From positions 16,842 through 80,841 of the forward strand of contig JAWOJJ010000147.1 in NCBI GenBank assembly GCA_046481675.1: 64,000 bases of DNA, in the 5' to 3' direction. Positions within the stretch are counted from its first letter, which is position 1. Every line of letters begins with the position of its first letter. The position numbers and the translations under genes are program-made. The notes beneath the pieces are model-generated. The model searched no databases and was not told the origin of the DNA. It saw only the letters and a program-made list of their open reading frames with translations. The stretch comes from Bacteroidales bacterium. Lineage in GTDB: Bacteria; Bacteroidota; Bacteroidia; Bacteroidales; UBA10428. This document shows, piece by piece, positions 1 to 64,000 of this stretch.

Positions 1-403
1 TGGAGGCATAAATTCCATCACCTTTTACGATACAAGTATAGGGAATATTTCGGAATGGAAAGAAACGGTTTCCGTCTACCAGTATATGAGCAGGGCAAAC
101 GGACAACTGGTCCAGTGCCTGATGCATAGCCAGGATGGAGGCACGCAGGATATTCAATTCATCAATTTTCAGGTTATCAACCTGTGCTACCGCCCAGGCA
201 ATCGCGTGATTTTCTATTTCAGTCCTGAGTTTTTCCCTGATCCGGGGAGAAAGCTTCTTGGAATCATTCAGCAGGGGATGATGATAGTCTTCCGGCAGAA
301 TTACCGAAGCTGCAAAAACCGGTCCGGCAAGACACCCGCGTCCGGCTTCATCACACCCTGCTTCAGGTATCCCGGGTGTATGAAAACTTTTAAGCATACG
401 CAT
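1..403 (-). CDS. rnhB: Ribonuclease HII, C-terminal part cut by window edge
   Basis: Not in the ORF track because it has no stop in the window. Hand translation of the minus strand from the ATG at 403..401 gives MRMLKSFHTPGIPEAGCDEAGRGCLAGPVFAASVILPEDYHHPLLNDSKKLSPRIREKL...ILVDGN. The DEAGRG and DSKKL motifs are RNase HII hallmarks. The + ORF 86..451 is its antisense shadow. Confidence 0.85.
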   Translation of the reverse strand, partial: MRMLKSFHTPGIPEAGCDEAGRGCLAGPVFAASVILPEDYHHPLLNDSKKLSPRIREKLRTEIENHAIAWAVAQVDNLKIDELNILRASILAMHQALDQLSVCPAHILVDGNRFFPFRNIPYTCIVKGDGIYAS

Positions 404-472
404 AATGACGGATTGTGCTTTCAGTATTTGCAAAACTTTCTACTTTTGTAAAGAAAACAATTTTCGACAGCT

Positions 473-1915
473 TTGAAAAGGAAATTTGTCACTAATCTTG
501 CCCTTCTTTTATTACTGAACCTGCTGATCAAGCCCATCTATGCATTTGGCATTGATGTGGGGGTTCAGAATGCAGTTGGCGCAAGTGAATACGGCAATTA
601 CTTTATTCTGCTGAACTTTTCCATTATTTTTCAGATCTTGCTCGATCTGGGCATTGAGAATTTCAGCCGGCGTGAGATTGCAAGGCACAGCCAGCTGCTT
701 AATAAGTACTTTTCCAACATTCTTCCGCTGAAGTTGCTGCTCGGAGCGCTGTACTTTCTGGTGTGTTCTGCCGCCGGATATTTCATGGGCTGGCAGGCAC
801 ATGAATTCAAAATCCTGCTGGTGCTCATGTTGAATCAGTTCCTGGCAAGTTTCATCCTTTATCTGAGGGCTAATTTGGGAGGGATGCACCTTTTTGGAGC
901 TGATAGTATTGTGTCGGTAATTGACCGGTTTGTGGTTATCGTGATTTGCGGGTTCCTGTTACTCGATCCGGTTACCCGAAGTGTCTTCCGGATTGAATGG
1001 CTGGTTTTTTCACAAACTGCCGCCTATCTGATAGGTGCCAGTTTTGCCTTTTCTCTGGTTTTTTCAAAAACCGACACGGTCAGGTTCCGTTTTGACCTCA
1101 GGTATTATAAAACCATATTGCTGAAAACAATGCCTTATGCCATGCTTATTCTGCTCATGGCCATTTACCTCAGAATTGATTCGGTTTTACTTGGGAAGTT
1201 GCTGGATGACGGTAAAATACAAGCCGGAATATATGCACAGAGTTTCAGGGTTATTGAAATACTCTCCAATTACGGATATCTTTTCACAGTGATCCTGCTT
1301 CCTGTATTTTCAAAAATGATCAAACAGGGCGAGTCTGTAAGACACCTCACCCGTTTGTCGTTTACCTTACTGATTGTGCCGGCCATCATCATCACCTTCG
1401 GATGCATCAGTTTCCGGATGGAAATTATGAACACCCTTTATCAGGAACATATTCAAAGTTCATCCCGGATTTTGGGTATCCATGCTTTCAGCTTCCTGGG
1501 AATCTGTATCACGTATATTTTTGGCACCCTGCTTACGGCTAACGGAAGCCTGAAGCATCTCAACACCATGGCCATATTGGCCGTAATTCTCAATATTACG
1601 CTGAACATATTGTTGATCAAAAGATTTGGAATTACCGGTGCTGCTGTAGCCAATGCCAGCACACAAGTTTTTACCGCCATATACCAGATTGTACTCACCA
1701 AACGGATATTCAGATTCAAAACCGATTTCGGGCTGCTGGCCAAACTTGCCCTGTTTGTAATTCTGATGGTTGCCGGCAGTATGCTTTCGGCCAACCTCAA
1801 CATGGCCTGGTATTATTCATTTGGCATTTATGTTCTGGGCGGAACTTTGTTGTCATTTGCACTGGGCCTGATCAGGCTCAGGTCAATCTATGAGATTGTG
1901 CTGTACAACAGATGA
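473..1915 (+). CDS. Polysaccharide/oligosaccharide flippase-like membrane protein (MOP/Wzx-type)
   Basis: 480-aa ORF with a TTG start and hydrophobic helices along its whole length. Size and composition fit MOP-superfamily flippases. The call is by family resemblance only. Confidence 0.6.
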   Translation: MKRKFVTNLALLLLLNLLIKPIYAFGIDVGVQNAVGASEYGNYFILLNFSIIFQILLDLGIENFSRREIARHSQLLNKYFSNILPLKLLLGALYFLVCSAAGYFMGWQAHEFKILLVLMLNQFLASFILYLRANLGGMHLFGADSIVSVIDRFVVIVICGFLLLDPVTRSVFRIEWLVFSQTAAYLIGASFAFSLVFSKTDTVRFRFDLRYYKTILLKTMPYAMLILLMAIYLRIDSVLLGKLLDDGKIQAGIYAQSFRVIEILSNYGYLFTVILLPVFSKMIKQGESVRHLTRLSFTLLIVPAIIITFGCISFRMEIMNTLYQEHIQSSSRILGIHAFSFLGICITYIFGTLLTANGSLKHLNTMAILAVILNITLNILLIKRFGITGAAVANASTQVFTAIYQIVLTKRIFRFKTDFGLLAKLALFVILMVAGSMLSANLNMAWYYSFGIYVLGGTLLSFALGLIRLRSIYEIVLYNR

Positions 1916-2009
1916 AAAGAAAATCATTAATAATAACCTGGCGGCGGACACCCTATTTTGAAAAGCTTCGGTAATTCGGTAACTTTGTAACCTGATTGCG
2001 CTCATGCGT

Positions 2010-2750
2010 ATGAACCTGGTAATTGACATCGGAAACAGTCATATCAAGCTGGCCACTTTTAACGGCAAAGGCGATCTTGTTGAAAATTTCCGCAAGGAAA
2101 AAAGTGCTTTCCCCGAAATAATCAGCCTGATTGAAAAGATACCTGCCCAAAAAGCGATCATCTCAGCAGTTGGCCGGCTGGATCCGGAATACCGGGAGAT
2201 CTTTACAACAAGTTTTCATGAGCTGGTCTTCCTGGAAAAGAACACGCCCCTGCCTGTAAAAGTACTGTACAAATCCCCCGAAACACTGGGGCTCGACCGG
2301 ATTGCAGCAGCTGCAGGAGCGCACCGGATTTTCCCGGGTTTCTATGTACTGATTATCGATATGGGAACTGCAATTACCATTGACCTGCTGACACCCCGGG
2401 GAGAATTTCTTGGCGGCAATATTTCACCCGGCATGCATACCCGTTTCAGGGCGTTACATGATTTTACGACAAAGCTTCCAATGGTTGCGCCGGACAATAC
2501 CTTTCCGGAATTCGGAACCGATACAAGAACAGCCATTGTTGCCGGAGTTCAACAGGGAATCATCCATGAAATCGACCGGTATACAGACGCATACGAACAA
2601 CAATATCCCGGCTGCAAATTCATTATTACCGGCGGCGATTGCGGATTTTTTGTTTCCCGCTTAAAAAGATCCATATTTGCAAAACCGGAATTGGTACTTA
2701 CCGGACTTAATACCATTCTGGAATTCAATACATCCCGGAAAAAACAATGA
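2010..2750 (+). CDS. coaX: Type III pantothenate kinase
   Basis: N-terminus MNLVIDIGNSHIKLA plus the GGNISPG and IITGGD segments are typical of CoaX (ASKHA fold). ATG 2010 is preferred over ATG 2004. Confidence 0.85.
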   Translation: MNLVIDIGNSHIKLATFNGKGDLVENFRKEKSAFPEIISLIEKIPAQKAIISAVGRLDPEYREIFTTSFHELVFLEKNTPLPVKVLYKSPETLGLDRIAAAAGAHRIFPGFYVLIIDMGTAITIDLLTPRGEFLGGNISPGMHTRFRALHDFTTKLPMVAPDNTFPEFGTDTRTAIVAGVQQGIIHEIDRYTDAYEQQYPGCKFIITGGDCGFFVSRLKRSIFAKPELVLTGLNTILEFNTSRKKQ

Positions 2751-3352
2751 TGCTTTTCATACGGAAACATAAAAATGTATTGCTTGTCAGGCTGCTCATC
2801 CTGTTGGCCATCATCTGGCAAGTGACGGCCTGCAAAAATGATATTGAAACAGTTAACGCACTTACCAGCGAGCTTGAACTGCCTGATCTGTCGGGTTATA
2901 ACATTGAATTGACATTCACTGATTCGGGGATGCTCAAAGGAAGAATCACCGCACCCGAAGTGCATCAGTATCTGCGCGTGGAAGAACCTTATTATGAATT
3001 TCCCAAAGGGATGAAGACCGTTTTCTATGACGTTTCAGGGCAGCCAAAATCTTTCATTCAGGCAAAGTATGCCATATTCTACGAGAACCGTCAATTGTGG
3101 GAGGCCAGGAACCAGGTGGTTGCAGAATCACCTGCGGAAGGAAAAAAACTTGAAACAGAGCACATGTTCTGGAATCAGCGGGAGAAAATTGTATATTCGG
3201 AAAACTTTACCAAAATGACCAACCCCAACGGGGTTTTTACCGGAGAGTTCGGCTTCGAAGCCCGGGAAGACCTCAGTCATTGGGAATTGAAAGGCCTTAA
3301 AGGAAAGGTAAATGTGCCCGACCTGCAACCTGAAACCCCAACAGATCAGTAA
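2747..3352 (+). CDS. LptC-like periplasmic LPS-export protein (putative lipoprotein)
   Basis: 201 aa with an N-terminal hydrophobic segment ending in Cys (LLAIIWQVTAC) and an ATGA overlap with coaX. Its position between coaX and the CBS-hemolysin gene matches a conserved Bacteroidota arrangement. The sequence-level call is weak. Confidence 0.5.
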   Translation: MMLFIRKHKNVLLVRLLILLAIIWQVTACKNDIETVNALTSELELPDLSGYNIELTFTDSGMLKGRITAPEVHQYLRVEEPYYEFPKGMKTVFYDVSGQPKSFIQAKYAIFYENRQLWEARNQVVAESPAEGKKLETEHMFWNQREKIVYSENFTKMTNPNGVFTGEFGFEAREDLSHWELKGLKGKVNVPDLQPETPTDQ

Positions 3353-3369
3353 TTGATGCAAGTTATTAT

Positions 3370-4635
3370 ATGAGCCAATTGCTATTTATCATTGCCATGC
3401 TGATGCTTGCCGCTTTTTTTGCAAGCATGGAAATTGCATTTCTGGCGTCGAATAAACTCAGGCTCCAGCTGGAACGCAAACAGGGATTACTGTCTTCAAA
3501 AATCATAGGCATTTTCCAGGATTATTCAGGACAATATATAGCCACCATACAACTTGGTAACAACATTGCCATTGTTACATATGGTATTTTCATTTCGCGT
3601 TGGCTTGATCCGTTTTTCAGCAGTTTTATCAACTCCGAAACCGGGGTGATGGTTGTTCAAACCTTATTATCAACTCTGATTGTTCTGTTGCTGGCTGAAT
3701 TTCTGCCCAAGGCACTGGTAAGGATCAATCCCAACTTTGCCCTGCGTCTCATGTCGTTTCCCCTGTTGTTGTTTTTTATCATACTGTATCCCGTGAGCCT
3801 GGCAATTCACAGGCTGTCGAACCTCATTCTGAAAGCGATTGTAAGGACCGATTCAACTGACCAGTATGACCAGGTGGTTTTTGGGAAAGTCGACCTGCAC
3901 CACCTGATTGATGAAAGCCAGGATATTAAAGGCGGGAACCAGAATGAAGACATGGCTGAAATCAAGCTGTTTCAGAATGCCCTGGAGTTTTCCAATGTCA
4001 AAGTCAGGGATTGCATGATTCCCCGTACGGAAATGGTTGCAGCAAACGTTGGGGATTCTATTGAGGCCCTGCGTCAGAAGTTCATCGACAGCGGTTTCTC
4101 AAAAGTGCTCATTTACGAGAAGAATATTGACAATATTGTTGGCTATGTTACTTCAAAGGGGTTATTTAAAAACCCAACCGATATCAAATCCATGATGATG
4201 GAAATTCCTTTTGTCCCCGAAACCATGAAAGCCAACAAGCTGCTCAAAAAATTCATCCAGGAACACAAGAGCATTGCCGTGGTTGTGGATGAGTTCGGGG
4301 GTATTTCAGGTATGCTTACCATTGAGGACATCATGGAAGAAATATTCGGCGAGATTGATGATGAACATGATGTTGATGAGTTTGTTGAGAAAAACCCGGA
4401 AAAGGGACATTATATCTTTTCAGGGCGCCTTGAAATTGATTATCTGAATGAAACCTACAACCTGGGCCTGCCCGAGTCAGAAGAATATGACACCCTGGCA
4501 GGATATATTATTTTTTCAAACCAGAACATCCCCAAAGTAAATGACAAGATCATTGCCGGCAATTACGAATTCCGGGTTCTCAAAGTAAGCCGCACCCGCA
4601 TTGAGCTTGTCCAGATGATAACCCTTCAGGAATAA
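3370..4635 (+). CDS. Hemolysin-family protein (DUF21/CNNM TM domain + CBS pair + CorC_HlyC domain)
   Basis: 421 aa with four N-terminal TM helices, a central CBS-pair region and a C-terminal segment (GRLEIDYLNE...YEFRVLKVSRTRIELVQM) like the CorC/HlyC transporter-associated domain. Confidence 0.8.
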   Translation: MSQLLFIIAMLMLAAFFASMEIAFLASNKLRLQLERKQGLLSSKIIGIFQDYSGQYIATIQLGNNIAIVTYGIFISRWLDPFFSSFINSETGVMVVQTLLSTLIVLLLAEFLPKALVRINPNFALRLMSFPLLLFFIILYPVSLAIHRLSNLILKAIVRTDSTDQYDQVVFGKVDLHHLIDESQDIKGGNQNEDMAEIKLFQNALEFSNVKVRDCMIPRTEMVAANVGDSIEALRQKFIDSGFSKVLIYEKNIDNIVGYVTSKGLFKNPTDIKSMMMEIPFVPETMKANKLLKKFIQEHKSIAVVVDEFGGISGMLTIEDIMEEIFGEIDDEHDVDEFVEKNPEKGHYIFSGRLEIDYLNETYNLGLPESEEYDTLAGYIIFSNQNIPKVNDKIIAGNYEFRVLKVSRTRIELVQMITLQE

Positions 4636-4761
4636 AGTTGTTGAATGCCAACAAGCCGCATGTGGGTCAATCTTCTAATTTTTACTTTTCATTCTTTATA
4701 AATAAGATTAATTGCTATATTCGTACCCGATTTTTTTGAACATTATAACAGAAGTTACTAC

Positions 4762-6876
4762 ATGGCAATTCTAGAAAAATTGAGAGTCAGAGCCGGCTTT
4801 TTGCTGGCTATTGTAATAGGTTTGGCATTACTTGCATTCGTTTTAAGTGATTTTCTTGATTCGAGCGGATCTCTTTTTACCAGCTCGAAATTTGAAATAG
4901 CTGAAGTTTCGGGAAAATCTGTTCCTTACACAGAATACGAAACCAAGGTACAGGAACTGGTGGATATTCAGAAAATCCAGAGCGGACAGGAAAGCCTGAA
5001 TGAAGAAACTGTTGACCAGATCAGATCAGTTACCTGGGAGAACATGATCCAGGACATGCTGCTGGAAAAACAGTATGCCAAACTCGGAATTGATGTTTCC
5101 GATGAAGAACTTGGGAACATGATCCAGGGTGAGAATCCCCATCCTTTCATCTCTCAGATTTTCACTGACCCGCAAACGGGCATACTCAACCGGCAGGCAT
5201 TACACGCCTTTTTGCAGCGTATTAGAGACGATGAGGTTGCCAGTGATGAAACCAGGTTTTATCTTTACGTGGAAAACGAAATTTACCGGCAACGTAAAAA
5301 TCTCAAATACAACAACCTGATAAGAAAGGGCCTTTACGCTACAAAATTCGAAACTGAAAGGCAGAATAGCGAGAATTCGCGTACTGCTGATTTGAATTTT
5401 ATTGTTCAGCGCTTCAGCATGATTTCTGATTCAGCCATCCGGGTTTCTGGGAGTGATATCAGCAAATATTATAAGGAGCACCTCAACCAGTTCAAACAAG
5501 AGGAATCCAGGGACATTCGTTATGTAAGTTTTGAAGTTGTTCCTTCCGAGGCCGACTTTCAGGCTGCCGAACAATGGATTAACCAGATCAGGCCTGAGTT
5601 TGAAGCTGCCGAAGACATTGAAAACTTTGTCACCATGGAATCTGATCTTTCCTTTGATGAAAAAAATTATGGTGCAGGAGAATTGCCCGATACGCTGAAT
5701 GACATGTTGTTTAATGCGGCCAAAGGCGCTTCCTTCGGTCCCTACTTCATGGATAATTCCTACCGGATTTCACGGCTTGCCGCCGTCAACTATCTGCCCG
5801 ATTCGGTTAAAGCCCGCCATATTCTACTGAGAGCTCAACAGGCAAATGCGGAACAACTTTTCAAATTAGCCGACAGCCTGGTAAACCTGATCAAAGGAGG
5901 AAGCGATTTTAGCATGCTGGCCATGCTTTACTCCGGTGACGGCTCAGCACAGAGCGGAGGCGACCTGGGTTGGTTTAAGGATGGTGCTATGGTGAAACCA
6001 TTTAATGACACCTGTTTCCTTGGTAAAAGGGGGGATGTGAAGAAAGTGGTCACGCAATACGGCATTCATGTTGTTCAGATTCTTGATCAGTCGAAACCTT
6101 CCAGAAAAGTTCAGATAGGCACCCTGGTGAAAAATGTAATAGCCAGTGAAGAAACCGACCATGGTTATTATATACAGGCAAACGAATTCGCCGGCAAGAA
6201 CGATACCTACGAAAAATTCATGAAAGCTGTGGAAGAACAGAAACTCAGCCGCAACATGCAGGTGGCGTTGAACCTGGCTCCCATGGACAAGCGCGTTAAC
6301 GACCTTCAGCAGGCAAGGCAACTTGTCAGCTGGGCATACAAAGCTGAAGAAAAAGATGTCTCCTCAGTATTTGATCTGGGCAACAGGTATGTTGTTGCCA
6401 CTGTTGAGAAAGTCAGAGAAGAAGGCCCTGCTCCTTTAGCCGACGTGAAGGTTGATGTTGAGAACAGGGTCAGACAACAGAAGAAAGCAGAACAGCTGAG
6501 TGCAAAGATTAGTGAGAAAAAAGCAGCAGCTAAAACCATCGAAGACCTGGGCAGGTCATTAGGCGCTCAGGTTGAACCGGTAAGCGGTATCAGGTTTACG
6601 TCTAATACCCTCGGAACAGCAGGTATTGAACCCAATGTAATTGCCGCTGCTATGGCCATGCAAAAGGGCACCCTCTCGGAACCCATTACCGGAGAAAACG
6701 GCGTATATGTTCTTTTTGTAAACAACATCACCGAACCGGCTGTATCAGACATCCAAACAACTGCTGTTGCACGGAACTTTGTGGAACGCAATTATGCTGC
6801 CAGGGCCAACTACTTTGCCTATGAAGCACTCAAGGACCTGGCCAGGGTAATAGACAACCGCAGGGAATTCTATTAA
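4762..6876 (+). CDS. Periplasmic peptidyl-prolyl isomerase / chaperone, PpiD/SurA-like
   Basis: 704 aa with a single N-terminal membrane anchor, a SurA-N-like region and a parvulin-type segment (ARHILL...GGDLGWF...YGIHVVQI). Confidence 0.75.
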   Translation: MAILEKLRVRAGFLLAIVIGLALLAFVLSDFLDSSGSLFTSSKFEIAEVSGKSVPYTEYETKVQELVDIQKIQSGQESLNEETVDQIRSVTWENMIQDMLLEKQYAKLGIDVSDEELGNMIQGENPHPFISQIFTDPQTGILNRQALHAFLQRIRDDEVASDETRFYLYVENEIYRQRKNLKYNNLIRKGLYATKFETERQNSENSRTADLNFIVQRFSMISDSAIRVSGSDISKYYKEHLNQFKQEESRDIRYVSFEVVPSEADFQAAEQWINQIRPEFEAAEDIENFVTMESDLSFDEKNYGAGELPDTLNDMLFNAAKGASFGPYFMDNSYRISRLAAVNYLPDSVKARHILLRAQQANAEQLFKLADSLVNLIKGGSDFSMLAMLYSGDGSAQSGGDLGWFKDGAMVKPFNDTCFLGKRGDVKKVVTQYGIHVVQILDQSKPSRKVQIGTLVKNVIASEETDHGYYIQANEFAGKNDTYEKFMKAVEEQKLSRNMQVALNLAPMDKRVNDLQQARQLVSWAYKAEEKDVSSVFDLGNRYVVATVEKVREEGPAPLADVKVDVENRVRQQKKAEQLSAKISEKKAAAKTIEDLGRSLGAQVEPVSGIRFTSNTLGTAGIEPNVIAAAMAMQKGTLSEPITGENGVYVLFVNNITEPAVSDIQTTAVARNFVERNYAARANYFAYEALKDLARVIDNRREFY

Positions 6877-6901
6877 CAAGGCCCTTCCTTCTTAGTAAAG
6901 A

Positions 6902-6945
6902 AACACCTGTCAACAGCGTTTGTGCTTGTGGCAGGTGTTTTTTTG
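6902..6945 (+). terminator. Rho-independent terminator after the PpiD-like gene
   Basis: ACACCTG...CAGGTGT stem followed by a T7 run, 26 nt after the stop codon. Confidence 0.6.
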
Positions 6946-7034
6946 TTCCCGTTTGATGCAACAGCATATTCCTGCCAAAGGTCATTTTTTTTGACTTCTG
7001 TTTTAGATTAACTTAGTTGATCTATAACTTCTTT

Positions 7035-7982
7035 ATGGAAAGAATACTGATCATTGGTGCAGCAGGGCAAATCGGGTCGGAACTTACCCTGGAGCTCAGG
7101 AAAATTTACGGCGATTCCAATGTCTTTGCCACCGACGTTAAGGATGCTCCGGCCGATATTAAGGAGAGCGGTCCTTTTCAGCTGCTCGACGTGATGGACG
7201 ACAAGCATCTGATCCATTTTGTAATCCGCAACAAGATCACGCAAATTTACCATCTGGCAGCAGTGTTATCTGGAAATGCCGAGAAGCTTCCCACCCAGGC
7301 CTGGCATATCAATATGGACAGCCTGATGAATATACTTGAAGTGGCCAAACTGGTTGAAGATGTCAGGAAGGTTTTCTGGCCCAGCTCGATTGCCGTGTTT
7401 GGAAATTCCACCCCAAAAACCGGCACCCCCCAACTGACCGTTATGGAACCCTCAACCGTTTATGGAATCAGCAAGCTTGCCGGAGAGCGATGGTGTGAGT
7501 ACTATCATAAAAAATACGACATTGATATCCGGAGTTTGCGTTATCCGGGTTTGATCAGCTATAAAACAGAACCGGGAGGAGGAACTACCGACTGGGCTGT
7601 TGAGATTTATTTTGAAGCCGTTCGGAAAAAAAATTACAATTGCTTCCTGAGTGAAGACGTTTCGCTTCCCATGATGTTCATGGAAGATGCCATTAACGCA
7701 ACCATTAAGCTGATGGAAACCGACAAGGCCAACCTGTCCTGTCATTCTTCTTACAACATCACGGGACCAAGTCTGACACCACGCCAGGTTGCTGTTGACA
7801 TCCGCAGGCACATTCCGGGTTTCGATATCACCTATCGTCCTGATTTCAGACAATCCATTGCCGAGAGCTGGCCCAGCAGCATTGACGACAGTGAGCTGCG
7901 CACCAGTATTGTTTGGAAACCCAGGTTTGATTTGCATCAAATCACAGACAGGATGATTTCAGAAATCAGGAATAAGGTTTAA
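7035..7982 (+). CDS. tdh: L-threonine 3-dehydrogenase, extended-SDR (epimerase-like) type
   Basis: Rossmann motif IIGAAGQIGSEL and YxxxK (YGISKLAGE). It lies directly upstream of kbl, the classical Tdh-Kbl pair. ATG 7035 is preferred over TTG 7017. Confidence 0.75.
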   Translation: MERILIIGAAGQIGSELTLELRKIYGDSNVFATDVKDAPADIKESGPFQLLDVMDDKHLIHFVIRNKITQIYHLAAVLSGNAEKLPTQAWHINMDSLMNILEVAKLVEDVRKVFWPSSIAVFGNSTPKTGTPQLTVMEPSTVYGISKLAGERWCEYYHKKYDIDIRSLRYPGLISYKTEPGGGTTDWAVEIYFEAVRKKNYNCFLSEDVSLPMMFMEDAINATIKLMETDKANLSCHSSYNITGPSLTPRQVAVDIRRHIPGFDITYRPDFRQSIAESWPSSIDDSELRTSIVWKPRFDLHQITDRMISEIRNKV

Positions 7983-8023
7983 AATGATTCAATTATTTCC
8001 AGTTTTGAATAATACAACCGATT

Positions 8024-9211
8024 ATGTACGGAAAAGTAAAACTCCATCTCCAGCAGGAACTGAAGGCTATTGCTGATGCAGGCCTTTTTAAAAACGAAAG
8101 AATAATCACATCACCGCAGGATGCGTTAATCAAACTTGACAACGGGAAGGAAGTGCTGAATTTCTGTGCCAACAATTACCTGGGCTTGTCATCACACCCG
8201 GCATTGATTGAGGCTGCGCATGAAACCCTCAACACGCATGGTTTCGGAATGTCGTCAGTAAGATTCATCTGTGGAACAACCAATTTGCATAAGAAGCTGG
8301 AAGAAAAGATTGCCCGGTTTTTCGGTACAGAGGATACCATTTTGTACGCAGCCTGTTTTGATGCGAACGGAGGAGTATTTGAGCCCCTTTTTGGTGAAGA
8401 GGATGCCATCATCTCCGATTCGTTGAATCACGCTTCGATTATTGACGGAGTAAGGCTTTGCAAGGCGCAACGATTCCGTTATGCCAATGCCGATATGGCA
8501 GATCTGGAAGAACAGCTGAAAAAAGCAGCATCATGCCGGTTCCGCATTATTGTAACCGACGGGGTATTCAGTATGGATGGCAATGTTGCCCCTGTGGACA
8601 AGATCTGCAGGCTGGCAGAAAAATATGATGCGCTTGTGATGGTGGACGAATGCCATTCGGCCGGAGTTGTGGGAAATACAGGCAGGGGTGTTACTGAATT
8701 GTATAACATACGCGGCCAGGTGGACATCATTACGGGCACCCTGGGAAAGGCTTTTGGCGGCGCCATCGGAGGTTTCACAACCGGCCGTAAAGAGATAATA
8801 GAAATGTTGCGGCAGCGCTCCCGGCCTTACCTGTTCTCAAATTCAATACCACCTGCCATTGTAGGGGCCGGCATTGCCCTGTTCGACATGATGGATGTAA
8901 CAACGGAAATGCAGGACCGGTTGCATCAGAACACAGATTTTTTCAGGGAAGAAATTGTCAGAGCGGGGTTTACCATCAAGCCCTCAAAAAGCGCCATTGT
9001 AGCCATCATGCTTTATGATGCACGTCTTTCGCAGGATTTTGCAGCTGCCCTGCTCGAAGAAGGCATCTATGTGATCGGTTTCTACTATCCGGTGGTTCCC
9101 AAAGGTGAAGCACGGATCAGGGTTCAGCTTTCTGCGGCACACACCCGTGAAAATCTGGAACAAGCCATTAAAGCATTTGTTAAAGTAGGTAAAAAGCTGC
9201 AGGTTATCTAA
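8024..9211 (+). CDS. kbl: Glycine C-acetyltransferase (2-amino-3-ketobutyrate CoA ligase)
   Basis: 395-aa alpha-oxoamine synthase family with NNYLGL, DECHS and TLGKAFGG (PLP lysine) segments. Confidence 0.9.
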   Translation: MYGKVKLHLQQELKAIADAGLFKNERIITSPQDALIKLDNGKEVLNFCANNYLGLSSHPALIEAAHETLNTHGFGMSSVRFICGTTNLHKKLEEKIARFFGTEDTILYAACFDANGGVFEPLFGEEDAIISDSLNHASIIDGVRLCKAQRFRYANADMADLEEQLKKAASCRFRIIVTDGVFSMDGNVAPVDKICRLAEKYDALVMVDECHSAGVVGNTGRGVTELYNIRGQVDIITGTLGKAFGGAIGGFTTGRKEIIEMLRQRSRPYLFSNSIPPAIVGAGIALFDMMDVTTEMQDRLHQNTDFFREEIVRAGFTIKPSKSAIVAIMLYDARLSQDFAAALLEEGIYVIGFYYPVVPKGEARIRVQLSAAHTRENLEQAIKAFVKVGKKLQVI

Positions 9212-10029
9212 AGGCCCCTGGCCATCAGGTAGGCAACAGCAACCGGCATTACAAACAGAACCGAATCAATCCGGTCGAGTATGCCTCCATGCCCGGGTAT
9301 CAGGGTTCCCGAATCCTTCCGGTCAGCTTTTCTTTTGATGAGTGATTCCACCAGGTCGCCAAATACCCCGAATACCGATACTGCAACCGCCAGCACCAGC
9401 CAGTCGCTGATTGTGAGCATACCCATAATCCTGCTCATAAAAAATGCAGCTGCCACAGTAAACAGCGTGCCCCCGATTAAACCCTCCCACGATTTCTTTG
9501 GGGAAATACGCGGGAATAATTTATGCCTTCCGAAGGTTGACCCTGTTACATAGGCCCCCGTATCATTAATCCATACCAGGGTGAGGATGCCCAGCACAAT
9601 CCTGTGCGTATAAATATTGGAGTTGACAGCAGGAAATGCCAGATAAATCATGATACAGAGCGGGGCAATGATGTACACCAAACCCAGAAAAACTTTTGAT
9701 ACATCATCAGGCATACTGCCAGCCGGCTGATACAGGGCATAAACCATCAATAAAACAGGAATTACAGCAGTTACAGGCAGGTACCTGTATTCCAGAAACC
9801 CTGAAACAGTTAAAAAAACCACCGTATAAGCTACGGCCCCGGCAATTAAGCCCGGCAATGCAAGCTTTGAGGAACGGCCAACACCTGTAAGATCATAAAA
9901 CTCGGAAAGGGCAAGAATGCCGGCTGTGATAAAGACGATGCCGAAAGCAAATTTTCCCAGAAACAGGGAGCCTATCAGAATAATCAGGTAAACAATGCCC
10001 GAAATGGTTCGTTGAAATAAGTTTTTCAA
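9208..10029 (-). CDS. cdsA: Phosphatidate cytidylyltransferase
   Basis: Polytopic membrane protein with the C-terminal CDS signature SLIKRKADRKDSGTLIPGHGGILDRIDS. Confidence 0.85.
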   Translation of the reverse strand: MKNLFQRTISGIVYLIILIGSLFLGKFAFGIVFITAGILALSEFYDLTGVGRSSKLALPGLIAGAVAYTVVFLTVSGFLEYRYLPVTAVIPVLLMVYALYQPAGSMPDDVSKVFLGLVYIIAPLCIMIYLAFPAVNSNIYTHRIVLGILTLVWINDTGAYVTGSTFGRHKLFPRISPKKSWEGLIGGTLFTVAAAFFMSRIMGMLTISDWLVLAVAVSVFGVFGDLVESLIKRKADRKDSGTLIPGHGGILDRIDSVLFVMPVAVAYLMARGL

Positions 10030-10223
10030 GCTTCTAAATCTTTAAGCAGGTGTATTGCTTTGAGCAACATATCCTGTTTTACATATACTTCGATATCGCC
10101 GACAAGCAATACTGAATCAGCCTTATTCACAATATAGGAATCAATACCCGCATCGCCAAGCAGATTCACAGCAATTTCAGCAACATACTGCTTGTCTGCT
10201 GTAAATGCCACCACCCCATTCAT
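10026..10223 (-). CDS. Small conserved protein of unknown function (DUF2007-like)
   Basis: 65-aa ORF with 4-bp overlaps to both ftsH (upstream) and cdsA (downstream), implying translational coupling. No motif recognised. Confidence 0.35.
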   Translation of the reverse strand: MNGVVAFTADKQYVAEIAVNLLGDAGIDSYIVNKADSVLLVGDIEVYVKQDMLLKAIHLLKDLEA

Positions 10224-12259
10224 TCTGCGATGTTTTCATCCTCAACGGCCTTCACATCCTCTTTCTTTTCGGTTTCTTCGTGAATATCAGCCTTAAATTT
10301 ACGTTTTCCAAAGATTTTTTCAAGGTCTTCCGTGAAGATCACTTCTTTTTCAAGAAGCTGATCGGCAAGCTGAACCAGTCCTTCTTTATGCTGGTTGAGA
10401 ATATTCAAGGCTTCAACATACTGCAGATCCACAATTCCTTTGGCTTCTTCGTCAATCAGTTCTGCAGTTTTATCGCTGTAAGGGCGTTGAAATGAATAAT
10501 CACTCTGCCCCGAGGAATCATAAAAGCTCATGTTGCCGATTTTTTCACTAAGTCCAAAATAGGTAACCATGGCATATGCCTGCTTGGTCACTCTTTCCAG
10601 ATCATTCAGGGCACCCGTGGATAACTTGCCAAAGATGATTTGCTCGGCAGCCCTGCCTCCCAGGGTGGCTGTCATCTCCTGCAAAAGCTGGTCGCGCGTG
10701 GTGATCTGCCTTTCTTCGGGCAGGTACCAGGCTGCGCCCAGTGATTTTCCGCGGGGAATGATGGTTACTTTAACAAGCGGACTGGCGTGTTCCAGCATCC
10801 AGCTCACAGTGGCATGGCCTGCCTCGTGGTAGGCAATGGTCTTTTTCTCGTCCATGCTGATGATCTTGTTCTTCTTCTCAAGTCCGCCCACAATACGGTC
10901 TACAGCATCCAAAAAATCCTGTTTCTGCACTGATTTCTTGTTCTTGCGCGCAGCAATCAGGGCAGCTTCGTTACATACATTGGCAATATCGGCACCTGAA
11001 AAACCGGGCGTTTGTCGGGCAAGAAAATCCACATCAAGCTCTTTATCAATTTTAAGGGGTCGCAGGTGTACCTTGAAAATTTCTTTGCGTTCATTGAGAT
11101 CCGGCAACTCCACATAAATCTGCCTGTCAAAGCGTCCGGCACGCAGCAGTGCTTTATCCAGGATGTCAGCCCTGTTGGTGGCCGCCAGAATGATTACTCC
11201 GGCATTGGACGCAAAACCGTCCATTTCGGTAAGAAGCTGATTCAGCGTATTTTCACGTTCATCATTGGCCCCCATGTTTGGATTTTTGCCGCGAGCCCGG
11301 CCAATGGCATCTATCTCATCGATAAATACAATGCAGGGCGCTTTTTCTTTTGCTTGCTTGAACAGGTCGCGGACACGCGATGCACCCACACCAACAAACA
11401 TTTCCACAAAGTCAGAGCCTGAAAGGGAAAAGAAGGGCACATGTGCTTCTCCGGCTACCGCCTTGGCCAGCAGGGTTTTACCCGTTCCCGGAGGTCCAAC
11501 CAACAGGGCCCCTTTGGGGATTTTGCCTCCCAGGTCGGTATATTTTTTTGGTTTCTTCAGAAAATCAACTATTTCCTTAACCTCCATTTTGGCTTCTTCA
11601 AGCCCTGCCACGTCTTTGAAATCGAGCCTGATGTTCTCATCCTTGTCAAATATCCGGGCTTTCGACTTCCCAACGTTGAAAATATTGGTACCACCGGCGG
11701 CGCCGCCTCCTCCGCCCATTCTTCGGAAAATAACCAGGTAAAATACAACCAGAATAATCAGGGGCAGCAAAAGATACATTGAATCACCAAAGGTCCGTTT
11801 CCTGACATATTCGGGATAAACTCGTTCGGCCTCGGGCAGATCGATCTGTGCCTCTTCCAGATTCTTTGAAAAGTTGTCGTTTGAAGCAATGGTCATGGTA
11901 TAATGCGGACCTACCTTGGAAAAGGAATTGAGCTTTTTACTCAGGTTCTTCTGATGCTTGGGTTGTTCAAGCATCTCCTCTTTTACATAAATTTCAACAT
12001 ACTGTTCATTAACAACTTTAATTTCTTTTACCTCCTTTTTCAACAACAGTTCATTGCGAAAAAACTTCCAGTCGATGGGAACCGGTCCCTGCCCCGAGTC
12101 GAAGAAATAAATAAGCAGTATGGCAGCTGCAATGAGAATGTATATCCAAAGTGCATTGAACTTGGGCTTTTTGTTTCCAAGAAGGTTTCCCGGGGTTTTC
12201 GACCCGTTGTTCTCCTTATTTCCTTCAGATTTCTGTTTTGATTCGTTATTTTCTTCCAT
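10220..12259 (-). CDS. ftsH: ATP-dependent zinc metalloprotease FtsH
   Basis: Walker [12 protein letters not shown] second region of homology, zinc site HEAGHA and two N-terminal TM segments. Confidence 0.95.
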
Positions 12260-12276
12260 GCTTTTCTATTTCCATG

Positions 12277-12633
12277 TTATTCATCGCGGATCATGGTCAT
12301 ATCGGCATCGCCCCATAAATCCCCGAGTCGGTAATACTCCCTGGCTTCCTTCTGAAAGACGTGCACCACCATATTGCCGTAATCAAGCAATATCCATAGT
12401 GCATTCTCAAGTCCTTCCTTGTGGCTGACTTTTATTTTCAGCTTTTCCTCAACCTTATCTTCTACAGAATCTGCCAATGCCCTCACCTGAGTTGCCGAAT
12501 CACCATGGCAGATTATGAAATAATCACAGGCTGCATAATCCAGCTTCCTCAAGTCCACATTTACAACCTCTTTCCCCTTCTTTTCAAGCAATCCTTCAAT
12601 GATAAAGGCTAACAATTGATCGTCATTTCCCAA
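12277..12633 (-). CDS. rsfS: Ribosome silencing factor RsfS
   Basis: 118 aa with the DYFIICHGDSATQVRALA and VVHVFQKEAREYYRLGDLWGDA family motifs, directly upstream of ftsH. Confidence 0.85.
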   Translation of the reverse strand: MGNDDQLLAFIIEGLLEKKGKEVVNVDLRKLDYAACDYFIICHGDSATQVRALADSVEDKVEEKLKIKVSHKEGLENALWILLDYGNMVVHVFQKEAREYYRLGDLWGDADMTMIRDE

Positions 12634-12812
12634 GCCGGATGATTTTTAAATTTCAGGTTACAAAAATAATGAATTTATCTTTTGGGCTGAAGCTTCATTA
12701 ACACACTATTTTTGTCCCTGTTTCAATATTATTCAGAATATGCCCAATTTTTAATTACAATTACAGTACCAAAAAATACCTGATCTTGTCAGCTGAAACA
12801 AATTCGTTGCGC

Positions 12813-13568
12813 ATGAAAAAAACAATCCTTGGGGAACCCTTACTGAAACTAGATTCTGTGGATTCCACGAACAATTATGCAGCAGCTCTTCTGGCCAAAG
12901 GAACTGCCAAAGACGGCACTGTAATTTTGTCAGCTTACCAAACCCGGGGTAAAGGTCAGGGTACCAATACCTGGATCAGCGGTGCCGGCGAAAACCTCTT
13001 GTTCAGCATCATCCTCAAACCGCAATCGCTTCCGGCCGACAGGCAATTCTTCCTGTCCATGAGCATTTCATGGGGAATTGCCTGTTTCCTGGAAACCCTG
13101 GTCAAACCGGTACAAATCAAGTGGCCCAATGACATCCTGGTTAACAACAAAAAGGTAGCGGGCATTCTGATAGAGAATACGGTTTCGGGTATGAACCTGA
13201 ATACATCTGTTATTGGCATAGGGCTTAATGTGAACCAGGATGTATTTCCCGAAGGCATTACCCACGCAACATCGCTTAAACTCGAATCAGGTTGTGAATT
13301 TGACCTCAACCATACCCTGGAAGAACTTACCGGCTGGCTGGACTCCTGCCTCATGAGCGTGTACCAGGAGCAATACGGCACTGTAAAAGTCAATTACCTG
13401 AACCGGCTCTGGCTGTTGAATAAATGGGCAAATTACAGTGATGCTTCCGGAAAATTTGAAGGCAGAATTACAGATATTACTGATTCAGGAGAACTGATGG
13501 TTCTGCAACGAAACGGGGAAATCAAAAACTACGGGTTTAAGGAGATCGCTTTTAACAACATGCTGTAA
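12813..13568 (+). CDS. birA: Biotin--[acetyl-CoA-carboxylase] ligase
   Basis: LDSVDSTNNYA, QTRGKGQGTNTWIS (GRGRxGRxW-type motif) and KWPNDILVNNKKVAGILIE. ATG 12813 is preferred over TTG 12786. Confidence 0.8.
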   Translation: MKKTILGEPLLKLDSVDSTNNYAAALLAKGTAKDGTVILSAYQTRGKGQGTNTWISGAGENLLFSIILKPQSLPADRQFFLSMSISWGIACFLETLVKPVQIKWPNDILVNNKKVAGILIENTVSGMNLNTSVIGIGLNVNQDVFPEGITHATSLKLESGCEFDLNHTLEELTGWLDSCLMSVYQEQYGTVKVNYLNRLWLLNKWANYSDASGKFEGRITDITDSGELMVLQRNGEIKNYGFKEIAFNNML

Positions 13569-13595
13569 TACCAGCATGGAATCTGTTTTCTGAAT

Positions 13596-14009
13596 TCACC
13601 CGGCAAAATCAATAGTTTCGATTTTGTCAGCCATCAGGTCAAGAAACTTTTGCAGCGGTGACCGGGCCATCATTTCAAGAAACATATTCAGGTTGGCATC
13701 AAGATCAATTTCTACCTGTGATGTATTTTCTGTTAACACTGCTATACGTACATGGAATGTAAAATCAGCGGCACTGTCTTCGGTGGCTTTGATCACCATC
13801 AGTTCATTCGGATGCCTTTCGCTGATTTTAAGGCCCACGTTACCCAGTCCCGTTATGCTGAATCTTACCGTATCATCCGTAATTACAACCTGCTGCATCA
13901 TATCGGAAGACATCAGATTACTGAAGTTCCTGAAATCGGCGAGAAAATTATAAACAACTTCCTGGCTGCCGTTTGCTTTTCCTTTTTTACTGTTTAGTGT
14001 AAGCATCAT
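13596..14009 (-). CDS. SRPBCC-fold-like small protein, function unknown
   Basis: 137 aa, soluble, downstream of pyrE as in many Bacteroidota. Called by weak resemblance only. Confidence 0.4.
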   Translation of the reverse strand: MMLTLNSKKGKANGSQEVVYNFLADFRNFSNLMSSDMMQQVVITDDTVRFSITGLGNVGLKISERHPNELMVIKATEDSAADFTFHVRIAVLTENTSQVEIDLDANLNMFLEMMARSPLQKFLDLMADKIETIDFAG

Positions 14010-14036
14010 TTATAGAATTACGGAGTGTGTAAGGGG

Positions 14037-14672
14037 TCAGGCTCTTTCCCATGTTTCGGGCGATTGCCGCCATTCCCTGAGGGTTTCCAGGTTACCTGCC
14101 GGGATATAACCGGTTTCAAGCGCGAGATCAACCAAAACTTCATAATTACTGAGCGTGAACAGGCTGCACCCTGCCTCCCTGAAAGCCATTTCTGCTTTGG
14201 GAAAGCCATAAGTAAAGATGGCCACCATGCCCAGCACCTCACAACCATATTGTCTGAGCGCATGAACGGCTTTCAGACTGCTTCCGCCGGTGGATATGAG
14301 GTCTTCAATAACAACAACACGCTGGCCTTTTTGGGGATTGCCTTCAATAAGGTTCTCCAAACCGTGACCTTTGGCCTCTGACCTAACGTACATAAAGGGT
14401 AGATCGAGCATGTCTGCTACCAGGGCACCCTGAGCAATGGCGCCAGTTGCAACTCCGGCAATGGCCTCTGTTGATAAAAAATTTTCTTTTATAAGCTCAG
14501 CAAAACTATCTTTGATCGCTTTTCTGATTTTAGGATATGCCAGTGTTTTTCGGTTGTCGCAATATATGGGCGACTTCCATCCCGACGCCCATTGAAAGGG
14601 CTTATCGGGACTTAATTTAATGGCATTGCATTCAAGAAGGAGGCTGGCAATTAGTTTTTCGGATTTTTTCAT
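14037..14672 (-). CDS. pyrE: Orotate phosphoribosyltransferase
   Basis: PRPP-binding motif VVVIEDLISTGGSS. Start MKKSEKLIASLLL at 14672 gives 211 aa. The longer ORF to 14732 would overlap the divergent NUDIX gene. Confidence 0.9.
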   Translation of the reverse strand: MKKSEKLIASLLLECNAIKLSPDKPFQWASGWKSPIYCDNRKTLAYPKIRKAIKDSFAELIKENFLSTEAIAGVATGAIAQGALVADMLDLPFMYVRSEAKGHGLENLIEGNPQKGQRVVVIEDLISTGGSSLKAVHALRQYGCEVLGMVAIFTYGFPKAEMAFREAGCSLFTLSNYEVLVDLALETGYIPAGNLETLREWRQSPETWERA

Positions 14673-14679
14673 GGAGTAA

Positions 14680-15294
14680 ATGTACAAAGTTTTTTTCAAC
14701 GAGAGGATTGTGCTGTTGACTGATGATTTCATCAGGAACTTTCAGGCAAAATACGGGCTTTTTTACAAGTACAAAAATGTGGAAGAGCTCACTGAGTTGC
14801 TCGACTTTTACTGGAACCTGAAATGTGTGGATACGCTGTTCATTTTTCATTATGATATTGAGGAATTGCGTGAACGGTTCAAATCGTGCTTTCAGCAGGT
14901 ATATGCAGCAGGCGGGCTTGTTCAGAATGAGTCGGGCGAGTACCTGTTCATCAAACGAATGGGCAAATGGGACCTGCCAAAAGGCAAGGTTGACCAGAAT
15001 GAAACGTTTGAAGCCGCCGCTGTAAGAGAGGTTACTGAAGAATGTGGAATTCACGGACTTGAAGTTGTAGGACCGCTGATGGCAACCTATCATGTTTACT
15101 ATATTGACGAGTCATCTGTGCTGAAAAGAACCGGTTGGTTTGAGATGCATTATGGCGGAAAAGAAGAGCCGGTTCCGCAATTTGACGAGGACATTACCGA
15201 AACCAAATGGATCAGGAAGGAGGACCTGGGCATCATCACCTCAAATACCTATCCGGCAATTACCGATATCCTGAAATATAAAAATCTGCTATAA
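14680..15294 (+). CDS. NUDIX hydrolase
   Basis: Nudix box GKVDQNETFEAAAVREVTEECG (Gx5Ex7REUxEExGU) in the C-terminal half. Confidence 0.75.
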   Translation: MYKVFFNERIVLLTDDFIRNFQAKYGLFYKYKNVEELTELLDFYWNLKCVDTLFIFHYDIEELRERFKSCFQQVYAAGGLVQNESGEYLFIKRMGKWDLPKGKVDQNETFEAAAVREVTEECGIHGLEVVGPLMATYHVYYIDESSVLKRTGWFEMHYGGKEEPVPQFDEDITETKWIRKEDLGIITSNTYPAITDILKYKNLL

Positions 15295-16701
15295 ATCGCC
15301 CCTGGCTTTCATTACTTCAAACAAGCGCTGTTCAAAGTTCTCGGCTGGTGAAACCGCCGGAGAGTGAATTAATTTTCCATCCGGACCTATCAGAAAATAA
15401 GTTGGGAAAGCGCGGATGTCGTATTCCTTAAGTATTTCAGGCTGATTGTTATAATAAAGAAACTTCCAGTTGTATTTGTTCTTTTTCAGAAACTGCCTGA
15501 ATACCTCCTCATCAGGATCTGTGGCAATGGTAATCACTTCAATTTTATCCTTGTGCCTTTCGAAAAAAGGAGTAAGCATTCTGAATTCGTTCAAACATGA
15601 ATAACTCTGACAGGTGCAAAAATTAAGATATACATATCTGCCCCTGAAATCGGATAAACGAACCAACTTACCGCCTGTATCCCGGAGTTCAAACTGCGGG
15701 GGATCGTACCCGGGCTGAAGCCGTGTTATTTTGTGTCGTATGTTGCGTGCGATTTTTGCATGCTCTCCAATTCCAGTTCTCAGGATAAGAGAGTCAAGCA
15801 GGGTAAGCAGGCCTTTGCGGGAAAACTGGCTTCCGTAAAACTCGTCATGAATCTGCTTCAGAATGATCAATTCCATGAGAGTGTCATTGCTGAAATTACC
15901 GGCCACTGAGAGGGTATGCAGCAAAGAGGTGTAACTTGCGGCCCTGTTGATGTCATCGTAAACTTTTTTACCTGAATCAGAACGACCCAGAAAGATAAAA
16001 TACTTGTCAAATACCTGGTTGAACAGGTCGCCGTAAACCGGGTTATTGTACAGCACAGGCCGGTTATTGAAATACTCATCAGAAAGGCTTTGAACGCGTT
16101 GCTGATTAGCCAGCAACTTCAGCATTCCGTAGTAATAATTTCGGTAATCCTGGTAAAAACGGTTTACCGTATTCTTAAAAGGTGCTTCAATCTGCTGAAT
16201 ATCCGCCTCCAGCTTTTCCAAATCCTTCTTCTGGTAAATGCTGTTTACATGTTTTTCATAATAGGGAACATAAGCATCATCGAACATGACGATGAGCATG
16301 TTCAGATCCTCGCTGCTGAAGTTTGTCAGGCCCAGGTGTATATCAACCGGTTCGAAATAAGGATTCAGGCGTTCTTCAGGTGTTTTATCCCTTCGTTCGG
16401 GAAGTACCAGCTGATAGGTGTTCCCGGGTTCAACATAAAAATAGCCCCTGTAAATTCCCAGGTACGTATGTAGCTGACGGGTAGAATCCGATGAAATTTC
16501 CAGTTTAAAATCCCCCTTTTCTGAAACCATGCATTCACCCAACAGATACTCAGTTCCGGTAATCCAGTCCGAAGTTTTATAAAATGATATCTTGGTATTC
16601 CTGTATGAAGGGGCACTACCGGTAACGGTAATAGTTCCGGCCGATGAAACGGCAGGATACATCAGGAACAGCGCCACCAACACAAAAAATACACGATTCA
16701 T
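15289..16701 (-). CDS. Secreted thioredoxin-fold (TlpA/redoxin-like) protein with large N-terminal domain
   Basis: Signal peptide MNRVFFVLVALFLMYPAVSSA from ATG 16701 (alternative 16710). C-terminal redoxin-like region YVYLNFCTCQSYSC...AFPTYFLIGPDGKL with a non-canonical Cys arrangement. Confidence 0.55.
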   Translation of the reverse strand: MNRVFFVLVALFLMYPAVSSAGTITVTGSAPSYRNTKISFYKTSDWITGTEYLLGECMVSEKGDFKLEISSDSTRQLHTYLGIYRGYFYVEPGNTYQLVLPERRDKTPEERLNPYFEPVDIHLGLTNFSSEDLNMLIVMFDDAYVPYYEKHVNSIYQKKDLEKLEADIQQIEAPFKNTVNRFYQDYRNYYYGMLKLLANQQRVQSLSDEYFNNRPVLYNNPVYGDLFNQVFDKYFIFLGRSDSGKKVYDDINRAASYTSLLHTLSVAGNFSNDTLMELIILKQIHDEFYGSQFSRKGLLTLLDSLILRTGIGEHAKIARNIRHKITRLQPGYDPPQFELRDTGGKLVRLSDFRGRYVYLNFCTCQSYSCLNEFRMLTPFFERHKDKIEVITIATDPDEEVFRQFLKKNKYNWKFLYYNNQPEILKEYDIRAFPTYFLIGPDGKLIHSPAVSPAENFEQRLFEVMKARGDL

Positions 16702-16714
16702 GATATCCATATTT

Positions 16715-17191
16715 CTAAACAACACTATACTTTGCCGGCAGAAAAAGACTGGCATCGCCACCCTGCTTGATGATTTCACGAATAATTGAAGAATTCACAA
16801 AGGTGTGTTGGGGCAATGTGAGTAAAAACACGGTTTCAATATCGGGATACATCACCTTATTGGTTTGTGCTATGGCCCGTTCGTACTCAAAATCGGCTGC
16901 TGTCCGTAGTCCGCGAAGAATGTAGCGTGATTTTTCGCTTTTGCAGAAATCCACGGTCAGTCCTTTGAACACCTTTACAACAACCCTGCCTCCGGTATCT
17001 TCAAATACTTTTTGTGTTTCCAACAGGCTTTTCTCAATAGGGATAAACCTGGTTTTGGTGGTGTTGTTACCGATTCCTACGATTACTTTGTCGAACATAT
17101 CCAGCGCACGGCGCACAACTGATTCATGACCAATGGTAAAGGGATCGAAAGATCCGGGGAAAACAGCAGTTTTTATTTTATCATTTGCCAT
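16715..17191 (-). CDS. coaD: Pantetheine-phosphate adenylyltransferase
   Basis: 158 aa with FPGSFDPFTIGH nucleotidyltransferase motif and ILRGLR segment. Confidence 0.9.
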   Translation of the reverse strand: MANDKIKTAVFPGSFDPFTIGHESVVRRALDMFDKVIVGIGNNTTKTRFIPIEKSLLETQKVFEDTGGRVVVKVFKGLTVDFCKSEKSRYILRGLRTAADFEYERAIAQTNKVMYPDIETVFLLTLPQHTFVNSSIIREIIKQGGDASLFLPAKYSVV

Positions 17192-17200
17192 ATGAGGTAA

Positions 17201-17249
17201 TCATTGGTTATTGTTAATTGCTCATTGTTAATTGCTCATTGTTCAATAA
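17201..17249. repeat. Heptamer-phased tandem array (TCATTGT/TAATTGC alternating, 7 units)
   Basis: Read directly: tcattgg ttattgt taattgc tcattgt taattgc tcattgt tcaataa. It fills the gap between the coaD start (17191) and the stop of the next gene (17251). Confidence 0.8.
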
Positions 17250-17250
17250 A

Positions 17251-17784
17251 TTACTCTTCCCTCACCTGCAAGGCGCCAAATACAACCGGGGCATCAATGA
17301 TCAGGCTATTGAGCGAAGTTCCGAATGTATCCGTGGCAAATTGAATTGTTCCGAAAGCAACAGTATTGCCGTCGGGCATTGTAGCCCCGGCAAAAACGGC
17401 ATCTGATTTGATCTTTACCGGGGTGTTTTTGCTGATTCGGATGACTGAATTACCGAATACCGTATTGATCTTTATTCTAATGGGTTCATTGTCGGGAAAC
17501 TGCACATGTCTGAAATCATAAACCGACCTTCCGAAGATTACGTTGTATTCGGCGTTGTCCTTGGGCTGGTCGGTAACCGCCCGGTCATCAAACATAGTAT
17601 TGTGTTCATCCCTGTGAGCTTTGAACATCCAGGGTTTGCCAACCAACAGGCTTACCCCAACAAAAATCAGGAAGAGCGCAAAAAGCACCCCGAAAAGATT
17701 GACGTCAAAGACTACCCTAAATATGGCTGCCAACCCAATAAGAACCAGCAGCACACCCCAAAATAAACCTGGTGCCATTTTCAT
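17251..17784 (-). CDS. Membrane protein, LiaF-C/DUF2154-like
   Basis: 177 aa with two N-terminal TM helices followed by a beta-rich domain. Weak family resemblance. Confidence 0.4.
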   Translation of the reverse strand: MKMAPGLFWGVLLVLIGLAAIFRVVFDVNLFGVLFALFLIFVGVSLLVGKPWMFKAHRDEHNTMFDDRAVTDQPKDNAEYNVIFGRSVYDFRHVQFPDNEPIRIKINTVFGNSVIRISKNTPVKIKSDAVFAGATMPDGNTVAFGTIQFATDTFGTSLNSLIIDAPVVFGALQVREE

Positions 17785-17869
17785 ACAGTTTTAAGATTTA
17801 GGTACAAAATAGGGCAATGGCCCGCAGTTATAAAACAATATATCGGTAAGGCGCGCATTGGGATCGGTA

Positions 17870-20326
17870 TTAAGCGAGTTTCAACGGTTTATTAACCTTG
17901 TCCTGCAGCAGGGCCATTTCAAATACCTGCATGATGTTGCTGACATAGTGAAAAGTAAGGCCTTTAAGGTAAATATCATTGATCTCTGCGATATCCTTTC
18001 GGTTTTCCTCCGAGAGAATGATTTCCTTAATATCAGCACGTTTTGCAGCCAGAATTTTTTCCTTGATACCTCCCACAGGCAATACTTTTCCCCTGAGTGT
18101 AATTTCACCGGTCATGGCCAGGTTTTTCCTGACCTTTCTCTGGGTCATGGCCGAGGCTATTGCTGTTGCCATGGTGATTCCGGCAGAAGGCCCGTCCTTG
18201 GGAATGGCTCCTTCGGGAACATGAACGTGAATGTTCCAATTCTCAAATATTTCAGGAGCCAGATCAAGCAATTCACTGTGTGATTTTATGTATTCCAGAG
18301 CAATAACTGCGGATTCCTTCATCACATCACCCAGGTTACCTGTCAGAGTCAGTGTTCCTTTGCCCTTGCTCAAACTGGTTTCAATAAAGAGAATTTCTCC
18401 TCCACTGGCAGTCCATGCCAAACCTGTAACCACCCCGGCAAATTCATTGCCCTGGTATTTGTCTTTCGTATATTTCGGGGCACCTAAAATGGTTTCAACA
18501 TCCTTTTCCGAGAGTTTCTTGTTGAAGTTTTCACCCAGAGCTACCTTTTTGGCTATTACCCGCACCAGTTTTGCAATGGTTTTATCCAATTCGCGCACAC
18601 CCGACTCGCGGGTATAGTTTTCAACCAGGTATTCGAGCATTTTTTTGGAAAGTGAAACCGCGTTGGCTTTGAGCCCGTGATTCTTTAATTCCTTGGGTAC
18701 CAGGTGCCGGCGGGCAATCTCCACTTTTTCTTCAATAATGTAGCCGCTCACGTTAATCAGTTCCATCCTGTCGAGCAGAGCCGGATTGATTGTGCTGGTG
18801 GTATTGGCTGTGGCAATGAACAACGCCCTTGACAAGTCATATTCCAGTTCAATGAAATTGTCGTAAAACGCATTGTTCTGTTCCGGATCCAATACTTCAA
18901 GAAGGGCGGAAGAGGGGTCGCCGTGAAAATCCCTGCCCACCTTGTCGATCTCATCCAGTACAAAAACAGGGTTGGACGATTTTGCCTTTCTCAGGCTTTG
19001 CACTATCCGGCCCGGCATGGCGCCGATATAGGTTTTGCGGTGGCCACGGATTTCTGCCTCATCATGCAGTCCGCCCAGCGACATACGGATATATTTACGG
19101 TTTAGCGCCTTGGCAATGGATTTGCCGAGTGAGGTCTTCCCTACTCCCGGAGGGCCATACAAACAAATGATGGGCGATTTCATATCGCCTTTTAGCTTAA
19201 GTACAGCAAGGTGTTCAATAATCCGGTCCTTTACCTTTTCAAGGCCGAAATGATCCCGGTCAAGTATTCGCTGAGCCCTTTTCAGATCAAAGTTATCTTT
19301 GGTGAATTCATTCCAGGGCAGTTCGAGAAGTGTCTGCAGGTAATTCAGCTGCACAGAATACTCTCCGGTAGCCGGGTTGAGCCTGTTCAGCTTGTCTACT
19401 TCCTTATAAAAGACCGCACTGGTATCCTTGCCCCACTTTTTCTTATTGGCCCTTTTCTTCAACTCTTCTATTTCCTGTTCAAGTGGATTGCCTCCCAGCT
19501 CATCCTGAATGGTTTTCATCTGCTGGTGAAGGAAGTATTCACGCTGCTGCTGGTCCATATCAATCTTCACCTTGGTTTGAATGTCATGTTTCAGTTCCAG
19601 CATTTGCACTTCACGCGACAGGTATTGGAGCAACGCAGTGGCCCGCTTTTTCAAATTACTTTGTTCCAGCAGGTGCTGCTTCTCATGCATTCTGATATCG
19701 CTGTTTGAACTGATGAAATTGATCAGGAATGAAGAGCTTTCGATATTTCTCACAGCAAAGGATGTCTCCTGCGGTATGTTGCTTGAGAGCTTGATGATTT
19801 TAAGAGAAAGGTCTTTCAGGGAACCCACAATGGCTTCAAATTCATGATCCTTCCGGCGCGGTTTCACATCCTGGAGTTCTTCAACACGGGCTACATAATA
19901 GGGCTCTGTGGCTATGAACTCACTAATGGAAAATCTTTTTTTCCCCTGTATGATCACCGATGTAGAACCATCGGGCATTTCAAGTATCCTCAACAACTGG
20001 GCCATGGTGCCCACCGAGTACATCTCATCGGGTTCGGGATCATCCAGATTGGGATCGCGCTGCGCCACAGTTCCAATAACCTTGCCTTTCTGGTAGATCT
20101 CCCTGACCAGCTTCATCGATTTCTCACGTCCAACCGTTATGGGAATGATTACCCCGGGGAAAAGCACCGTATTTCTGAGTGGAAGTATCGGCAGTGAATC
20201 CGGAACCCTGGTCATATTAATACTCTCCTCATCCTCTTCGGAAATAAGGGGTATGAAATCCGTATCTTCGTTAACAGGTGATGAAAAAAACAAATCGTTT
20301 CCCTTCTTTTCTTGCAGTATGCTCAT
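17870..20326 (-). CDS. lon: Lon protease (endopeptidase La)
   Basis: 818 aa with Walker [10 protein letters not shown] and the protease active-site motif [14 protein letters not shown]. Confidence 0.95.
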
Positions 20327-20466
20327 AAAAAATTTCTTCCTCCTGAAAAATAAACAAAATAATAGACAAATTGTCAGTCAAAGTTGAATAATTCTGGTCA
20401 AACAATACAGACAATCTTTATGCCATGGTGTTCAAAGCCCGTAAAATAATTCATTCGCGCCCTGAT

Positions 20467-21663
20467 TTATTTCCGGTAAAGGCCGCTGCGTATGAAAATC
20501 TGTTCAATCATTTTTTTGTCTGCCTCAATGAGGCTCATGTTGTGCAGTTCCATGCCGATCCTGATGGTTTCAATGGCATTGGCCAAACGGTACGTTTCGA
20601 ACCCTGCAGCGCCACCCCAGGAAAATGAAGGAATGAAGTTGCCGGGAAATCCTGAACCGAAAATATTGGATGAAATACCAACAACAGTGCCCGTATTGAA
20701 CATGGTATTGATACCACAACGTGAATAGTCGCCCATGATCAGTCCGCAGAATTGCAAACCTGTTTCTTCCGCCTTACCTGTTGCATAATCCCATACCGGA
20801 AGCAGGGTGTAGTTATTCTTCAGGTTGGAAGTATTGGATCCTGCACCGAAATTGCACCACGTTCCAATTACTGAATTTCCCATATACCCGTCGTGTACCT
20901 TATAGGTATATCCCATAATCACGGAATTGGTAATTTCTCCGCCCACTTTGGAATAGGGGCCAACTGTTGTGGGGCCATAAATGCGTGTGCCCATTTTCAC
21001 TGAAGCACCCTCACACAAAGCAAACGGACCCCGGATCAGGGATCCCTCCATTGCAACAGCATTGTTCCCGATATAAACCGGTCCGGTAGAGGCATTGATG
21101 GTAACAAATTCCAGTGATGCCCCTGCTTCCACAAATACATTTTCCGGGCTGATCACCCTGTTGGTTGAACTCAGCGGGACAGATTTTCGCTTCCCGGTCA
21201 GCAGGCCGAAATCCGATTCCAGCTCAACACCATTCAGCCGGAAGATCTGCCAGGTCCTTGATATATTCCGGAATTCCGATTTGGCCTGAACAATCGCATG
21301 ACCTTTCGGAGGCAGTCCGCTGAAAAGCTCCACTGCAGTTTTATCCAGACATCCGGCAACAAAAAAAGAATCCTTCATTAGTACTTCTCCGCAGCGGAGT
21401 TGCATCACCTCATCCAAAAGCTGGCGGTTAGGTGTTACGCAACCATTAATCACCAGGTTTTCGTCTCCCAAAACCAGGGCAAATTTTTCCTGCAGGTAAT
21501 CCTGGGTTTTATGTGAGAATGGCCGACCGGTCCATTTTTCCCATTTCTCGCGAATGGTCAGAATGCCCACGCGTATTTCAGCAACAGGGCGTGTGTATGT
21601 AAAAGGGAGTAAGTGATCGCGCTGGTAGTCGTCGAAAAGGATGAAACTCTTGTTAACTGCCAT
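20467..21663 (-). CDS. GlmU-like putative sugar nucleotidyltransferase with left-handed beta-helix domain
   Basis: 398 aa. The C-terminal half shows hexapeptide-repeat periodicity (IG.N..I.....). The N-terminal part is nucleotidyltransferase-like. Confidence 0.55.
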   Translation of the reverse strand: MAVNKSFILFDDYQRDHLLPFTYTRPVAEIRVGILTIREKWEKWTGRPFSHKTQDYLQEKFALVLGDENLVINGCVTPNRQLLDEVMQLRCGEVLMKDSFFVAGCLDKTAVELFSGLPPKGHAIVQAKSEFRNISRTWQIFRLNGVELESDFGLLTGKRKSVPLSSTNRVISPENVFVEAGASLEFVTINASTGPVYIGNNAVAMEGSLIRGPFALCEGASVKMGTRIYGPTTVGPYSKVGGEITNSVIMGYTYKVHDGYMGNSVIGTWCNFGAGSNTSNLKNNYTLLPVWDYATGKAEETGLQFCGLIMGDYSRCGINTMFNTGTVVGISSNIFGSGFPGNFIPSFSWGGAAGFETYRLANAIETIRIGMELHNMSLIEADKKMIEQIFIRSGLYRK

Positions 21664-21726
21664 GATTAATAAACTGGTATATACAAATATACATCATTCC
21701 TCCGCTTTCGATAAGTTGATGATGCT

Positions 21727-21763
21727 AAAAAAAAACTCCGTTTCCACGGAAATGAAAACGGAG
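21727..21763 (-). terminator. Rho-independent terminator of rpmE2
   Basis: Stem CTCCGTTT/AAACGGAG. On the minus strand the hairpin is followed by a T9 run, about 30 nt after the L31 stop. Confidence 0.6.
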
Positions 21764-21795
21764 CTGATCTTATCGAACAACAACAATTCTGATTA

Positions 21796-22059
21796 CTATT
21801 TTTTCTTATCGTAGTGACTCTTGTAACGATTCATGAATTTATCCACACGTCCGGCAGTATCAACAAGCTTCATCTTTCCGGTATAGAAAGGGTGAGAAGT
21901 ATTGGAGATTTCCAGCTTGATAAGCGGATATTCCTTACCATCGTCCATCGTAACTGTTTCCCTTGAAGCCGCAGTTGAGCGGGTAAGAAAAGTATGTCCG
22001 TTTGACATATCCCTGAAGGCAACCAGCCTGTAACTTTCGGGATGTATTCCTTTTTTCAT
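21796..22059 (-). CDS. rpmE2: 50S ribosomal protein L31, type B
   Basis: [11 protein letters not shown]-terminus, SHPFYTGK motif, and no CxxC zinc knuckle. Confidence 0.9.
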
Positions 22060-22114
22060 TTTATTTTGCTTTATCTAATAATTCCAATTGGGGTGCAAAA
22101 ATAATGAATCCTTT

Positions 22115-23323
22115 TTAATCCTCAAAATTTCCCTGCTCCTTTTTCCTGTCCTTTTCAAATTTCTTGCTCAGGTTGTTGAACCTTTCGTAGGGGGCCTCAC
22201 GGTCAAATAAATACCGGAAAGTGATGTGGGTTTTTTCTTTAGTGGCGCCAAACTGAGTGTACATCTTGTTCACGGTAATGTTGTAATCGCCTACCCATGA
22301 GAGTTCAAGCTCTTCCATACCGTGTTCGCGCATGGTATCCGTTAGTTTAATATAAATGCCCCCTACCACACCGGTACGCTGAAATTCAGGTACTACCCCT
22401 GAAATTAGCAGCCTTCCGCGTGTTATGGCTCGTTTTTTATAATACAGCAGTTTGAGGATATTGATAAAACCGAGCCGTCCGTTTTTCAGTTTCCTGAATA
22501 CCTGGTTCATGTCGGGGAAAACAATTAAAAACCCGATAGGCTGCCCCTTATTGTAACCAAACCAGATGTATTTTTCATCGAGTATGGCTCTGGCTTCCTG
22601 GAAAATACCATAGAAATCTTCAAATTTCAGGGGCGTGTAGTTTTCCAGAAATTCTGACCATATTTTATTGTACATCACCACCATCTCACGGATGTATTTC
22701 TCAGCCTCTTTCATTTCGAGGTGTTTGAAAGAATAGTCGGGTTTACGCCAGAAACGTTCACCAAAATTCCGCATTTGTTCGGGATAGGGGCGACTGAAAT
22801 TATCGTGAAAACTGTATTGCTCAAAATAGGTTTTAAACCCATAGGTTTCAAAAAGCGTTCGGTAGTATGGAAAATTATAGGGCATGCCATAACCCTGTGG
22901 CATAAAACCTTCAACCAGCAAACCCCAGTTCATGAAATTTTCTCCATAATTTATAGGGCCATCCATGGCTTGCATGCCTTTTTCAGTAAGCCAGTTTTTA
23001 GCTGTATCAAAAAGCAGGTTAGCTGCCTGTTGATCGTTTATACATTCAAAGAAGCCCATGCCACCCGTTGGCTGTGGATTATGATTGGCTTTCCGCTCGT
23101 CGTAAAAGGCGGCGATCCTGCCAATCAGTAAATCCTGATCGTTCTTCAGAACCCACCTGCATGCATCGCCATGCTTAAATGAAGAATTCTTTTGGGGATT
23201 GAAGGTGCTTTCAATTTCCATATCCAAAGGACATGTCCAGTTTGGATCATTTTTATAAAGTATTTTAGGTACTTCCAGAAATTCCCTGATGGTCGTTTTG
23301 TCTTTTACTTCAATAAGCTTCAT
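22115..23323 (-). CDS. GNAT-like acyltransferase-fold protein, function unknown
   Basis: About 402 aa from MKLIEVKD (ATG 23323, 4 nt after the stop of the upstream gene). The C-terminal segment ISGVVPEFQRTGVVGGIY resembles a GNAT acetyl-CoA motif (Q/RxxGxG/A). Confidence 0.4.
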   Translation of the reverse strand: MKLIEVKDKTTIREFLEVPKILYKNDPNWTCPLDMEIESTFNPQKNSSFKHGDACRWVLKNDQDLLIGRIAAFYDERKANHNPQPTGGMGFFECINDQQAANLLFDTAKNWLTEKGMQAMDGPINYGENFMNWGLLVEGFMPQGYGMPYNFPYYRTLFETYGFKTYFEQYSFHDNFSRPYPEQMRNFGERFWRKPDYSFKHLEMKEAEKYIREMVVMYNKIWSEFLENYTPLKFEDFYGIFQEARAILDEKYIWFGYNKGQPIGFLIVFPDMNQVFRKLKNGRLGFINILKLLYYKKRAITRGRLLISGVVPEFQRTGVVGGIYIKLTDTMREHGMEELELSWVGDYNITVNKMYTQFGATKEKTHITFRYLFDREAPYERFNNLSKKFEKDRKKEQGNFED

Positions 23324-23327
23324 AGGT

Positions 23328-24797
23328 TCACAATTTAAACCATTCTCCAATCCAGTCGCAAGAAGCGTGAACATGGGAGCGGTGTTCAAATTCGTTTTTT
23401 TTGGGGTTATAAATATACTCTTTTTTCCAATCGGTATAATTCGCCACAATTTCTTTTAAGGCAAGGATAAAAAAAGCAACATCTGCACGGGTCAGCACCG
23501 GATGCAATGAAACTCTAACCCATCCGGGCTTCTCAGAGAGATCTCCGTGACTTATCTTTTCTGTGATCTGATGCGAACGGTCGTAACTGACCTCGAGCAG
23601 AAAGTGACCGTAAGTGCCTGCACAAACGCAACCTCCTCTCACCTGAACGCCGAAACGGTCGCTCAACAGTTTGGCAATCAGGTTGAAATGGATATCTGCA
23701 TGATAAAAAGAGATGATTCCCAGCCGATGGGCCTGCTGATCGCCGAGTATTCGTATGCCGGGTATTGCGTTCAGTTCTTTCATCATTTGCCGGGTGAGTT
23801 CCTCCTCCCGTTGCAGGATTTGCTGCACACCCATTTTCTCTTTGAGCTTAATGGCCAGACTTGCCCTGATTGCCTGCAAAAACCCCGGTGTACCGCCATC
23901 TTCGCGAGCCTCAATATCATCAACATATTTGTATTCTCCCCAGGGATTGGTCCAGTCAACCGTACCCCCCCCCGGATCATCAGGAATATCTGAAAGGTAA
24001 AGCGACCTGTCGAAGATGAGCACTCCTGAAGAACCGGGACCTCCGAGAAACTTATGCGGCGAAAAGTAAATGGCATCAAGTTTCTGTAACGGATCTTCCG
24101 GATGCATGTCAATTTCAACATAAGGTGCGGAGGCTGCAAAATCAACGAAACACAGGCCCTGATACTTATGCATGATAGCTGCCATTTGGTGGTAGGGGGT
24201 GATAATTCCGGTTACATTGGAACAGGCGGTAAACGCGCCTATTTTAAATTTGCGGTTGCTGTATTGCTGAAGCGATTTCTCAAGAACGTCGGGATCCACC
24301 AAAAGTGAACCGGAAGGAGGCAGCATCACAACATCGGCAATGGTCTCGTACCACGAGGTTTGGTTGGAATGATGTTCCATGTGGGTAATGAAAACCACCG
24401 GACGCTCGCTCAATTCAACACACTCATGACGGATCCGCTTGTTGCCGGTTCGCAGGCTCAAAATACGCTGCAGCTTGTTTACAACGGTAGTCATTCCCGA
24501 ACCCGCCGTAATGATCACATCATTTGGTCCGGCATGAACATGCCTTTTGATGGTATCGTGTGCATGTTTATAGCAAAGCGTCATCCGGCTGCCTGCTTCG
24601 CTGGCCTCTGTATGGGTATTGGCCACAAAGGGCCCAAACTCGCGAATCATCTTTTCTTCAACAGGCCGATACAACCTTCCGCTTGCCACCCAGTCGAAAT
24701 ACCTGAGTTTTTTTATGCCATAAGGTGTCCGGTATCGGGTATCCGCACCAATGACCTTTTTGCGGAAGGGTTCGAAATACTGTTCAAGCTCAGGCAT
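23328..24797 (-). CDS. Aminotransferase class V-fold PLP enzyme (cysteine desulfurase/selenocysteine lyase-like)
   Basis: 489 aa with HMEHHSN and FSPHKFLGGPGSSGVL (SxHK PLP-lysine motif). Confidence 0.75.
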   Translation of the reverse strand: MPELEQYFEPFRKKVIGADTRYRTPYGIKKLRYFDWVASGRLYRPVEEKMIREFGPFVANTHTEASEAGSRMTLCYKHAHDTIKRHVHAGPNDVIITAGSGMTTVVNKLQRILSLRTGNKRIRHECVELSERPVVFITHMEHHSNQTSWYETIADVVMLPPSGSLLVDPDVLEKSLQQYSNRKFKIGAFTACSNVTGIITPYHQMAAIMHKYQGLCFVDFAASAPYVEIDMHPEDPLQKLDAIYFSPHKFLGGPGSSGVLIFDRSLYLSDIPDDPGGGTVDWTNPWGEYKYVDDIEAREDGGTPGFLQAIRASLAIKLKEKMGVQQILQREEELTRQMMKELNAIPGIRILGDQQAHRLGIISFYHADIHFNLIAKLLSDRFGVQVRGGCVCAGTYGHFLLEVSYDRSHQITEKISHGDLSEKPGWVRVSLHPVLTRADVAFFILALKEIVANYTDWKKEYIYNPKKNEFEHRSHVHASCDWIGEWFKL

Positions 24798-24971
24798 ATG
24801 TATAATTTACCCGATAAAAATAGCATACTTTTTTAAATAATCCCCTGACTAATATCCAGATTGACGGTTTGTTGAGAGGATATTGCAGCTTTTTTAGGGT
24901 ATTTATTTTTAAAACATCAAAAGATCATTAAATTTGCGCCTCCATCTTAAAAGGATGGACCTATTTTAAAT

Positions 24972-25046
24972 GGTGGTCGTAGCTCAGTCGGTTAGAGCGC
25001 CAGATTGTGGATCTGGAGGTCGCCGGTTCGAACCCGGTCTTCCACC
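24972..25046 (+). tRNA. tRNA-His (GTG), with atypical acceptor stem by hand fold
   Basis: Hand fold gives G-1, D arm GCTC/GAGC, anticodon stem CCAGA/TCTGG with loop TTGTGGA, and T arm GCCGG-TTCGAAC-CCGGT. The acceptor strands GTGGTCG vs CTTCCAC leave 5:68 (T.T) and 6:67 (C.T) unpaired. Confidence 0.8.
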
Positions 25047-25273
25047 CAATTAGCCTGAAGCAATTCAGGCTTTTTTTATATTAGCCGAACTTGAAACGCT
25101 AAAGACCGGGTGAGAAGTTTATCCCGCTGCAGCGTAGCGGAAGCGGGAAACCCGGTCTTCCACCCAATTAGCCTGAAGCAATTCAGGCTTTTTTTGTATT
25201 AGCCGAACTTGAAACGCTAAAGACCGGGTGAGAAGTTTATCCCGCTGCAGCTTAGCGGAAGCGGGAAACCCGG
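25031..25273 (+). repeat. 118-bp tandem duplication starting inside the tRNA-His T arm (2 full units + 7-bp third initiation)
   Basis: Units 25031..25148 and 25149..25266 differ at 2 of 118 positions. AACCCGG recurs at 25267. Each unit holds the tRNA 3' end, the terminator hairpin and a CCGCTGC-agc-GTAGCGG hairpin. Confidence 0.9.
25052..25077 (+). terminator. Rho-independent terminator after tRNA-His (second copy at 25170..25195)
   Basis: AGCCTGAA-gcaa-TTCAGGCT followed by T7. Confidence 0.7.
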
Positions 25274-25277
25274 GCGA

Positions 25278-26054
25278 TCAATTGCAGTATTTGCGCTTGT
25301 TATCCATAGCGCCCATGTTACCCAGGCGGATAGCCCGGCTGAAATCGGAACAGGCACTGTCTTTCTGCCCGACTTTTATCTTAACCACACCCCGGTTTGA
25401 ATAGGCCATGGAAAAATCCGGATCAATGTCAATGGCAATACTAAAATCATTCAGGGCTCCAACATAATCTTTCAAACTATAGCGCGCCATCCCCCTGTTA
25501 TTATAAGCATCCACAAATTTACGGTTCACTTCAATGGCAAGTGAAAAATCATTTATTGCGCCCTGGTAATCTTTGAGGTTCATTCTGGACAATCCCCTGT
25601 TGTTATAAGCTTCTACCTGTTTGGGGTCAAGTGAAATAGACTGAGAATAATCTTCTATTGCACCGGTAAAATTCTTCATGTCCAACTTCACATTACCCCG
25701 GTTATTGAGGCATTCCGCGTAATTTGGATCAATTCTGAGGGCTTCTGAAAAGTCGCTCAGGGCTCCTTCCCGGTCGTTACTTTTTCTTTTGGCCACGCCG
25801 CGGTTGTTATAGGCTTTCGCAAACCTGGGCTCAAACTCAATTGCCAGGGTAAAATCATCAATGGCTTCGTAATATGATCCCTTTTCCATAGCCTCATTAC
25901 CCCGGTTGAAAAAAAGTTCGGCCTGTTCATTGATTCCCTGGTAACCTTTTATCGCATCGTCAATCATGTTCTGACGCCTGCCTGTAACCTGCGTATAGCC
26001 AATATTTACTATATACAGCAGTATCATAATAAAATAAAACCTGCTCCTGTTCAT
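25278..26054 (-). CDS. Tetratricopeptide (TPR) repeat protein
   Basis: 258 aa with an N-terminal hydrophobic anchor and about seven consecutive 34-aa units of the form A..YNNRG......Y.GAI.DFS.AI..DP. Confidence 0.8.
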   Translation of the reverse strand: MNRSRFYFIMILLYIVNIGYTQVTGRRQNMIDDAIKGYQGINEQAELFFNRGNEAMEKGSYYEAIDDFTLAIEFEPRFAKAYNNRGVAKRKSNDREGALSDFSEALRIDPNYAECLNNRGNVKLDMKNFTGAIEDYSQSISLDPKQVEAYNNRGLSRMNLKDYQGAINDFSLAIEVNRKFVDAYNNRGMARYSLKDYVGALNDFSIAIDIDPDFSMAYSNRGVVKIKVGQKDSACSDFSRAIRLGNMGAMDNKRKYCN

Positions 26055-26320
26055 GATGTCAATTGGTGTAACTCTGTTTAATTAACTTATTTCAGATTGT
26101 TATTATTATACTGATTCCCCATAATTTGGTTATCAATCAGTCTGCAAATATATAATCTATTCCAATTGTTGACCAGCCTGAACCGGTATAAAATATCCCC
26201 GCCATTATTTTGCAGTAACCGGAAATCAGAACCGCCTGATTCTTACAGCCATCGTAAAAGCTGATTACCTTCAGATTCCTGATATACCGACAGATCCCCG
26301 GCCTATTTACAGTCCGTAAC

Positions 26321-28984
26321 TTACTTGAGATCAAGCGATACCCGTATGCCCACAGCATTATATTTCCAGTCGCTGAATCCGGCAAATACGCCCACACTGC
26401 CCATAAGGTAAATCTGGCTCACACTGTAGCCCGCTTCAAGGTAATGCGGAAGATTACTGCCGGTAAGGTAATTCAGGTGGAGATTTTCACACCACAGTTT
26501 ATTGCTCAGGAAAGGCAGATACTTTATTAATAAATAAGGTGTGGTAAAGGTAATATGGGCTTCGGCAAATTCGCCGGAAGTGTTGTTGCGATAATAAGGA
26601 AGGAGCCTGAAAGCATCCGTATGGTCAGTCACCAGCACTGGTAAATCCTGGTTGTTGAAATACTTATAATCCATGGCAAAGATCCTGTTTGTATTCAGAA
26701 ACTTTCCTGCTTTGATGTGATATGAAAATGCATGCATCATGCCCCACTCCCTGGTTTGTTTCACCCCCATTTCAAAAAGGTCATAATCAGCCGTACTGTT
26801 TGCTATCCCCGGAACCGCCATTTTATTACGCACATAAAGTGTGGGGTATTTTGAATGCTGGTAACGCTTTTCACCTTTCGAGATCCTGTAGTAATGGCGC
26901 GGAGTAAATTCAAACTGTGCATCCCAGAATGCTTCTTCGTTGTAAACATTACCTGATAACCAATCCGGACTGTCACTGGCCCGGTTTGGTGAATAGTCTC
27001 TTTCATTGCGGAAAAAGAAGGAAAAATCAGCATGGTTCATCAACGGACTTGCCGTTTGGTAACCTATTGAAGCAGTCAGATTCAGACCGTTGGCCAGGTC
27101 TATTTTGTTGGAGACAAAGGCCAGGTTTTGTGCATATAGTTTCATGTAATTCCTTCTGAAGAACAGGGATGCAATGGAATTCACTGTATGGTGAATACCT
27201 GTTTCACTGTTGTAATCAGCCGATCCGCCTGAAATGTGCAATGTCAGGTTGCCACGCCTCAACGGCGCATAATGGTAATTGATGTCGGCCCACCACATCA
27301 ACCTTTCACGGCTAAACGCCCAGGCAACTCCCGGTGTGATTTTCAAACGGTGTGCCGAATCAATCCGCTGCTCCAGACTTAGTGATTGCCTGAAAACAAA
27401 GCCATCAACTGTATTGAAATCAAAATTATTCAGACTGATCAGCCCGTTATAGTGAATTCGCAGTGTTGTGTCAAACATCCAAAAGCCTGTTCCCGAGAAG
27501 ATTGCATTGGTAACTTTTTTCAGCCCTGCCGGCATACCTTTCTTTGACGCAGAGTCTGCCTCCTGCTTTTTGTCAGTTTTTGCATTCAGGGTACTGTCAG
27601 ACATGCCGGGGATTGTATTTTCGATCGCCGACAATGGAATAGGCCTTACGGTATTCCAGAAGGAGGTATCGTTTCGCAAGGCATCCTTTTCAACCGTAAG
27701 TGTCCGGCTATTTTCTTTAATCTCAAGCGACTTGGAGTCCGTTGTGTCTGATTTTGCCTCTTTGTTCATTAGCGTCGCCAGCTTCACCATGTCGCGGTTT
27801 GAAAGTGCTTCCTTATCCATCAGCTTTTCAATTTCCAGTTGTTGCTTTGTTTTCTTTTCTTCTGCTTTAACTGGTGTAGCAGGCTCCTGTTTGCCTTCAG
27901 GCTCATGCACCCGTGCCGGAACAAGGGCGTTTTTTTTGTTGAGTGCCACACTGGTGAACTTTTCCGAACTCGTATATTTATAGGTGGCCTTAACACCCAT
28001 AAGATTTGCATCCACAACTATCTGGTGGCTTACCGGAAGCCAGGCTCCCTGTTGCACTGAAGCATAAATGACCTTGATATTCATGTCTCCGAAAAACATT
28101 TTCATGGACATATCGGCAGAATGCAAACAATACAACCTGTCAACTATAAATAAGTAACCGCTCATCAACTGCTGACTGTTGCGCTTGGGGGTAATCCTTA
28201 TTTTGAAAATAACCCGGCTGCCCTCATCAAAAAATCCCTCGTACCTGTATGTATAGTAATTTAGTGCCTTGGGCGACAATGGAGAAATGAAACCTTCCAC
28301 CTCAGGCGCATACAAACTTGAAGAGATCAAACCAACGGGATTCACGTCCTCATTATTCCAGGGGAATGTACTTCTGAACGACAACACTTTTTGCTCATAC
28401 TTGTCGGGCGCCCTGAAATGAATGCGATTTACCGATTCCTCCAAAAAAACATCGCCGGTTTTCAGATGATACTCTTTGCCATTAGTCGATACCGCAGCGT
28501 GCTTCGAAATAATACGGGGCATTTTCAAAATATTCAAAGTCCCTCTTAAGTATACATCTGCCTCGTATTCATCCACCTGGTTCAGATGGTAGGGTGCAAG
28601 GCCAATTACTTTACGCATGATGGCATAGGCAGGATCCTCTTTCCCGGGTGTAATCACCACCTCTTTCACAGCCACGGGCTGCTCTTTCATCACCACATCA
28701 ATCTGCACAGGGTTGTTGCTGAGCTCAACAATTTTTCGCACCTGGTGGTAACCCATGGACTTATAAACAATAACATGACTGCCGGGCTCAAGTTTGAGTT
28801 CATAATTGCCGTCAGCGTTTCCGGTAACTCCGGTAAAAGAGGTTTCATCATAGATTACAACAAAGGGAACCGGCTCATTCAAGTCATTGGTAATACGGCC
28901 CTTTACTGATTGAGAAGCACCCGGAAGTGAAGCAACAAAGTAAAGTACAACAATTGGGAAAATGAAAAACAGCTTATGGCGCAT
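26321..28984 (-). CDS. CarboxypepD_reg-like + DUF5686-type outer-membrane-associated protein
   Basis: Signal peptide from MRHKLFFIFPIVVLYFVASLPGASQ (ATG 28984), an N-terminal carboxypeptidase-regulatory-like beta-sandwich (VKGRITNDLNEPVPFVVIYD...YELKLEPGSHVIVYKSMGY) and a long beta-rich C-terminus. Confidence 0.6.
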   Translation of the reverse strand: MRHKLFFIFPIVVLYFVASLPGASQSVKGRITNDLNEPVPFVVIYDETSFTGVTGNADGNYELKLEPGSHVIVYKSMGYHQVRKIVELSNNPVQIDVVMKEQPVAVKEVVITPGKEDPAYAIMRKVIGLAPYHLNQVDEYEADVYLRGTLNILKMPRIISKHAAVSTNGKEYHLKTGDVFLEESVNRIHFRAPDKYEQKVLSFRSTFPWNNEDVNPVGLISSSLYAPEVEGFISPLSPKALNYYTYRYEGFFDEGSRVIFKIRITPKRNSQQLMSGYLFIVDRLYCLHSADMSMKMFFGDMNIKVIYASVQQGAWLPVSHQIVVDANLMGVKATYKYTSSEKFTSVALNKKNALVPARVHEPEGKQEPATPVKAEEKKTKQQLEIEKLMDKEALSNRDMVKLATLMNKEAKSDTTDSKSLEIKENSRTLTVEKDALRNDTSFWNTVRPIPLSAIENTIPGMSDSTLNAKTDKKQEADSASKKGMPAGLKKVTNAIFSGTGFWMFDTTLRIHYNGLISLNNFDFNTVDGFVFRQSLSLEQRIDSAHRLKITPGVAWAFSRERLMWWADINYHYAPLRRGNLTLHISGGSADYNSETGIHHTVNSIASLFFRRNYMKLYAQNLAFVSNKIDLANGLNLTASIGYQTASPLMNHADFSFFFRNERDYSPNRASDSPDWLSGNVYNEEAFWDAQFEFTPRHYYRISKGEKRYQHSKYPTLYVRNKMAVPGIANSTADYDLFEMGVKQTREWGMMHAFSYHIKAGKFLNTNRIFAMDYKYFNNQDLPVLVTDHTDAFRLLPYYRNNTSGEFAEAHITFTTPYLLIKYLPFLSNKLWCENLHLNYLTGSNLPHYLEAGYSVSQIYLMGSVGVFAGFSDWKYNAVGIRVSLDLK

Positions 28985-29140
28985 AAAAGAATATCTATAT
29001 GTAACACGACGATTCACTACAAGAAAATGTTACAAGCAAAGATATTATTCTCAGGAATAAATTACCTGATGCTGCCGGAGGCCTTTTGATACAGGCCGGT
29101 TAAAAATGATGAGGTTTTTCAGGAACTGAACAGCAGGCAA

Positions 29141-29611
29141 CTAACGGTTCACAGATTCAATTAATTGTCCGTTTTCAGTAAAATAATCCCACTGGCCGAT
29201 TTTTTTGTTTTTCTCGAAACGTCCTTTTTCCTTTACCTTACCATTGTGGTAAAGCGAAATGAATGAACCGTTAAGATGATCCTGCTTATAGTGTGCTTCA
29301 ATGGTTTTTTGACCCTGCTCGTTAAAAAATTCCCATTTGCCTGATATCTGGCCCTTATGATAACTCCCCTTCCTGCGCAATTGTCCGTTTTTATGCCATG
29401 CCTGTGCTTCGCCATGCAACACCCCGTTTCTGAATGTGAACTCTTCTTTCACAAGATCTGAGTTTCGGAAAACCACAATACATTTACCCGAATAAGGCTT
29501 ATAACTGTCTTTTACATAAAAAACATCAGCGCCTATTTCATCTTCTGAAACGGTGATTTTGCTGCTACAGGCTGCCGTCAACAGCATCAGGATGTATATA
29601 TACCATTTCAT
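29141..29611 (-). CDS. MORN-repeat-variant (YwqK-like) lipoprotein
   Basis: Lipobox LLTAAC from ATG 29611. Repeated G..HG....W..NGQL...G.Y..G...G.W..F units. Confidence 0.6.
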   Translation of the reverse strand: MKWYIYILMLLTAACSSKITVSEDEIGADVFYVKDSYKPYSGKCIVVFRNSDLVKEEFTFRNGVLHGEAQAWHKNGQLRRKGSYHKGQISGKWEFFNEQGQKTIEAHYKQDHLNGSFISLYHNGKVKEKGRFEKNKKIGQWDYFTENGQLIESVNR

Positions 29612-29740
29612 TGTTTCAAACTTCGTTAATAGTGTTGTTCTGCTACTAATAACGAGATGCCTGTTCACAGGTTAATTATTGTTGATGAACAAAGCAATAT
29701 TGCCAATGAAAATAGTAAATGAAAGGATAAACCGCCTGAA

Positions 29741-30184
29741 CTATTTTCTGAGTTCGGCTTCCCTGGTCCAGTCCTCAGCCCTGCCCACGAACTTCATGCC
29801 CAGCACATATCCCTTCAGGGTCATTTTGTTGTCATCGCCGTCAAACCACATAAAGCAATCATATGTTTTGCCATTGTCTGGATCATATACAGTGCCGCCT
29901 TCCCATCTTTTCTTATCCGCATTGTATGAGAAATCCTTAAGAATCATCAGACCCTGAATTTTCTTACTTCGCTGCGCGGGATCCGGATTATTCACATCAA
30001 GCTTGTCCTTCTCCGTTTCCAGCCATTCAACTTTTCCGTAATACTTGCCATTGGTAGCCTTGAATATCCTCACCTGCGAGGTTCCCTTAGCCGGCACCCA
30101 AATACCGGCAATTTTATCAGCCTGACTGTAAGCAAAGGATGCAGATAGAAACATGCAGGCAATCAAAAAGAGACATTTCTTCAT
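29741..30184 (-). CDS. DUF2147 domain protein (secreted)
   Basis: 147 aa with a signal peptide and GIWV...GKVEWL...NNPDP...G..IL......W.GG.VYDP.NGKTY pattern typical of DUF2147. Confidence 0.75.
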   Translation of the reverse strand: MKKCLFLIACMFLSASFAYSQADKIAGIWVPAKGTSQVRIFKATNGKYYGKVEWLETEKDKLDVNNPDPAQRSKKIQGLMILKDFSYNADKKRWEGGTVYDPDNGKTYDCFMWFDGDDNKMTLKGYVLGMKFVGRAEDWTREAELRK

Positions 30185-30217
30185 AGTAATTGGTTTTTGG
30201 TGAACTCGGAAATAAAG

Positions 30218-30712
30218 TTAACTTTTTCTTTCTAATACAATGTAATCATAGGTGAAATCGGCATTCACTTCTGCCTGGTGTGCTTCCTTCGAAATTTCAA
30301 TCCATTCATCCGTATTGATTTCCGGGAAAAAGGTATCCGCGTCAAAGCATTTGTTGATCCGTGTCAGGTAAAGCCGGTTTGCATAAGGCAGGAATTGCCT
30401 GTAAACTGAAGCTCCCCCGATAATAAAGGTTTCCCTGCCCTCTTCGCAATGATCCAGGGCTTCCGCTATTGAAGAAACCATGATGCAACCATCAAAGCGA
30501 TCCTGCGGATTATCGGAAATCACTATATTCCTTCTGTCCTTTAAAGGGCCCCCGGGTAACGAAAGAAAGGTATTCTTCCCCATGATGACCGTATGGCCCG
30601 AAGTGGTCTTTTTGAATCGCTTCAAATCACCCGGTATATGGCACAGCAGCTTGTTATCCTTACCTATGCCATTATCGCCTGCTACTGCAACTATAATAGA
30701 AATCTTCTTCAT
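30218..30712 (-). CDS. folA: Dihydrofolate reductase
   Basis: 164 aa with IIVAVAGDNGIGKDNKLLCHIPGDLKRFK and IIGGASVY motifs, directly downstream of thyA. Confidence 0.9.
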   Translation of the reverse strand: MKKISIIVAVAGDNGIGKDNKLLCHIPGDLKRFKKTTSGHTVIMGKNTFLSLPGGPLKDRRNIVISDNPQDRFDGCIMVSSIAEALDHCEEGRETFIIGGASVYRQFLPYANRLYLTRINKCFDADTFFPEINTDEWIEISKEAHQAEVNADFTYDYIVLERKS

Positions 30713-30715
30713 TGC

Positions 30716-31510
30716 TTATACAGAAATTGCTCCTTTTATATGAGGATGCGGATCGTAATTTTCAAGCGTGAAATCTTCAAATTCAAAACGGTTTATGTCT
30801 TTCACCAGGGGATTTATATTCATAACCGGCAAAGGCCTGGGTTCCCTGGCAAGTTGAATTTGTACCTGTTCCAGGTGGTTATTATAAATGTGGGCATCTC
30901 CAAAAGTGTGCACAAATTCTCCGGGTTTCAGGCCGGCAGCCTGGGCAACCATCATCAGCAACAACGAATAGGAGGCAATGTTGAAAGGTACTCCCAGAAA
31001 AATATCTGCGCTTCGCTGGTAGAGCTGGCATGACAGCGTACCATTTGCCACATAAAACTGGAAAAGCACATGACACGGAGGAAGAGCCATATTCCGAAGG
31101 TCTCCCACATTCCATGCGCTGACCAGATGCCTGCGTGAATCGGGATTTTCTTTGATTGATCTGATTACCCGCTCTATCTGGTCGATGGAACCACCCTGGT
31201 AATCAGGCCAGCTACGCCACTGATATCCGTAAATATGGCCGAGGTTGCCCTGCGGGTCGGCCCATTCGTTCCAAATGTTTACCTTGTTTTCATTGAGATA
31301 TTTGATATTTGTATCCCCCTTGAGAAACCAGAGTAACTCGTAAATGATTGATTTCAGGTGAAGCTTTTTGGTTGTCATTAACGGAAAACCCGCACTCAGG
31401 TTAAACCGCATCTGGTATCCGAATACGCTCAGTGTTCCGGTGCCGGTTCTGTCTTTTTTCTCAGTACCGTTATCCATTACATGCTGAAGCAGGTCGAGGT
31501 ATTGTCTCAT
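30716..31510 (-). CDS. thyA: Thymidylate synthase (ThyA type)
   Basis: 264 aa with the catalytic Cys context [13 protein letters not shown] and [17 protein letters not shown]. Confidence 0.95.
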
Positions 31511-31741
31511 GATCTACATTGTGTGATGCGGTAAAATTAATAAAGATAAAACTCGTGAGCACATACAGGTAACAAAGTTATTTACAGGTGTTGATTTCTT
31601 TTAAGTTATTAACATTGAGACAACATTAAATTTTTACTACATTTAGCCAATAATCAAGCGGGCGATTATAGCAGGATCTGTCCTGACCATGTAACGAATA
31701 TTGTAAATAAGCGTATTTATTAACCAAGAATACCTGACATT

Positions 31742-32587
31742 GTGCAATTGAGTAAACTGCGACTGATACTTTACCTGTTTTTGAGCATATTGGCCTTCCC
31801 GGTAAAAGGACAATATGATTTTACCGTTTCTGATGCAGCGGGTTGCACTCCCATGAAAATAAAATATTCCCTGATCAATACTGCCACCGTTGATTCTATT
31901 GACCAGGTCACCTGGGATTTTGACAACGGAGAAACCAGCTCAAGTATAGATCCCGATACGGTAACCTATGATCAACAGGGATCATATACCCCAACTCTGG
32001 TGATCACTTTTGATAACAACTATGAACTTTGGATCACCAAAACCTCATATATCCAGGCTCACCGCACCATCAACGCCAGTTACAGCTATAAAGACACCAT
32101 CTCCGACCTGGTTTATGTTTTTGAACAAACCGCAATACTTGACACAGGAGTTGATTACACATTCGAATGGGATATTGAAGGCTTTGCCCTGAGAACCGGA
32201 ACCCGACAGGTGTATACCTTCCCTGACACAGGCTCCTATTCCGTGACATTGACGCTAACCGATGAATTTGGCTGCTCAAGCCAGGCAACAGGAGAAGTCT
32301 CCATACTCGAAGAAATCAGGATTCAGAATGTGTTTACGCCGAATAACGATGGTGATAACGACTATTTTATTGTGAATACAGGCAGTTCCCTTCCGGTCAT
32401 TGTGAAAATATTCACCCGGACGGGAGTTCTTTTGTATGAAGCTGAAGGAACCATTGTCACCTGGGATGGATACACCGCTACCGGTCAGAAGATCAAGCCC
32501 GGAATTTATTTTTATGTCATCGAGGCTTTATCCGGTGATCCCGATGGCAAGTATTCCAAAGCCGGAGCGTTGTATATGTATGAATAG
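31742..32587 (+). CDS. T9SS type-B sorting (gliding-motility C-terminal) domain protein with PKD-like domains
   Basis: GTG start and signal peptide. The C-terminal segment IQNVFTPNNDGDNDYF...GIYFYVIE is the CHU_C/type-B sorting domain signature. Confidence 0.7.
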   Translation: MQLSKLRLILYLFLSILAFPVKGQYDFTVSDAAGCTPMKIKYSLINTATVDSIDQVTWDFDNGETSSSIDPDTVTYDQQGSYTPTLVITFDNNYELWITKTSYIQAHRTINASYSYKDTISDLVYVFEQTAILDTGVDYTFEWDIEGFALRTGTRQVYTFPDTGSYSVTLTLTDEFGCSSQATGEVSILEEIRIQNVFTPNNDGDNDYFIVNTGSSLPVIVKIFTRTGVLLYEAEGTIVTWDGYTATGQKIKPGIYFYVIEALSGDPDGKYSKAGALYMYE

Positions 32588-32623
32588 CCCATACATTCCC
32601 TGATTTTCTTTCACGTATTTCTT

Positions 32624-34891
32624 ATGTCAGTTATATTAAAAAAATCCTTTCTGGTATTGTTGCTGTGTTTCTTATGGATGATATCCGGTGCACAAAACAA
32701 TACTGGCAGCAAACCCAAGATAGGCTTGGTTCTCAGTGGTGGCGGAGCCAAAGGATTGGCGCACATTGGCGTTGTTAAAGTACTCGAAGAAGCAGGCATC
32801 ATTCCCGACTATATCAGTGGAACAAGTATGGGCAGCATTGTAGGCGGTTTGTACGCCATTGGATATTCGGCAGACGATTTGTCAAAACTAAATCAAAGCA
32901 TCGACTGGCCTGTGTTGCTGACCGATTACGTGCCGTTAAGAAATGTGGCCCTGGATGAGAAGCATGACTACAAAAGATATCTCGCTGAATTTCCCATCCG
33001 GAATAAAAAAGTATCATTGCCATCGGGAATGCTTGAAGGACAGAATCTGGCCATGCTCCTGTCGGGCCTTACCTGGAGAGCGGCAGGTGTTGAATCATTC
33101 GACGAATTTCCTTATCCTTACCGTTGTGTGGGAACTGAAATCATTAAGGGGGAAATTGTGAATTTCAGCAGCGGCGATCTCGCCCTGGCAATGAGAGCCA
33201 GCATGGCTATCCCCAGTGTATTTACACCCGTAGTTTTTGACACATCCATGGTGGTGGTTGACGGAGGGGTGATCAGGAACTTTCCGGTGGAGGAAGTCAT
33301 TGAAATGGGAGCCGAAATTATTATTGGCGTTTACACAGGCTTCAAAGATATGGTAACTTCCGAAGACCTGGAATCACTCGACAAAATCCTAAGCAGGGCA
33401 ACAGCATCTTATGGTATTTATGATTCCCGCGAGCAGTCGAAAAAAGTAACCATTTTGATAACTCCCGATCTCACCAATTTTACTTCAGCTGATTTTGGAA
33501 AAAGTACGGAAATTGCAAAAGCAGGAGAAATTGCTGCCCGCGAACACTTTGACGAGTTAAAAGCATTGGCCGACAGCCTGAAACAGTACAGCGATTACAG
33601 GAAACCCGAACCAATGCAGGAGATCGACAGCATTTTTATCACCAATGTCTTTGTTAACGATCTGAAATATTACGACCAGAGCCTGGCTTATGGTAAACTG
33701 AATGTCCGTAAGAATGAATATCTCACCAGGCAGGAACTCCAGCAAGGCATGGAAAGTTTGTTCGGAACCTTATACTTTGACAAACTGACCTATCATTTTG
33801 AAAAAGAAAACCAGGGATTCCGGCTCGTTCTGAATGCCAAGGAAAAACCCCCTGCCTCATTCAGAACAGCCGTTCACTACGATAATTTCTTTGGAGCCGG
33901 ACTCATTCTGAATTTTACACAAAGTAATCTGCTGATTTCAGGTACCCGTATGACTGCTACGCTCGACCTGAGTGAATACCCGCAAGCCCGGGTTTACTAC
34001 AGGAAATACACTGGCCCGCGGATGAACACACTGGTGGGATTGGACACCTACTTTGAGTCGAATCTCATTCCCGGTTATCTCGAAGGAGAAGAGGTGGGTT
34101 ACTTCAAGCAAAACAGGGTTACTTCGGAATTTGCCCTGAAAAGAAGCTTCGACCTGAACCACCAGACCGGAATCGGACTGCTCTTTGAGTATTCTGCTGT
34201 TTACCCCAACAAATCGATGCAGACCTTATACCCGCTTGATTTAAATTACCAAAGATATGGGTTTGCCGGCTTTGGAATGAACGGCACCTTCGAGGTGAAC
34301 ACCCAGGATAACCTGATTTATCCCTTTGAAGGAACACAGGCAAACCTTTACCTGAAAGGCATCTTAAATCCCATGCTGGATATCAGGTACCTGAACGACA
34401 CACTCGAAACCGAAAGCTCGCTGAATTCATTCAGCAAGCTCTATTTTAATGTGGACAATTATCATCCCCTCGGCTCAAAACTCAATTACAACCTGGGGTT
34501 CTCACTGGGAATCAGCACCGATGAATTCATTGCTTCGGACTACTTTTTCATTGGAGGACATAAGGCCAATCTGCGCCGAAACCAGGTTGCTTTTGTAGGT
34601 TACAACCTGGGCGAAGTTATCGCAACCAACCTGATTCTGATGAAACTTGGTTTCAATTACAGGCTGTATCCCAATTTTCAGCTCGAGATGCTTACCAATG
34701 GTATGTTTACCTCATATGACTTTGACCACCTGCTGCAATCCATTATGGATATGGAGGGCGGATCATTTCATTTCGGATTCGGCGCAGGGTTGACTTACAA
34801 TACACCCATCGGACCGGCGAGTATTTTTTTCGCCGGCAACAATAAGGAAGACAAAACAACCTGGTACATCAACCTGGGATATACTTTCTGA
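32624..34891 (+). CDS. Patatin-like phospholipase with C-terminal Omp85/surface-antigen-like beta-barrel region
   Basis: GLVLSGGGAKGLAHIGV oxyanion motif, GTSMGS nucleophile elbow and VVDGGV catalytic Asp motif. 755 aa with a beta-rich C-terminus ending ...WYINLGYTF. Confidence 0.85.
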   Translation: MSVILKKSFLVLLLCFLWMISGAQNNTGSKPKIGLVLSGGGAKGLAHIGVVKVLEEAGIIPDYISGTSMGSIVGGLYAIGYSADDLSKLNQSIDWPVLLTDYVPLRNVALDEKHDYKRYLAEFPIRNKKVSLPSGMLEGQNLAMLLSGLTWRAAGVESFDEFPYPYRCVGTEIIKGEIVNFSSGDLALAMRASMAIPSVFTPVVFDTSMVVVDGGVIRNFPVEEVIEMGAEIIIGVYTGFKDMVTSEDLESLDKILSRATASYGIYDSREQSKKVTILITPDLTNFTSADFGKSTEIAKAGEIAAREHFDELKALADSLKQYSDYRKPEPMQEIDSIFITNVFVNDLKYYDQSLAYGKLNVRKNEYLTRQELQQGMESLFGTLYFDKLTYHFEKENQGFRLVLNAKEKPPASFRTAVHYDNFFGAGLILNFTQSNLLISGTRMTATLDLSEYPQARVYYRKYTGPRMNTLVGLDTYFESNLIPGYLEGEEVGYFKQNRVTSEFALKRSFDLNHQTGIGLLFEYSAVYPNKSMQTLYPLDLNYQRYGFAGFGMNGTFEVNTQDNLIYPFEGTQANLYLKGILNPMLDIRYLNDTLETESSLNSFSKLYFNVDNYHPLGSKLNYNLGFSLGISTDEFIASDYFFIGGHKANLRRNQVAFVGYNLGEVIATNLILMKLGFNYRLYPNFQLEMLTNGMFTSYDFDHLLQSIMDMEGGSFHFGFGAGLTYNTPIGPASIFFAGNNKEDKTTWYINLGYTF

Positions 34892-35467
34892 TCAGTACCT
34901 TTTGCTGATAACACCCCAGTCGAGTATGTTCCAGAATGCCTGCAAATAATCGGGACGCTTGTTCTGATAATCCAGGTAATAAGCATGCTCCCAAACATCG
35001 CAGGTTAAAAGCGGAGTCAGACCTTTCCTTAAAGGATTTCCGGCATTCGGCTCCTGAATAATTCCGAGAGAACCGTCAGGCTTTTTCACCAGCCAGGCCC
35101 AGCCTGAGCCAAACAAGGTGACAGCCGACTTGGTAAATTGCTCTTTAAAAGCGGCAAAGGAACCGAAAGCCGAGTCAATGGCAACAGCCAAGGCTCCTGA
35201 CGGCTCCCTGGAACCCGAAGGAGAAAAACTCTCAAAATAAAAGGTATGATTCCAAACCTGGGCACCGTTATTGAAAATACCTCCGTCAGCCTCACTGACG
35301 ATCTTTTCGAGAGAGGCGTTTTCAAAAGGAGTTCCGGGAACCAGGTTGTTCAGGTTGTTTACATAAGCCTGATGATGCTTCCCATAGTGAAAATCAATTG
35401 TCTGTTTGGAAATAAAAGGCTCCAGTGCATCAGCGGCATACGGTAATTTAGGTAATTCAAACGGCAT
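34892..35467 (-). CDS. sodB: Superoxide dismutase, Fe-type signature
   Basis: 191 aa with NNGAQVWNHTFYFESF and EPNAGNPL...[13 protein letters not shown]. The Gln in the AQ context and the NAG segment are the Fe-SOD pattern. Confidence 0.9.
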   Translation of the reverse strand: MPFELPKLPYAADALEPFISKQTIDFHYGKHHQAYVNNLNNLVPGTPFENASLEKIVSEADGGIFNNGAQVWNHTFYFESFSPSGSREPSGALAVAIDSAFGSFAAFKEQFTKSAVTLFGSGWAWLVKKPDGSLGIIQEPNAGNPLRKGLTPLLTCDVWEHAYYLDYQNKRPDYLQAFWNILDWGVISKRY

Positions 35468-35533
35468 GGTTTCTTGTTTTAAATAATTATATCCCTAAGA
35501 TACAACTATTTTCAGTTTTATCAAAACCAGCCA

Positions 35534-35638
35534 AACTCCGAACTCCGAACTCCGAACTCCGAACTTCGAACTCCGAACTCCGAACTCCGAACTCCGAACT
35601 CCGAACTCCGAACTCCGAACTCCGAACTCCGAACTTCT
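35534..35638. repeat. Heptanucleotide tandem array (AACTCCG)n, 14 units + degenerate 15th
   Basis: Counted unit by unit: 13 perfect AACTCCG, unit 5 is AACTTCG, and the terminal unit is AACTTCT. It occupies about 60 percent of the 176-bp spacer between the two sod genes. Confidence 0.95.
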
Positions 35639-35643
35639 CAATA

Positions 35644-36246
35644 TTACACCCCCCTGAATCGCTTATCCACCTCTTTCCAGTTTACCACATTCCAGAATGC
35701 AGCAAGGTACTCGTTTCTGCGATTCTGGTATTTCAGGTAGTAGGCATGTTCCCATACGTCAACGCCAAGAAGGGGAGTACCTTTCAGTTCGGTAACATCC
35801 ATCAGCGGATTGTCCTGGTTGGGTGTGGAAGAAATCTTCAGCTCATCTCCGGTTTTTACCAGCCAGGCCCAGCCCGATCCAAACCGCGTCATTGCCGCAT
35901 TGGTAAAAAGTTCACGGAATTTCTCAAACGATCCAAAATACCTGTTGAGCGCGTCCAACAATTCGCCACCGGGCATTCCGCCCGATCCGGGAGCCATTAT
36001 TTCCCAAAACAGGGTATGATTGTAATGACCGCCTCCATTGTTGCGAACAGCCACAGGCAGTTTTGAGATGTTTGCCATCAGGTCGGCAAGACTTTTGTTC
36101 TCCCATTCAGAGCCTGCCAGGGCATTGTTCAGGTTGGTTACGTATGCCTGGTGATGCTTCGTATGATGTATTTCCATGGTACGTGCATCTATATGCGGTT
36201 CAAGTGCCGCATATTCATATGATAATTTAGGTAATTCGAAAGCCAT
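35644..36246 (-). CDS. sodA: Superoxide dismutase, Mn-type signature
   Basis: 200 aa with [16 protein letters not shown] and [10 protein letters not shown]...[20 protein letters not shown] and the Gln in NQD are the Mn-SOD pattern, though it could be cambialistic. Confidence 0.9.
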
Positions 36247-36513
36247 AACAATTGAATTTTAATAAATTAATATTATTATTTTAATTTGGTCTAAATCACG
36301 GGTATGAAACCCCAAAGCAAGCTTTGGAAACTAATTCCGCAGCAGAGCTGCGGGGTATTATACCCTCCGACTTCGTCGGGATTGTTCGACTTACAAATTT
36401 CAGCTCGCTCACTCCTGAAATTTGAGTCTCACGAATAAACATTCTTACTGAAATAACATCCAGGGCGCAATAATGTTTACCATTTTGAATAAAAATGAAG
36501 ATATCTTTGCACC

Positions 36514-37770
36514 ATGGCCCTGATTTACTATATCCTCGTGCACCTGGCCTACATTGTGGCACTTCCTTTGGCGCTTTTTGACAGGAAAACCCGGCTTTGG
36601 GTTACCGGACGTTTTGGATGGCGCAGGAAAATAGTTCAATGGCAGCGTACAACTGGTCCGGTTTTCTGGTTTCATGCAGCTTCCCTGGGTGAATTCGAAC
36701 AAGGCTTGCCCGTTATGGAAAACTTGAAAGAACGCGTACCGGGGAGCCAGCTTGTGCTTACCTTTTATTCCCCGTCGGGTTATGAAGTGCGTAAAAACTT
36801 TGAAAAAGCCGATCTGGTTGTTTATCTCCCGCTTGACACCCCCTGCAATGCAAAGAAATTCATTGCCCGCATCAAACCGGATGCCGCTTTCTTTATCAAA
36901 TACGAGTTCTGGTATGGTTACCTGAAACATCTGCATGAAATGCACATTCCCTGTTTTCTCATTTCGGGTATATTCCGTCCTGAACAAGCCTTCTTCAGGT
37001 GGTATGGGTTTTGGTTCCGGAAAAACCTGGATCTGTTCAGGCACCTTTTTGTGCAGGACAAGGCATCGGAGTCGCTGCTGAATTCCGCAGGAATATCCCG
37101 GGTTACCGTTTCAGGAGATACGCGTTTCGACAGGGTAACAGCTCTTGCTGCCAAAAGACAACAGGTTGTCATTGCAGGGGATTTTTCAGAACAGGCGTTT
37201 TGCCTGGTAGCCGGAAGTACCTGGCCGGCCGATGAGGACCTGCTTGTTGAATACATCAGTAAGGCTTCCCATGGCATGAAATTCATTATGGCACCCCATG
37301 AAATAAGCCGCAACCACATCAGCCATTTGACTGCCCTGTTGAAAAACAGGCAAATTCTTTTTTCCAAGTACAACAAGGAACGGGCAAATGATAAACAGGT
37401 CCTTATTATTGACAACGTGGGCATGCTTTCTTCCTTATACCGTTATGGCCATTGTGCATACGTTGGCGGCGGATTTGGAAAAGGAATTCACAATATTCTG
37501 GAGGCCGCAGTTTACGGAATACCTGTTGTATTCGGTCCGAATTATCACAAATCAAGAGAAGCTGTTGAAATGATCGAAACGGGAGCCGCTTTTTGCGTGA
37601 AGTCGCCGGCAGAACTTACCGGTATCATTAACAAACTTGCTGCTGACAGGCAATTCCTGCAACACACTTCCCAAATGGCACGTTCATATGTTGACCAAAA
37701 CACCGGGGCTACGGAAACTATTGTACAGCATGTTGTTAATTATATATTACGGAAGTTGCCGGTTGAATAA
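36514..37770 (+). CDS. waaA: 3-deoxy-D-manno-octulosonic acid (Kdo) transferase
   Basis: 418 aa with WFHAASLGEFEQGLPVMENLK and LTFYSPSGYE segments typical of WaaA/KdtA. Confidence 0.85.
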   Translation: MALIYYILVHLAYIVALPLALFDRKTRLWVTGRFGWRRKIVQWQRTTGPVFWFHAASLGEFEQGLPVMENLKERVPGSQLVLTFYSPSGYEVRKNFEKADLVVYLPLDTPCNAKKFIARIKPDAAFFIKYEFWYGYLKHLHEMHIPCFLISGIFRPEQAFFRWYGFWFRKNLDLFRHLFVQDKASESLLNSAGISRVTVSGDTRFDRVTALAAKRQQVVIAGDFSEQAFCLVAGSTWPADEDLLVEYISKASHGMKFIMAPHEISRNHISHLTALLKNRQILFSKYNKERANDKQVLIIDNVGMLSSLYRYGHCAYVGGGFGKGIHNILEAAVYGIPVVFGPNYHKSREAVEMIETGAAFCVKSPAELTGIINKLAADRQFLQHTSQMARSYVDQNTGATETIVQHVVNYILRKLPVE

Positions 37771-37815
37771 CCGGCAATATGATATATTTGAAACTTCATT
37801 TAGCTTATTCAAATA

Positions 37816-38565
37816 ATGAAACGAATACCCGGATACCTGCTGACCCCTGTTTTTCATTGTTATTTCTGGCTGCTGCTGATCCTGTTCCACCCGGTTCAGG
37901 TTGGGGCCCACATGCTGTTTGGCGACCAGGCCCGGAAAAAAGTTGTCGATTTCCTGAACATGATACTCGTCTATGGCTTATACATGCTTGGTTGCCGTGT
38001 GAAATTCTCCGGATTTGAAAAAATACCCGGAAACAGGCCGCTCATCATTGTGGCCAACCACCAGAGCATGTATGATATTCCGGCTGTTGTTCACGGGTTC
38101 AGAAAGTTTTATCCGCGGTTCATTTCAAAAATTGAGCTGTCAAAGCATATCCCCAGCATATCTTATAACCTGAAGCATGGAAAATCGGCATTGATCGACC
38201 GCAAGCATGGTGCCCAGGCTGTGAAAGAAATATTCCGGCTTGGCAGGCTGATACAGGAACACAACCATGCTGCCTGCATATTTCCCGAAGGCACACGCAG
38301 CAAAGACGGCAAGGTAAAAAAGTTCCAGTCCGCGGGGGTGAATACACTGCTTCGTGCCGCTCCTGCTGCCGTGATTGTTCCCTTTGTTATTGACGGTCAC
38401 AGCCGGCTGATGGAAAAAGGGTACTTTCCGCTTCAGTTTGGTCAGCGCATTACCTACACGGTATTAGACCCTGTTGAACCCGCCAACCATGAAATTGATG
38501 ATATTGTAATGCGCGTACAACTGGTAATTGAGGATTTCCTTCAACGGGAAAACACCCCAAAGTGA
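37816..38565 (+). CDS. Lysophospholipid (1-acyl-sn-glycerol-3-phosphate-type) acyltransferase
   Basis: HX4D motif NHQSMYD and FPEGTRS motif, with N-terminal TM segments. Confidence 0.8.
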   Translation: MKRIPGYLLTPVFHCYFWLLLILFHPVQVGAHMLFGDQARKKVVDFLNMILVYGLYMLGCRVKFSGFEKIPGNRPLIIVANHQSMYDIPAVVHGFRKFYPRFISKIELSKHIPSISYNLKHGKSALIDRKHGAQAVKEIFRLGRLIQEHNHAACIFPEGTRSKDGKVKKFQSAGVNTLLRAAPAAVIVPFVIDGHSRLMEKGYFPLQFGQRITYTVLDPVEPANHEIDDIVMRVQLVIEDFLQRENTPK

Positions 38566-38633
38566 TACCATCAGCATGTGGCATCGGTCAAATAATTATG
38601 CATAGATTTGAAACTTAAATATAATATAGGACT

Positions 38634-39272
38634 ATGAAATCCCGGGATTTATACCAATCGCTTAAAAACCTTAAAGTAATACCCGTCGTTGCCATTGAGC
38701 AGTACGACGCAGCCCTGCCCCTTGCACATGCTCTTATTGAAGGGGGACTGCCGGTTGCTGAAGTAACCTTCCGAACCGAGGCTGCTGCAAGGGTAATTGA
38801 AAGAATGGCCAAAGAAACACCTGAGCTGCTTGTTGGCGCCGGTACCATTCTTACCGTTGACAACCTGAAGAAGGCACAGGATTGCGGGGCCAAATTTGGT
38901 GTGGCCCCCGGATTCAACCGTAAGGTTGTTGAAGCCTCTTTGAAAATGAATTTCCCTTTCTCTCCCGGGATCATGACACCCAGTGACGTGGAAGGCGCCC
39001 TGGAACTTGGTGTTAAAGTGCTGAAGTTCTTTCCTGCAGAGGCTGCCGGAGGAATCGGGATGCTTAAAAGCCTGATTGCTCCCTATGCACATGCCGGCGT
39101 TCAATTCATCCCCACCGGAGGCATTAACCTGCAAAAAGCAAAGGATTACCTGTCATTACCCCAGGTAATTGCCGTTGGCGGCACCTGGATAGCAAAAAAA
39201 GAAGACATTGCCGCCGGGAACTGGAAGGATATCCAGGATCGCTGTAAGGCTGTCAGAGATCTCCTACTGTAA
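38634..39272 (+). CDS. eda: KDPG / 4-hydroxy-2-oxoglutarate aldolase
   Basis: 212 aa with VAEVTFRT, GAGTILT and VLKFFPAEAAGG (Schiff-base Lys context) typical of Eda. Confidence 0.85.
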   Translation: MKSRDLYQSLKNLKVIPVVAIEQYDAALPLAHALIEGGLPVAEVTFRTEAAARVIERMAKETPELLVGAGTILTVDNLKKAQDCGAKFGVAPGFNRKVVEASLKMNFPFSPGIMTPSDVEGALELGVKVLKFFPAEAAGGIGMLKSLIAPYAHAGVQFIPTGGINLQKAKDYLSLPQVIAVGGTWIAKKEDIAAGNWKDIQDRCKAVRDLLL

Positions 39273-39274
39273 AA

Positions 39275-40918
39275 TCAGTTCCGGTTTTTTAATTCGAATA
39301 GTCTGAAGAAGTTGTCGTTCCCGACTTCAGCATAGGATTGATCCAGTATTTGCTTAATTCCAAGGGTAAGGCTGTCGTTCTTTAGATCAAAATCGCCCAT
39401 TACAAATACATAAGGTATTCTGTGAGGCTCACCGTTTGTTTTTAAAAGTGAAAAACATCCCGGGGCTGGGTCATTTACATAAAAATCCAGGGCAATTTGT
39501 TTGTTGTCAACTCCCCAGGCGATCAGCCTGTTTGTCTGATAAACATCTGTTCGCCATTGAACCGGAAACCATTTCAGTGCTGCCTCGTAATTTTCAAGAA
39601 CAGCAACCTGGTTTTTTCCCGCCCCCAGGTACCCCGAAATATGAGAATGCAACCAGTTATCACTGTAATTTAGCGTTAGCACCATGCTGTTGGGACTTAT
39701 CTTTTCCGATGCCTGTACGATCTGATCCACATCCTTCGAAAGATGATAAAACGATCGAAAATGGATGTTGATAAAAAAGCCGTGAACAAACAACACCACC
39801 ACCACGGCACACATCCTTATTGGTTTTGGATATTTCAGGCTACCCAGCCAGATCACGAAAAACAGGTAGAAAAGAACAATCAGCCTTTCGGTCATCAGTA
39901 TCGAATTGGGAACCAGAAAGAAAAGCACCAGAAAAACAACCGAAAAAGCAAGCCATACCAGTGACTGTTTTGAAACAGAACCCGGGCGTAACTCATTCTT
40001 GCCTTTCCTGTACCTGTTTTTTAAAAAAAGATACAGACTGCCCAGCATGAGGAATCCGAAAAAAGCCAGCAGGATGTGCGTTACCCTGATCCATGGATCA
40101 CAGAAACAAAAAGTGAGCAAGGGCCTTATGGTGGTCACATAACGAACCAGTTCACCTGTAGCCATGCGTGTGCCTTTTTCCACAGAATCAATGTTCAGAA
40201 AGTAGATACCGCTGAGAACCAAAACCGGAATTGCAGCAAGAAACAGGGTTATAAACCGCTGCCTGATTTCCCGCAGGTTGACGATTTTAAGGCCCCCGGC
40301 AGTTTTTTCGGTTTGAACCAGAAGTACCAGTATGGCAGCCAGAAACAAAAGGGTGACCAGTAACATCAGCACATGCGAAAAATACAATGCCAGTAAAAGA
40401 AGCATTAAAACAACCACATGCGGCAGGTTGATCCGGTTGCAATATTTCGCAAAATAATACGCCGTTACAAAAAGAAAGGTAAGGCCAACCGACATATTCC
40501 AAAAGCCGAAATAGAGGTTGTGGTGGTGCACAAAAATCAGCATGAAGTAGGTAAGCAGCCTGTTTTCAGGATAAAACAGCAACATGAATTTCCTGTAAAA
40601 CAAGGGCGTCAGAATAAAATAAAAGAGCAACAATGCCTTTTCCGATAGATATCCCGGCAATACAAGGTTCAATAAAGCCATCATAATATGCCCCGACCAG
40701 TTGGGAACCGGAAATTCGTTTACGCGGAAGAGATCAGTGATCAGGGAATGACCGCCAAACCAGATTTCCCTGATAAGTTGCGCGTTGTAAAGATGAGCCG
40801 GGCCGTCGAGGGTTACAAAATGCCGGAAAGCCAGTAACGGAATGGTTCCGGCCAACAACAGTACCCAGAACAGGAAAGGCTCATATCTGTTAAACCAGTC
40901 TTGTCGATACAATTTCAT
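39275..40918 (-). CDS. Polytopic membrane protein of unknown function, co-transcribed with kdsB
   Basis: 547 aa with 12 or more hydrophobic helices in the first ~400 aa and a soluble C-terminal ~140 aa. Its start overlaps the kdsB stop by 4 bp. No motif recognised. Confidence 0.5.
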   Translation of the reverse strand: MKLYRQDWFNRYEPFLFWVLLLAGTIPLLAFRHFVTLDGPAHLYNAQLIREIWFGGHSLITDLFRVNEFPVPNWSGHIMMALLNLVLPGYLSEKALLLFYFILTPLFYRKFMLLFYPENRLLTYFMLIFVHHHNLYFGFWNMSVGLTFLFVTAYYFAKYCNRINLPHVVVLMLLLLALYFSHVLMLLVTLLFLAAILVLLVQTEKTAGGLKIVNLREIRQRFITLFLAAIPVLVLSGIYFLNIDSVEKGTRMATGELVRYVTTIRPLLTFCFCDPWIRVTHILLAFFGFLMLGSLYLFLKNRYRKGKNELRPGSVSKQSLVWLAFSVVFLVLFFLVPNSILMTERLIVLFYLFFVIWLGSLKYPKPIRMCAVVVVLFVHGFFINIHFRSFYHLSKDVDQIVQASEKISPNSMVLTLNYSDNWLHSHISGYLGAGKNQVAVLENYEAALKWFPVQWRTDVYQTNRLIAWGVDNKQIALDFYVNDPAPGCFSLLKTNGEPHRIPYVFVMGDFDLKNDSLTLGIKQILDQSYAEVGNDNFFRLFELKNRN

Positions 40919-41682
40919 AATCCGGATAACAACAATTTCTGAAGATCTTCAGGCGTATCAACGCCAAAACTTTCGTAAGTGGTAAGCCGCACTGCAATCC
41001 GGTAGCCGTTTTCAATCCACCGCAACTGTTCAAGTGATTCGGCAAGTTCAAGCGGCGACTGCGGTAATGCAGTGATTTCGGGAAGCACATCGCGCCGAAA
41101 GCCATATAAACCGATGTGTATGAAAAATTCATGCGCAGACAGCCATGAATCGCGATCAGTATTTCGTAGATAAGGTATGGTAGAACGACTGAAATAAAGG
41201 GCCTCCTGCCTGCCGCTGACCACCACCTTGGGGCGGTTGGGATCAAACAACTCGTCCTTTGAGGTTACTTTCTTAACCAGGGTAGCTATCTGTGTGTTTC
41301 GGCCGGAAAAGCATGATTTCAGCAATTCCAGCTGCACCGGCTCAATAAATGGCTCATCGCCCTGAACATTGAGTACCACATCAAAGTGCGCCGACTGCTC
41401 TCTTTCAGCAAGCACAGCGGCTTCGGCACACCTGTCGGTTCCGCTTTTATGTAAAGCCGAAGTCATTACTACTTTGCCTCCAAATTCCTTCACCGCGTTG
41501 AATATTCGCTCATCATCCGTTGCTACATATACGGTTTCCAGGGCTTTGGATGCCTGCTCATAAACACGCCTGATCATGGGTTTGCCATGAATTTCGGCAA
41601 GCGGCTTGCCGGGAAACCGGGACGATGCAAACCGGGCAGGAATAATTCCCAAATAACGAAGTGGTTGCTCCATTGAAAACAT
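40915..41682 (-). CDS. kdsB: 3-deoxy-manno-octulosonate cytidylyltransferase (CMP-Kdo synthetase)
   Basis: IIPARFASSRFPGKPLAEIHGKPMI N-terminal motif and NVQGDEPFI. The start may be ATG 41673. Confidence 0.9.
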   Translation of the reverse strand: MFSMEQPLRYLGIIPARFASSRFPGKPLAEIHGKPMIRRVYEQASKALETVYVATDDERIFNAVKEFGGKVVMTSALHKSGTDRCAEAAVLAEREQSAHFDVVLNVQGDEPFIEPVQLELLKSCFSGRNTQIATLVKKVTSKDELFDPNRPKVVVSGRQEALYFSRSTIPYLRNTDRDSWLSAHEFFIHIGLYGFRRDVLPEITALPQSPLELAESLEQLRWIENGYRIAVRLTTYESFGVDTPEDLQKLLLSGL

Positions 41683-41767
41683 GAATATTTGACAGATGCA
41701 AATTACAAAAATTCCATTAATATTGTAATTTTGTCAGATATTCAATTGGAAAGCCCTGGGTTGAAAC

Positions 41768-43006
41768 ATGGAAAGACCTGATATTGTTAAAATAAAACAA
41801 CGATTTGGAATTATTGGAAATTCTCCGGGATTGAACCGGGCCATTGATATTGCCGTGCAGGTAGCGCCTACCGATCTTTCGGTATTGATTACCGGTGAAA
41901 GCGGTGTGGGTAAGGAAGTGTTTCCGCAGGTTATTCACCAGTACAGCTCACGAAAGCATGGAGCATATATAGCAGTAAACTGCGGCGCCATACCTGAAGG
42001 CACTATTGACTCGGAACTTTTCGGACACGAAAAAGGGTCCTTTACCGGGGCTTATGAGAGCCGTAAGGGTTATTTTGAAGTGGCCCACGGTGGTACCATA
42101 TTTCTGGATGAGGTCGCGGAACTTCCTTTGTCGACACAGGTAAGGCTGTTGCGCGTACTTGAAACCGGGGAATTCATGCGGGTAGGTTCGTCCAATATGA
42201 TCAAAACCAATGTCCGGGTCATTGCTGCAACCAATGTTGATGTAACTTCGGCCATTCAGCATGGTAAGTTCCGCGAAGACCTGTTTTACAGGTTGAGCAG
42301 CGTACCGGTGGAAATACCATCCCTGCGCAAGCGCAAAGAAGATATCCCGCTGCTCTTCAGGAAATTTGCTGTTGATTTTGCCGATCGCAACCGGATGCCC
42401 TCCATATCACTCACAGAAGACGCACTGGAAGTGCTTATGAATTACCGTTGGCCCGGTAATATCCGTCAGTTGAAGAACATAGCCGAGCAGATTTCGGTAA
42501 TCGAAGAAAAGCGGGTTATTACTGCAGATGTGCTGCGTTCCTATCTGCCTGATTATTCAGAAACCAAGCTTCCTGCTGTTTTTGACTCCCTTGACAGGCA
42601 GACCTTCGCCACGGAAAGGGAAATCCTTTACAAAATTCTTTTCGATATGCGCAATGACATGAACGATCTCAAGCAATACGTTCATAAAAACATCAACAAG
42701 ATGCCTTCCGAAACGGAGGCTCATGCTTCCGGAACCCATGTGATTCCCAAATTCGTGCATGATGTGGAACCCATCATTCCGGAAGACAAGCAGACCAAGA
42801 AATTTGATATCACCCGTGATACAATTGATGATATTGAAGATACGCAAGAAATAGTTGAAGAATCACTGTCGCTTTCCGACAAGGAAATTGAACTGATCCG
42901 AAAAGCCCTGGAAAAACATGGAGGCAAACGCAAGTATGCTGCCAGTGAACTGGGTATTTCTGAAAGAACTCTTTACAGGAAAATCAAAGAATTTGATATT
43001 GAGTAA
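41768..43006 (+). CDS. Sigma-54-dependent transcriptional activator (AAA+ EBP, no N-terminal sensory domain)
   Basis: Walker A GESGVGKE within the first 50 aa, ESELFGHEKGSFTGA (GAFTGA-type loop) and C-terminal Fis-type HTH AASELGISERTLYRKIKEF. Confidence 0.9.
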   Translation: MERPDIVKIKQRFGIIGNSPGLNRAIDIAVQVAPTDLSVLITGESGVGKEVFPQVIHQYSSRKHGAYIAVNCGAIPEGTIDSELFGHEKGSFTGAYESRKGYFEVAHGGTIFLDEVAELPLSTQVRLLRVLETGEFMRVGSSNMIKTNVRVIAATNVDVTSAIQHGKFREDLFYRLSSVPVEIPSLRKRKEDIPLLFRKFAVDFADRNRMPSISLTEDALEVLMNYRWPGNIRQLKNIAEQISVIEEKRVITADVLRSYLPDYSETKLPAVFDSLDRQTFATEREILYKILFDMRNDMNDLKQYVHKNINKMPSETEAHASGTHVIPKFVHDVEPIIPEDKQTKKFDITRDTIDDIEDTQEIVEESLSLSDKEIELIRKALEKHGGKRKYAASELGISERTLYRKIKEFDIE

Positions 43007-43009
43007 AGC

Positions 43010-43543
43010 ATGAACATGAAATCACCTTTTCACATCCTGTTGAAGCTGGCCGCTTTACTGACTGTCTGTCTGTGTTTGGCTTCCTGCTTTTCAATCAATT
43101 ACTCAACCAAAGGAGGTTATATACCCCCCGAAGCCAAAACCTTCTCGGTTCAGTATATCGAAAACCAGGCCCGGATTGTTGAACCAAATCTCAGCCAGGA
43201 ATTAACAGATAAACTGAAGGACTATCTTCAGGGAAACACCACACTTACCCTGGTAAACAGGGATGCCGATATTGATTTTGAGGCCGTGATCACTACCTAT
43301 GAACCCGATAAGCCCGTAGCTATTACATCAGGAGACGAGGCCGCCAAAAACCGCTTTACTATTGGAGTTAAGGTAAAAATGACCTGTGTGGTAAAGCCGG
43401 AAATTGACTTTGAGAGCAGTTTCACCAGGTATGAAGACTACAGCTCATCCGAGAATTTTGAAAGCCTCAGGGCAGATTTGACCACGAAGATGCTGGAACT
43501 GATTTTGGATGATATTTACAAGAAAGCTTTTGTAAACTGGTAA
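43010..43543 (+). CDS. lptE: LptE-like LPS-assembly lipoprotein
   Basis: 177 aa with lipobox CLASC. Its conserved position after the sigma-54 activator and before secG matches Bacteroidota synteny. The call is mostly by synteny. Confidence 0.55.
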   Translation: MNMKSPFHILLKLAALLTVCLCLASCFSINYSTKGGYIPPEAKTFSVQYIENQARIVEPNLSQELTDKLKDYLQGNTTLTLVNRDADIDFEAVITTYEPDKPVAITSGDEAAKNRFTIGVKVKMTCVVKPEIDFESSFTRYEDYSSSENFESLRADLTTKMLELILDDIYKKAFVNW

Positions 43544-43545
43544 CC

Positions 43546-44514
43546 ATGCAGAAATCAGAAATATTCAAATATCTGAGACATCCAGAGCGCCTCAACACCG
43601 AATCGCCTGAAAAAATGAAGAAGATCAGGGATTTATACCCTTATTTCCAAACAGCTCATCTTTTCGCACTTAAAACGAAATTTCTGGCAGGCGATGCAAG
43701 CTGCCAGGCTGAAATTGAATCCACGGCAGCCTATGTTCCTGACCGGATGGTATTGTACAACCTGCTTTATCCGCTTGCCGTTGAAACCAACGATGCCGTG
43801 GGAAGCGACGATACCGTGGAGACCGATATTGAAGCAAAGACAGATCAACCGGTTACAGAATTCCCTGAAGCTCAGGCGCCTCCGGTGGAAGCAGCAATTG
43901 CAGATGCCCCGGCAGCAGAAGATCCGGTAATGGAACAACCCGTTTCGGCGCCTGCTGAGATTCCGGCTGAACACGCTGCCGCCACAACTACATTACGTGA
44001 TAATATTGCGCATCTGCTTTCGGGGCAACTTGAGGAACTTGAACTGATAGACCCGTCAGAAGCGGAGCTGGTTCCCGAAATATCCCTGGACATCGAAAAA
44101 ACCTATGGAAATAAGGAAGATGCGCCTGCCGGTGATGCACCGCAGGATGACCCGGATTTCTTTACGCTGGAATCAGACCATGAGCCCGCTGAAACAGATC
44201 CTGTACCAGACGAAAATGAGATGAAGGAAGAGCAGAAGACCGCTGATAAAAAGGAACTGATCGACCGGTTTATTGAGACCAGCCCAAGAATTCAACCGAA
44301 GAAAGATGACCAGCCCCAGGTAGATATTTCAGAAGACAGTGTCAAGGAACATGATGGCATTTTTACCGATACACTCGCCAGGATATATGTTAAACAGGGC
44401 TATTACAGCAAGGCCATCTTTGCTTATGAAAAATTAATTTTGAAATATCCGGAAAAAAGTGATTACTTTGCGGGTCAGATTGAAGAAATAAAAAAGTTAA
44501 AGAACAAACAGTAA
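43546..44514 (+). CDS. Hypothetical protein with acidic low-complexity centre and C-terminal TPR-like motif
   Basis: 322 aa with a Pro/Ala/Glu/Asp-rich central region and the C-terminus YVKQGYYSKAIFAYEKLILKYPEKSDYF. Confidence 0.5.
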   Translation: MQKSEIFKYLRHPERLNTESPEKMKKIRDLYPYFQTAHLFALKTKFLAGDASCQAEIESTAAYVPDRMVLYNLLYPLAVETNDAVGSDDTVETDIEAKTDQPVTEFPEAQAPPVEAAIADAPAAEDPVMEQPVSAPAEIPAEHAAATTTLRDNIAHLLSGQLEELELIDPSEAELVPEISLDIEKTYGNKEDAPAGDAPQDDPDFFTLESDHEPAETDPVPDENEMKEEQKTADKKELIDRFIETSPRIQPKKDDQPQVDISEDSVKEHDGIFTDTLARIYVKQGYYSKAIFAYEKLILKYPEKSDYFAGQIEEIKKLKNKQ

Positions 44515-44525
44515 ATCAATACAAT

Positions 44526-44870
44526 ATGTACGGACTTATCATTGGCATTATTCTTTTTGCAAGCATATTACTAATTCTCGTAGTGCTGGTTCAGAATCCC
44601 AAAGGCGGAGGACTGGCCTCCAGCTTTTCTTCATCGAACCAGTTTATGGGGGTAAAGCGCACCACAGAATTCATTGAAAAAGCAACCTGGGGCCTGGCTG
44701 CCGGGTTATTGCTGCTGAGTGTTCTGGCTACCATGCTTCCCCGCGAAACCGAGGCTCAAAGAGAATCAAGGATCAAAGACCAGATTGAAAACACAGCAGT
44801 TGATCCTGAAAGAATGCCGGCTTATCCTACTGCACCTCCGGCTACCCAGCCTGAAGAAGGTCAGGAATAA
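44526..44870 (+). CDS. secG: Preprotein translocase subunit SecG
   Basis: 114 aa with two TM helices and LVQNPKGGGL motif. Confidence 0.85.
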   Translation: MYGLIIGIILFASILLILVVLVQNPKGGGLASSFSSSNQFMGVKRTTEFIEKATWGLAAGLLLLSVLATMLPRETEAQRESRIKDQIENTAVDPERMPAYPTAPPATQPEEGQE

Positions 44871-44939
44871 AGGCAGCCACAGGCAGGCCAAGCTAATTGT
44901 AATCGCCACTGCCAGGTAAAGACGCTTGAGGAAAAAAAA

Positions 44940-44973
44940 GTGTCAGTATGTCATAATTACTGACACTTTTTTT
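44940..44973. terminator. Bidirectional-looking terminator after secG
   Basis: GTGTCAGTA...TACTGACAC stem flanked by A8 upstream and T7 downstream. Confidence 0.7.
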
Positions 44974-45175
44974 ATTTCCGTGAAATCTGACACAACCTTA
45001 ATAATATATTGATCTTCTGACAATTATTAGCGTATCTTTACTGCACGATGTTTTTTGCGGCTGAAAATATGTCAACCCTGTGCCCTGCAAAATGAACAAA
45101 AGTGCCTTTGGCATGGAATTCGATAAACAGCCTGCGGCCAATCACATGAAGTTTAACTCTAAAATCAAATATAAA

Positions 45176-47115
<1,940 letters not shown>

Positions 47116-47125
47116 TAACAAAAAA

Positions 47126-47152
47126 CCCCCGCACATTTGCGGGGGTTTTTTT
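47126..47152. terminator. Rho-independent terminator after groEL (bidirectional)
   Basis: CCCCCGC-acattt-GCGGGGG followed by T7 and preceded by A6. Confidence 0.85.
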
Positions 47153-47163
47153 ATGGATAGTCT

Positions 47164-47235
47164 GTACGGACAGGTCGCGACCTGTCCGTACGCGACCTGT
47201 CCGTACGCGACCTGTCCGTACGCGACCTGTCCTTA
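47164..47235. repeat. 28-bp perfect palindrome whose right arm is reiterated 4x (15-bp period)
   Basis: GTACGGACAGGTCG|CGACCTGTCCGTAC (47164..47191), then G+CGACCTGTCCGTAC twice more and a fourth copy with one mismatch. The last unit overlaps the stop codon of the response regulator (47233..47235). Confidence 0.9.
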
Positions 47236-47922
47236 CGATTCAATCAATTTAAATCCCTTCCCGTGTACATTGATGATCTGCACCCTCGGATCGTCTCTCA
47301 GGTACTTTCTCAGCTTGGCAATATAAACATCCATACTGCGTGCATTGAAGTAATTGTCATCCACCCATATGGTCTTTAGCGCAAAATTCCTGTCGAGCAC
47401 CATATTCTTATTCGCACACAATAACTTCAACAGATCGGCTTCCTTGGTGGTGAGCTTTTGCTCGTCTTTTCCAAACTTCAGGAGCTGGGTATTCGGCAAG
47501 AACATATAATCGCCAATCTTATATTCATTTTGATGGGCCCCGGTGGCATCCTTTTTCGTACGGCGTATCACGGCTTCAACCCTGAAAAGCAGTTCCTCCA
47601 TGCTGAAAGGTTTGCTGATATAATCATCAGCTCCCGCTTTGAAGCCTTCAATAACATCCTCCTTCAGCGACTTTGCGGTTAGAAAAATAATCGGAATCTC
47701 CGCGTTGGTCATTCGGATTTCCCTGGCCAGTGTAAGTCCGTCTTTTACAGGCATCATCACATCCAGGATACAAAGGTCATAATGGCTTTTTACAAAGCTC
47801 TTATAAGCCTTTTCTCCGTTAATAAACCAATCCGCATCATAGGATTTAACCAGGAGGTACTCTCTCAACAGCATCCCCAGGTTCTCATCATCCTCGGCAA
47901 GTAAAATTTTAATCTTTTGCAT
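47233..47922 (-). CDS. Response regulator transcription factor (OmpR/PhoB winged-helix type)
   Basis: Receiver domain (DDENLG...LDVMMP...K) plus a C-terminal winged-helix domain. It overlaps the kinase gene by 14 nt. Confidence 0.9.
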   Translation of the reverse strand: MQKIKILLAEDDENLGMLLREYLLVKSYDADWFINGEKAYKSFVKSHYDLCILDVMMPVKDGLTLAREIRMTNAEIPIIFLTAKSLKEDVIEGFKAGADDYISKPFSMEELLFRVEAVIRRTKKDATGAHQNEYKIGDYMFLPNTQLLKFGKDEQKLTTKEADLLKLLCANKNMVLDRNFALKTIWVDDNYFNARSMDVYIAKLRKYLRDDPRVQIINVHGKGFKLIES

Positions 47923-49390
47923 GGCGCAGTGTGTCTTTCATTGGTAAAAATATCTTAAAGGTACTTCCTTTATGCAACTCACTTTCAACCTCCACATACC
48001 CCTGGTGTGCTTCAACAATCATTTTCACATAACTCAATCCCAGTCCGAACCCTTTCACCGTGTGAACATTACCGGTAGGAACCCTGAAAAACTTTTCAAA
48101 GATACGCTTTTGATCATTACGGTTGATGCCGATACCGTTATCCGTTACGGCAATCATAAAGAATTCCATCTTGTTGCCGGTTTCCACCCTGATCTCGGGG
48201 TCCAGATTGCAATATTTGATGGCATTGTCCAGCAGGTTCGACATCACGTTGGTAATGTGCACCTGGTCTGCCTGCAACAAAAAACGCTCTGCCTGCAACG
48301 CAACGCTGATCTTACCGTTCCGGTTTTTAACCTGAATGGAAAAATTATCCACCACACCGCTGATTAACTCATGCATATTGACCTCGCCGGTCCTCAGCTT
48401 GATTTTGCCCCTGTCGAATACGGAGGTTTGTAAAACTTTCTCCACCTGATTTCCAAGTCTCCTGCACTCTTCGCTGATAATTTTAGATATCTGGCCCATG
48501 TTTTTGAGCTCAGTAGGAATTGATTTATCGCCCAGCATCTGCGAAGCCAGTGAGATGGTAGATATAGGGGTTTTCAACTCATGGGTCATGTTGCTGATGA
48601 AATCGCTGCGGATCTCTGATAATCTTTTCTGCCTGAACATGATGAACACGGTGAGGGCAAAGCTGACCAGGATCGTCAGGGTAAGCAACAATGAAGATCC
48701 CGCCAGATAGCTCAGTGAGCGGAACAGGAAGTCTTCCTTCTCGGGGAAGTAAATTTTGAGGTAACTGGAATGCGCGTATATGTCATTGGGAAAAAGCTGA
48801 ATGCTGTAATACTCAGCTTCGGCAAACGGATTGTAATGAGCAGAGTGGTACGCAGTATCGTTGTTCATGCGAAGAACTGCGTACTCGTAGGGCAAATCAA
48901 TTTGTGTATCCGTAAGCACCTTATGAATCACATTTTCCATCTCGGAGGCATTGATCCGGTCTTCAATCCGGGGCGAACCTGTAAACATGGAGGCCACAAT
49001 CCGGTCGACAAACAACCGCTGGTTATTCAGAAACTGCCGGGCTTCTCTTTTTCGTCTTTCTGTTAAATCGCTCAACTGATCCTCCCCTACTGCCAGCCCG
49101 GTATTTGCTACGCCAACCGGCTGCATGCCTGCAGAGTTACCGGTATCTGCAGGTGTCATATACATTAGGGAATCGGCAGAAAGCGGATTCAATAACCGGG
49201 AAGATATTTTGTTCACTTCAAGCCGCTCTATTTCATGCGTTATATCGATCATTGCACGGGTAATCAGCTGGTCAAACTGCTTTTCCTTAACAAGAACGGC
49301 ATTCTTAATCCAATACGCCTGAACCAATAGCAAGGTCGCCATTGCCAAACCCATGAACACGGTAACAATCCAAATGATTCTTTTGCTCAT
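47909..49390 (-). CDS. Sensor histidine kinase
   Basis: Two TM segments, H box SNMTHELKTP, N box LLDNAIKY, G1 DNGIGI and G2 GFGLGLS. Start MSKRIIWIV at 49390 is preferred. Confidence 0.85.
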   Translation of the reverse strand: MSKRIIWIVTVFMGLAMATLLLVQAYWIKNAVLVKEKQFDQLITRAMIDITHEIERLEVNKISSRLLNPLSADSLMYMTPADTGNSAGMQPVGVANTGLAVGEDQLSDLTERRKREARQFLNNQRLFVDRIVASMFTGSPRIEDRINASEMENVIHKVLTDTQIDLPYEYAVLRMNNDTAYHSAHYNPFAEAEYYSIQLFPNDIYAHSSYLKIYFPEKEDFLFRSLSYLAGSSLLLTLTILVSFALTVFIMFRQKRLSEIRSDFISNMTHELKTPISTISLASQMLGDKSIPTELKNMGQISKIISEECRRLGNQVEKVLQTSVFDRGKIKLRTGEVNMHELISGVVDNFSIQVKNRNGKISVALQAERFLLQADQVHITNVMSNLLDNAIKYCNLDPEIRVETGNKMEFFMIAVTDNGIGINRNDQKRIFEKFFRVPTGNVHTVKGFGLGLSYVKMIVEAHQGYVEVESELHKGSTFKIFLPMKDTLRHAKD

Positions 49391-49601
49391 GAGACAAATA
49401 TAGGATTCATAACTTTGTGCCCGTAAGCTTTTTAACAATCTTTAACAGTTATTGGACTTTGTTAACCGGTAGTTGTGCTAACTTAGCTAAAGCAAACAAA
49501 TAGCAGTTGATTACATCATAATTTTCTTCCCCGAAAACGTTGTTACCAACAGCTCAATTTTAGGTTATCAGGTTAAACAGTAGTGGTTAGGGTTAAACAA
49601 G

Positions 49602-49624
49602 GCCCCGTCAGTGACGGGGCTTTT
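49602..49624 (+). terminator. Orphan terminator-like hairpin in a divergent intergenic region
   Basis: GCCCCGTC-agtg-ACGGGGC followed by TTTT. No annotated + strand gene lies upstream of it. Confidence 0.5.
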
Positions 49625-49724
49625 GAATATTATAAAAGCCGCTCGTTTTTAGCATAATAATTGCATTCATTATGTATTTTTATATCCTGAATAAGTAACG
49701 GTGGCAGTATAAGGATGTAAACGG

Positions 49725-50531
49725 ATGAGACCTGAAGTAAGCAAAACGATTGATGAAATGGTTTTTGAGAACCGGAACAAGGAATATGGTTCCTACCGGC
49801 TCAGAAGACATTACCACAGAAGGGTTCTGGTCAGTTTTCTTATTGCAGTTTCTTTTATACTGATCATCTCACTGGGTTACTTCTGGTATGTTAATACAGC
49901 AGGTAATGCATCAGCCCTGCTTAATCCCACTACCAACCCTTACCTGAAAAGCGTAGATGGCTCATTGCTGAGCAAGGAAGAATTGGATGCCTATATGCGG
50001 CAGGCATCGGCTCCCGAAGAAAAACTTTTCGAAGAAACTTCAAATAACCAGCCTGACCCCATGCACAATTTCACGGTAACCGAAAATGCCGCGCAGGATT
50101 CGTTTATACCGCCGGAAGAAGTGAAGTCAAATACCGATGTAATTTCGGGTACCGAATCATTGGAAGACAGCGTGGTTTTCGGAGGGTATTTGTTTGGAGA
50201 TGGAACGAATGCCGGTTCAGGAGGATACCTCGACAAGCTTCCTGAATTTCCGGGTGGAATAGCCGCTGTTACCCGGTATCTTGAATTGAACGTATTCTAT
50301 CCGCCGCAAGCTGTCAGGCAGAAAATTCATGGCATTGTGCTGATCAGTTTTGAAGTGAACCGGATGGGCCTGGTTGATAACATCAAAATAGAAAGAAGTA
50401 TCAATCCGCTGGTGGATGCGGAAGCAGTGAAGGCCATAAAGGCCATGCCCCGCTGGAAGCCCGGTTTGCGTCACGGCCGCCCGATACCCGTTAAATTTGT
50501 GGTTCCGGTTAATTTTATGCCCATGAGTTGA
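49725..50531 (+). CDS. tonB: Energy transducer TonB
   Basis: N-terminal anchor and the C-terminal TonB domain PEFPGGIAAVTRYL...YPPQAVRQKIHGIVLISFEVN..G......I. Confidence 0.75.
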   Translation: MRPEVSKTIDEMVFENRNKEYGSYRLRRHYHRRVLVSFLIAVSFILIISLGYFWYVNTAGNASALLNPTTNPYLKSVDGSLLSKEELDAYMRQASAPEEKLFEETSNNQPDPMHNFTVTENAAQDSFIPPEEVKSNTDVISGTESLEDSVVFGGYLFGDGTNAGSGGYLDKLPEFPGGIAAVTRYLELNVFYPPQAVRQKIHGIVLISFEVNRMGLVDNIKIERSINPLVDAEAVKAIKAMPRWKPGLRHGRPIPVKFVVPVNFMPMS

Positions 50532-50610
50532 ATGATGCAATCAGAATTCATATATTTTTGTAGCCTTTAGGAATTTTTTACGTTAAACTGTTGAACAGAA
50601 AATTTGGTTT

Positions 50611-51303
50611 ATGATAAATTGCATGTTGTTGTTTGCCCAGGAAGCCTCCGCAGAATTTGCCATGGAAATGACTAAAACCGGCGGGTCTGCAGGTGAGATT
50701 AATTTCCTCACCATGTTCATCAAAGGTGGTTACATCCTCATCCCCATTGTACTTCTTTCATTTGTTGCCGTCTACCTGATCATCAAAAAATACCTTGACA
50801 TCAGAAGATTCCTGACTATCGATCCGGGATATGTGGCCTATTTCAATGACCTGCTCAGAAAGGGCGATATGAAAGCCGTTGCGGAACACCTGGGAAATGA
50901 CGACACCTCATATGCGAACATTTTCAGGCGCGTGATCGGAAAAATCGGTAAACCTGCCGAGGAAATCGAAAGCACACTGGAATCGGCAAGCAACATCGAG
51001 ATTGCCAGGGTAAGCAAACATCTCGGCTACCTGGGACTTATCGCAGGTATTGCGCCTATGCTCGGATTTATAGGAACCATATCGGGTATCATCAAAATCT
51101 TTTACAACATTTCCCTTACCGACAACATCAGCATCGGGATCATCTCCGGAGGTCTTTATGAAAAGATGATCTCGAGCGGCAGCGGACTTATCGTGGGCAT
51201 CATAGCGTTTACCGGGTACCACGTCCTGAATATGAGAATTGACCATTTCATATCGCAGGTTGAAGAAGAAGCATTTGAATTTATGAATATTGTCAGTCGT
51301 TAA
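50611..51303 (+). CDS. exbB: MotA/TolQ/ExbB proton-channel protein
   Basis: 230 aa with three TM helices and the LGLIAGIAPMLGFIGTISGII segment typical of ExbB/TolQ. Confidence 0.85.
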   Translation: MINCMLLFAQEASAEFAMEMTKTGGSAGEINFLTMFIKGGYILIPIVLLSFVAVYLIIKKYLDIRRFLTIDPGYVAYFNDLLRKGDMKAVAEHLGNDDTSYANIFRRVIGKIGKPAEEIESTLESASNIEIARVSKHLGYLGLIAGIAPMLGFIGTISGIIKIFYNISLTDNISIGIISGGLYEKMISSGSGLIVGIIAFTGYHVLNMRIDHFISQVEEEAFEFMNIVSR

Positions 51304-51306
51304 TCC

Positions 51307-51711
51307 ATGAAAATAAAAAGAAAACATGAATTCAAACCCGAGGTAGCAACTGCCTCCCTGAATGACATCATGTTTTTTCTGTTGTTGTTCTTTCTGATTG
51401 TGTCTACTTTTGCCAATCCGCATGTAATCCGGTTGTTCCTGCCCAAGGCCAATTCAAGTCAGACTATTGCCAAAAAGCAGATCACGCTTTCCATTACACG
51501 GAAAAAGCTCTATTATATCGATGAGAAACCTGTTCTTTACCAGGACCTGGAATCGGAATTATCCGGCATCAAATCCGGACTGCCTGATGTAACTATTGTT
51601 GTGCGCGCTGATGGCACGCTGACCATACAGGACCTGGTAGATGTGCTTCAGATCGGAAGCAACCTGGATATCAAAATGATTCTGGCCACTGAAAAGAAAG
51701 GTGGAAATTAA
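51307..51711 (+). CDS. exbD: Biopolymer transport protein ExbD/TolR
   Basis: 134 aa with an N-terminal LNDIMFFLLLFFLIVSTF anchor and a periplasmic domain, directly after exbB. Confidence 0.85.
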   Translation: MKIKRKHEFKPEVATASLNDIMFFLLLFFLIVSTFANPHVIRLFLPKANSSQTIAKKQITLSITRKKLYYIDEKPVLYQDLESELSGIKSGLPDVTIVVRADGTLTIQDLVDVLQIGSNLDIKMILATEKKGGN

Positions 51712-51713
51712 CC

Positions 51714-52157
51714 CTATTCATGAAATAGCTGCCCGATGTTTTTAATCTTGCCGGGCTGCAACACAAAAAGGGCCGATATGATGGTTATTGATTTCACCTC
51801 TTTGATGATCAGGTTGAAATCGTCTTCCGTCAACTCCCCGATAATCTGAATGATAAAGTCCATATTTCGGATCTCGGGAAAAAGAATCCCGTCGGGACAA
51901 CGGTTTGAAAACAGGTAATACTTCAGGTACCGGTCTTCGTCTTCAAAAAAGAACCGGCTGAATTCCAAATCAGCACCTTGCTTTTTGTTGTGCATAATCA
52001 GGTTGCCAATTCTTACAAATTTCATTTTCAGCTGGTTGTTAATTGCCCATACCAGCCTGTAATCATTCTCGTGTGAAGATATCCCGATCAGCCTGTAATT
52101 GAAATCTTCCTCAACCTTGAGTTTGAGTGTTTTCTTTTCTGTTTGTCCTGATTTCAT
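51714..52157 (-). CDS. IPExxxVDY family protein
   Basis: 147 aa with LIGISSHENDYRLVWAIN. FPEIRNMDF aligns with the family-name motif. Its position downstream of rnc is the conserved one. Confidence 0.55.
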   Translation of the reverse strand: MKSGQTEKKTLKLKVEEDFNYRLIGISSHENDYRLVWAINNQLKMKFVRIGNLIMHNKKQGADLEFSRFFFEDEDRYLKYYLFSNRCPDGILFPEIRNMDFIIQIIGELTEDDFNLIIKEVKSITIISALFVLQPGKIKNIGQLFHE

Positions 52158-52218
52158 GTGAATTGTTAAGCAGGCCTAAAGTTATGAAAAAGCTTTCATA
52201 CAAACTCAGTTTACCTGG

Positions 52219-52947
52219 CTAGCCTTCCAGCACATGCAAAGCCTGGCAGGCAGCGTTTTGTTCCGCTTCTTTCTTTGAAGTTCCGCTTCCCCGGCCAACA
52301 ATATCATCAACAACAAAAAGGTGGGTAATAAATACGGGGGAATTCGACTTTTCATCCATTTCCTCGAACGAGGTAAAATTAATTGACTTCCTGTTTTTCT
52401 GTCCCCATTCAATGATCCTGCTCTTGAAGTCGGTTTCAGTGGTCAGCAGCCGGTTGATATTGATGTCGCTCTGAATGATCCGCTCCAGCACAATTTTTTT
52501 GGTCCGCCTATAACCCTTATCCAGGTATAGTGCTCCAATCAGGGCCTCCAGTGCATCCCCATAAACCGATTTGTGGTTGTCCTTTGACATCTTGGAAATG
52601 ATCATTTCGCTAATACCCAGCTTAATGGCCATGTGATTCAGGTGATCGCGGTTCACCAGCTTCGATCGGGTTTGGGTCAGAAACCCTTCCTCCTTGTCGG
52701 GAAACCTCCTGAAAAGGTATTCCGCAATCATCGAATCCAGGATTGCATCGCCCAAAAATTCAAGGCGTTCGTTATTCACCCGGGTATCATTAAAAACAAA
52801 ATTCGAGGCTGACTTATGAATAAAGGCAAGCTGATACAATTCCATATTCCTGGGATTGAATCCGAGAATACGCCTGAGTTGCCTGGTAAAACTTCTTTCG
52901 GGGGTAAACAGGTAATTCTTTTTGGGCCGGAAAATGGACTTCAACAC
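52219..52947 (-). CDS. rnc: Ribonuclease III
   Basis: Signature ERLEFLGDA and a C-terminal dsRBD (GRGSGTSKKEAEQNAA). The ATG at 53004 would overlap fabF by 53 nt. GTG 52947 or TTG 52944, just after the fabF stop, is more plausible. Confidence 0.85.
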   Translation of the reverse strand: MLKSIFRPKKNYLFTPERSFTRQLRRILGFNPRNMELYQLAFIHKSASNFVFNDTRVNNERLEFLGDAILDSMIAEYLFRRFPDKEEGFLTQTRSKLVNRDHLNHMAIKLGISEMIISKMSKDNHKSVYGDALEALIGALYLDKGYRRTKKIVLERIIQSDININRLLTTETDFKSRIIEWGQKNRKSINFTSFEEMDEKSNSPVFITHLFVVDDIVGRGSGTSKKEAEQNAACQALHVLEG

Positions 52948-52951
52948 AATA

Positions 52952-54205
52952 TTAAGCAGAGTATTTTCTGAATATAACCGAAGTATTATGGCCTCCGAAA
53001 CCAAAGGTGTTGCTTAAAGCCACATTAACGGTGCGTTTCTGGGCAACATTGAAAGTAAAATTCAGTTTGGGATCGATTTCCTCATCCTGGATTTTAAAAT
53101 TAATGGTGGGAGGAATAATATCGTACTTGGTAGCCAAAATTGCAGCAATGGCTTCAATGGCCCCGGCGGCTCCCAGCAGGTGACCGGTCATGGATTTTGT
53201 AGAACTGATATTCAATTTATAGGCATGTTCTCCAAAAACACTCCGAATGGCTCTCGACTCAGAAATATCACCCAGCGGTGTTGCTGTGCCATGAACATTG
53301 ATATAATCAAGATCCTCAGGCTTTAAATTGGCATCTTCCAAAGCATTCTTCATCACCAGCATGGCACCAAGTCCATCCGGATGAGGTGCAGTCAGATGAT
53401 AAGCGTCAGCAGACAAACCCCCACCGATCATTTCGGCGTAAATTTCAGCTCCACGGCTTTTGGCATGCTCATATTCCTCGAGGATCAAAGCTCCGCCGCC
53501 TTCGCCCAGAACAAATCCGTCGCGGGTTTTATCAAACGGACGCGATGCTGTTTTGTATTCAGCATTGTTGGTGGAGATTGCATGCATGGCATTGAATCCA
53601 CCGATGCCCGGCTCGCAGACCACTGCTTCAGCCCCTCCGGATACAAACATATCAGCCTTGCCCAACCGGATCAGGTTGTAGGCATCGATAATAGCGTTAG
53701 TGCCAGTGGCACATGCGGATACTGTTGCATAATTAGGGCCTCTGAAGCCATACTTGATTGAAATATGCCCTGCTGCAATATCCGAAATGATCTTGGGTAT
53801 AAAAAAAGGATTAAACCTGGGTATTTTGTTGCCCTTAAAATAATCCCCCAATTCGCTTAAAAAAGTATTGAAACCACCAATGCCCGAACCAAAGATTACT
53901 CCCACCCTATCCTTGTTGATCTTCTCAAGATCAATGCCCGAGTCTTTAACTGCTTCGTCAGCAGCAACCAGGGCATATATCGTAAACAGATCCAACTTCC
54001 TGGCCTCTTTCCGGTCGAAGTAATCCTCGGCTTTGAAGTTTTTAACTTCACAGGCAAATTTGGTTTTGAAATTCGTGGTGTCAAAACGAGTAATCAGGTC
54101 AGCCCCACTAACACCGTTAACTAAATTATTCCAGTATTCATTAACTTCATTTCCCAATGGGGTTACCGCACCGAGTCCGGTAACAACAACTCGCTTCAAC
54201 TCCAT
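52952..54205 (-). CDS. fabF: Beta-ketoacyl-ACP synthase II
   Basis: Active-site Cys context VSACATG, HGTATPLGD and GHLLGAAG. Confidence 0.95.
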   Translation of the reverse strand: MELKRVVVTGLGAVTPLGNEVNEYWNNLVNGVSGADLITRFDTTNFKTKFACEVKNFKAEDYFDRKEARKLDLFTIYALVAADEAVKDSGIDLEKINKDRVGVIFGSGIGGFNTFLSELGDYFKGNKIPRFNPFFIPKIISDIAAGHISIKYGFRGPNYATVSACATGTNAIIDAYNLIRLGKADMFVSGGAEAVVCEPGIGGFNAMHAISTNNAEYKTASRPFDKTRDGFVLGEGGGALILEEYEHAKSRGAEIYAEMIGGGLSADAYHLTAPHPDGLGAMLVMKNALEDANLKPEDLDYINVHGTATPLGDISESRAIRSVFGEHAYKLNISSTKSMTGHLLGAAGAIEAIAAILATKYDIIPPTINFKIQDEEIDPKLNFTFNVAQKRTVNVALSNTFGFGGHNTSVIFRKYSA

Positions 54206-54231
54206 AAATGACAGTGTTGGTAAAAAACAAA

Positions 54232-54471
54232 TTACTTCTTTACGTTCTCATCAATGTACTTGATTGCGTCGCCAACTGTGGCAATGTTCTCAGCAGCATC
54301 GTCGGGAATTCCGATATTGAACTCCTTTTCAAATTCCATGATCAACTCAACGGTATCCAGTGAATCAGCACCCAAATCGTTGGTAAAACTGGCTTCGGGG
54401 GTTACTTCGCTTTCATCAACACCTAATTTGTCAACAATAATAGCTTTTACTCTAGATGCAATGTCTGACAT
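54232..54471 (-). CDS. acpP: Acyl carrier protein
   Basis: 79 aa with the phosphopantetheine site [13 protein letters not shown]. Confidence 0.95.
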
Positions 54472-54632
54472 AATACCTAATTTTAATTATTACTTTAATT
54501 TAAAAAAATGTTGTGCAAAGAAAATGCATTCATAATGAAAAAACAAACAAATTTTCAGATTTCTTTAAAAATCGGCTTTTAATTCGTTAAATCTCAGTTA
54601 ATTTGCGGTGATTTACAACCCATTATAAAACC

Positions 54633-55214
54633 ATGTACAAGCTTGCTATTTTTGCCTCAGGATCAGGTTCTAACGCCGAAAATATCATCCAACACTTTCA
54701 GCATCACCCCTCAATAGAAGTAACCTGCATATGCACCAACCGGCCCGACGCTTATGTAATTGAACGAGCGCGTAAATATAAGGTACCGGTACTCGTTTTT
54801 ACCCGCGAAGAATTCTATCAGTCGGAAATAGTTCTTGACTTTTTGCACCGCAACCAGATCAATTTCATTGTACTCGCCGGATTTCTCTGGCTGGTTCCGG
54901 AATACCTGATCAACAGTTTTCCCAATAAAATAGTCAATATCCATCCGGCCCTCCTGCCCAAATACGGGGGCAAGGGCATGTATGGCAACCGGGTGCACCA
55001 GGCCGTTATCGATCATCATGAAACCCTTTCAGGCATCACCATCCACCTGGTAAACAGCGAATATGACCGGGGCGATACCCTGTTTCAGGCCACCTGCAAG
55101 GTTGACCCCTCTGATACAGCAGAATCACTGGCTTCTAAAGTGCATCAACTGGAACATACCCATTTCCCGGGCATTATTGAACAGGAGGTAATGAAAAGGA
55201 TGAGTTCTGAATGA
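54633..55214 (+). CDS. purN: Phosphoribosylglycinamide formyltransferase
   Basis: FASGSGSNAENI and NIHPALLPKYGGKGMYG motifs. Confidence 0.9.
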   Translation: MYKLAIFASGSGSNAENIIQHFQHHPSIEVTCICTNRPDAYVIERARKYKVPVLVFTREEFYQSEIVLDFLHRNQINFIVLAGFLWLVPEYLINSFPNKIVNIHPALLPKYGGKGMYGNRVHQAVIDHHETLSGITIHLVNSEYDRGDTLFQATCKVDPSDTAESLASKVHQLEHTHFPGIIEQEVMKRMSSE

Positions 55215-55870
55215 ACTATATCGACATACATACCCATTCTTATTATCAGGACCCGGAGGTTACCCTGTTACTGAATACCTTTCCCGAAGAAACCAACAAA
55301 ACCGGCCATCCGGTTATGCTTTCCATGGGTCTTCATCCCTGGCACATCAACGAAAACAATTGGGAGGACCTCGTGGAAACAATCAGGCAATCGGCATCAA
55401 CCAACCCCCATGTTGCTGCCATTGGTGAAACAGGTCTCGACAAGACCATTTCCTGCCCTTTATCCGTGCAGGAGAAAGTATTTCTTGCCCAATTACTGGT
55501 TGCTGAGACTTACCGTAAACCGGTGGTGATTCATTGCGTCCGCTCATACAGCGAAATGCTGGCCCATCGTAAAAAATCGGATCAGCGCATACCCTGGATT
55601 TTTCACTGGTACAATGCCGACGAACAAATTGCCCGCGAACTCATTCGTAAAAACTGCTACCTGTCATTCGGGCACATGCTGTTCAACGACAAGAGCAAGG
55701 CTTTCCGGGTTTTTAAAACCACCCCCTTTGAGCATATTTTCTTCGAAACAGATGACGCAGGCTACACCATCAGGCAGGTATATGAACAAGCCGCCTTGTT
55801 GAAAAATTTGCAGGTCACCGACCTGAAAAAAAAGATAATTGATAATTTCGCCCGTTGCTTTCAAAAATAA
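55211..55870 (+). CDS. TatD-family metal-dependent hydrolase
   Basis: N-terminal IDIHTHS, GETGLD and VIHCV motifs. It overlaps purN by 4 bp. Confidence 0.8.
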   Translation: MNYIDIHTHSYYQDPEVTLLLNTFPEETNKTGHPVMLSMGLHPWHINENNWEDLVETIRQSASTNPHVAAIGETGLDKTISCPLSVQEKVFLAQLLVAETYRKPVVIHCVRSYSEMLAHRKKSDQRIPWIFHWYNADEQIARELIRKNCYLSFGHMLFNDKSKAFRVFKTTPFEHIFFETDDAGYTIRQVYEQAALLKNLQVTDLKKKIIDNFARCFQK

Positions 55871-55874
55871 GTTC

Positions 55875-56591
55875 ATGGAACATTGGTTAAGCCGCTCCGA
55901 ACTGCTGATCGGCAAAGAAAATATGGATAAACTGGCTGGCGCGCATGTGCTGGTGGCCGGACTTGGAGGTGTGGGAGGATATGCTGCCGAACAGCTTTGC
56001 AGGGCCGGTGTCGGAACACTTACCTTAATTGACGGTGATGAGGTCAGTGTTACCAATTTGAACCGGCAAGTCATTGCACTCAAAAGTAACGTGGGAAAAC
56101 CTAAGGCACAGCTCTTTGAGGAAAGGCTCAGGAACATCAACCCGGACATCAAATTGAACATCATCGGAGAATACCTGAAAGAAGACCGGTTTGCCGCCAT
56201 TTTGGATCAGAAGTTCGACTTCGTTGTGGACGCCATAGACACACTCACTCCAAAAGTTGCCCTGCTTGCCGAAACCGTTAAAAAGGGTTATCCTGTGGTT
56301 AGCTCCATGGGATCAGGCGGTAAGTTGTCGCCCGAACGAATTGAAATTGTTGATATTTCCGAAACAAACCATTGTAAATTCGCCTACATTGTCAGGAAAT
56401 ACCTGCACCGCCAGGGTGTTTACAAAGGCATTACCGCTGTTTATTCACCTGAGCCGGTAAGTAAAAAGGCCATTCGTGAAGTTACCGGAGAGGAAAACAA
56501 AAGATCGGTGGTGGGCACCATTTCGTACATGCCCCCGGTATTTGGATGCTTCTGCGCTTCGGTGGTGATCCGACACCTTATTAATGGTTAA
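55875..56591 (+). CDS. tcdA: tRNA threonylcarbamoyladenosine dehydratase (ThiF/E1-like)
   Basis: VAGLGGVGGYAAEQLCRAGVGTLTLIDGDEVSVTNLNRQ Rossmann/E1 motif. ATG 55875 is preferred. Confidence 0.8.
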   Translation: MEHWLSRSELLIGKENMDKLAGAHVLVAGLGGVGGYAAEQLCRAGVGTLTLIDGDEVSVTNLNRQVIALKSNVGKPKAQLFEERLRNINPDIKLNIIGEYLKEDRFAAILDQKFDFVVDAIDTLTPKVALLAETVKKGYPVVSSMGSGGKLSPERIEIVDISETNHCKFAYIVRKYLHRQGVYKGITAVYSPEPVSKKAIREVTGEENKRSVVGTISYMPPVFGCFCASVVIRHLING

Positions 56592-56616
56592 TCGTATCAT
56601 CTACGACTTTTTCTCC

Positions 56617-56651
56617 CCGTCTTGGTTCTTGGCTCTTGGCTCTTGATTCTA
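56617..56651. repeat. Heptamer array CCGTCTT GGTTCTT GGCTCTT GGCTCTT GATTCTA (left member of an inverted pair)
   Basis: Read directly. Its reverse complement recurs at 59115..59149. Confidence 0.85.
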
Positions 56652-56739
56652 ATCGTAATTCCTGTTAATAAAATTTTGCAACCATCCCTCCCGCTGCAAC
56701 CTTTTTATCAAGTAGTTGTCTTTTGGAAAAACCCAAACT

Positions 56740-59082
56740 ATGAAATCATCTTTACTGACAATTGCCCTGTTGCTCTGCATCTGTTTATCAATTGAATCTC
56801 AATCTATTACTCAAACCATCAGGGGAACCGTGCTCGAAATGAACACAGACATCCCCGTGGTGGGCGCCTCTGTGGTTATCCTGAATTCCAAACCTTTAAC
56901 AGGAGCTGTCACCAACGAAAAGGGAGAATTCCGGCTCGAAAAAATCCCTGTTGGCAGGCATACGCTTCAGATCAGCTTTATTGGTTTTAAAACCGTTACA
57001 CTTCCGGCACTCGACCTGATGTCGGGCAAGGAACTGGTGCTCAAGATCGCCCTTGAGGAAAACATCATCGAAACCAGTGAAGTGGTGATCAAGGCCAACG
57101 GCCGAAAAGACAGGCCCCTGAACGATATGGCCATGGTAAGTGCCCGTTCGTTTTCGGTTGAACAAACCGAAAGATACGCGGGCAGTTGGGGCGATCCGGC
57201 CAGAATGACACAAAACTTTGCCGGCGTGATGATCGGCTCCGACCAGGTCAACGCCATCATCATCAGGGGGAATTCTCCATCGGGACTGCTGTGGAAACTC
57301 GAAGGAGTGCCTATTCCCAATCCCAACCATTTCGGTGATATGGGTTCCACAAGCGGTCCGGTAAGCATGCTGAACAACAATGTGCTGAATAATTCCGACT
57401 TTTTCAGCGGGGCCTTTCCGGCGCAATACGGGAATGCCGTTTCCGGTGTTTTCGACCTGGGCCTGAGAACCGGAAACAACGAAAAACATGAATTCCTTGG
57501 CCAGGTTGGTTTTAATGGTTTCGAACTGGGTGCTGAAGGACCTTTTTCATCCAAATCAGATGCCTCTTACCTGGTCAACTACCGGTATTCCACCATGGGT
57601 GTTATGGATGCCCTGGGAATTGACATAGGCGTGGGTGCCATACCTTATTACCAGGACCTGGCGCTCAAGATCGACCTTCCGGGAACCCACCTGGGAAGAT
57701 TTACACTCTTTGGCATGGGAGGTAAGAACAGCATTACTTTTGATGATGAAAATGAGTACAACAGGCGGTATAATACGGATTTTGTTTCAAAAGTAGGGGT
57801 ACTCGGACTCACCCACATCATCCGCTCGGGAGAAAACTCCAGGTTCAAAACAACGGTTGCCGGAACCTTCCACGGAAGCAGCACATTGAGCGATACGTAT
57901 AAAAACGACATCCTGGAGGATTCCTATGGCGATGATTTTACCGAATCGGGACTCATGATATCGGAAGAATTCAGAAGCAAGCTGAACGCCCGGGATAATT
58001 TGATTATTGGCGTAACGGCAGAAGCCCTCAGCATGAATTATCTCGACAGCATGTTCATTGATGATGCGGGAATATACGTTCACCATTTTGACATGGAAGA
58101 CAACCTGGTTCTCTTTCAGGGTTACGGACAATGGCAGCATAAATTCTCAAACCGGGTATCCATGGTGTCCGGACTGCATTTTCAGAAAACCAGCATCAAT
58201 GATGAGCTGGCCATTGAGCCCCGCTTTTCACTGAACTGGCAATTGAACGAAGCACAGTCGGTAAGCCTGGGATACGGATTGCACAGTCAGATGCAGGCCC
58301 GAAAAGTGTACTTCAGGGAAGTACTCATTGACACCCTTCAAGGAACCTATGTCAAACCCAACAAAAACCTTGATTTCTCAAAAAGCCACCATATCGTCAT
58401 CGGGTATAATCATTTGTTTAATGAAAATCTGCGGTTAAAAACAGAAGCATACTACCAGGCCCTGTATGACCTGCCTGTAAAAAGTTATCCGTCAACCATT
58501 TCAACCATCAATTCCGATGCCGGCTATTACGGTATGAACCTGGACAGCCTGGTCAACAAAGGCACAGGTAGGAACCTGGGCATAGAGATCACCCTGGAAA
58601 GATTCCTGACCGGAAATTATTATTACCTGGCTACCCTGTCGCTATTCGACTCGAAATATAAGGCCAGCGATGGCAAGCTGCGTAACACAGCCTATAACGG
58701 GAATTACGTGCTGAACCTGCTGGGTGGTTATGAATTCAACCTGAAAAACCAGAATTCAATAACTGTCGACCTGAAATTCACCTGGGCAGGGGGTATGCGC
58801 ACCATCCCGATTGATTTTGAGAAATCGCAGGAGGAAGGGGCAACTGAATACGACTTTGATCATGCCTTTGAGGATGCCCAGTCGGATTACTACAGGGTCG
58901 ACCTGCGCATAGCCTACCGGATGAACCGCGCCAAATACAGCCAGGAATGGGCATTGGATATAACCAACCTCACCAATCACAAAAACCGGTTCTTCGATAT
59001 GTACAACCCCGATACCGGAAAAGTAGAAGAAGCCTCACAAATGGGAATTGTTCCGGTTATGATGTGGCGAATCAGGTTTTGA
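56740..59082 (+). CDS. TonB-dependent receptor with N-terminal CarboxypepD_reg-like domain
   Basis: Signal peptide from MKSSLLTIALLL, a carboxypeptidase-regulatory-like domain (IRGTVLEMNTDIPVVGASVVIL...GEFRLEKIPVGRHTLQISFIGF), a plug-like region and a long beta-barrel ending ...MMWRIRF (terminal aromatic). Confidence 0.8.
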   Translation: MKSSLLTIALLLCICLSIESQSITQTIRGTVLEMNTDIPVVGASVVILNSKPLTGAVTNEKGEFRLEKIPVGRHTLQISFIGFKTVTLPALDLMSGKELVLKIALEENIIETSEVVIKANGRKDRPLNDMAMVSARSFSVEQTERYAGSWGDPARMTQNFAGVMIGSDQVNAIIIRGNSPSGLLWKLEGVPIPNPNHFGDMGSTSGPVSMLNNNVLNNSDFFSGAFPAQYGNAVSGVFDLGLRTGNNEKHEFLGQVGFNGFELGAEGPFSSKSDASYLVNYRYSTMGVMDALGIDIGVGAIPYYQDLALKIDLPGTHLGRFTLFGMGGKNSITFDDENEYNRRYNTDFVSKVGVLGLTHIIRSGENSRFKTTVAGTFHGSSTLSDTYKNDILEDSYGDDFTESGLMISEEFRSKLNARDNLIIGVTAEALSMNYLDSMFIDDAGIYVHHFDMEDNLVLFQGYGQWQHKFSNRVSMVSGLHFQKTSINDELAIEPRFSLNWQLNEAQSVSLGYGLHSQMQARKVYFREVLIDTLQGTYVKPNKNLDFSKSHHIVIGYNHLFNENLRLKTEAYYQALYDLPVKSYPSTISTINSDAGYYGMNLDSLVNKGTGRNLGIEITLERFLTGNYYYLATLSLFDSKYKASDGKLRNTAYNGNYVLNLLGGYEFNLKNQNSITVDLKFTWAGGMRTIPIDFEKSQEEGATEYDFDHAFEDAQSDYYRVDLRIAYRMNRAKYSQEWALDITNLTNHKNRFFDMYNPDTGKVEEASQMGIVPVMMWRIRF

Positions 59083-59083
59083 G

Positions 59084-59149
59084 GGCAGTGGTAGTGGCAG
59101 CGGCAGCAGTAAACAAGAGCCAAGAGCCAAGAACCAAGAGTCAAGACGG
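59084..59149. repeat. Hexamer array (GGCAGT GGTAGT GGCAGC GGCAGC) followed by heptamer array AAGAGCC AAGAGCC AAGAACC AAGAGTC AAGACGG
   Basis: Read directly. It begins 2 nt after the receptor stop codon. The heptamer part (59115..59149) is the inverted partner of 56617..56651. Confidence 0.85.
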
Positions 59150-59196
59150 ACACGTTAACAGTCAAACCCCAGCACACATAACCCAATACACACACA

Positions 59197-59231
59197 TCCA
59201 GTATCTATTATCCAGTATCTAGTATCGTGTA
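59197..59231. repeat. Heptamer-phased array TCCAGTA TCTATTA TCCAGTA TCTAGTA TCGTGTA
   Basis: Read directly. The 14-bp unit TCCAGTATCTAKTA occurs twice, followed by a degenerate unit. Confidence 0.75.
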
Positions 59232-59318
59232 TACTACGGCAGGTGAATAGTATTTTGATGCTGGTATACAGTAGGTGCTGAAATATTCCTACATTTATGC
59301 ATCAAATTCTGGTCGTAA

Positions 59319-59879
59319 ATGGATAAGGAAGTAATCGCCGCAATAGCACTTGGAATAGGTTTAAGCGCCAGCGCCGGTTTCAGGGTTTTTGTTCCCCTTT
59401 TCGTAGCCAGCATTGCAGCGCATACCGGATTCCTGCCTGTAAACGAAGGTTTTCAATGGCTGGCCGGCTGGCCTGCCATGATCTGTTTTGGAACTGCTAC
59501 CGTTGCAGAAATTCTGGCTTATTACATACCGGTTGTCGACAATTTACTCGACGGCATTACCACACCGCTGTCGGTTATGGCCGGAACCCTGATGCTGACC
59601 TCTGTGTTGCCCATTGACAATGAATTTCTCAAATGGATCAGCGGTTTTGTGTTTGGGGGCGGCACAGCAGCCACCATACAGGCCGGGAGCGTTCTGACGC
59701 GACTTGCCTCTACCAAATTAACCGCCGGGGTGGGAAATCATGCAGTGGCTACCGGTGAGCACACCGCCGCCATTGGTACTTCGCTTCTTTCACTGGTGAT
59801 TCCTGTAATTATTGCCATCCTGGTATTGGTACTTCTTATTTTCATCCTGCTGAAAGTGAAGAAAAAGATAACACATTAA
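59319..59879 (+). CDS. DUF4126 family membrane protein
   Basis: 186 aa. The N-terminus IALGIGLSASAGFRVFVPLFVASIA and the overall 4-5 TM layout match DUF4126 as I remember it. Confidence 0.7.
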   Translation: MDKEVIAAIALGIGLSASAGFRVFVPLFVASIAAHTGFLPVNEGFQWLAGWPAMICFGTATVAEILAYYIPVVDNLLDGITTPLSVMAGTLMLTSVLPIDNEFLKWISGFVFGGGTAATIQAGSVLTRLASTKLTAGVGNHAVATGEHTAAIGTSLLSLVIPVIIAILVLVLLIFILLKVKKKITH

Positions 59880-59886
59880 GAAGCCA

Positions 59887-59907
59887 TTAGCTCTTAGCTC
59901 TTAGCTA
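59887..59907. repeat. Heptamer array TTAGCTC TTAGCTC TTAGCTA
   Basis: Read directly, 8 nt after the DUF4126 stop. Confidence 0.8.
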
Positions 59908-59923
59908 CTTTGCCCGCCGAAGC

Positions 59924-59943
59924 CCTGCCTGCCGGCAGGCAGG
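59924..59943. terminator. 20-bp perfect GC-rich palindrome CCTGCCTGCC|GGCAGGCAGG (possible terminator)
   Basis: Perfect palindrome followed by TTTA. It lies between two heptamer arrays. Confidence 0.4.
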
Positions 59944-59960
59944 TTTAGCGCAGGAGGGTT

Positions 59961-60009
59961 GGCTCGAAGCTCACAGCTCGAAGCTCTTAGCTCGCAGCTC
60001 GCAGCTATT
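59961..60009. repeat. Heptamer array GGCTCGA AGCTCAC AGCTCGA AGCTCTT AGCTCGC AGCTCGC AGCTATT
   Basis: Read directly: 7 units with a conserved AGCTC core. This array generates the spurious N-terminal extension MARSSQLEALSSQLAA of ORF 59959. Confidence 0.85.
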
Positions 60010-60042
60010 AAAATATACAATAAACATAACACCATTTCAAAC

Positions 60043-60888
60043 ATGAACTCTCAATTCAAAGGCTGGCAGCGGGTACTGCTGATAATTATACCCTATTTAC
60101 TGATCATGGGGATTTTTCAAATGGTTGGCCTGATCGTTGCCGGATCGGATCTTACCGACAGAAATTTCAATTTTAGCCTGTGGCAGGATGTGGTTATCAT
60201 ATTATTTACTCTTGCCGGCACCGTCCTGGTTATCTGGTTTTTCAGAAAATTCATCGACAAAGAACCCTTTGCAGAGATCGGACTTTCCATTAAAAACAGG
60301 GGAAAGGATATCGCCCTGGGCTTGTTGTTCGGATTGCTCATGATGACCCTGGGTTATGGAATACTGATCATGCTGGGTGAAATCCAGTTCGGCAGCATCA
60401 ACTTTCAGCCAACGGAACTATTGCTCAGCGTGGCGCTTTTCATCCTGGTTTCATTTAGTGAAGAACTGTTCATGAGAGGATACGTGCTGAAAAACCTGAT
60501 GTTATCCATAAATAAGTACATTGCCCTGCTGATATCATCACTTGCATTTGCAGCCATGCATTTGTTTAATCCCCATTTCAGCTTGATTACTTTTTTTGTA
60601 ATTGCCTTATCAGGCGTCATCCTCGGATTGGCTTACATCTATACCAAAAATCTTTGGTTCCCGTTCAGCCTTCATTTCAGCTGGAACTTCTTCCAGGGCA
60701 CCATTTTCGGGTTCAATGTAAGCGGACAGGATGATTATTCACTGATTGAACAGGTCCGCACGCAGGACAACCTGATCAACGGAGGGCCCTTTGGATTTGA
60801 AGGGTCGTTGCTTTCAATCGGACTTCTTGTTATTTTTACGGCAATTACCTGGAAAGTCTATTATAAACAGGACAAATTATGGCAATAG
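60043..60888 (+). CDS. CPBP-family intramembrane glutamic endopeptidase (CAAX protease/Abi family)
   Basis: Motif 1 SFSEELFMRGY (EExxxR), motif 2 FAAMH (FxxxH) and motif 3 SLHFSWNF (HxxxN), with 6-7 TM helices. ATG 60043 is preferred because upstream codons lie in a repeat array. Confidence 0.8.
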   Translation: MNSQFKGWQRVLLIIIPYLLIMGIFQMVGLIVAGSDLTDRNFNFSLWQDVVIILFTLAGTVLVIWFFRKFIDKEPFAEIGLSIKNRGKDIALGLLFGLLMMTLGYGILIMLGEIQFGSINFQPTELLLSVALFILVSFSEELFMRGYVLKNLMLSINKYIALLISSLAFAAMHLFNPHFSLITFFVIALSGVILGLAYIYTKNLWFPFSLHFSWNFFQGTIFGFNVSGQDDYSLIEQVRTQDNLINGGPFGFEGSLLSIGLLVIFTAITWKVYYKQDKLWQ

Positions 60889-61346
60889 ATTGGTTATCCG
60901 GCGTCAAAGACATCACAGGATTGATTTCCAGCCTGGGAAATCTGATCAAGAACAACCGTGCAACCGGCGACCTGTTGCTGAGAGAATTGCACATCAATAT
61001 GAAGGCTTTTGAAACAGCGCAGAAATCGGAGATCATCGATTACGACAAGCTTCTTGACCTGATTAATAACGACATGATCAAAAAGGCCCGCCAGGAACAC
61101 TATACATTTCATGCCATTAAAGCAGGAGTCATTAAGGAAGGAGATATACGTGATGAAAGAAATAAGCGCTATATCGGTAAAAATTGTGCCTGGCTTTTTA
61201 AAAATATCGATGAGAAAATTGAAGACCTGAAGAATCAAAAAAAATACCATGGCTCGCTAAACCACATTGAGAGCACAAATATCGCGCTGCAATTCTCCAA
61301 TTTGTTTTACAAAATAAAGCTGTTGGCCGAGTTCATCAGCGAATGA
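60879..61346 (+). CDS. Hypothetical soluble helical protein, translationally coupled to the CPBP gene
   Basis: 155 aa. Its ATG at 60879 overlaps the CPBP stop (60886..60888) by 10 nt. No TM segment or known motif recognised. Confidence 0.5.
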   Translation: MAIDWLSGVKDITGLISSLGNLIKNNRATGDLLLRELHINMKAFETAQKSEIIDYDKLLDLINNDMIKKARQEHYTFHAIKAGVIKEGDIRDERNKRYIGKNCAWLFKNIDEKIEDLKNQKKYHGSLNHIESTNIALQFSNLFYKIKLLAEFISE

Positions 61347-62904
61347 AATCTGCAGATATCCGGTAATAGTTTATATTTCTGTTTCTGAGAGCAGGAATCA
61401 CGATAGTATCTGATAGCGTGTCATAATACCTGATCGGCTCGGGGAATAAGGCTTTCTTCTTCCATTTCAGAACTGCCTTTTCGGCAATATTACCGAATTC
61501 ATCAACAGCCACTGCTTTTAAATAAGATTTTTTGGGATTGCTGAAAGCCTTTGGTGGCGCCTGTGAGTCAATATTCCGGTTATCATCATTGAAAAACAGA
61601 ACGATCCCCGATTTCTCCAACGGGGCCATCAGGGCATAAGAACAGTAATTACTTACAAAAGGGTTCATATAACCTGTTTCCCTGATGAAGCTCCTGTAAT
61701 CCGATAGCTCAAAACTACCGGATTCTGCAGTGGTATAATTGAAACTTTGCTTCTTCCTGATTAACCTTGTCCAGTATACCTGCCCACCGCCATCATAACA
61801 GGTAACAATCAGGTGGTTATAATTGTTGTAATTCTGATTGAAAACCTGTTCGGCAATAATCATGATCTTTCCGTTGTTTCTGAATACCATATCGGAAATA
61901 ACATAATCCATCAATTCGTCATTGTTCACCATCGGATCCTTGCTCCGGGCCAGATCAGCCATAACAGCATCATCAAATTGATCCAGCTTGATACCGGAGA
62001 TGAGGCCTGTCTGGTCGTCAATTTTAAAAAAGAATGTTCCGCGAACACCGGCCTTCAATACTTCCGAATAAAGCCCTGCACATAATAATTCACCAGCATC
62101 ACTTCCAATTATTTTAATGCCCCTGATATACAAATCGGGCAGGGTCAGCGGGTACTCCCTGAATGTATTTCCGTCATCGGTATACCTGTAAATGGCATAC
62201 ATGTTTTTTACATCCTGTAGCAGCGAGAATATCGACTCCCTTTTCAGCAGGCTGAGAATGGACACATTGCCCGCCTCATCAACAATGTATTTGTTATCCC
62301 TGGGACCCTGGCCATGAAACTTGAAGGTGTCTTTTCTTTTCCATAGCAAACTCAGGCCTTCATCAAAAATAGAATACTCATTGAATTGTGCACCAGAAAG
62401 GGGCAGTTTTATTCTTGACGCGATCAGCAATTTGGTTTCATGTTTTGAAAGAACAACATGAAAATCAGCCCAGTTTCCCTTAATAAAATCAACAGTGGTC
62501 AGCTCAATCAGTTCAGTTAACGGGAGCAGGGTGTTTTTATCGAGTTTCTGATAATAAAGAACGGTTTCACTGAATCTGCGCAGGGTTACAAAAAGGTACA
62601 ACTCATTGTGAAAATGCACCAGGGCTTCAAGGTCATAAGTTTTCAGACCTTTGAAAAGCTTTAATGGCTCTTCATGAATTTTGTTGAGTTCCTGATCAAG
62701 TTTTTCAATAAAATTCTGGGAGCTTTCATGTTTGATTACATAATAATAATCCCGGTCATGCCCGATAATCTGAACCCTGCTGATGGTGCTGCCGAGTATT
62801 TCCTTTTCACTTCCGGTAACCTGGATATCCTGGGCACCTGCCGGGCTCATGAATGCGCAAAAGACAACAGCAATAACAACTGTTTTAACGATTGGAATTT
62901 TCAT
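61336..62904 (-). CDS. Hypothetical secreted protein (522 aa)
   Basis: Signal peptide MKIPIVKTVVIAVVFCAFMSPAGAQ and a beta-rich composition. Its 3' end overlaps the convergent 155-aa gene by 11 nt. No motif recognised. Confidence 0.6.
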   Translation of the reverse strand: MKIPIVKTVVIAVVFCAFMSPAGAQDIQVTGSEKEILGSTISRVQIIGHDRDYYYVIKHESSQNFIEKLDQELNKIHEEPLKLFKGLKTYDLEALVHFHNELYLFVTLRRFSETVLYYQKLDKNTLLPLTELIELTTVDFIKGNWADFHVVLSKHETKLLIASRIKLPLSGAQFNEYSIFDEGLSLLWKRKDTFKFHGQGPRDNKYIVDEAGNVSILSLLKRESIFSLLQDVKNMYAIYRYTDDGNTFREYPLTLPDLYIRGIKIIGSDAGELLCAGLYSEVLKAGVRGTFFFKIDDQTGLISGIKLDQFDDAVMADLARSKDPMVNNDELMDYVISDMVFRNNGKIMIIAEQVFNQNYNNYNHLIVTCYDGGGQVYWTRLIRKKQSFNYTTAESGSFELSDYRSFIRETGYMNPFVSNYCSYALMAPLEKSGIVLFFNDDNRNIDSQAPPKAFSNPKKSYLKAVAVDEFGNIAEKAVLKWKKKALFPEPIRYYDTLSDTIVIPALRNRNINYYRISADFIR

Positions 62905-62987
62905 GTCAGATACAGCTAAATTTTAACCAAATCTAATAAATAGTTGCTACATTTTTAAGGGTTTATGACCGGGTTACCTGGAAACCA

Positions 62988-63056
62988 ACCTGGCAAACCC
63001 GTTTTCAAGAGTAAATGGTCCCAGAAGATCAGTTGAAATGGGAGGAGGATGGATTT
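62988..63056 (+). pseudogene. Decayed 3'-end fragment of a second RayT-like transposase gene
   Basis: ACCTGGCAAACCCGTTTTCA (62988..63007) matches 63710..63729 at 19/20. GTTGAAATGGGAGGAGGATG (63032..63051) matches 63793..63812 at 20/20. Order and orientation are the same, and the fragment frame hits a stop (TWQTRFQE*). Confidence 0.5.
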
Positions 63057-63214
63057 AGTATGTTCTGTGAAAGCAAATAAAACAGGATAATATTATTGCT
63101 GAAAAAAAACAGCAATACAAAATCTTATTAGTAAATTAGTTGCACCTATAAGGTTATACGTAATAATTTTGGTTTTATGGCAATAAGGATGTTATAAAAA
63201 ATATTCGAAAACCC

Positions 63215-63826
63215 ATGCCTGAAAAATTCCGCAACAAATACCGCATACCATCCACACGTCTTGTAAACTGGGATTACCGGTGGAATGCGCCCTATTTCAT
63301 TACCATTTGCACAAAACACCGGGAACATTTTTTCGGCCGGATTGCGGATGGGATAATGGAATTGTCGGAAATTGGGAAAATTGTTGAATCCGAATGGATA
63401 AAAACATATGAAATGCGCCCTGATATGAATTTACAGATGGATGAATTCGTGGTAATGCCCAATCATTTCCATGCGATTATCATTATTGGCGAAAATGAAT
63501 TTAATCAAAATGAATTGGGACACGAAACGGAATGTGGGGCGGGGTTTTGTAGAGACGCAATGCATTGCGTCTCTACCGCAATGCATTGCGTCTCTACGGT
63601 ACAAAAACCAATAAACCAATTTGGCCCACAATCAAAAAACCTGGCATCCATCATCCGGGGATTTAAAACCGGGGTAACAACCAGGGCGCGGCAATTCTGT
63701 TCTGATTTCACCTGGCAATCCCGTTTTCACGACCACATCATCCGCGATGATGATTCATTCCAGAGAATTCAAAAATACATCCGTGAAAATCCGTTGAAAT
63801 GGGAGGAGGATGAATTTTATAAATGA
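63215..63826 (+). CDS. REP-associated-type tyrosine (Y1/HUH) transposase, IS200/RayT-like
   Basis: 203 aa with HUH motif VVMPNHFHAIIII and a C-terminal region WQSRFHDHIIRDDDSFQRIQKYIRENP holding the candidate catalytic Tyr. The N-terminus KYRIPSTRLVNWDY is typical of this Bacteroidota family. Confidence 0.8.
   Translation: MPEKFRNKYRIPSTRLVNWDYRWNAPYFITICTKHREHFFGRIADGIMELSEIGKIVESEWIKTYEMRPDMNLQMDEFVVMPNHFHAIIIIGENEFNQNELGHETECGAGFCRDAMHCVSTAMHCVSTVQKPINQFGPQSKNLASIIRGFKTGVTTRARQFCSDFTWQSRFHDHIIRDDDSFQRIQKYIRENPLKWEEDEFYK
63549..63597 (+). repeat. 28-bp perfect palindrome GTAGAGACGCAATG|CATTGCGTCTCTAC inside the transposase ORF, right part duplicated (21 bp, in frame)
   Basis: Read directly. 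Units CGCAATGCATTGCGTCTCTAC at 63556..63576 and 63577..63597 encode AMHCVST twice. Confidence 0.9.
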
Positions 63827-63870
63827 ATTGGCACATCATTTCACCAGTATTGACACCACCAAAACAAAAA

Positions 63871-63889
63871 ACGCCTGAAATTCAGGCGT
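63871..63889. terminator. Hairpin between the transposase gene and tRNA-Gln
   Basis: ACGCCTGAA-a-TTCAGGCGT followed by TTGATTTGTGTTTTTG, a weak T tract. The GCCTGAA/TTCAGGC core is the same as in the tRNA-His terminator. Confidence 0.4.
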
Positions 63890-63905
63890 TTGATTTGTGT
63901 TTTTG

Positions 63906-63978
63906 TTGCCCCGCTAGGAATCGAACCTAGAGTCTTCTGATCCAGAGACAGACGTGTTGCCAATTACACTACAGGGCA
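63906..63978 (-). tRNA. tRNA-Gln (CTG)
   Basis: Hand fold of the minus strand gives acceptor TGCCCTG/CGGGGCA (U1:A72, as in bacterial tRNA-Gln), D arm GTGT/ACAC, anticodon loop CTCTGGA (CTG) and T arm CTAGG-TTCGATT-CCTAG. No CCA is encoded. Confidence 0.85.
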
Positions 63979-64000
63979 ATAATTCGCTTTCCGAAAAAAG

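Follow-up and report, generated by a model that had tools for sequence, protein, structure and literature searches.

Intergenic heptanucleotide arrays in an uncultured Bacteroidales lineage are probably slippage-type microsatellites with a lineage-wide 7-bp bias

Tandem arrays built on a 7-bp period occupy spacers of a Bacteroidales bacterium (UBA10428, an uncultured lineage represented by metagenome-assembled genomes), where they exceed every neighbouring period, are intergenic in 7 of 7 cases, change copy number in place and have been gained and lost between species. They are best read, with a probability of about 0.7, as slippage-type bacterial microsatellites or minisatellites with a 7-nt unit, arising under a lineage-wide 7-bp bias and for the most part neutral. 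The stretch of DNA analysed, here called the window, is 64,000 nt long (GCA_046481675.1, JAWOJJ010000147.1:16,842-80,841). The initial annotation had named seven loci in it, and TRF located an array at each of them (scores 40-197), all outside coding sequences. The arrays, a hexamer array and an insertion are as follows.

17201..17249, minus strand: heptad array with a 14-bp higher-order unit (TRF 17210-17243; period 14 at 100% and period 7 at 74% match).
35534..35638, minus strand: AACTCCG x14.6 (TRF 35534-35635, 97% match), reading AGTTCGG on the sense strand.
56617..56651, plus strand: (TCTTGGY)x4 (TRF 56620-56645, x3.7).
59084..59110, plus strand: hexamer GGCAGY x4.5, directly after the stop codon (59080-59082) of a TonB-dependent receptor gene.
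59114..59149, plus strand: (CAAGAGC)x4.7-5 (TRF 59114-59146, x4.7).
59196..59231, plus strand: degenerate ATCCAGT/ATCTAKT x4.4 (TRF 59196-59226; period 14 at 94%).
59880..59907, plus strand: (TTAGCTC)x3-4 (TRF 59887-59906, x2.9, 100% match; direct repeat D1).
59908..59958, plus strand: insertion of ~51 bp in a heptamer array, with a perfect 20-nt palindrome (CCTGCCTGCC followed by GGCAGGCAGG) at 59924-59943.
59959..60010, plus strand: (AGCTCNN)x7 with higher-order periods of 14 and 21 bp (TRF 59962-60006, x6.4).

The 17201 array (sense strand AACAATG AGCAATT, x2.4-3.4) fills the entire 59-nt spacer between the stop of a gene for a LiaF-like membrane protein (17251) and the start of a coaD-like gene (17191). 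The 35534 array begins 8 nt past the stop of an Fe/Mn superoxide dismutase (SOD) gene, identified by Pfam, and precedes conserved promoter-side sequence of a second SOD gene, while the 56617 array lies between the stop of a ThiF-family gene (56591) and the TonB-dependent receptor gene. Beyond that receptor gene the hexamer array adjoins the 59114 heptamers; it is also present in L002, L004 and L006 (L-numbers denote the contigs used for comparison). A DUF4126 gene (start 59319) has the 59196 array upstream and the 59880 array 1 nt past its stop codon, the latter being the 5' part of an array split by the inserted hairpin element. The 59959 array stands upstream of a CAAX-protease gene; an ORF drawn over it (59959-60888) was rejected as a spurious TTG extension, the conserved start being ATG 60043.

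Periods were compared with our own scan, using Markov shuffles as the null and a score of at least 13. The window yielded 5 arrays of period 7, 3 of period 14 and none at periods 2-6 or 8-13, against a shuffle expectation of 0-0.03 arrays per period; its arrays are longer than chance expectation in the shuffles, as long SSRs are, and no short period other than 7 and its multiples 14 and 21 is over-represented. A clade sample of 178 kb, made up of the 64-kb source and ~115 kb of relatives, contains 16 period-7, 6 period-14 and 4 period-21 arrays, whereas periods other than multiples of 7 have at most 2 each; this count covers a sample of ~180 kb, short of a whole genome. Outside the clade, 150 kb of distant relatives contain a single array of period 7. 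The proposed enrichment of 7 over neighbouring periods stands for the window and the clade sample, and since clade relatives show the same excess, the constancy of the period across differing units is a lineage trait and not a local one. Across 35 spacers the autocorrelation function shows peaks at lags 7, 14, 21 and 28, and no 7-bp periodicity is left in those spacers once all seven arrays are masked, so the signal consists of arrays in 6 of the 35 and not of a diffuse periodicity. Period 7 is preferred, not fixed. In unrelated contigs chosen for one heptamer array the other units are also mostly of period 7, and 8-mer arrays adjoin 7-mer arrays with which they share a core, for instance GTCAGTGA beside TCAGTGA in L058 and GAGCATCC directly beside an AGCATCC array in L056.

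Since the window was taken from a metagenome-assembled genome, its arrays might be fortuitous matches or products of short-read misassembly: two contigs break at or inside arrays (L027 and L035), and the 102-bp array could have been assembled with an inexact copy number. Such an origin is nevertheless extremely improbable and was rejected as effectively refuted, since the shuffles predict approximately zero arrays, orthologous arrays recur in separate NCBI, JGI and Logan assemblies, and one array is identical in two assemblies, L033 and L034.

Evidence for the slippage reading comes from orthologous spacers. Between the two SOD genes copy number runs from ~2 through 5 to 14.6 with conserved flanks: L032 has ~2-3 degenerate copies, L031 two copies plus an inserted palindrome, and L033 and L034 five each, identical to one another (MAG record named for SRP294416; run SRR8925788). 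As L033 and L034 are two assemblies of one species, arrays of about five copies appear, weakly, not to be hypermutable on short timescales, which counts against the slippage reading. The spacer between the LiaF-like and coaD-like genes carries 2.4 double units in the window versus 4.4 in the closest species (L036), again with the same flanks, and has no array in the more distant species L037-L040. The DUF4126 to CAAX-protease spacer, where units form higher-order blocks, holds from ~6 up to 15 or more of them; the 59959 array reaches 12.6 copies in L006 and 15 or more in L002, against ~5-6 in L001 and L027 and none in L026, the L007 contig ends just past the stop codon, and L001 and L027 have an uninterrupted array at the 59880 site. 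Length is thereby polymorphic at the same locus among related genomes in the SOD, coaD and DUF4126-CAAX spacers. The initial annotation had preferred a shared mechanism or reader to simple slippage, yet stepwise change in place between conserved flanks is what slippage or unequal exchange predicts.

Arrays also vary in their presence. The 56617 array is missing from L001, L002, L003 and L017, and other units (ACCCAGC, ATCCAGC, CCAATGG) stand at its position in L004 and L005; the 59114 array is absent from L001, L002, L004 and L006. The 59196 array has an ortholog in L002 and is lacking in L001, L004 and L006, while L027, a contig that begins inside the array, carries ATCCAGC in at least 7.4 copies. 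The closest species, whose proteins are ~96% identical, lacks three of the seven (56617, 59115 and 59196), and arrays are gained and lost rapidly.

Under the slippage reading, replication slippage or unequal exchange would create arrays and alter them in situ, wherever spacers tolerate additional sequence. A proto-repeat of two units would be amplified one unit at a time or in blocks of 2-5 units, block-wise growth giving the higher-order periods of 14, 21 and 28-35 bp; variant units would stem from point mutation and then be amplified themselves, and arrays would eventually decay or disappear. Since a 7-nt unit shifts the reading frame, arrays would persist only outside ORFs. The bias for 7 over 5, 6 and 8 may originate in the replication or repair machinery of the lineage, polymerase being one candidate, and would be independent of unit sequence. 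A polymerase-slippage explanation was proposed for many prokaryotes in the available account of Mrazek 2007 (PMC4679880, PMC4692102); the preference for 7 over 5 or 8 is not accounted for by slippage itself and rests on that published hypothesis.

Local slippage does not cover every feature of these arrays. The motifs, described at first as unrelated, are partly kin: four of the seven arrays form one NNRGCTC family, in which TTAGCTC, TTGGCTC and AGCTCNN group together, and the 56617 and 59114 (59115 in the initial annotation) arrays are reverse complements, identical over 26 of 26 nt, and share both a CCG flank and the succession of variant units. These two form the left and right arms, 2462 nt apart, of an inverted repeat (I2; 29 nt, 97% complementary, 26-nt perfect core) around the TonB-dependent receptor gene. 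Unit classes recur at 2-3 non-orthologous sites across the window and clade relatives: TTGGYTC at three, ATCCAGY upstream of the receptor gene in L005 and upstream of DUF4126 in the window, L002 and L027, and AAGAGCC and AGCATCC likewise at non-orthologous clade positions. The palindromic insertion occurs in the window, L002 and L006 but not in L001 or L027; in L031 the array of the SOD spacer is broken up by an almost identical palindrome, and in L005 a related hairpin is next to arrays. An 8-bp direct repeat, TAATCGTA, brackets a segment of ~60 bp that includes the 56617 array and is missing from L001.

These families raise the alternative that the arrays belong to dispersed, STRR-like families, few in number and each present at many loci, which are copied from one site to another, for example through ectopic gene conversion, template switching or a small mobile element. 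An inverted copy that keeps variant order and flank is beyond local slippage and points to some between-site copying, and the families at non-orthologous sites would count against a view based on slippage only. The segment bracketed by TAATCGTA also favours the dispersed-family alternative, as do the exact arrays that window units form in unrelated IMG/VR contigs, with 6 to 21 stretches for each unit. As a general account this alternative is nonetheless unlikely. Composition-matched control heptamers are arrayed in IMG/VR too (2 and 7 stretches), which leaves the window units modestly special at best, and because each heptamer has 14 equivalents by rotation and strand, chance alone should cause some units to be shared. 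Three loci grow in place from a local proto-repeat with no insertion, and among the window and relatives' spacers no terminal inverted repeats or flanks are common to the arrays; set against the hallmarks of a MITE or other small mobile element (terminal inverted repeats, target-site duplication, one element at many sites), this stands beside the 26-nt inverted copy and the 8-bp direct repeat TAATCGTA.

A second alternative, also improbable, treats the arrays as cis-acting functional elements that have one reader in common, copy number tuning expression or mRNA fate, either as 'rheostats' of expression like that of hmw or as a platform for a single-strand nucleic-acid-binding protein of CSP or S1 type at ~7 nt per monomer. 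Heptamer control of hmw expression is an established precedent. Four of the seven arrays begin 1-8 nt past a stop codon and the rest lie in likely 5' leader or promoter regions, one of them upstream of the outer-membrane TonB-dependent receptor gene, a typical phase-variation class. Furthermore, the sense RNA of the SOD array is predicted to fold into a 100-nt hairpin (-55 kcal/mol, z = -8.9), and L031 has a terminator-like palindrome at the same position in this spacer. The other six arrays, however, lack RNA structure (z near 0 when the seven were folded), and none of the arrays matches an Rfam family. Unit sequences differ, sequence and composition of the transcribed strand are inconsistent, arrays come and go among species with the same gene order, housekeeping genes (coaD-like, SOD) are flanked as readily as surface genes, and the identical copy number in L033 and L034 argues weakly against hypermutability. 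Nothing in this analysis points to a sequence-specific reader, and the remark that three units equal two helical turns is arithmetic, without evidence here. CSP- or S1-type binding was suggested for the TAACTGA repeat by MacGregor 2015 (PMC4679880). Most arrays are probably neutral filler, while a few may have side effects, such as the predicted RNA hairpin after the first SOD gene or the long-range inverted repeat around the TonB-dependent receptor gene.

A bolder combination, that heptamer arrays are actively copied between sites in this clade and that some are selected cis-elements, is a long shot. The 26-nt inverted pair could then clamp the 5' and 3' ends of the receptor mRNA (predicted duplex -55 kcal/mol), which if true would make a processing site of RNase III type, or could let the receptor gene invert, and the (AGUUCGG)n hairpin, as modelled, could serve between the two SOD genes as a terminator or 3' stabiliser that can expand. 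Were this so, Bacteroidales would have an STRR-like repeat system in functional use and not the neutral products of slippage.

That 7-nt units dominate among bacterial intergenic repeats has been known since 2007; this lineage does not explain that dominance but provides a natural series in which the same spacers, in species ~4-30% diverged, carry 0, 2, 5 or 15 copies, and which also includes higher-order blocks, one inverted copy and the insertion of a palindromic element into arrays. With metagenomic reads, the dynamics of expansion could be measured on this series. On the practical side, short-read contigs break at the arrays, which also give rise to spurious N-terminal ORF extensions (e.g. 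59959-60042) and could be used as strain markers.

Among known systems, the cyanobacterial STRR families (STRR1 CCCCAGT, STRR2 TTGGTCA, STRR3 CAACAGT) likewise consist of tandem intergenic 7-nt units with several families per genome. They belong to another phylum, and none of the three units has a tandem copy in the window. Each STRR family occupies many (~100) dispersed loci per genome; in the 64 kb of the source and ~115 kb of clade relatives sampled here, unit classes recur at 2-3 non-orthologous sites. At hmw1A and hmw2A of Haemophilus influenzae an intergenic 7-bp promoter SSR tunes expression of a surface-protein gene, and so offers a model for copy-number tuning at the array upstream of the receptor gene here; hmw is, however, a single locus with an expression phenotype and within-host variation, whereas the arrays here are known from sequence alone and mostly follow stop codons or adjoin housekeeping genes. 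The GGGAATC and GGGGAYT heptamers of Xanthomonas and Nostoc (Rehm 2015, PMC4692102) are also intergenic, vary in length and sequence between close species and occasionally form inverted array pairs, but they are G-rich and capable of forming G-quadruplexes, whereas the window units have no G-runs.

Closer to this lineage, intergenic heptamer assemblages were reported in Gramella, Aequorivita, Elizabethkingia, Flexibacter and Paludibacter (MacGregor 2015, PMC4679880), five Bacteroidetes genera that supply the equivalent of which the initial annotation was unaware. As here, several different heptamers are involved, close relatives lack them in the orthologous spacers, and contig ends frequently fall within them. 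TAACTGA sits mostly a few nt upstream of start codons, unlike the window arrays, which have no such consistent placement and in four of seven cases stand just after stop codons; it does not occur in tandem in the window (5 single copies), where the units are instead AACTCCG, NNRGCTC, ATCCAGY and AACAATG/AGCAATT. The broadest match is with the long SSRs (5-11 nt units) of Mrazek 2007 (PMC4679880, PMC4692102), where, as far as the available account goes, heptanucleotides are the commonest long class in most prokaryotic genomes surveyed, the period and not the unit sequence is shared, arrays are intergenic, and spread is sporadic and lineage-specific with rapid variation in length. The window arrays agree with that class in length, in period-7 excess (in the sample), in non-coding location and in length polymorphism. 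The top-ranked genomes in that account are Burkholderia, cyanobacteria, actinobacteria and Xanthomonas, here joined by an uncultured Bacteroidales lineage, and what differs from it is the stepwise expansion documented at three orthologous loci. Heptamer repeats are known in bacteria, including some Bacteroidetes, and this Bacteroidales lineage is a further case.

Tandem Repeats Finder returned an array at each of the seven heptamer loci named in the initial annotation.

Heptamer arrays in the window (Tandem Repeats Finder)
17210-17243: period 14 (period 7 at 74%), 2.4 copies, match 100%
35534-35635: AACTCCG, 14.6 copies, match 97%
56620-56645: TCTTGGC, 3.7 copies, match 94%
59114-59146: CAAGAGC, 4.7 copies, match 88%
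59196-59226: ATCCAGT (period 14 at 94%), 4.4 copies, match 79%
59887-59906: TTAGCTC, 2.9 copies, match 100%
59962-60006: GCTCGCA (also periods 14 and 21), 6.4 copies, match 78%

A custom period scan, in which periods 2-24 were treated equally and second-order Markov shuffles served as the control, gave five arrays of period 7 and three of period 14 in the window at a score of at least 13, and none at periods 2-6 or 8-13; the shuffle expectation for the window was 0-0.03 arrays per period. Base autocorrelation over 35 intergenic spacers peaked at lags 7, 14, 21 and 28, and no degenerate 7-periodicity was left across the spacers once the seven arrays had been masked, so the signal consists of discrete arrays in 6 of the 35. 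All seven arrays are intergenic in the window, as had been claimed: the one ORF crossing an array (59959-60888) is spuriously extended to a TTG. The CAAX-protease gene has its conserved start at ATG 60043, and the protein read from there shares 92.5% identity with the ortholog. Arrays are absent from ORFs because a 7-nt unit causes a frameshift. The heptamer arrays are real, and the statistics behind them are solid. A hexamer array (GGCAGY x4.5) also lies at 59084-59110, 3' of the stop codon of a TonB-dependent receptor gene, and is shared by the window with L002, L004 and L006 (L-numbers denote loci or contigs of relatives, or database sequences, compared with the window).

The nearest relatives of the receptor protein are uncultured Bacteroidales MAGs, at 96, 95, 94, 93, 91, 82, 72 and 70% identity, and a metagenome scan with this protein gave only five loci, all at or below 70% identity. 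Array periods were counted in three samples of decreasing relatedness.

Arrays by period in the window's lineage
Close clade, window included (178 kb): period 7, 16; period 14, 6; period 21, 4; others, at most 2 each
Intermediate relatives (98 kb): period 7, 8; period 14, 5; period 21, 0; period 8, 4; others, at most 1
Distant relatives (150 kb): period 7, 1; period 14, 2; period 21, 0; others, at most 1 each

An excess at 7 bp is present, with 16 period-7 arrays in the 178-kb clade sample, and the period said to be shared among loci is shared at the level of the lineage, the close clade being rich in period 7 against a single array in 150 kb of distant relatives. The 7-bp bias is a property of a fairly narrow lineage. 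The arrays are not assembly artefacts: separate assemblies from NCBI, JGI and Logan carry them at orthologous sites, and they match base for base between L033, whose MAG record is named for SRP294416, and L034, from Logan run SRR8925788.

In the spacer between two Fe/Mn superoxide dismutase genes (SOD1 and SOD2), both edges are conserved, the one next to the stop codon and the one next to the promoter (GGCTGGTTTTGATAAAACTGAAAATAGTTGTATCTT...), and the count of AGTTCGG units in the middle changes from genome to genome.

AGTTCGG units in the SOD1-SOD2 spacer
Window: 14.6
L033 and L034: 5, with variants
L031: 2, plus an inserted palindrome
L032: about 2-3, degenerate

The two genes are tandem paralogs (200 and 191 aa, minus strand, window 34892-36246) kept in all close relatives, and the longest heptamer array lies exactly between them. 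In the spacer from a LiaF-like gene to coaD, the window has 2.4 copies of the 14-bp double unit AACAATGAGCAATT and L036, the closest species for this spacer, has 4.4, with identical flanks; four assemblies of one more distant species (L037-L040) carry an unrelated 134-nt spacer in place of the array. The DUF4126 to CAAX-protease spacer is made entirely of NNAGCTC or TTGGCTC heptads, numbering about 6 in L001, 6-13 in L027, 11 in the window, 12.6 in L006 and at least 15 in L002, which has a 28-35-bp higher-order block (CTCACTT CTCACAG CTCACAG (CTCACAG) CTCGTAG). L026 has no array in this spacer, and the L007 sequence ends just past the stop codon. The closest species lacks three of the window arrays (5' and 3' of the receptor gene and 5' of DUF4126), other units (ACCCAGC, ATCCAGC, CCAATGG) are found at the receptor 5' position in L004 and L005, and none of the seven arrays is the same in two genomes with proteins about 95-96% identical. 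Judged from sequence, the history of the arrays is the pattern of birth, expansion, decay and loss of micro- and minisatellites, and they offer a clean natural series for the study of heptamer-repeat expansion.

Although slippage had initially been disfavoured, array changes at these three orthologous spacers fit slippage or unequal exchange. Local proto-repeats would be the substrate for replication slippage or unequal exchange, growing sometimes by one unit and sometimes by a block of several.

The units had also been described as unrelated, which does not hold for several of them. The array at 56617-56651 is the reverse complement of the one at 59114-59149, with a perfect core of 26 nt; variant units follow in matching order in both (GGT, GGC, GGC), and a CCG flank is shared. 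TTAGCTC (59887), AGCTCNN (59961) and TTGGCTC form a single family whose members are adjacent within one array in relatives. The inverted pair brackets the receptor gene (56716-59082); slippage provides no explanation for a 26-nt inverted copy in this arrangement, and copying between sites must therefore have taken place. Slippage also leaves unexplained the recurrence of unit classes at non-orthologous sites: the AGCATCC class lies 5' of the receptor gene in L005 and 5' of DUF4126 in the window, L002 and L027, and the AAGAGCC class is found at three sites. The inverted arrays could support inversion of the gene and, if carried on one transcript, could pair in a predicted duplex of -55 kcal/mol.

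The 59887 and 59961 arrays are one array interrupted by an insertion of about 51 bp that carries the 20-nt palindrome CCTGCCTGCCGGCAGGCAGG; the insertion is present in L002 and L006, and the array is free of it in L001 and L027. The palindrome is perfect (CCTGCCTGCC/GGCAGGCAGG) and, in the DUF4126 spacer, has some 15 nt of flanking sequence to either side. It lies inside heptamer arrays at two unrelated loci, namely the DUF4126-CAAX spacer (window 59924-59943, L002 9204-9223, L006 about 13430-13455) and the SOD spacer (L031 about 9890-9912), and a related hairpin adjoins the arrays 5' of the receptor gene in L005 (about 155-178). The palindrome has the look of a small element, REP- or terminator-like, landing in these spacers. 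Its repeated landing in arrays and the inverted copy at the receptor gene are extras left unexplained.

Several other small elements were seen around the receptor gene. The segment with the 56617 array is bracketed by an 8-bp direct repeat, TAATCGTA (window 56588-56657), one copy of which overlaps the stop codon of a ThiF-family gene and the second of which lies 61 bp downstream; L001 has one copy (TAATCGCA) and no array, and the repeat could be a target-site-like duplication or a coincidence. About 30-50 nt 5' of the receptor start, a motif TGCAACC(T/C)T...(N)...TTGTC (window 56690-56725; orthologous positions in L001-L007, L016 and L017) persists in every relative, even at 70% protein identity, amid turnover of the remaining spacer, and is probably a promoter or regulator site. 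Just 3' of the receptor stop codon, the site of the window's CAAGAGC array, three relatives carry a MITE-like insertion (L002 about 8240-8440, L004 6245-6445, L006 about 12400-12730) that starts with GTAGCCGTCAAGCTAAG, ends with the inverted TAGCTTGACGACTA and in L004 has an apparent duplicated GGTTTTAG target. About 1 kb downstream of the DUF4126 gene, L026 (11624-11980) has a gene with bAvd / 23S_rRNA_IVP domains, with no counterpart in the window; its product is of an accessory protein type known from diversity-generating retroelements.

Elsewhere in the window, a 21-bp palindromic unit, CGCAATGCATTGCGTCTCTAC, occurs in two copies (63556-63597) and probably forms a REP-like family with similar repeated hairpins (GTAGAGACGCAA...TTGCGTCTCTAC) in a spacer of L004 (about 7150-7240). 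Behind the tRNA-His gene (24973-25047), a 118-bp unit is present 2.1 times (25031-25273, 98% identical). The unit begins inside the 3' end of the gene (AACCCGGTCTTCCACCCA), so this end and a hairpin-and-T-run segment have been duplicated downstream; either an att-like duplication or what is left of an integrated element may account for this. Behind a probable groEL-type chaperonin gene, so assigned from synteny with L031 (ORF end 47115), and its terminator, the 3' arm of a hairpin (TACGGACAGGTCGCG/CGCGACCTGTCCGTA, 47160-47237) is tandemly amplified (15-bp unit x4.1, match 97%), an array that grew from one palindrome arm.

The sense RNA of the SOD array, (AGUUCGG)n, forms a long imperfect hairpin (-55 kcal/mol, z = -8.9) because UUCGGA self-pairs through G-U pairs. 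The RNA of the other arrays is unstructured, ruling out a common RNA structure, and no Rfam family matched any array. L031 has a terminator-like palindrome at the SOD-array position, but the folds of four orthologous SOD spacers are inconsistent, and a conserved terminator role is therefore unsupported and was ruled out. The sense strands have no consistent orientation, composition or stop-codon content; a stop-codon trap, in which a stop triplet in the unit would end all three frames, was rejected, AGTTCGG, TCTTGGC, CAAGAGC and AGCTCGC having no stop triplet on the sense strand.

The period preference is independent of unit sequence. In unrelated IMG/VR contigs (GC 0.34-0.68), each fetched only for one array of a given heptamer, the other arrays were mostly of period 7 (32, 7, 12 and 13 in four sets) against at most 10 at any other period. 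The period drifts in L058, where GTCAGTGA x5 lies next to TCAGTGA x4, and in L056, where GAGCATCC x5 lies next to AGCATCC x8, which favours a preference over a fixed ruler or template. In Mrazek's proposal, as reported in PMC4679880 and PMC4692102, about 7 nt is the length of DNA in polymerase contact, favouring slippage by that length; it is the only published account of the 7-nt preference that was found. Two virus-labelled IMG/VR contigs of GC about 0.64, L058 (1-8336) and L061 (1-8319), have heptamer and octamer arrays of many units filling almost every inter-ORF spacer (16 arrays in 8.3 kb in L058, 11 in L061), a much denser form of the same phenomenon in a high-GC entity; the ORFs gave no match in phage databases or PHROGs and no informative Pfam.

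Exact arrays of window units in IMG/VR comprised (AACTCCG)4 in 6 contigs, (AGCATCC)3 in 16 stretches, (AAGAGCC)3 in 21 and (ACAGCTC)3 in 9. Two composition-matched control heptamers gave 2 and 7 stretches against 9-21 for the window units, a contrast that is suggestive but too small to mark the units as special. An apparent CAGT/CAGC core links window units, STRR units and TAACTGA, among contigs that are non-independent and were chosen for having arrays.

Heptameric STRR arrays are classic in heterocystous cyanobacteria. The window contains no tandem copies of three STRR units, TAACTGA, GGGAATC, GGGGAYT or the hmw unit ATCTTTC, and therefore lies outside every sequence-defined family and inside the general class. 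Heptanucleotides are reported to make up the largest class of long SSRs in most of the prokaryotic genomes that Mrazek 2007 surveyed (cited in PMC4679880 and PMC4692102). In Xanthomonas, GGGAATC arrays at conserved loci differ in length from species to species, with occasional inverted pairs (PMC4692102). The initial view that nothing comparable had been described in Bacteroidota is corrected by MacGregor 2015, who reports intergenic 'assemblages of heptamer repeats' in Gramella forsetii, Aequorivita sublithincola, Elizabethkingia anophelis, Flexibacter litoralis and Paludibacter propionicigenes (PMC4679880); close relatives lack these assemblages in the orthologous spacers, and contigs break off within them (PMC4679880). 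The window arrays are thus members of the general heptanucleotide SSR class rather than of the STRR, TAACTGA, GGGAATC/GGGGAYT or hmw families.

Follow-up and report, generated by a model that had tools for sequence, protein, structure and literature searches.

We found that, in a 64,000-nucleotide stretch of Bacteroidales DNA (hereafter the 64-kb window), an intact gene for a 203-aa HUH/Y1 endonuclease of the TnpA_REP/RAYT type (63215..63826, + strand) carries inside its reading frame a perfect 28-nt palindrome, GTAGAGACGCAATGCATTGCGTCTCTAC (63549..63576, no strand assigned), which has the form of a "double-foot" REP. This dyad is probably a substrate of the encoded enzyme itself; it would have inserted in frame where a loop tolerates it, and slippage would have duplicated one arm. 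Intragenic REPs in RAYT genes have been known since 2018, and as an observation this one adds little: Quentin, Siguier, Chandler, and Fichant (BMC Genomics 2018;19:475; PMC6006769) described in-gene double-foot REPs as a hallmark of RAYT subclass 2.4, and the exact 28-mer at 63549 stands in Table S1 of that paper as a subclass 2.4 double-foot REP for ABB28784.1, so the novelty implied by an earlier note on this DNA does not hold. Beyond what the available part of PMC6006769 describes, our analysis adds covariation through the center of the dyad, frozen synonymous sites, near-equal use of two reading frames, and a second insertion site.

The host gene fits RAYT subclass 2.4

The protein aligns end to end with 3644 homologues, close ones being encoded by Alkaliflexus imshenetskii and Draconibacterium, among others, and its best fold match in the PDB is 4er8_A, E. 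coli TnpA_REP bound to a REP hairpin (E = 2.2e-6), with fold matches to 4er8, 2xm3, and 2vju each at probability 1.00. Its HuH motif, NHFH (residues 83-86; 63461..63472, +), is an invariant column in alignments A1 and A3 and agrees with the subclass 2.4 consensus NH[IFV]H. The catalytic tyrosine, Y188 (codon 63776..63778, +), lies in YIRENP (residues 188-193), which has the class 2 signature Y---NP; Y188, I189, N192, and P193 are invariant in A1 and A3, and the fourth position is E, versus N in the subclass 2.4 consensus YIxNNP, a form that is present in close homologues. A profile alignment to 4er8_A pairs WQPRFWEHAIRN with WQSRFHDHIIRN across the W/Q/H/R contact region, and W167-Q168...D173-H174...R177 (WQSRFHDHIIR; 63713..63745, +) corresponds to the residues with which the E. 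coli enzyme touches its GTAG guide, given in PMC6006769 as W94, Q95, E100, H101, and R104. All five contact positions have a counterpart, with E to D at D173; according to the same paper, W94, Q95, and R104 are conserved in subclass 2.4.

Judged from these motifs, the gene fits TnpA_REP/RAYT subclass 2.4 (Bertels group 4). NHFH, WQ, and Y---NP match the subclass 2.4 motifs in Table 1 of PMC6006769, and the available part of that paper gives the subclass the further traits seen here: a size of about 200 aa, a repeat-rich insertion between beta3 and alphaC, and a 28-nt double-foot REP with 5' GT[AG]G and 3' C[TC]AC. It places members in Bacteroidetes, Cyanobacteria, and scattered phyla and describes the genes as low-copy (mean about 1.5 per genome) and free of IS-like ends; the window holds one intact RAYT gene and one decayed 3' fragment. 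Against that description we see no difference in kind, and what is particular to this locus is the lack of a flanking REP in the window, the 21-nt arm duplication, and the decayed RAYT fragment upstream. Profile scores are low and rise when the loop is left out: Pfam PF01797 (Y1_Tnp) gives 19.3 bits for the full length against a gathering threshold of 23, and 23.2 bits without residues 99-140, and NCBIfam NF047646 ("REP-associated tyrosine transposase"), the sole and best match, gives 63.5 bits against a cut-off of 80 and 70.4 bits without the loop. Because the latter score is still under the 80-bit cut-off, we assign the protein to another RAYT subclass and do not treat it as an equivalog of NF047646.

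We also considered the IS200/IS605 TnpA proteins (subclass 1.1), which share the Y1 HUH fold and the recognition of single-stranded hairpins together with a guide tetranucleotide. They differ in having Y---Q, a length of about 150 aa without the insertion, many copies, and subterminal hairpins at the element ends. Because the protein has Y---NP and 203 aa including an insertion, and because the window shows neither terminal hairpins nor another intact copy, this identity was rejected.

A perfect dyad with a duplicated arm

The arms of the palindrome, GTAGAGACGCAATG (63549-63562) and CATTGCGTCTCTAC (63563-63576), are 100% complementary with zero spacer, and the dyad encodes residues C112-T121 (CRDAMHCVST). 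Its right 21 nt form a tandem duplication of CGCAATGCATTGCGTCTCTAC, 2 x 21 nt at 100% identity (63556..63597, +; family D1), the first unit at 63556-63576 and the second at 63577-63597, so that AMHCVST is encoded twice. The surrounding protein reads ...FCRDAMHCVSTAMHCVSTVQ..., and the element lies between NHFH and Y188. Palindrome and in-frame duplication had both been reported in the earlier note, and both can be read directly from the sequence; its description of a REP-like GTAG...CTAC hairpin within a RayT-type Y1 transposase gene is likewise borne out by the motifs, the 4ER8 fold match, and the Table S1 entry. The duplication produces an extended hairpin (63549..63597, no strand assigned) with 21-nt arms at 63549-63569 and 63577-63597 and a 7-nt loop, and this 21-bp stem is the minimum-free-energy structure in both DNA and RNA folding (for 63535-63612, the DNA fold has -29.8 kcal/mol with z = -10.9 and the RNA fold -43.9 kcal/mol with z = -9.2). 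Allowing up to 2 mismatches, the 14-nt arm occurs at only three places in the window, all of them in this element, and three or more arm matches were seen in 0 of 100 shuffles used as a chance control.

In classical REPs, GTAG is unpaired and lies 5' of the stem. In the 63549 dyad, the 5' GTAG pairs with the 3' CTAC, giving the double-foot form, and the element has the GTAG, the stem, and the mirror CTAC of the REP GTAG superfamily. Two of its three reading frames are open, reading RD....VST and VET....SL, and the third contains TAG.

Only one other zero-loop 14+14 palindrome exists in the whole window, at 47164-47191. It belongs to a second, extragenic REP with a GTAC foot (47164..47235, no strand assigned), which sits between convergent genes and consists of the dyad GTACGGACAGGTCGCGACCTGTCCGTAC, made of GTACGGACAGGTCG abutting CGACCTGTCCGTAC, followed by the 15-nt right-arm unit three more times, with one mismatch in the final unit. 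A dyad with reiterated right-arm units is thus present at both sites, the likeness to which the earlier note had pointed. The exact 47164 28-mer occurs in at least 81 metagenome contigs; 8 of these metagenome copies are inside distant RAYT genes (29-37% identity) and 3 are near one. For the 63549 type, we found no further copy within the window and none flanking the gene, and there is no double-foot REP of any kind in either flank of 63215..63826.

The REP lies in a disordered, variable loop

The element is contained in a variable loop of residues 99-140 (63509..63634, +), which runs from the HUH strand to helix alphaC. In an AlphaFold2 model these residues have pLDDT below 50 and are flanked by a strand (84-91) and a helix (143-158), so that the insert maps to a low-confidence surface loop, the point that the earlier note had proposed to check by modeling. 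Across 120 homologues the region is hypervariable in length and sequence and of low complexity. Quentin 2018 (PMC6006769) reports the same variable insertion, rich in short repeats, between beta3 and alphaC in subclass 2.4, and the homology model in that paper places the loop away from the DNA-binding and catalytic surfaces.

Within the loop, the position of the dyad varies and many positions are used. In one homologue (P0003), ~47 aa are duplicated, with a copy of the REP peptide at either boundary, and two others (L020 and L003) carry a second in-frame insertion in a beta-hairpin near residue 46. In L011 the loop reads KNTIQSVS where RDAMHCVS stands in the 203-aa protein, and this may be a decayed REP remnant. 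The second insertions, together with the 25 of 80 homologous genes that lack a palindrome with arms of at least 9 nt, support insertion in tolerant loops rather than at one fixed functional site.

Conservation acts on the DNA

About two thirds of the 80 homologous genes, which come from many phyla, have a palindrome in the corresponding loop, and the dyad recurs at the same place in dozens of independent assemblies that include isolate genomes. Inside these genes, 55 palindromes have arms of at least 11 nt. The feet, GTAGAGAC and GTCTCTAC, are conserved, and the inner 12 nt are variable yet self-complementary, perfectly so in 42 of the 48 homologous-gene sites that were picked by their feet alone. 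At these sites, pairing holds in 99% of pair cells, compensatory double changes occur at 8 of 14 pairs, and none of 500 shuffles reaches the observed covariation score. The check that the earlier note had proposed, an alignment of homologues, accordingly returns a palindrome at this position with a varying inner sequence.

The two open frames are used almost equally, 26 versus 22 among the 48 sites. Among the best 120 of the 3644 homologues, 98 show the pattern RD....VST and 2 the other frame, VETQCIASL, which agrees with the earlier note's statement that related proteins contain peptides encoded by GAGACG...CGTCTC palindromes. The 28-mer is identical at 28 of 28 nt in 7 genomes, although the same codon is used at only 55% of conserved residues elsewhere, and it is base-identical between genomes whose proteins share only about 60% identity. 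Together, these observations support a constraint that acts at the DNA level rather than at the protein level. The base-perfect 28-mer, the compensatory changes at its center, and the near-equal use of frames suggest active maintenance and not a decaying relic.

The same REPs flank related genes

Outside the homologous genes we counted about 55 double-foot palindromes, mostly no more than 2.5 kb away and many within 200 nt, so the extragenic copies for which the earlier note had asked do adjoin homologous genes. They usually share their inner sequence with the intragenic copy of the same locus, and the inner 12-mer type tracks the RAYT tree, with intragenic and flanking copies usually in agreement. 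Related genomes carry the same or sister REPs outside genes (for example, L011, L018, L012, L077, L079, and L002), and flanking copies are often present where the intragenic copy is absent (for example, L011 and L079). The exact 63549 28-mer had no match in the viral contigs scanned. Since the window holds no other copy, membership of the element in a REP population is a statement about the related genomes. Arm reiteration also recurs: it was seen at 13 of 157 perfect double-foot palindromes of other loci, on either side of the dyad, and at extragenic REPs too.

A probable substrate within the gene of its own enzyme

We take the dyad to be a subclass 2.4 REP, in which GTAG would act as the guide tetranucleotide, followed by a stem of ~12 bp and then CTAC, the complement of GTAG. 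Since the dyad has no mismatch, an identical hairpin forms on either DNA strand, which would make the locus convenient for testing REP recognition. By analogy with the enzymes of E. coli, Stenotrophomonas, and Marinomonas, the 63215..63826 protein would bind this hairpin where DNA is single-stranded, as at replication forks, and would cut at a nearby CT or CA through a 5'-phosphotyrosine link before strand transfer; such cutting and strand transfer is the presumed way in which REPs spread. One REP may then have landed in frame in the disordered, peripheral loop that links the HUH strand to helix alphaC, where it would be tolerated because the fold can do without the loop and because only one of the three dyad frames is closed. 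By this putative route the REP would have entered the gene, and the intragenic copy would have no dedicated function. It would stay intact at the DNA level because it still belongs to the REP population that the enzyme recognizes, be it that recognition is under selection or that flanking copies exchange sequence with it. Slippage or template switching at the hairpin probably accounts for the duplicated 21-nt arm and for the short repeats nearby, and within the ORF such units would survive only as multiples of three. Among the readings offered in the earlier note, a REP-like element that has invaded a tolerant loop is the best supported and, in PMC6006769, the published one. With its substrate inside it, such a gene would offer a compact model of how domesticated transposases persist together with their repeats over long times.

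Very high prevalence at one loop and a base-perfect 28-mer across phyla exceed what would be expected of a purely neutral passenger and leave room for a function. Moreover, dyad symmetry runs through the central bases, which cannot pair in a hairpin, so hairpin recognition alone does not explain it. The intragenic REP might therefore be a selected cis element, with the enzyme recognizing its own hairpin, in single-stranded DNA or in the mRNA, to limit its own expression or mark the locus, in which case the place of the REP in the gene would matter functionally and not only be tolerated. This we consider unlikely. The same-loop palindrome in about two thirds of the 80 homologues and about 100 of the 120 closest proteins, the perfection of the 28-mer while synonymous sites elsewhere have diverged, the stability of the message hairpin (-43.9 kcal/mol), and its standing as the only copy within 64 kb speak for such a role, yet 25 of the 80 homologues do without a palindrome, the L011 loop may hold only a decayed remnant, a second position in the gene is possible (L020 and L003), the same sequence also forms ordinary flanking REPs, and both frames and many loop positions are in use. 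We found no published claim of regulation, and no later literature on a function of intragenic REPs in subclass 2.4. A broader form of this idea, to which we give a slightly smaller chance, holds that the REP is not a passenger at all, being either a selected cis element for self-sensing or self-limiting or a "master copy" of the substrate kept within an essential part of the enzyme's own gene; if true, it would explain both the persistence of an identical 28-mer at one loop in many phyla, despite divergence in the rest of the gene, and the perfect dyad symmetry through the center.

It is considerably less probable that the dyad is a recombination site that diversifies a surface loop of the enzyme, with the arm duplications and the short repeats beside them arising from cutting and rejoining by the enzyme and not from replication slippage. 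Loop length and repeat content do vary greatly around an invariant dyad, the ...TAC foot marks the precise end of the reiterated units in the gene as well as in the 47164 array, and the P0003 duplication is bounded by REP-peptide copies. The loop is disordered, though, and the homology model of PMC6006769 sets it apart from the DNA-binding and catalytic surfaces, with no apparent benefit from its diversification; reiteration at extragenic REPs and on either side is what slippage at any hairpin predicts, and the varying unit lengths point to no single cut site. Two further readings were rejected, and we attach hardly any probability to either. If RDAMHCVST were conserved for its function as a peptide, such as contact with metal or DNA through Cys/His, with the palindrome as a by-product, its near-invariance in the closest homologues would be accounted for, but the same DNA is read as VETQCIASL in other homologues, inner changes are compensated on the other arm, synonymous positions are frozen, the segment is disordered with pLDDT below 50, and the same sequence is found outside genes. 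An assembly artefact, conceivable since the source appears to be a MAG (P0001 is annotated "MAG: transposase [Bacteroidales bacterium]") and palindromes and tandem repeats can be mis-assembled, would alter no more than the copy number of the 21-nt unit and is at odds with an intact, full-length ORF and with recurrence of the dyad in homologous genes of so many independent assemblies, and a chance palindrome is excluded by the shuffle controls on arm matches and folding energy. The preferred reading remains that of an in-frame REP that serves as substrate of its host enzyme.

Relation to other REP systems

The E. coli REPtron (TnpA_REP/RayT, subclass 2.2/group 2; 4ER8) shares the HUH/Y1 fold, GTAG, and the W/Q/H/R contacts, and presumably the same chemistry on single-stranded hairpins. 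Its REPs differ in several ways: the hairpin is imperfect and needs a bulge, the GTAG foot is single and unpaired, and just one strand is active; they are also strictly extragenic, flanking the gene; the E. coli protein lacks the beta3/alphaC insertion, and the 203-aa protein falls under the NCBIfam equivalog cut-off. The E. coli enzyme, its REP/BIME sequences, and structure 4ER8 are reportedly treated in Messing et al. 2012 and Ton-Hoang et al. 2012.

Perfectly paired REP stems are also found with the group 3/subclass 2.5 RAYTs of Stenotrophomonas and Marinomonas (Corneloup et al., NAR 2021; PMC8266576), whose REPs differ in having 8-bp stems, defined loops, and a single foot and in being abundant and extragenic. 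Intragenic copies such as the 63549 element are not reported for these groups. The paper, which covers groups 2 and 3 only, shows that GTAG guides the choice of a CT or CA cleavage site; in vitro, a change to GTAC redirected the cut, a result that bears on the 47164 REP with its GTAC foot.

In-frame palindromes that add a peptide to a protein are known from intragenic GTAG/CGTC REPs and Rickettsia palindromic elements (Di Nocera et al., BMC Genomics 2013; PMC3733652), and there tolerance was presumed from a loop or linker position. The host genes in those cases (for example, uvrA and uvrB) are unrelated to mobilization of the repeat, whereas here the host is the presumed mobilizing enzyme, and the insertion recurs at the same loop across the RAYT family.

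Surroundings of the gene

About 160 nt upstream of the intact gene lies a decayed RAYT 3'-end fragment (62988..63056, +; TWQTRFQE*...LKWEEDGF), recognized by a collinear tblastn match and by two blastn stretches, 19/20 and 30/33 nt identical, that correspond to gene positions 496-515 and 571-603. Downstream of the gene there is a terminator-like hairpin, AAACGCCTGAA-A-TTCAGGCGTTT (63869..63891, +), which is not a REP, followed by a tRNA-Gln gene on the opposite strand (63905-63978, -). A gene neighboring the RAYT locus encodes a protein of 522 aa.

A perfect REP dyad lies within a RAYT gene

Two 14-nt arms, GTAGAGACGCAATG (63549-63562) and CATTGCGTCTCTAC (63563-63576), abut without a spacer to form a perfect 28-nt dyad, and the 21-nt unit CGCAATGCATTGCGTCTCTAC at 63556-63576 is followed directly by a second copy at 63577-63597. 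The earlier note had described this arrangement exactly, and its coordinates, dyad and 21-nt repeat were all reproduced. The dyad is contained in a forward-strand ORF of 203 aa (63215-63826) whose translation there reads ...FCRDAMHCVSTAMHCVSTVQ..., and the segment it encodes sits past the NHFH motif (residues 83-86) and ahead of Y188. Arm shuffles, a scan for all perfect inverted repeats and fold z-scores exclude a chance origin. With up to two mismatches allowed, the 14-nt arm occurs at only three places in the window, a number reached in 0 of 100 shuffles, and the 64 kb contain only two zero-loop 14+14 dyads, at 63549-63576 and 47164-47191. When the duplication is included, the best fold has a 21-bp stem and a 7-nt loop, with energies of -29.8 kcal/mol as DNA (z = -10.9) and -43.9 kcal/mol as RNA (z = -9.2).

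The arm search and inverted-repeat scan found no further copy of the 28-mer anywhere in the 64 kb and no REP flanking the gene, of the kind present at many homologous loci. An ordinary terminator-like hairpin (63869-63891) starts 43 nt past the stop codon, with a reverse-strand tRNA-Gln(CTG) (63905-63978) downstream of it. A decayed 3'-end RAYT fragment (TWQTRFQE*...LKWEEDGF, 62988-63056) precedes the intact gene by about 160 nt, in the same orientation; it matches the intact gene in two stretches (19/20 and 30/33 nt identical) and looks like a relic of an old duplication or rearrangement here.

The dyad falls in a variable loop of the transposase

Family scans of the 203-aa protein each returned a sole match, weak but specific: Y1_Tnp (PF01797) in Pfam, at 19.3 bits against a gathering score of 23, and NF047646, "REP-associated tyrosine transposase", in NCBIfam, at 63.5 bits where the cut-off is 80. 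Deleting residues 99-140 raised these scores to 23.2 and 70.4 bits, so the low values are partly due to an insertion at this position. In an AlphaFold2 model made with 20 homologues (mean pLDDT 70.8), confidence is good in the core and drops below a pLDDT of 50 at residues 99-140, which are flanked by strand 84-91, which bears the HUH histidines, and helix 143-158. The closest solved structure is E. coli TnpA_REP with a bound REP hairpin (4er8_A, E = 2.2e-6), followed by the IS608 and ISDra2 transposases. This low-confidence stretch between confident elements, together with the fold match, indicates that the REP encodes part of a disordered surface loop in an otherwise intact RAYT-type enzyme. 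The family profile pairs WQSRFHDHIIRN with WQPRFWEHAIRN of 4ER8, and the 4ER8 residues so aligned are reported as GTAG-guide contacts by Quentin et al. (2018, PMC6006769).

Intragenic REPs are common among homologues

The RAYT protein has 3644 matches in a 90% clustered database, and 22,769 cluster representatives match at E <= 0.001 in a 50% clustered library. Among the best 120 of the 3644 homologues (49-100% identity, mostly 58-67%), the loop that follows the HUH strand is very variable in length and has short repeats throughout. The pattern RD....VST, mostly as RDAMHCVST, occurs in 98 of these 120, and two Draconibacterium proteins have VETQCIASL at the same position, which is the same DNA read in another frame.

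Eighty genomic loci were retrieved for relatives sharing 36-61% identity, mostly from Bacteroidota, with others from WOR-3, Cloacimonadota, Acidobacteriota, Patescibacteria, KSB1, Chloroflexota, Ignavibacteriae, Gammaproteobacteria and Sericytochromatia. Of the 80 genes, 55 contain a palindrome whose arms are 9 nt or longer, usually starting 245-510 nt into the match and most commonly at about nt 290-415. The majority are 28-nt dyads in which feet GTAGAGAC...GTCTCTAC enclose an inner 12-mer that varies, for instance GCAATGCATTGC, GCGATGCATCGC, GCCATGCATGGC, GTTGCATGCAAC, GCAAAATTTTGC, AAGGCATGCCTT, AGGGCATGCCCT, GCATTGCAATGC or GCATCGCGATGC. A second in-frame REP is rare (L020:10130-10157 and L003:10142-10163, both fetched loci) and falls N-terminal to the HUH motif, in the loop of a beta-hairpin near residue 46; the gene has therefore received REPs at more than one site. 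At locus L011, the main-site loop has the sequence KNTIQSVS, possibly what is left of a REP peptide.

The dyad is constrained as DNA rather than as protein

Because complementarity must not be selected for, intragenic sites were picked by their feet alone, giving 48 sites in genes. The inner 12 nt were perfectly self-complementary in 42 of the 48, with one pair broken in the other 6; by chance, six pairs would all be complementary with a probability of ~2e-4. Both stop-free frames are used, RD....VST 26 times and VET....SL 22 times, and the third, which contains TAG, 0 times. In the alignment of these sites, 99% of pair cells are paired versus 84% in shuffles, both-sided changes occur at 8 of 14 pairs (109 cells), and none of the shuffles or slid registers approached the covariation score. 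The exact window 28-mer was found in seven genomes, all eight degenerate codons within the dyad being unchanged in 7/7; outside the loop, these genomes keep the same codon at 345 of 629 (55%) identical degenerate residues. On a tree of loop-deleted proteins, the inner 12-mer type tracks the branching, and frame usage is clade-correlated with occasional switches.

The central bases of a zero-loop dyad are unable to pair within the hairpin. The central pair of the 48-site alignment (A2, columns 17-18) is nonetheless GC at 28 sites, AU at 20 and unpaired at 0. Symmetry through the centre is unneeded for hairpin recognition, and is not accounted for by selection on the hairpin by itself. It suggests a process that generates or corrects the symmetry, for example template switching between arms or fusion of two half-elements, the latter proposed by Quentin et al. 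(PMC6006769); another possibility is recognition of the element in duplex or cruciform form.

Extragenic copies form REPtrons in related genomes

Across the loci and the window (1.36 Mb in total), 89 palindromes whose arms are 11 nt or longer lie outside RAYT genes, ~55 of them of the double-foot type. These double-foot copies lie mostly within 2.5 kb of a RAYT gene and many no more than 200 nt away, to one side or to both. Extragenic and intragenic copies usually have the same inner sequence within a locus (L003, L005, L012, L016, L018, L025, L035, L077 and L080), and flanking REPs are frequent at genes that have no intragenic copy (L011, L079, L044, L046, L058 and L068). L011 has the exact window 28-mer on each side of its RAYT gene, and L079 has REP arrays on each side. 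This is the layout of a REPtron, a RAYT with its REPs. The earlier note's core reading, a REP-like hairpin in a RayT-type gene, is supported.

A 179-nt unit is repeated 5.2 times at L002:12081-13004, which lies 1.5-2.4 kb downstream of the RAYT gene there. Every unit holds one GCGATG-type double-foot REP with a 19-nt left-arm reiteration ahead of it; the intragenic REP of this locus is of the GCAATG type. L034 has a second, distant RAYT paralogue (16899-17459; 35% identity), 7.5 kb away from the first. After it come two copies of another hairpin, GATACGGGTTTGAAACCCGTATC (17482-17555); one genome would here combine a second enzyme with a REP type of its own.

Published precedents and possible role

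Both the phenomenon and the exact 28-mer are already in the literature. In the TnpA_Y1 family classification (Quentin, Siguier, Chandler and Fichant, BMC Genomics 2018;19:475, PMC6006769), subclass 2.4 (Bertels group 4), found in Cyanobacteria, Bacteroidetes and assorted other phyla, has the motifs NH[IFV]H, WQ and YIxNNP, a median length of 194 aa, a beta3/alphaC insertion of "variable length and sequence" and double-foot REPs lodged within the tnpA_REP gene itself. The same source depicts this region as a peripheral extension in a homology model and attributes its heterogeneity to short DNA repeats (Figures S6, S7B and S10); its Table S1 contains 28-nt double-foot REPs of the same build, including the window 28-mer itself, GTAGAGACGCAATGCATTGCGTCTCTAC, for protein ABB28784.1. 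In-frame REP insertions in unrelated genes were reported earlier (Di Nocera et al. 2013, PMC3733652). Our literature search found no later work on the function of intragenic subclass 2.4 copies, and the 2021 biochemical study (PMC8266576) covers groups 2 and 3 only.

By analogy with the E. coli, Stenotrophomonas and Marinomonas systems, the enzyme would bind the folded single-stranded hairpin and its GTAG guide, cut at a nearby CT or CA via Tyr188 and transfer strands; because the dyad is perfect, both strands would offer the same substrate. The intragenic copy is probably the enzyme's own REP substrate, tolerated because the protein can do without the loop and two frames are free of stops, and kept intact because it is still a recognisable member of the REP population. 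The main alternative, a dedicated cis role such as autoregulation or a protected master copy, draws support from the high prevalence at one loop and base-perfect conservation across phyla, and the identity of the 28-mer across phyla does exceed what a neutral passenger would be expected to show. Many homologues, however, lack the REP, an alternative insertion site exists and ordinary flanking copies occur, which makes such a role unlikely.

A sister REP family and recurrent arm reiteration

The second palindrome, at 47164-47235 between convergent genes 45481-47115 (+) and 47233-47922 (-), is a GTAC-footed REP of the same 28-nt dyad build (GTACGGACAGGTCG/CGACCTGTCCGTAC; full 28-mer GTACGGACAGGTCGCGACCTGTCCGTAC) followed by three further 15-nt right-arm units. 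At least 81 metagenome contigs contain exactly this 28-mer: 8 copies lie within distant RAYT genes (29-37% identity to the window RAYT), 3 lie near one, and the remainder have no RAYT in the retrieved stretch. Since copies lie in or near distant RAYT genes, this is a sister family of such REPs, and the window does not contain its enzyme. Changing GTAG to GTAC in a group 3 REP redirected the cleavage site in vitro (Corneloup et al. 2021, PMC8266576), and a sister specificity for the GTAC foot is thus plausible by analogy.

Of the 157 perfect double-foot dyads in all sequence gathered, 13 are accompanied by additional arm copies, which can lie to either side and occur both in and outside genes. 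Among the intragenic cases are periods of 15, 21 and 24 nt (L082, L049 and L112), and proteins among the best 120 homologues contain reiterated strings, for example RDAMHCGRDAMHCVST, MHCVSTMHCVPT and GAMHCASTTMHCVST. Such recurrence fits the expected outcome of slippage or template switching at a hairpin, and within an ORF reiterations survive only as multiples of three. One homologous protein, P0003, has a tandem duplication of ~47 aa that spans the HUH strand and has the RDAMHCVST peptide at both borders, which suggests recombination between two intragenic REP copies.
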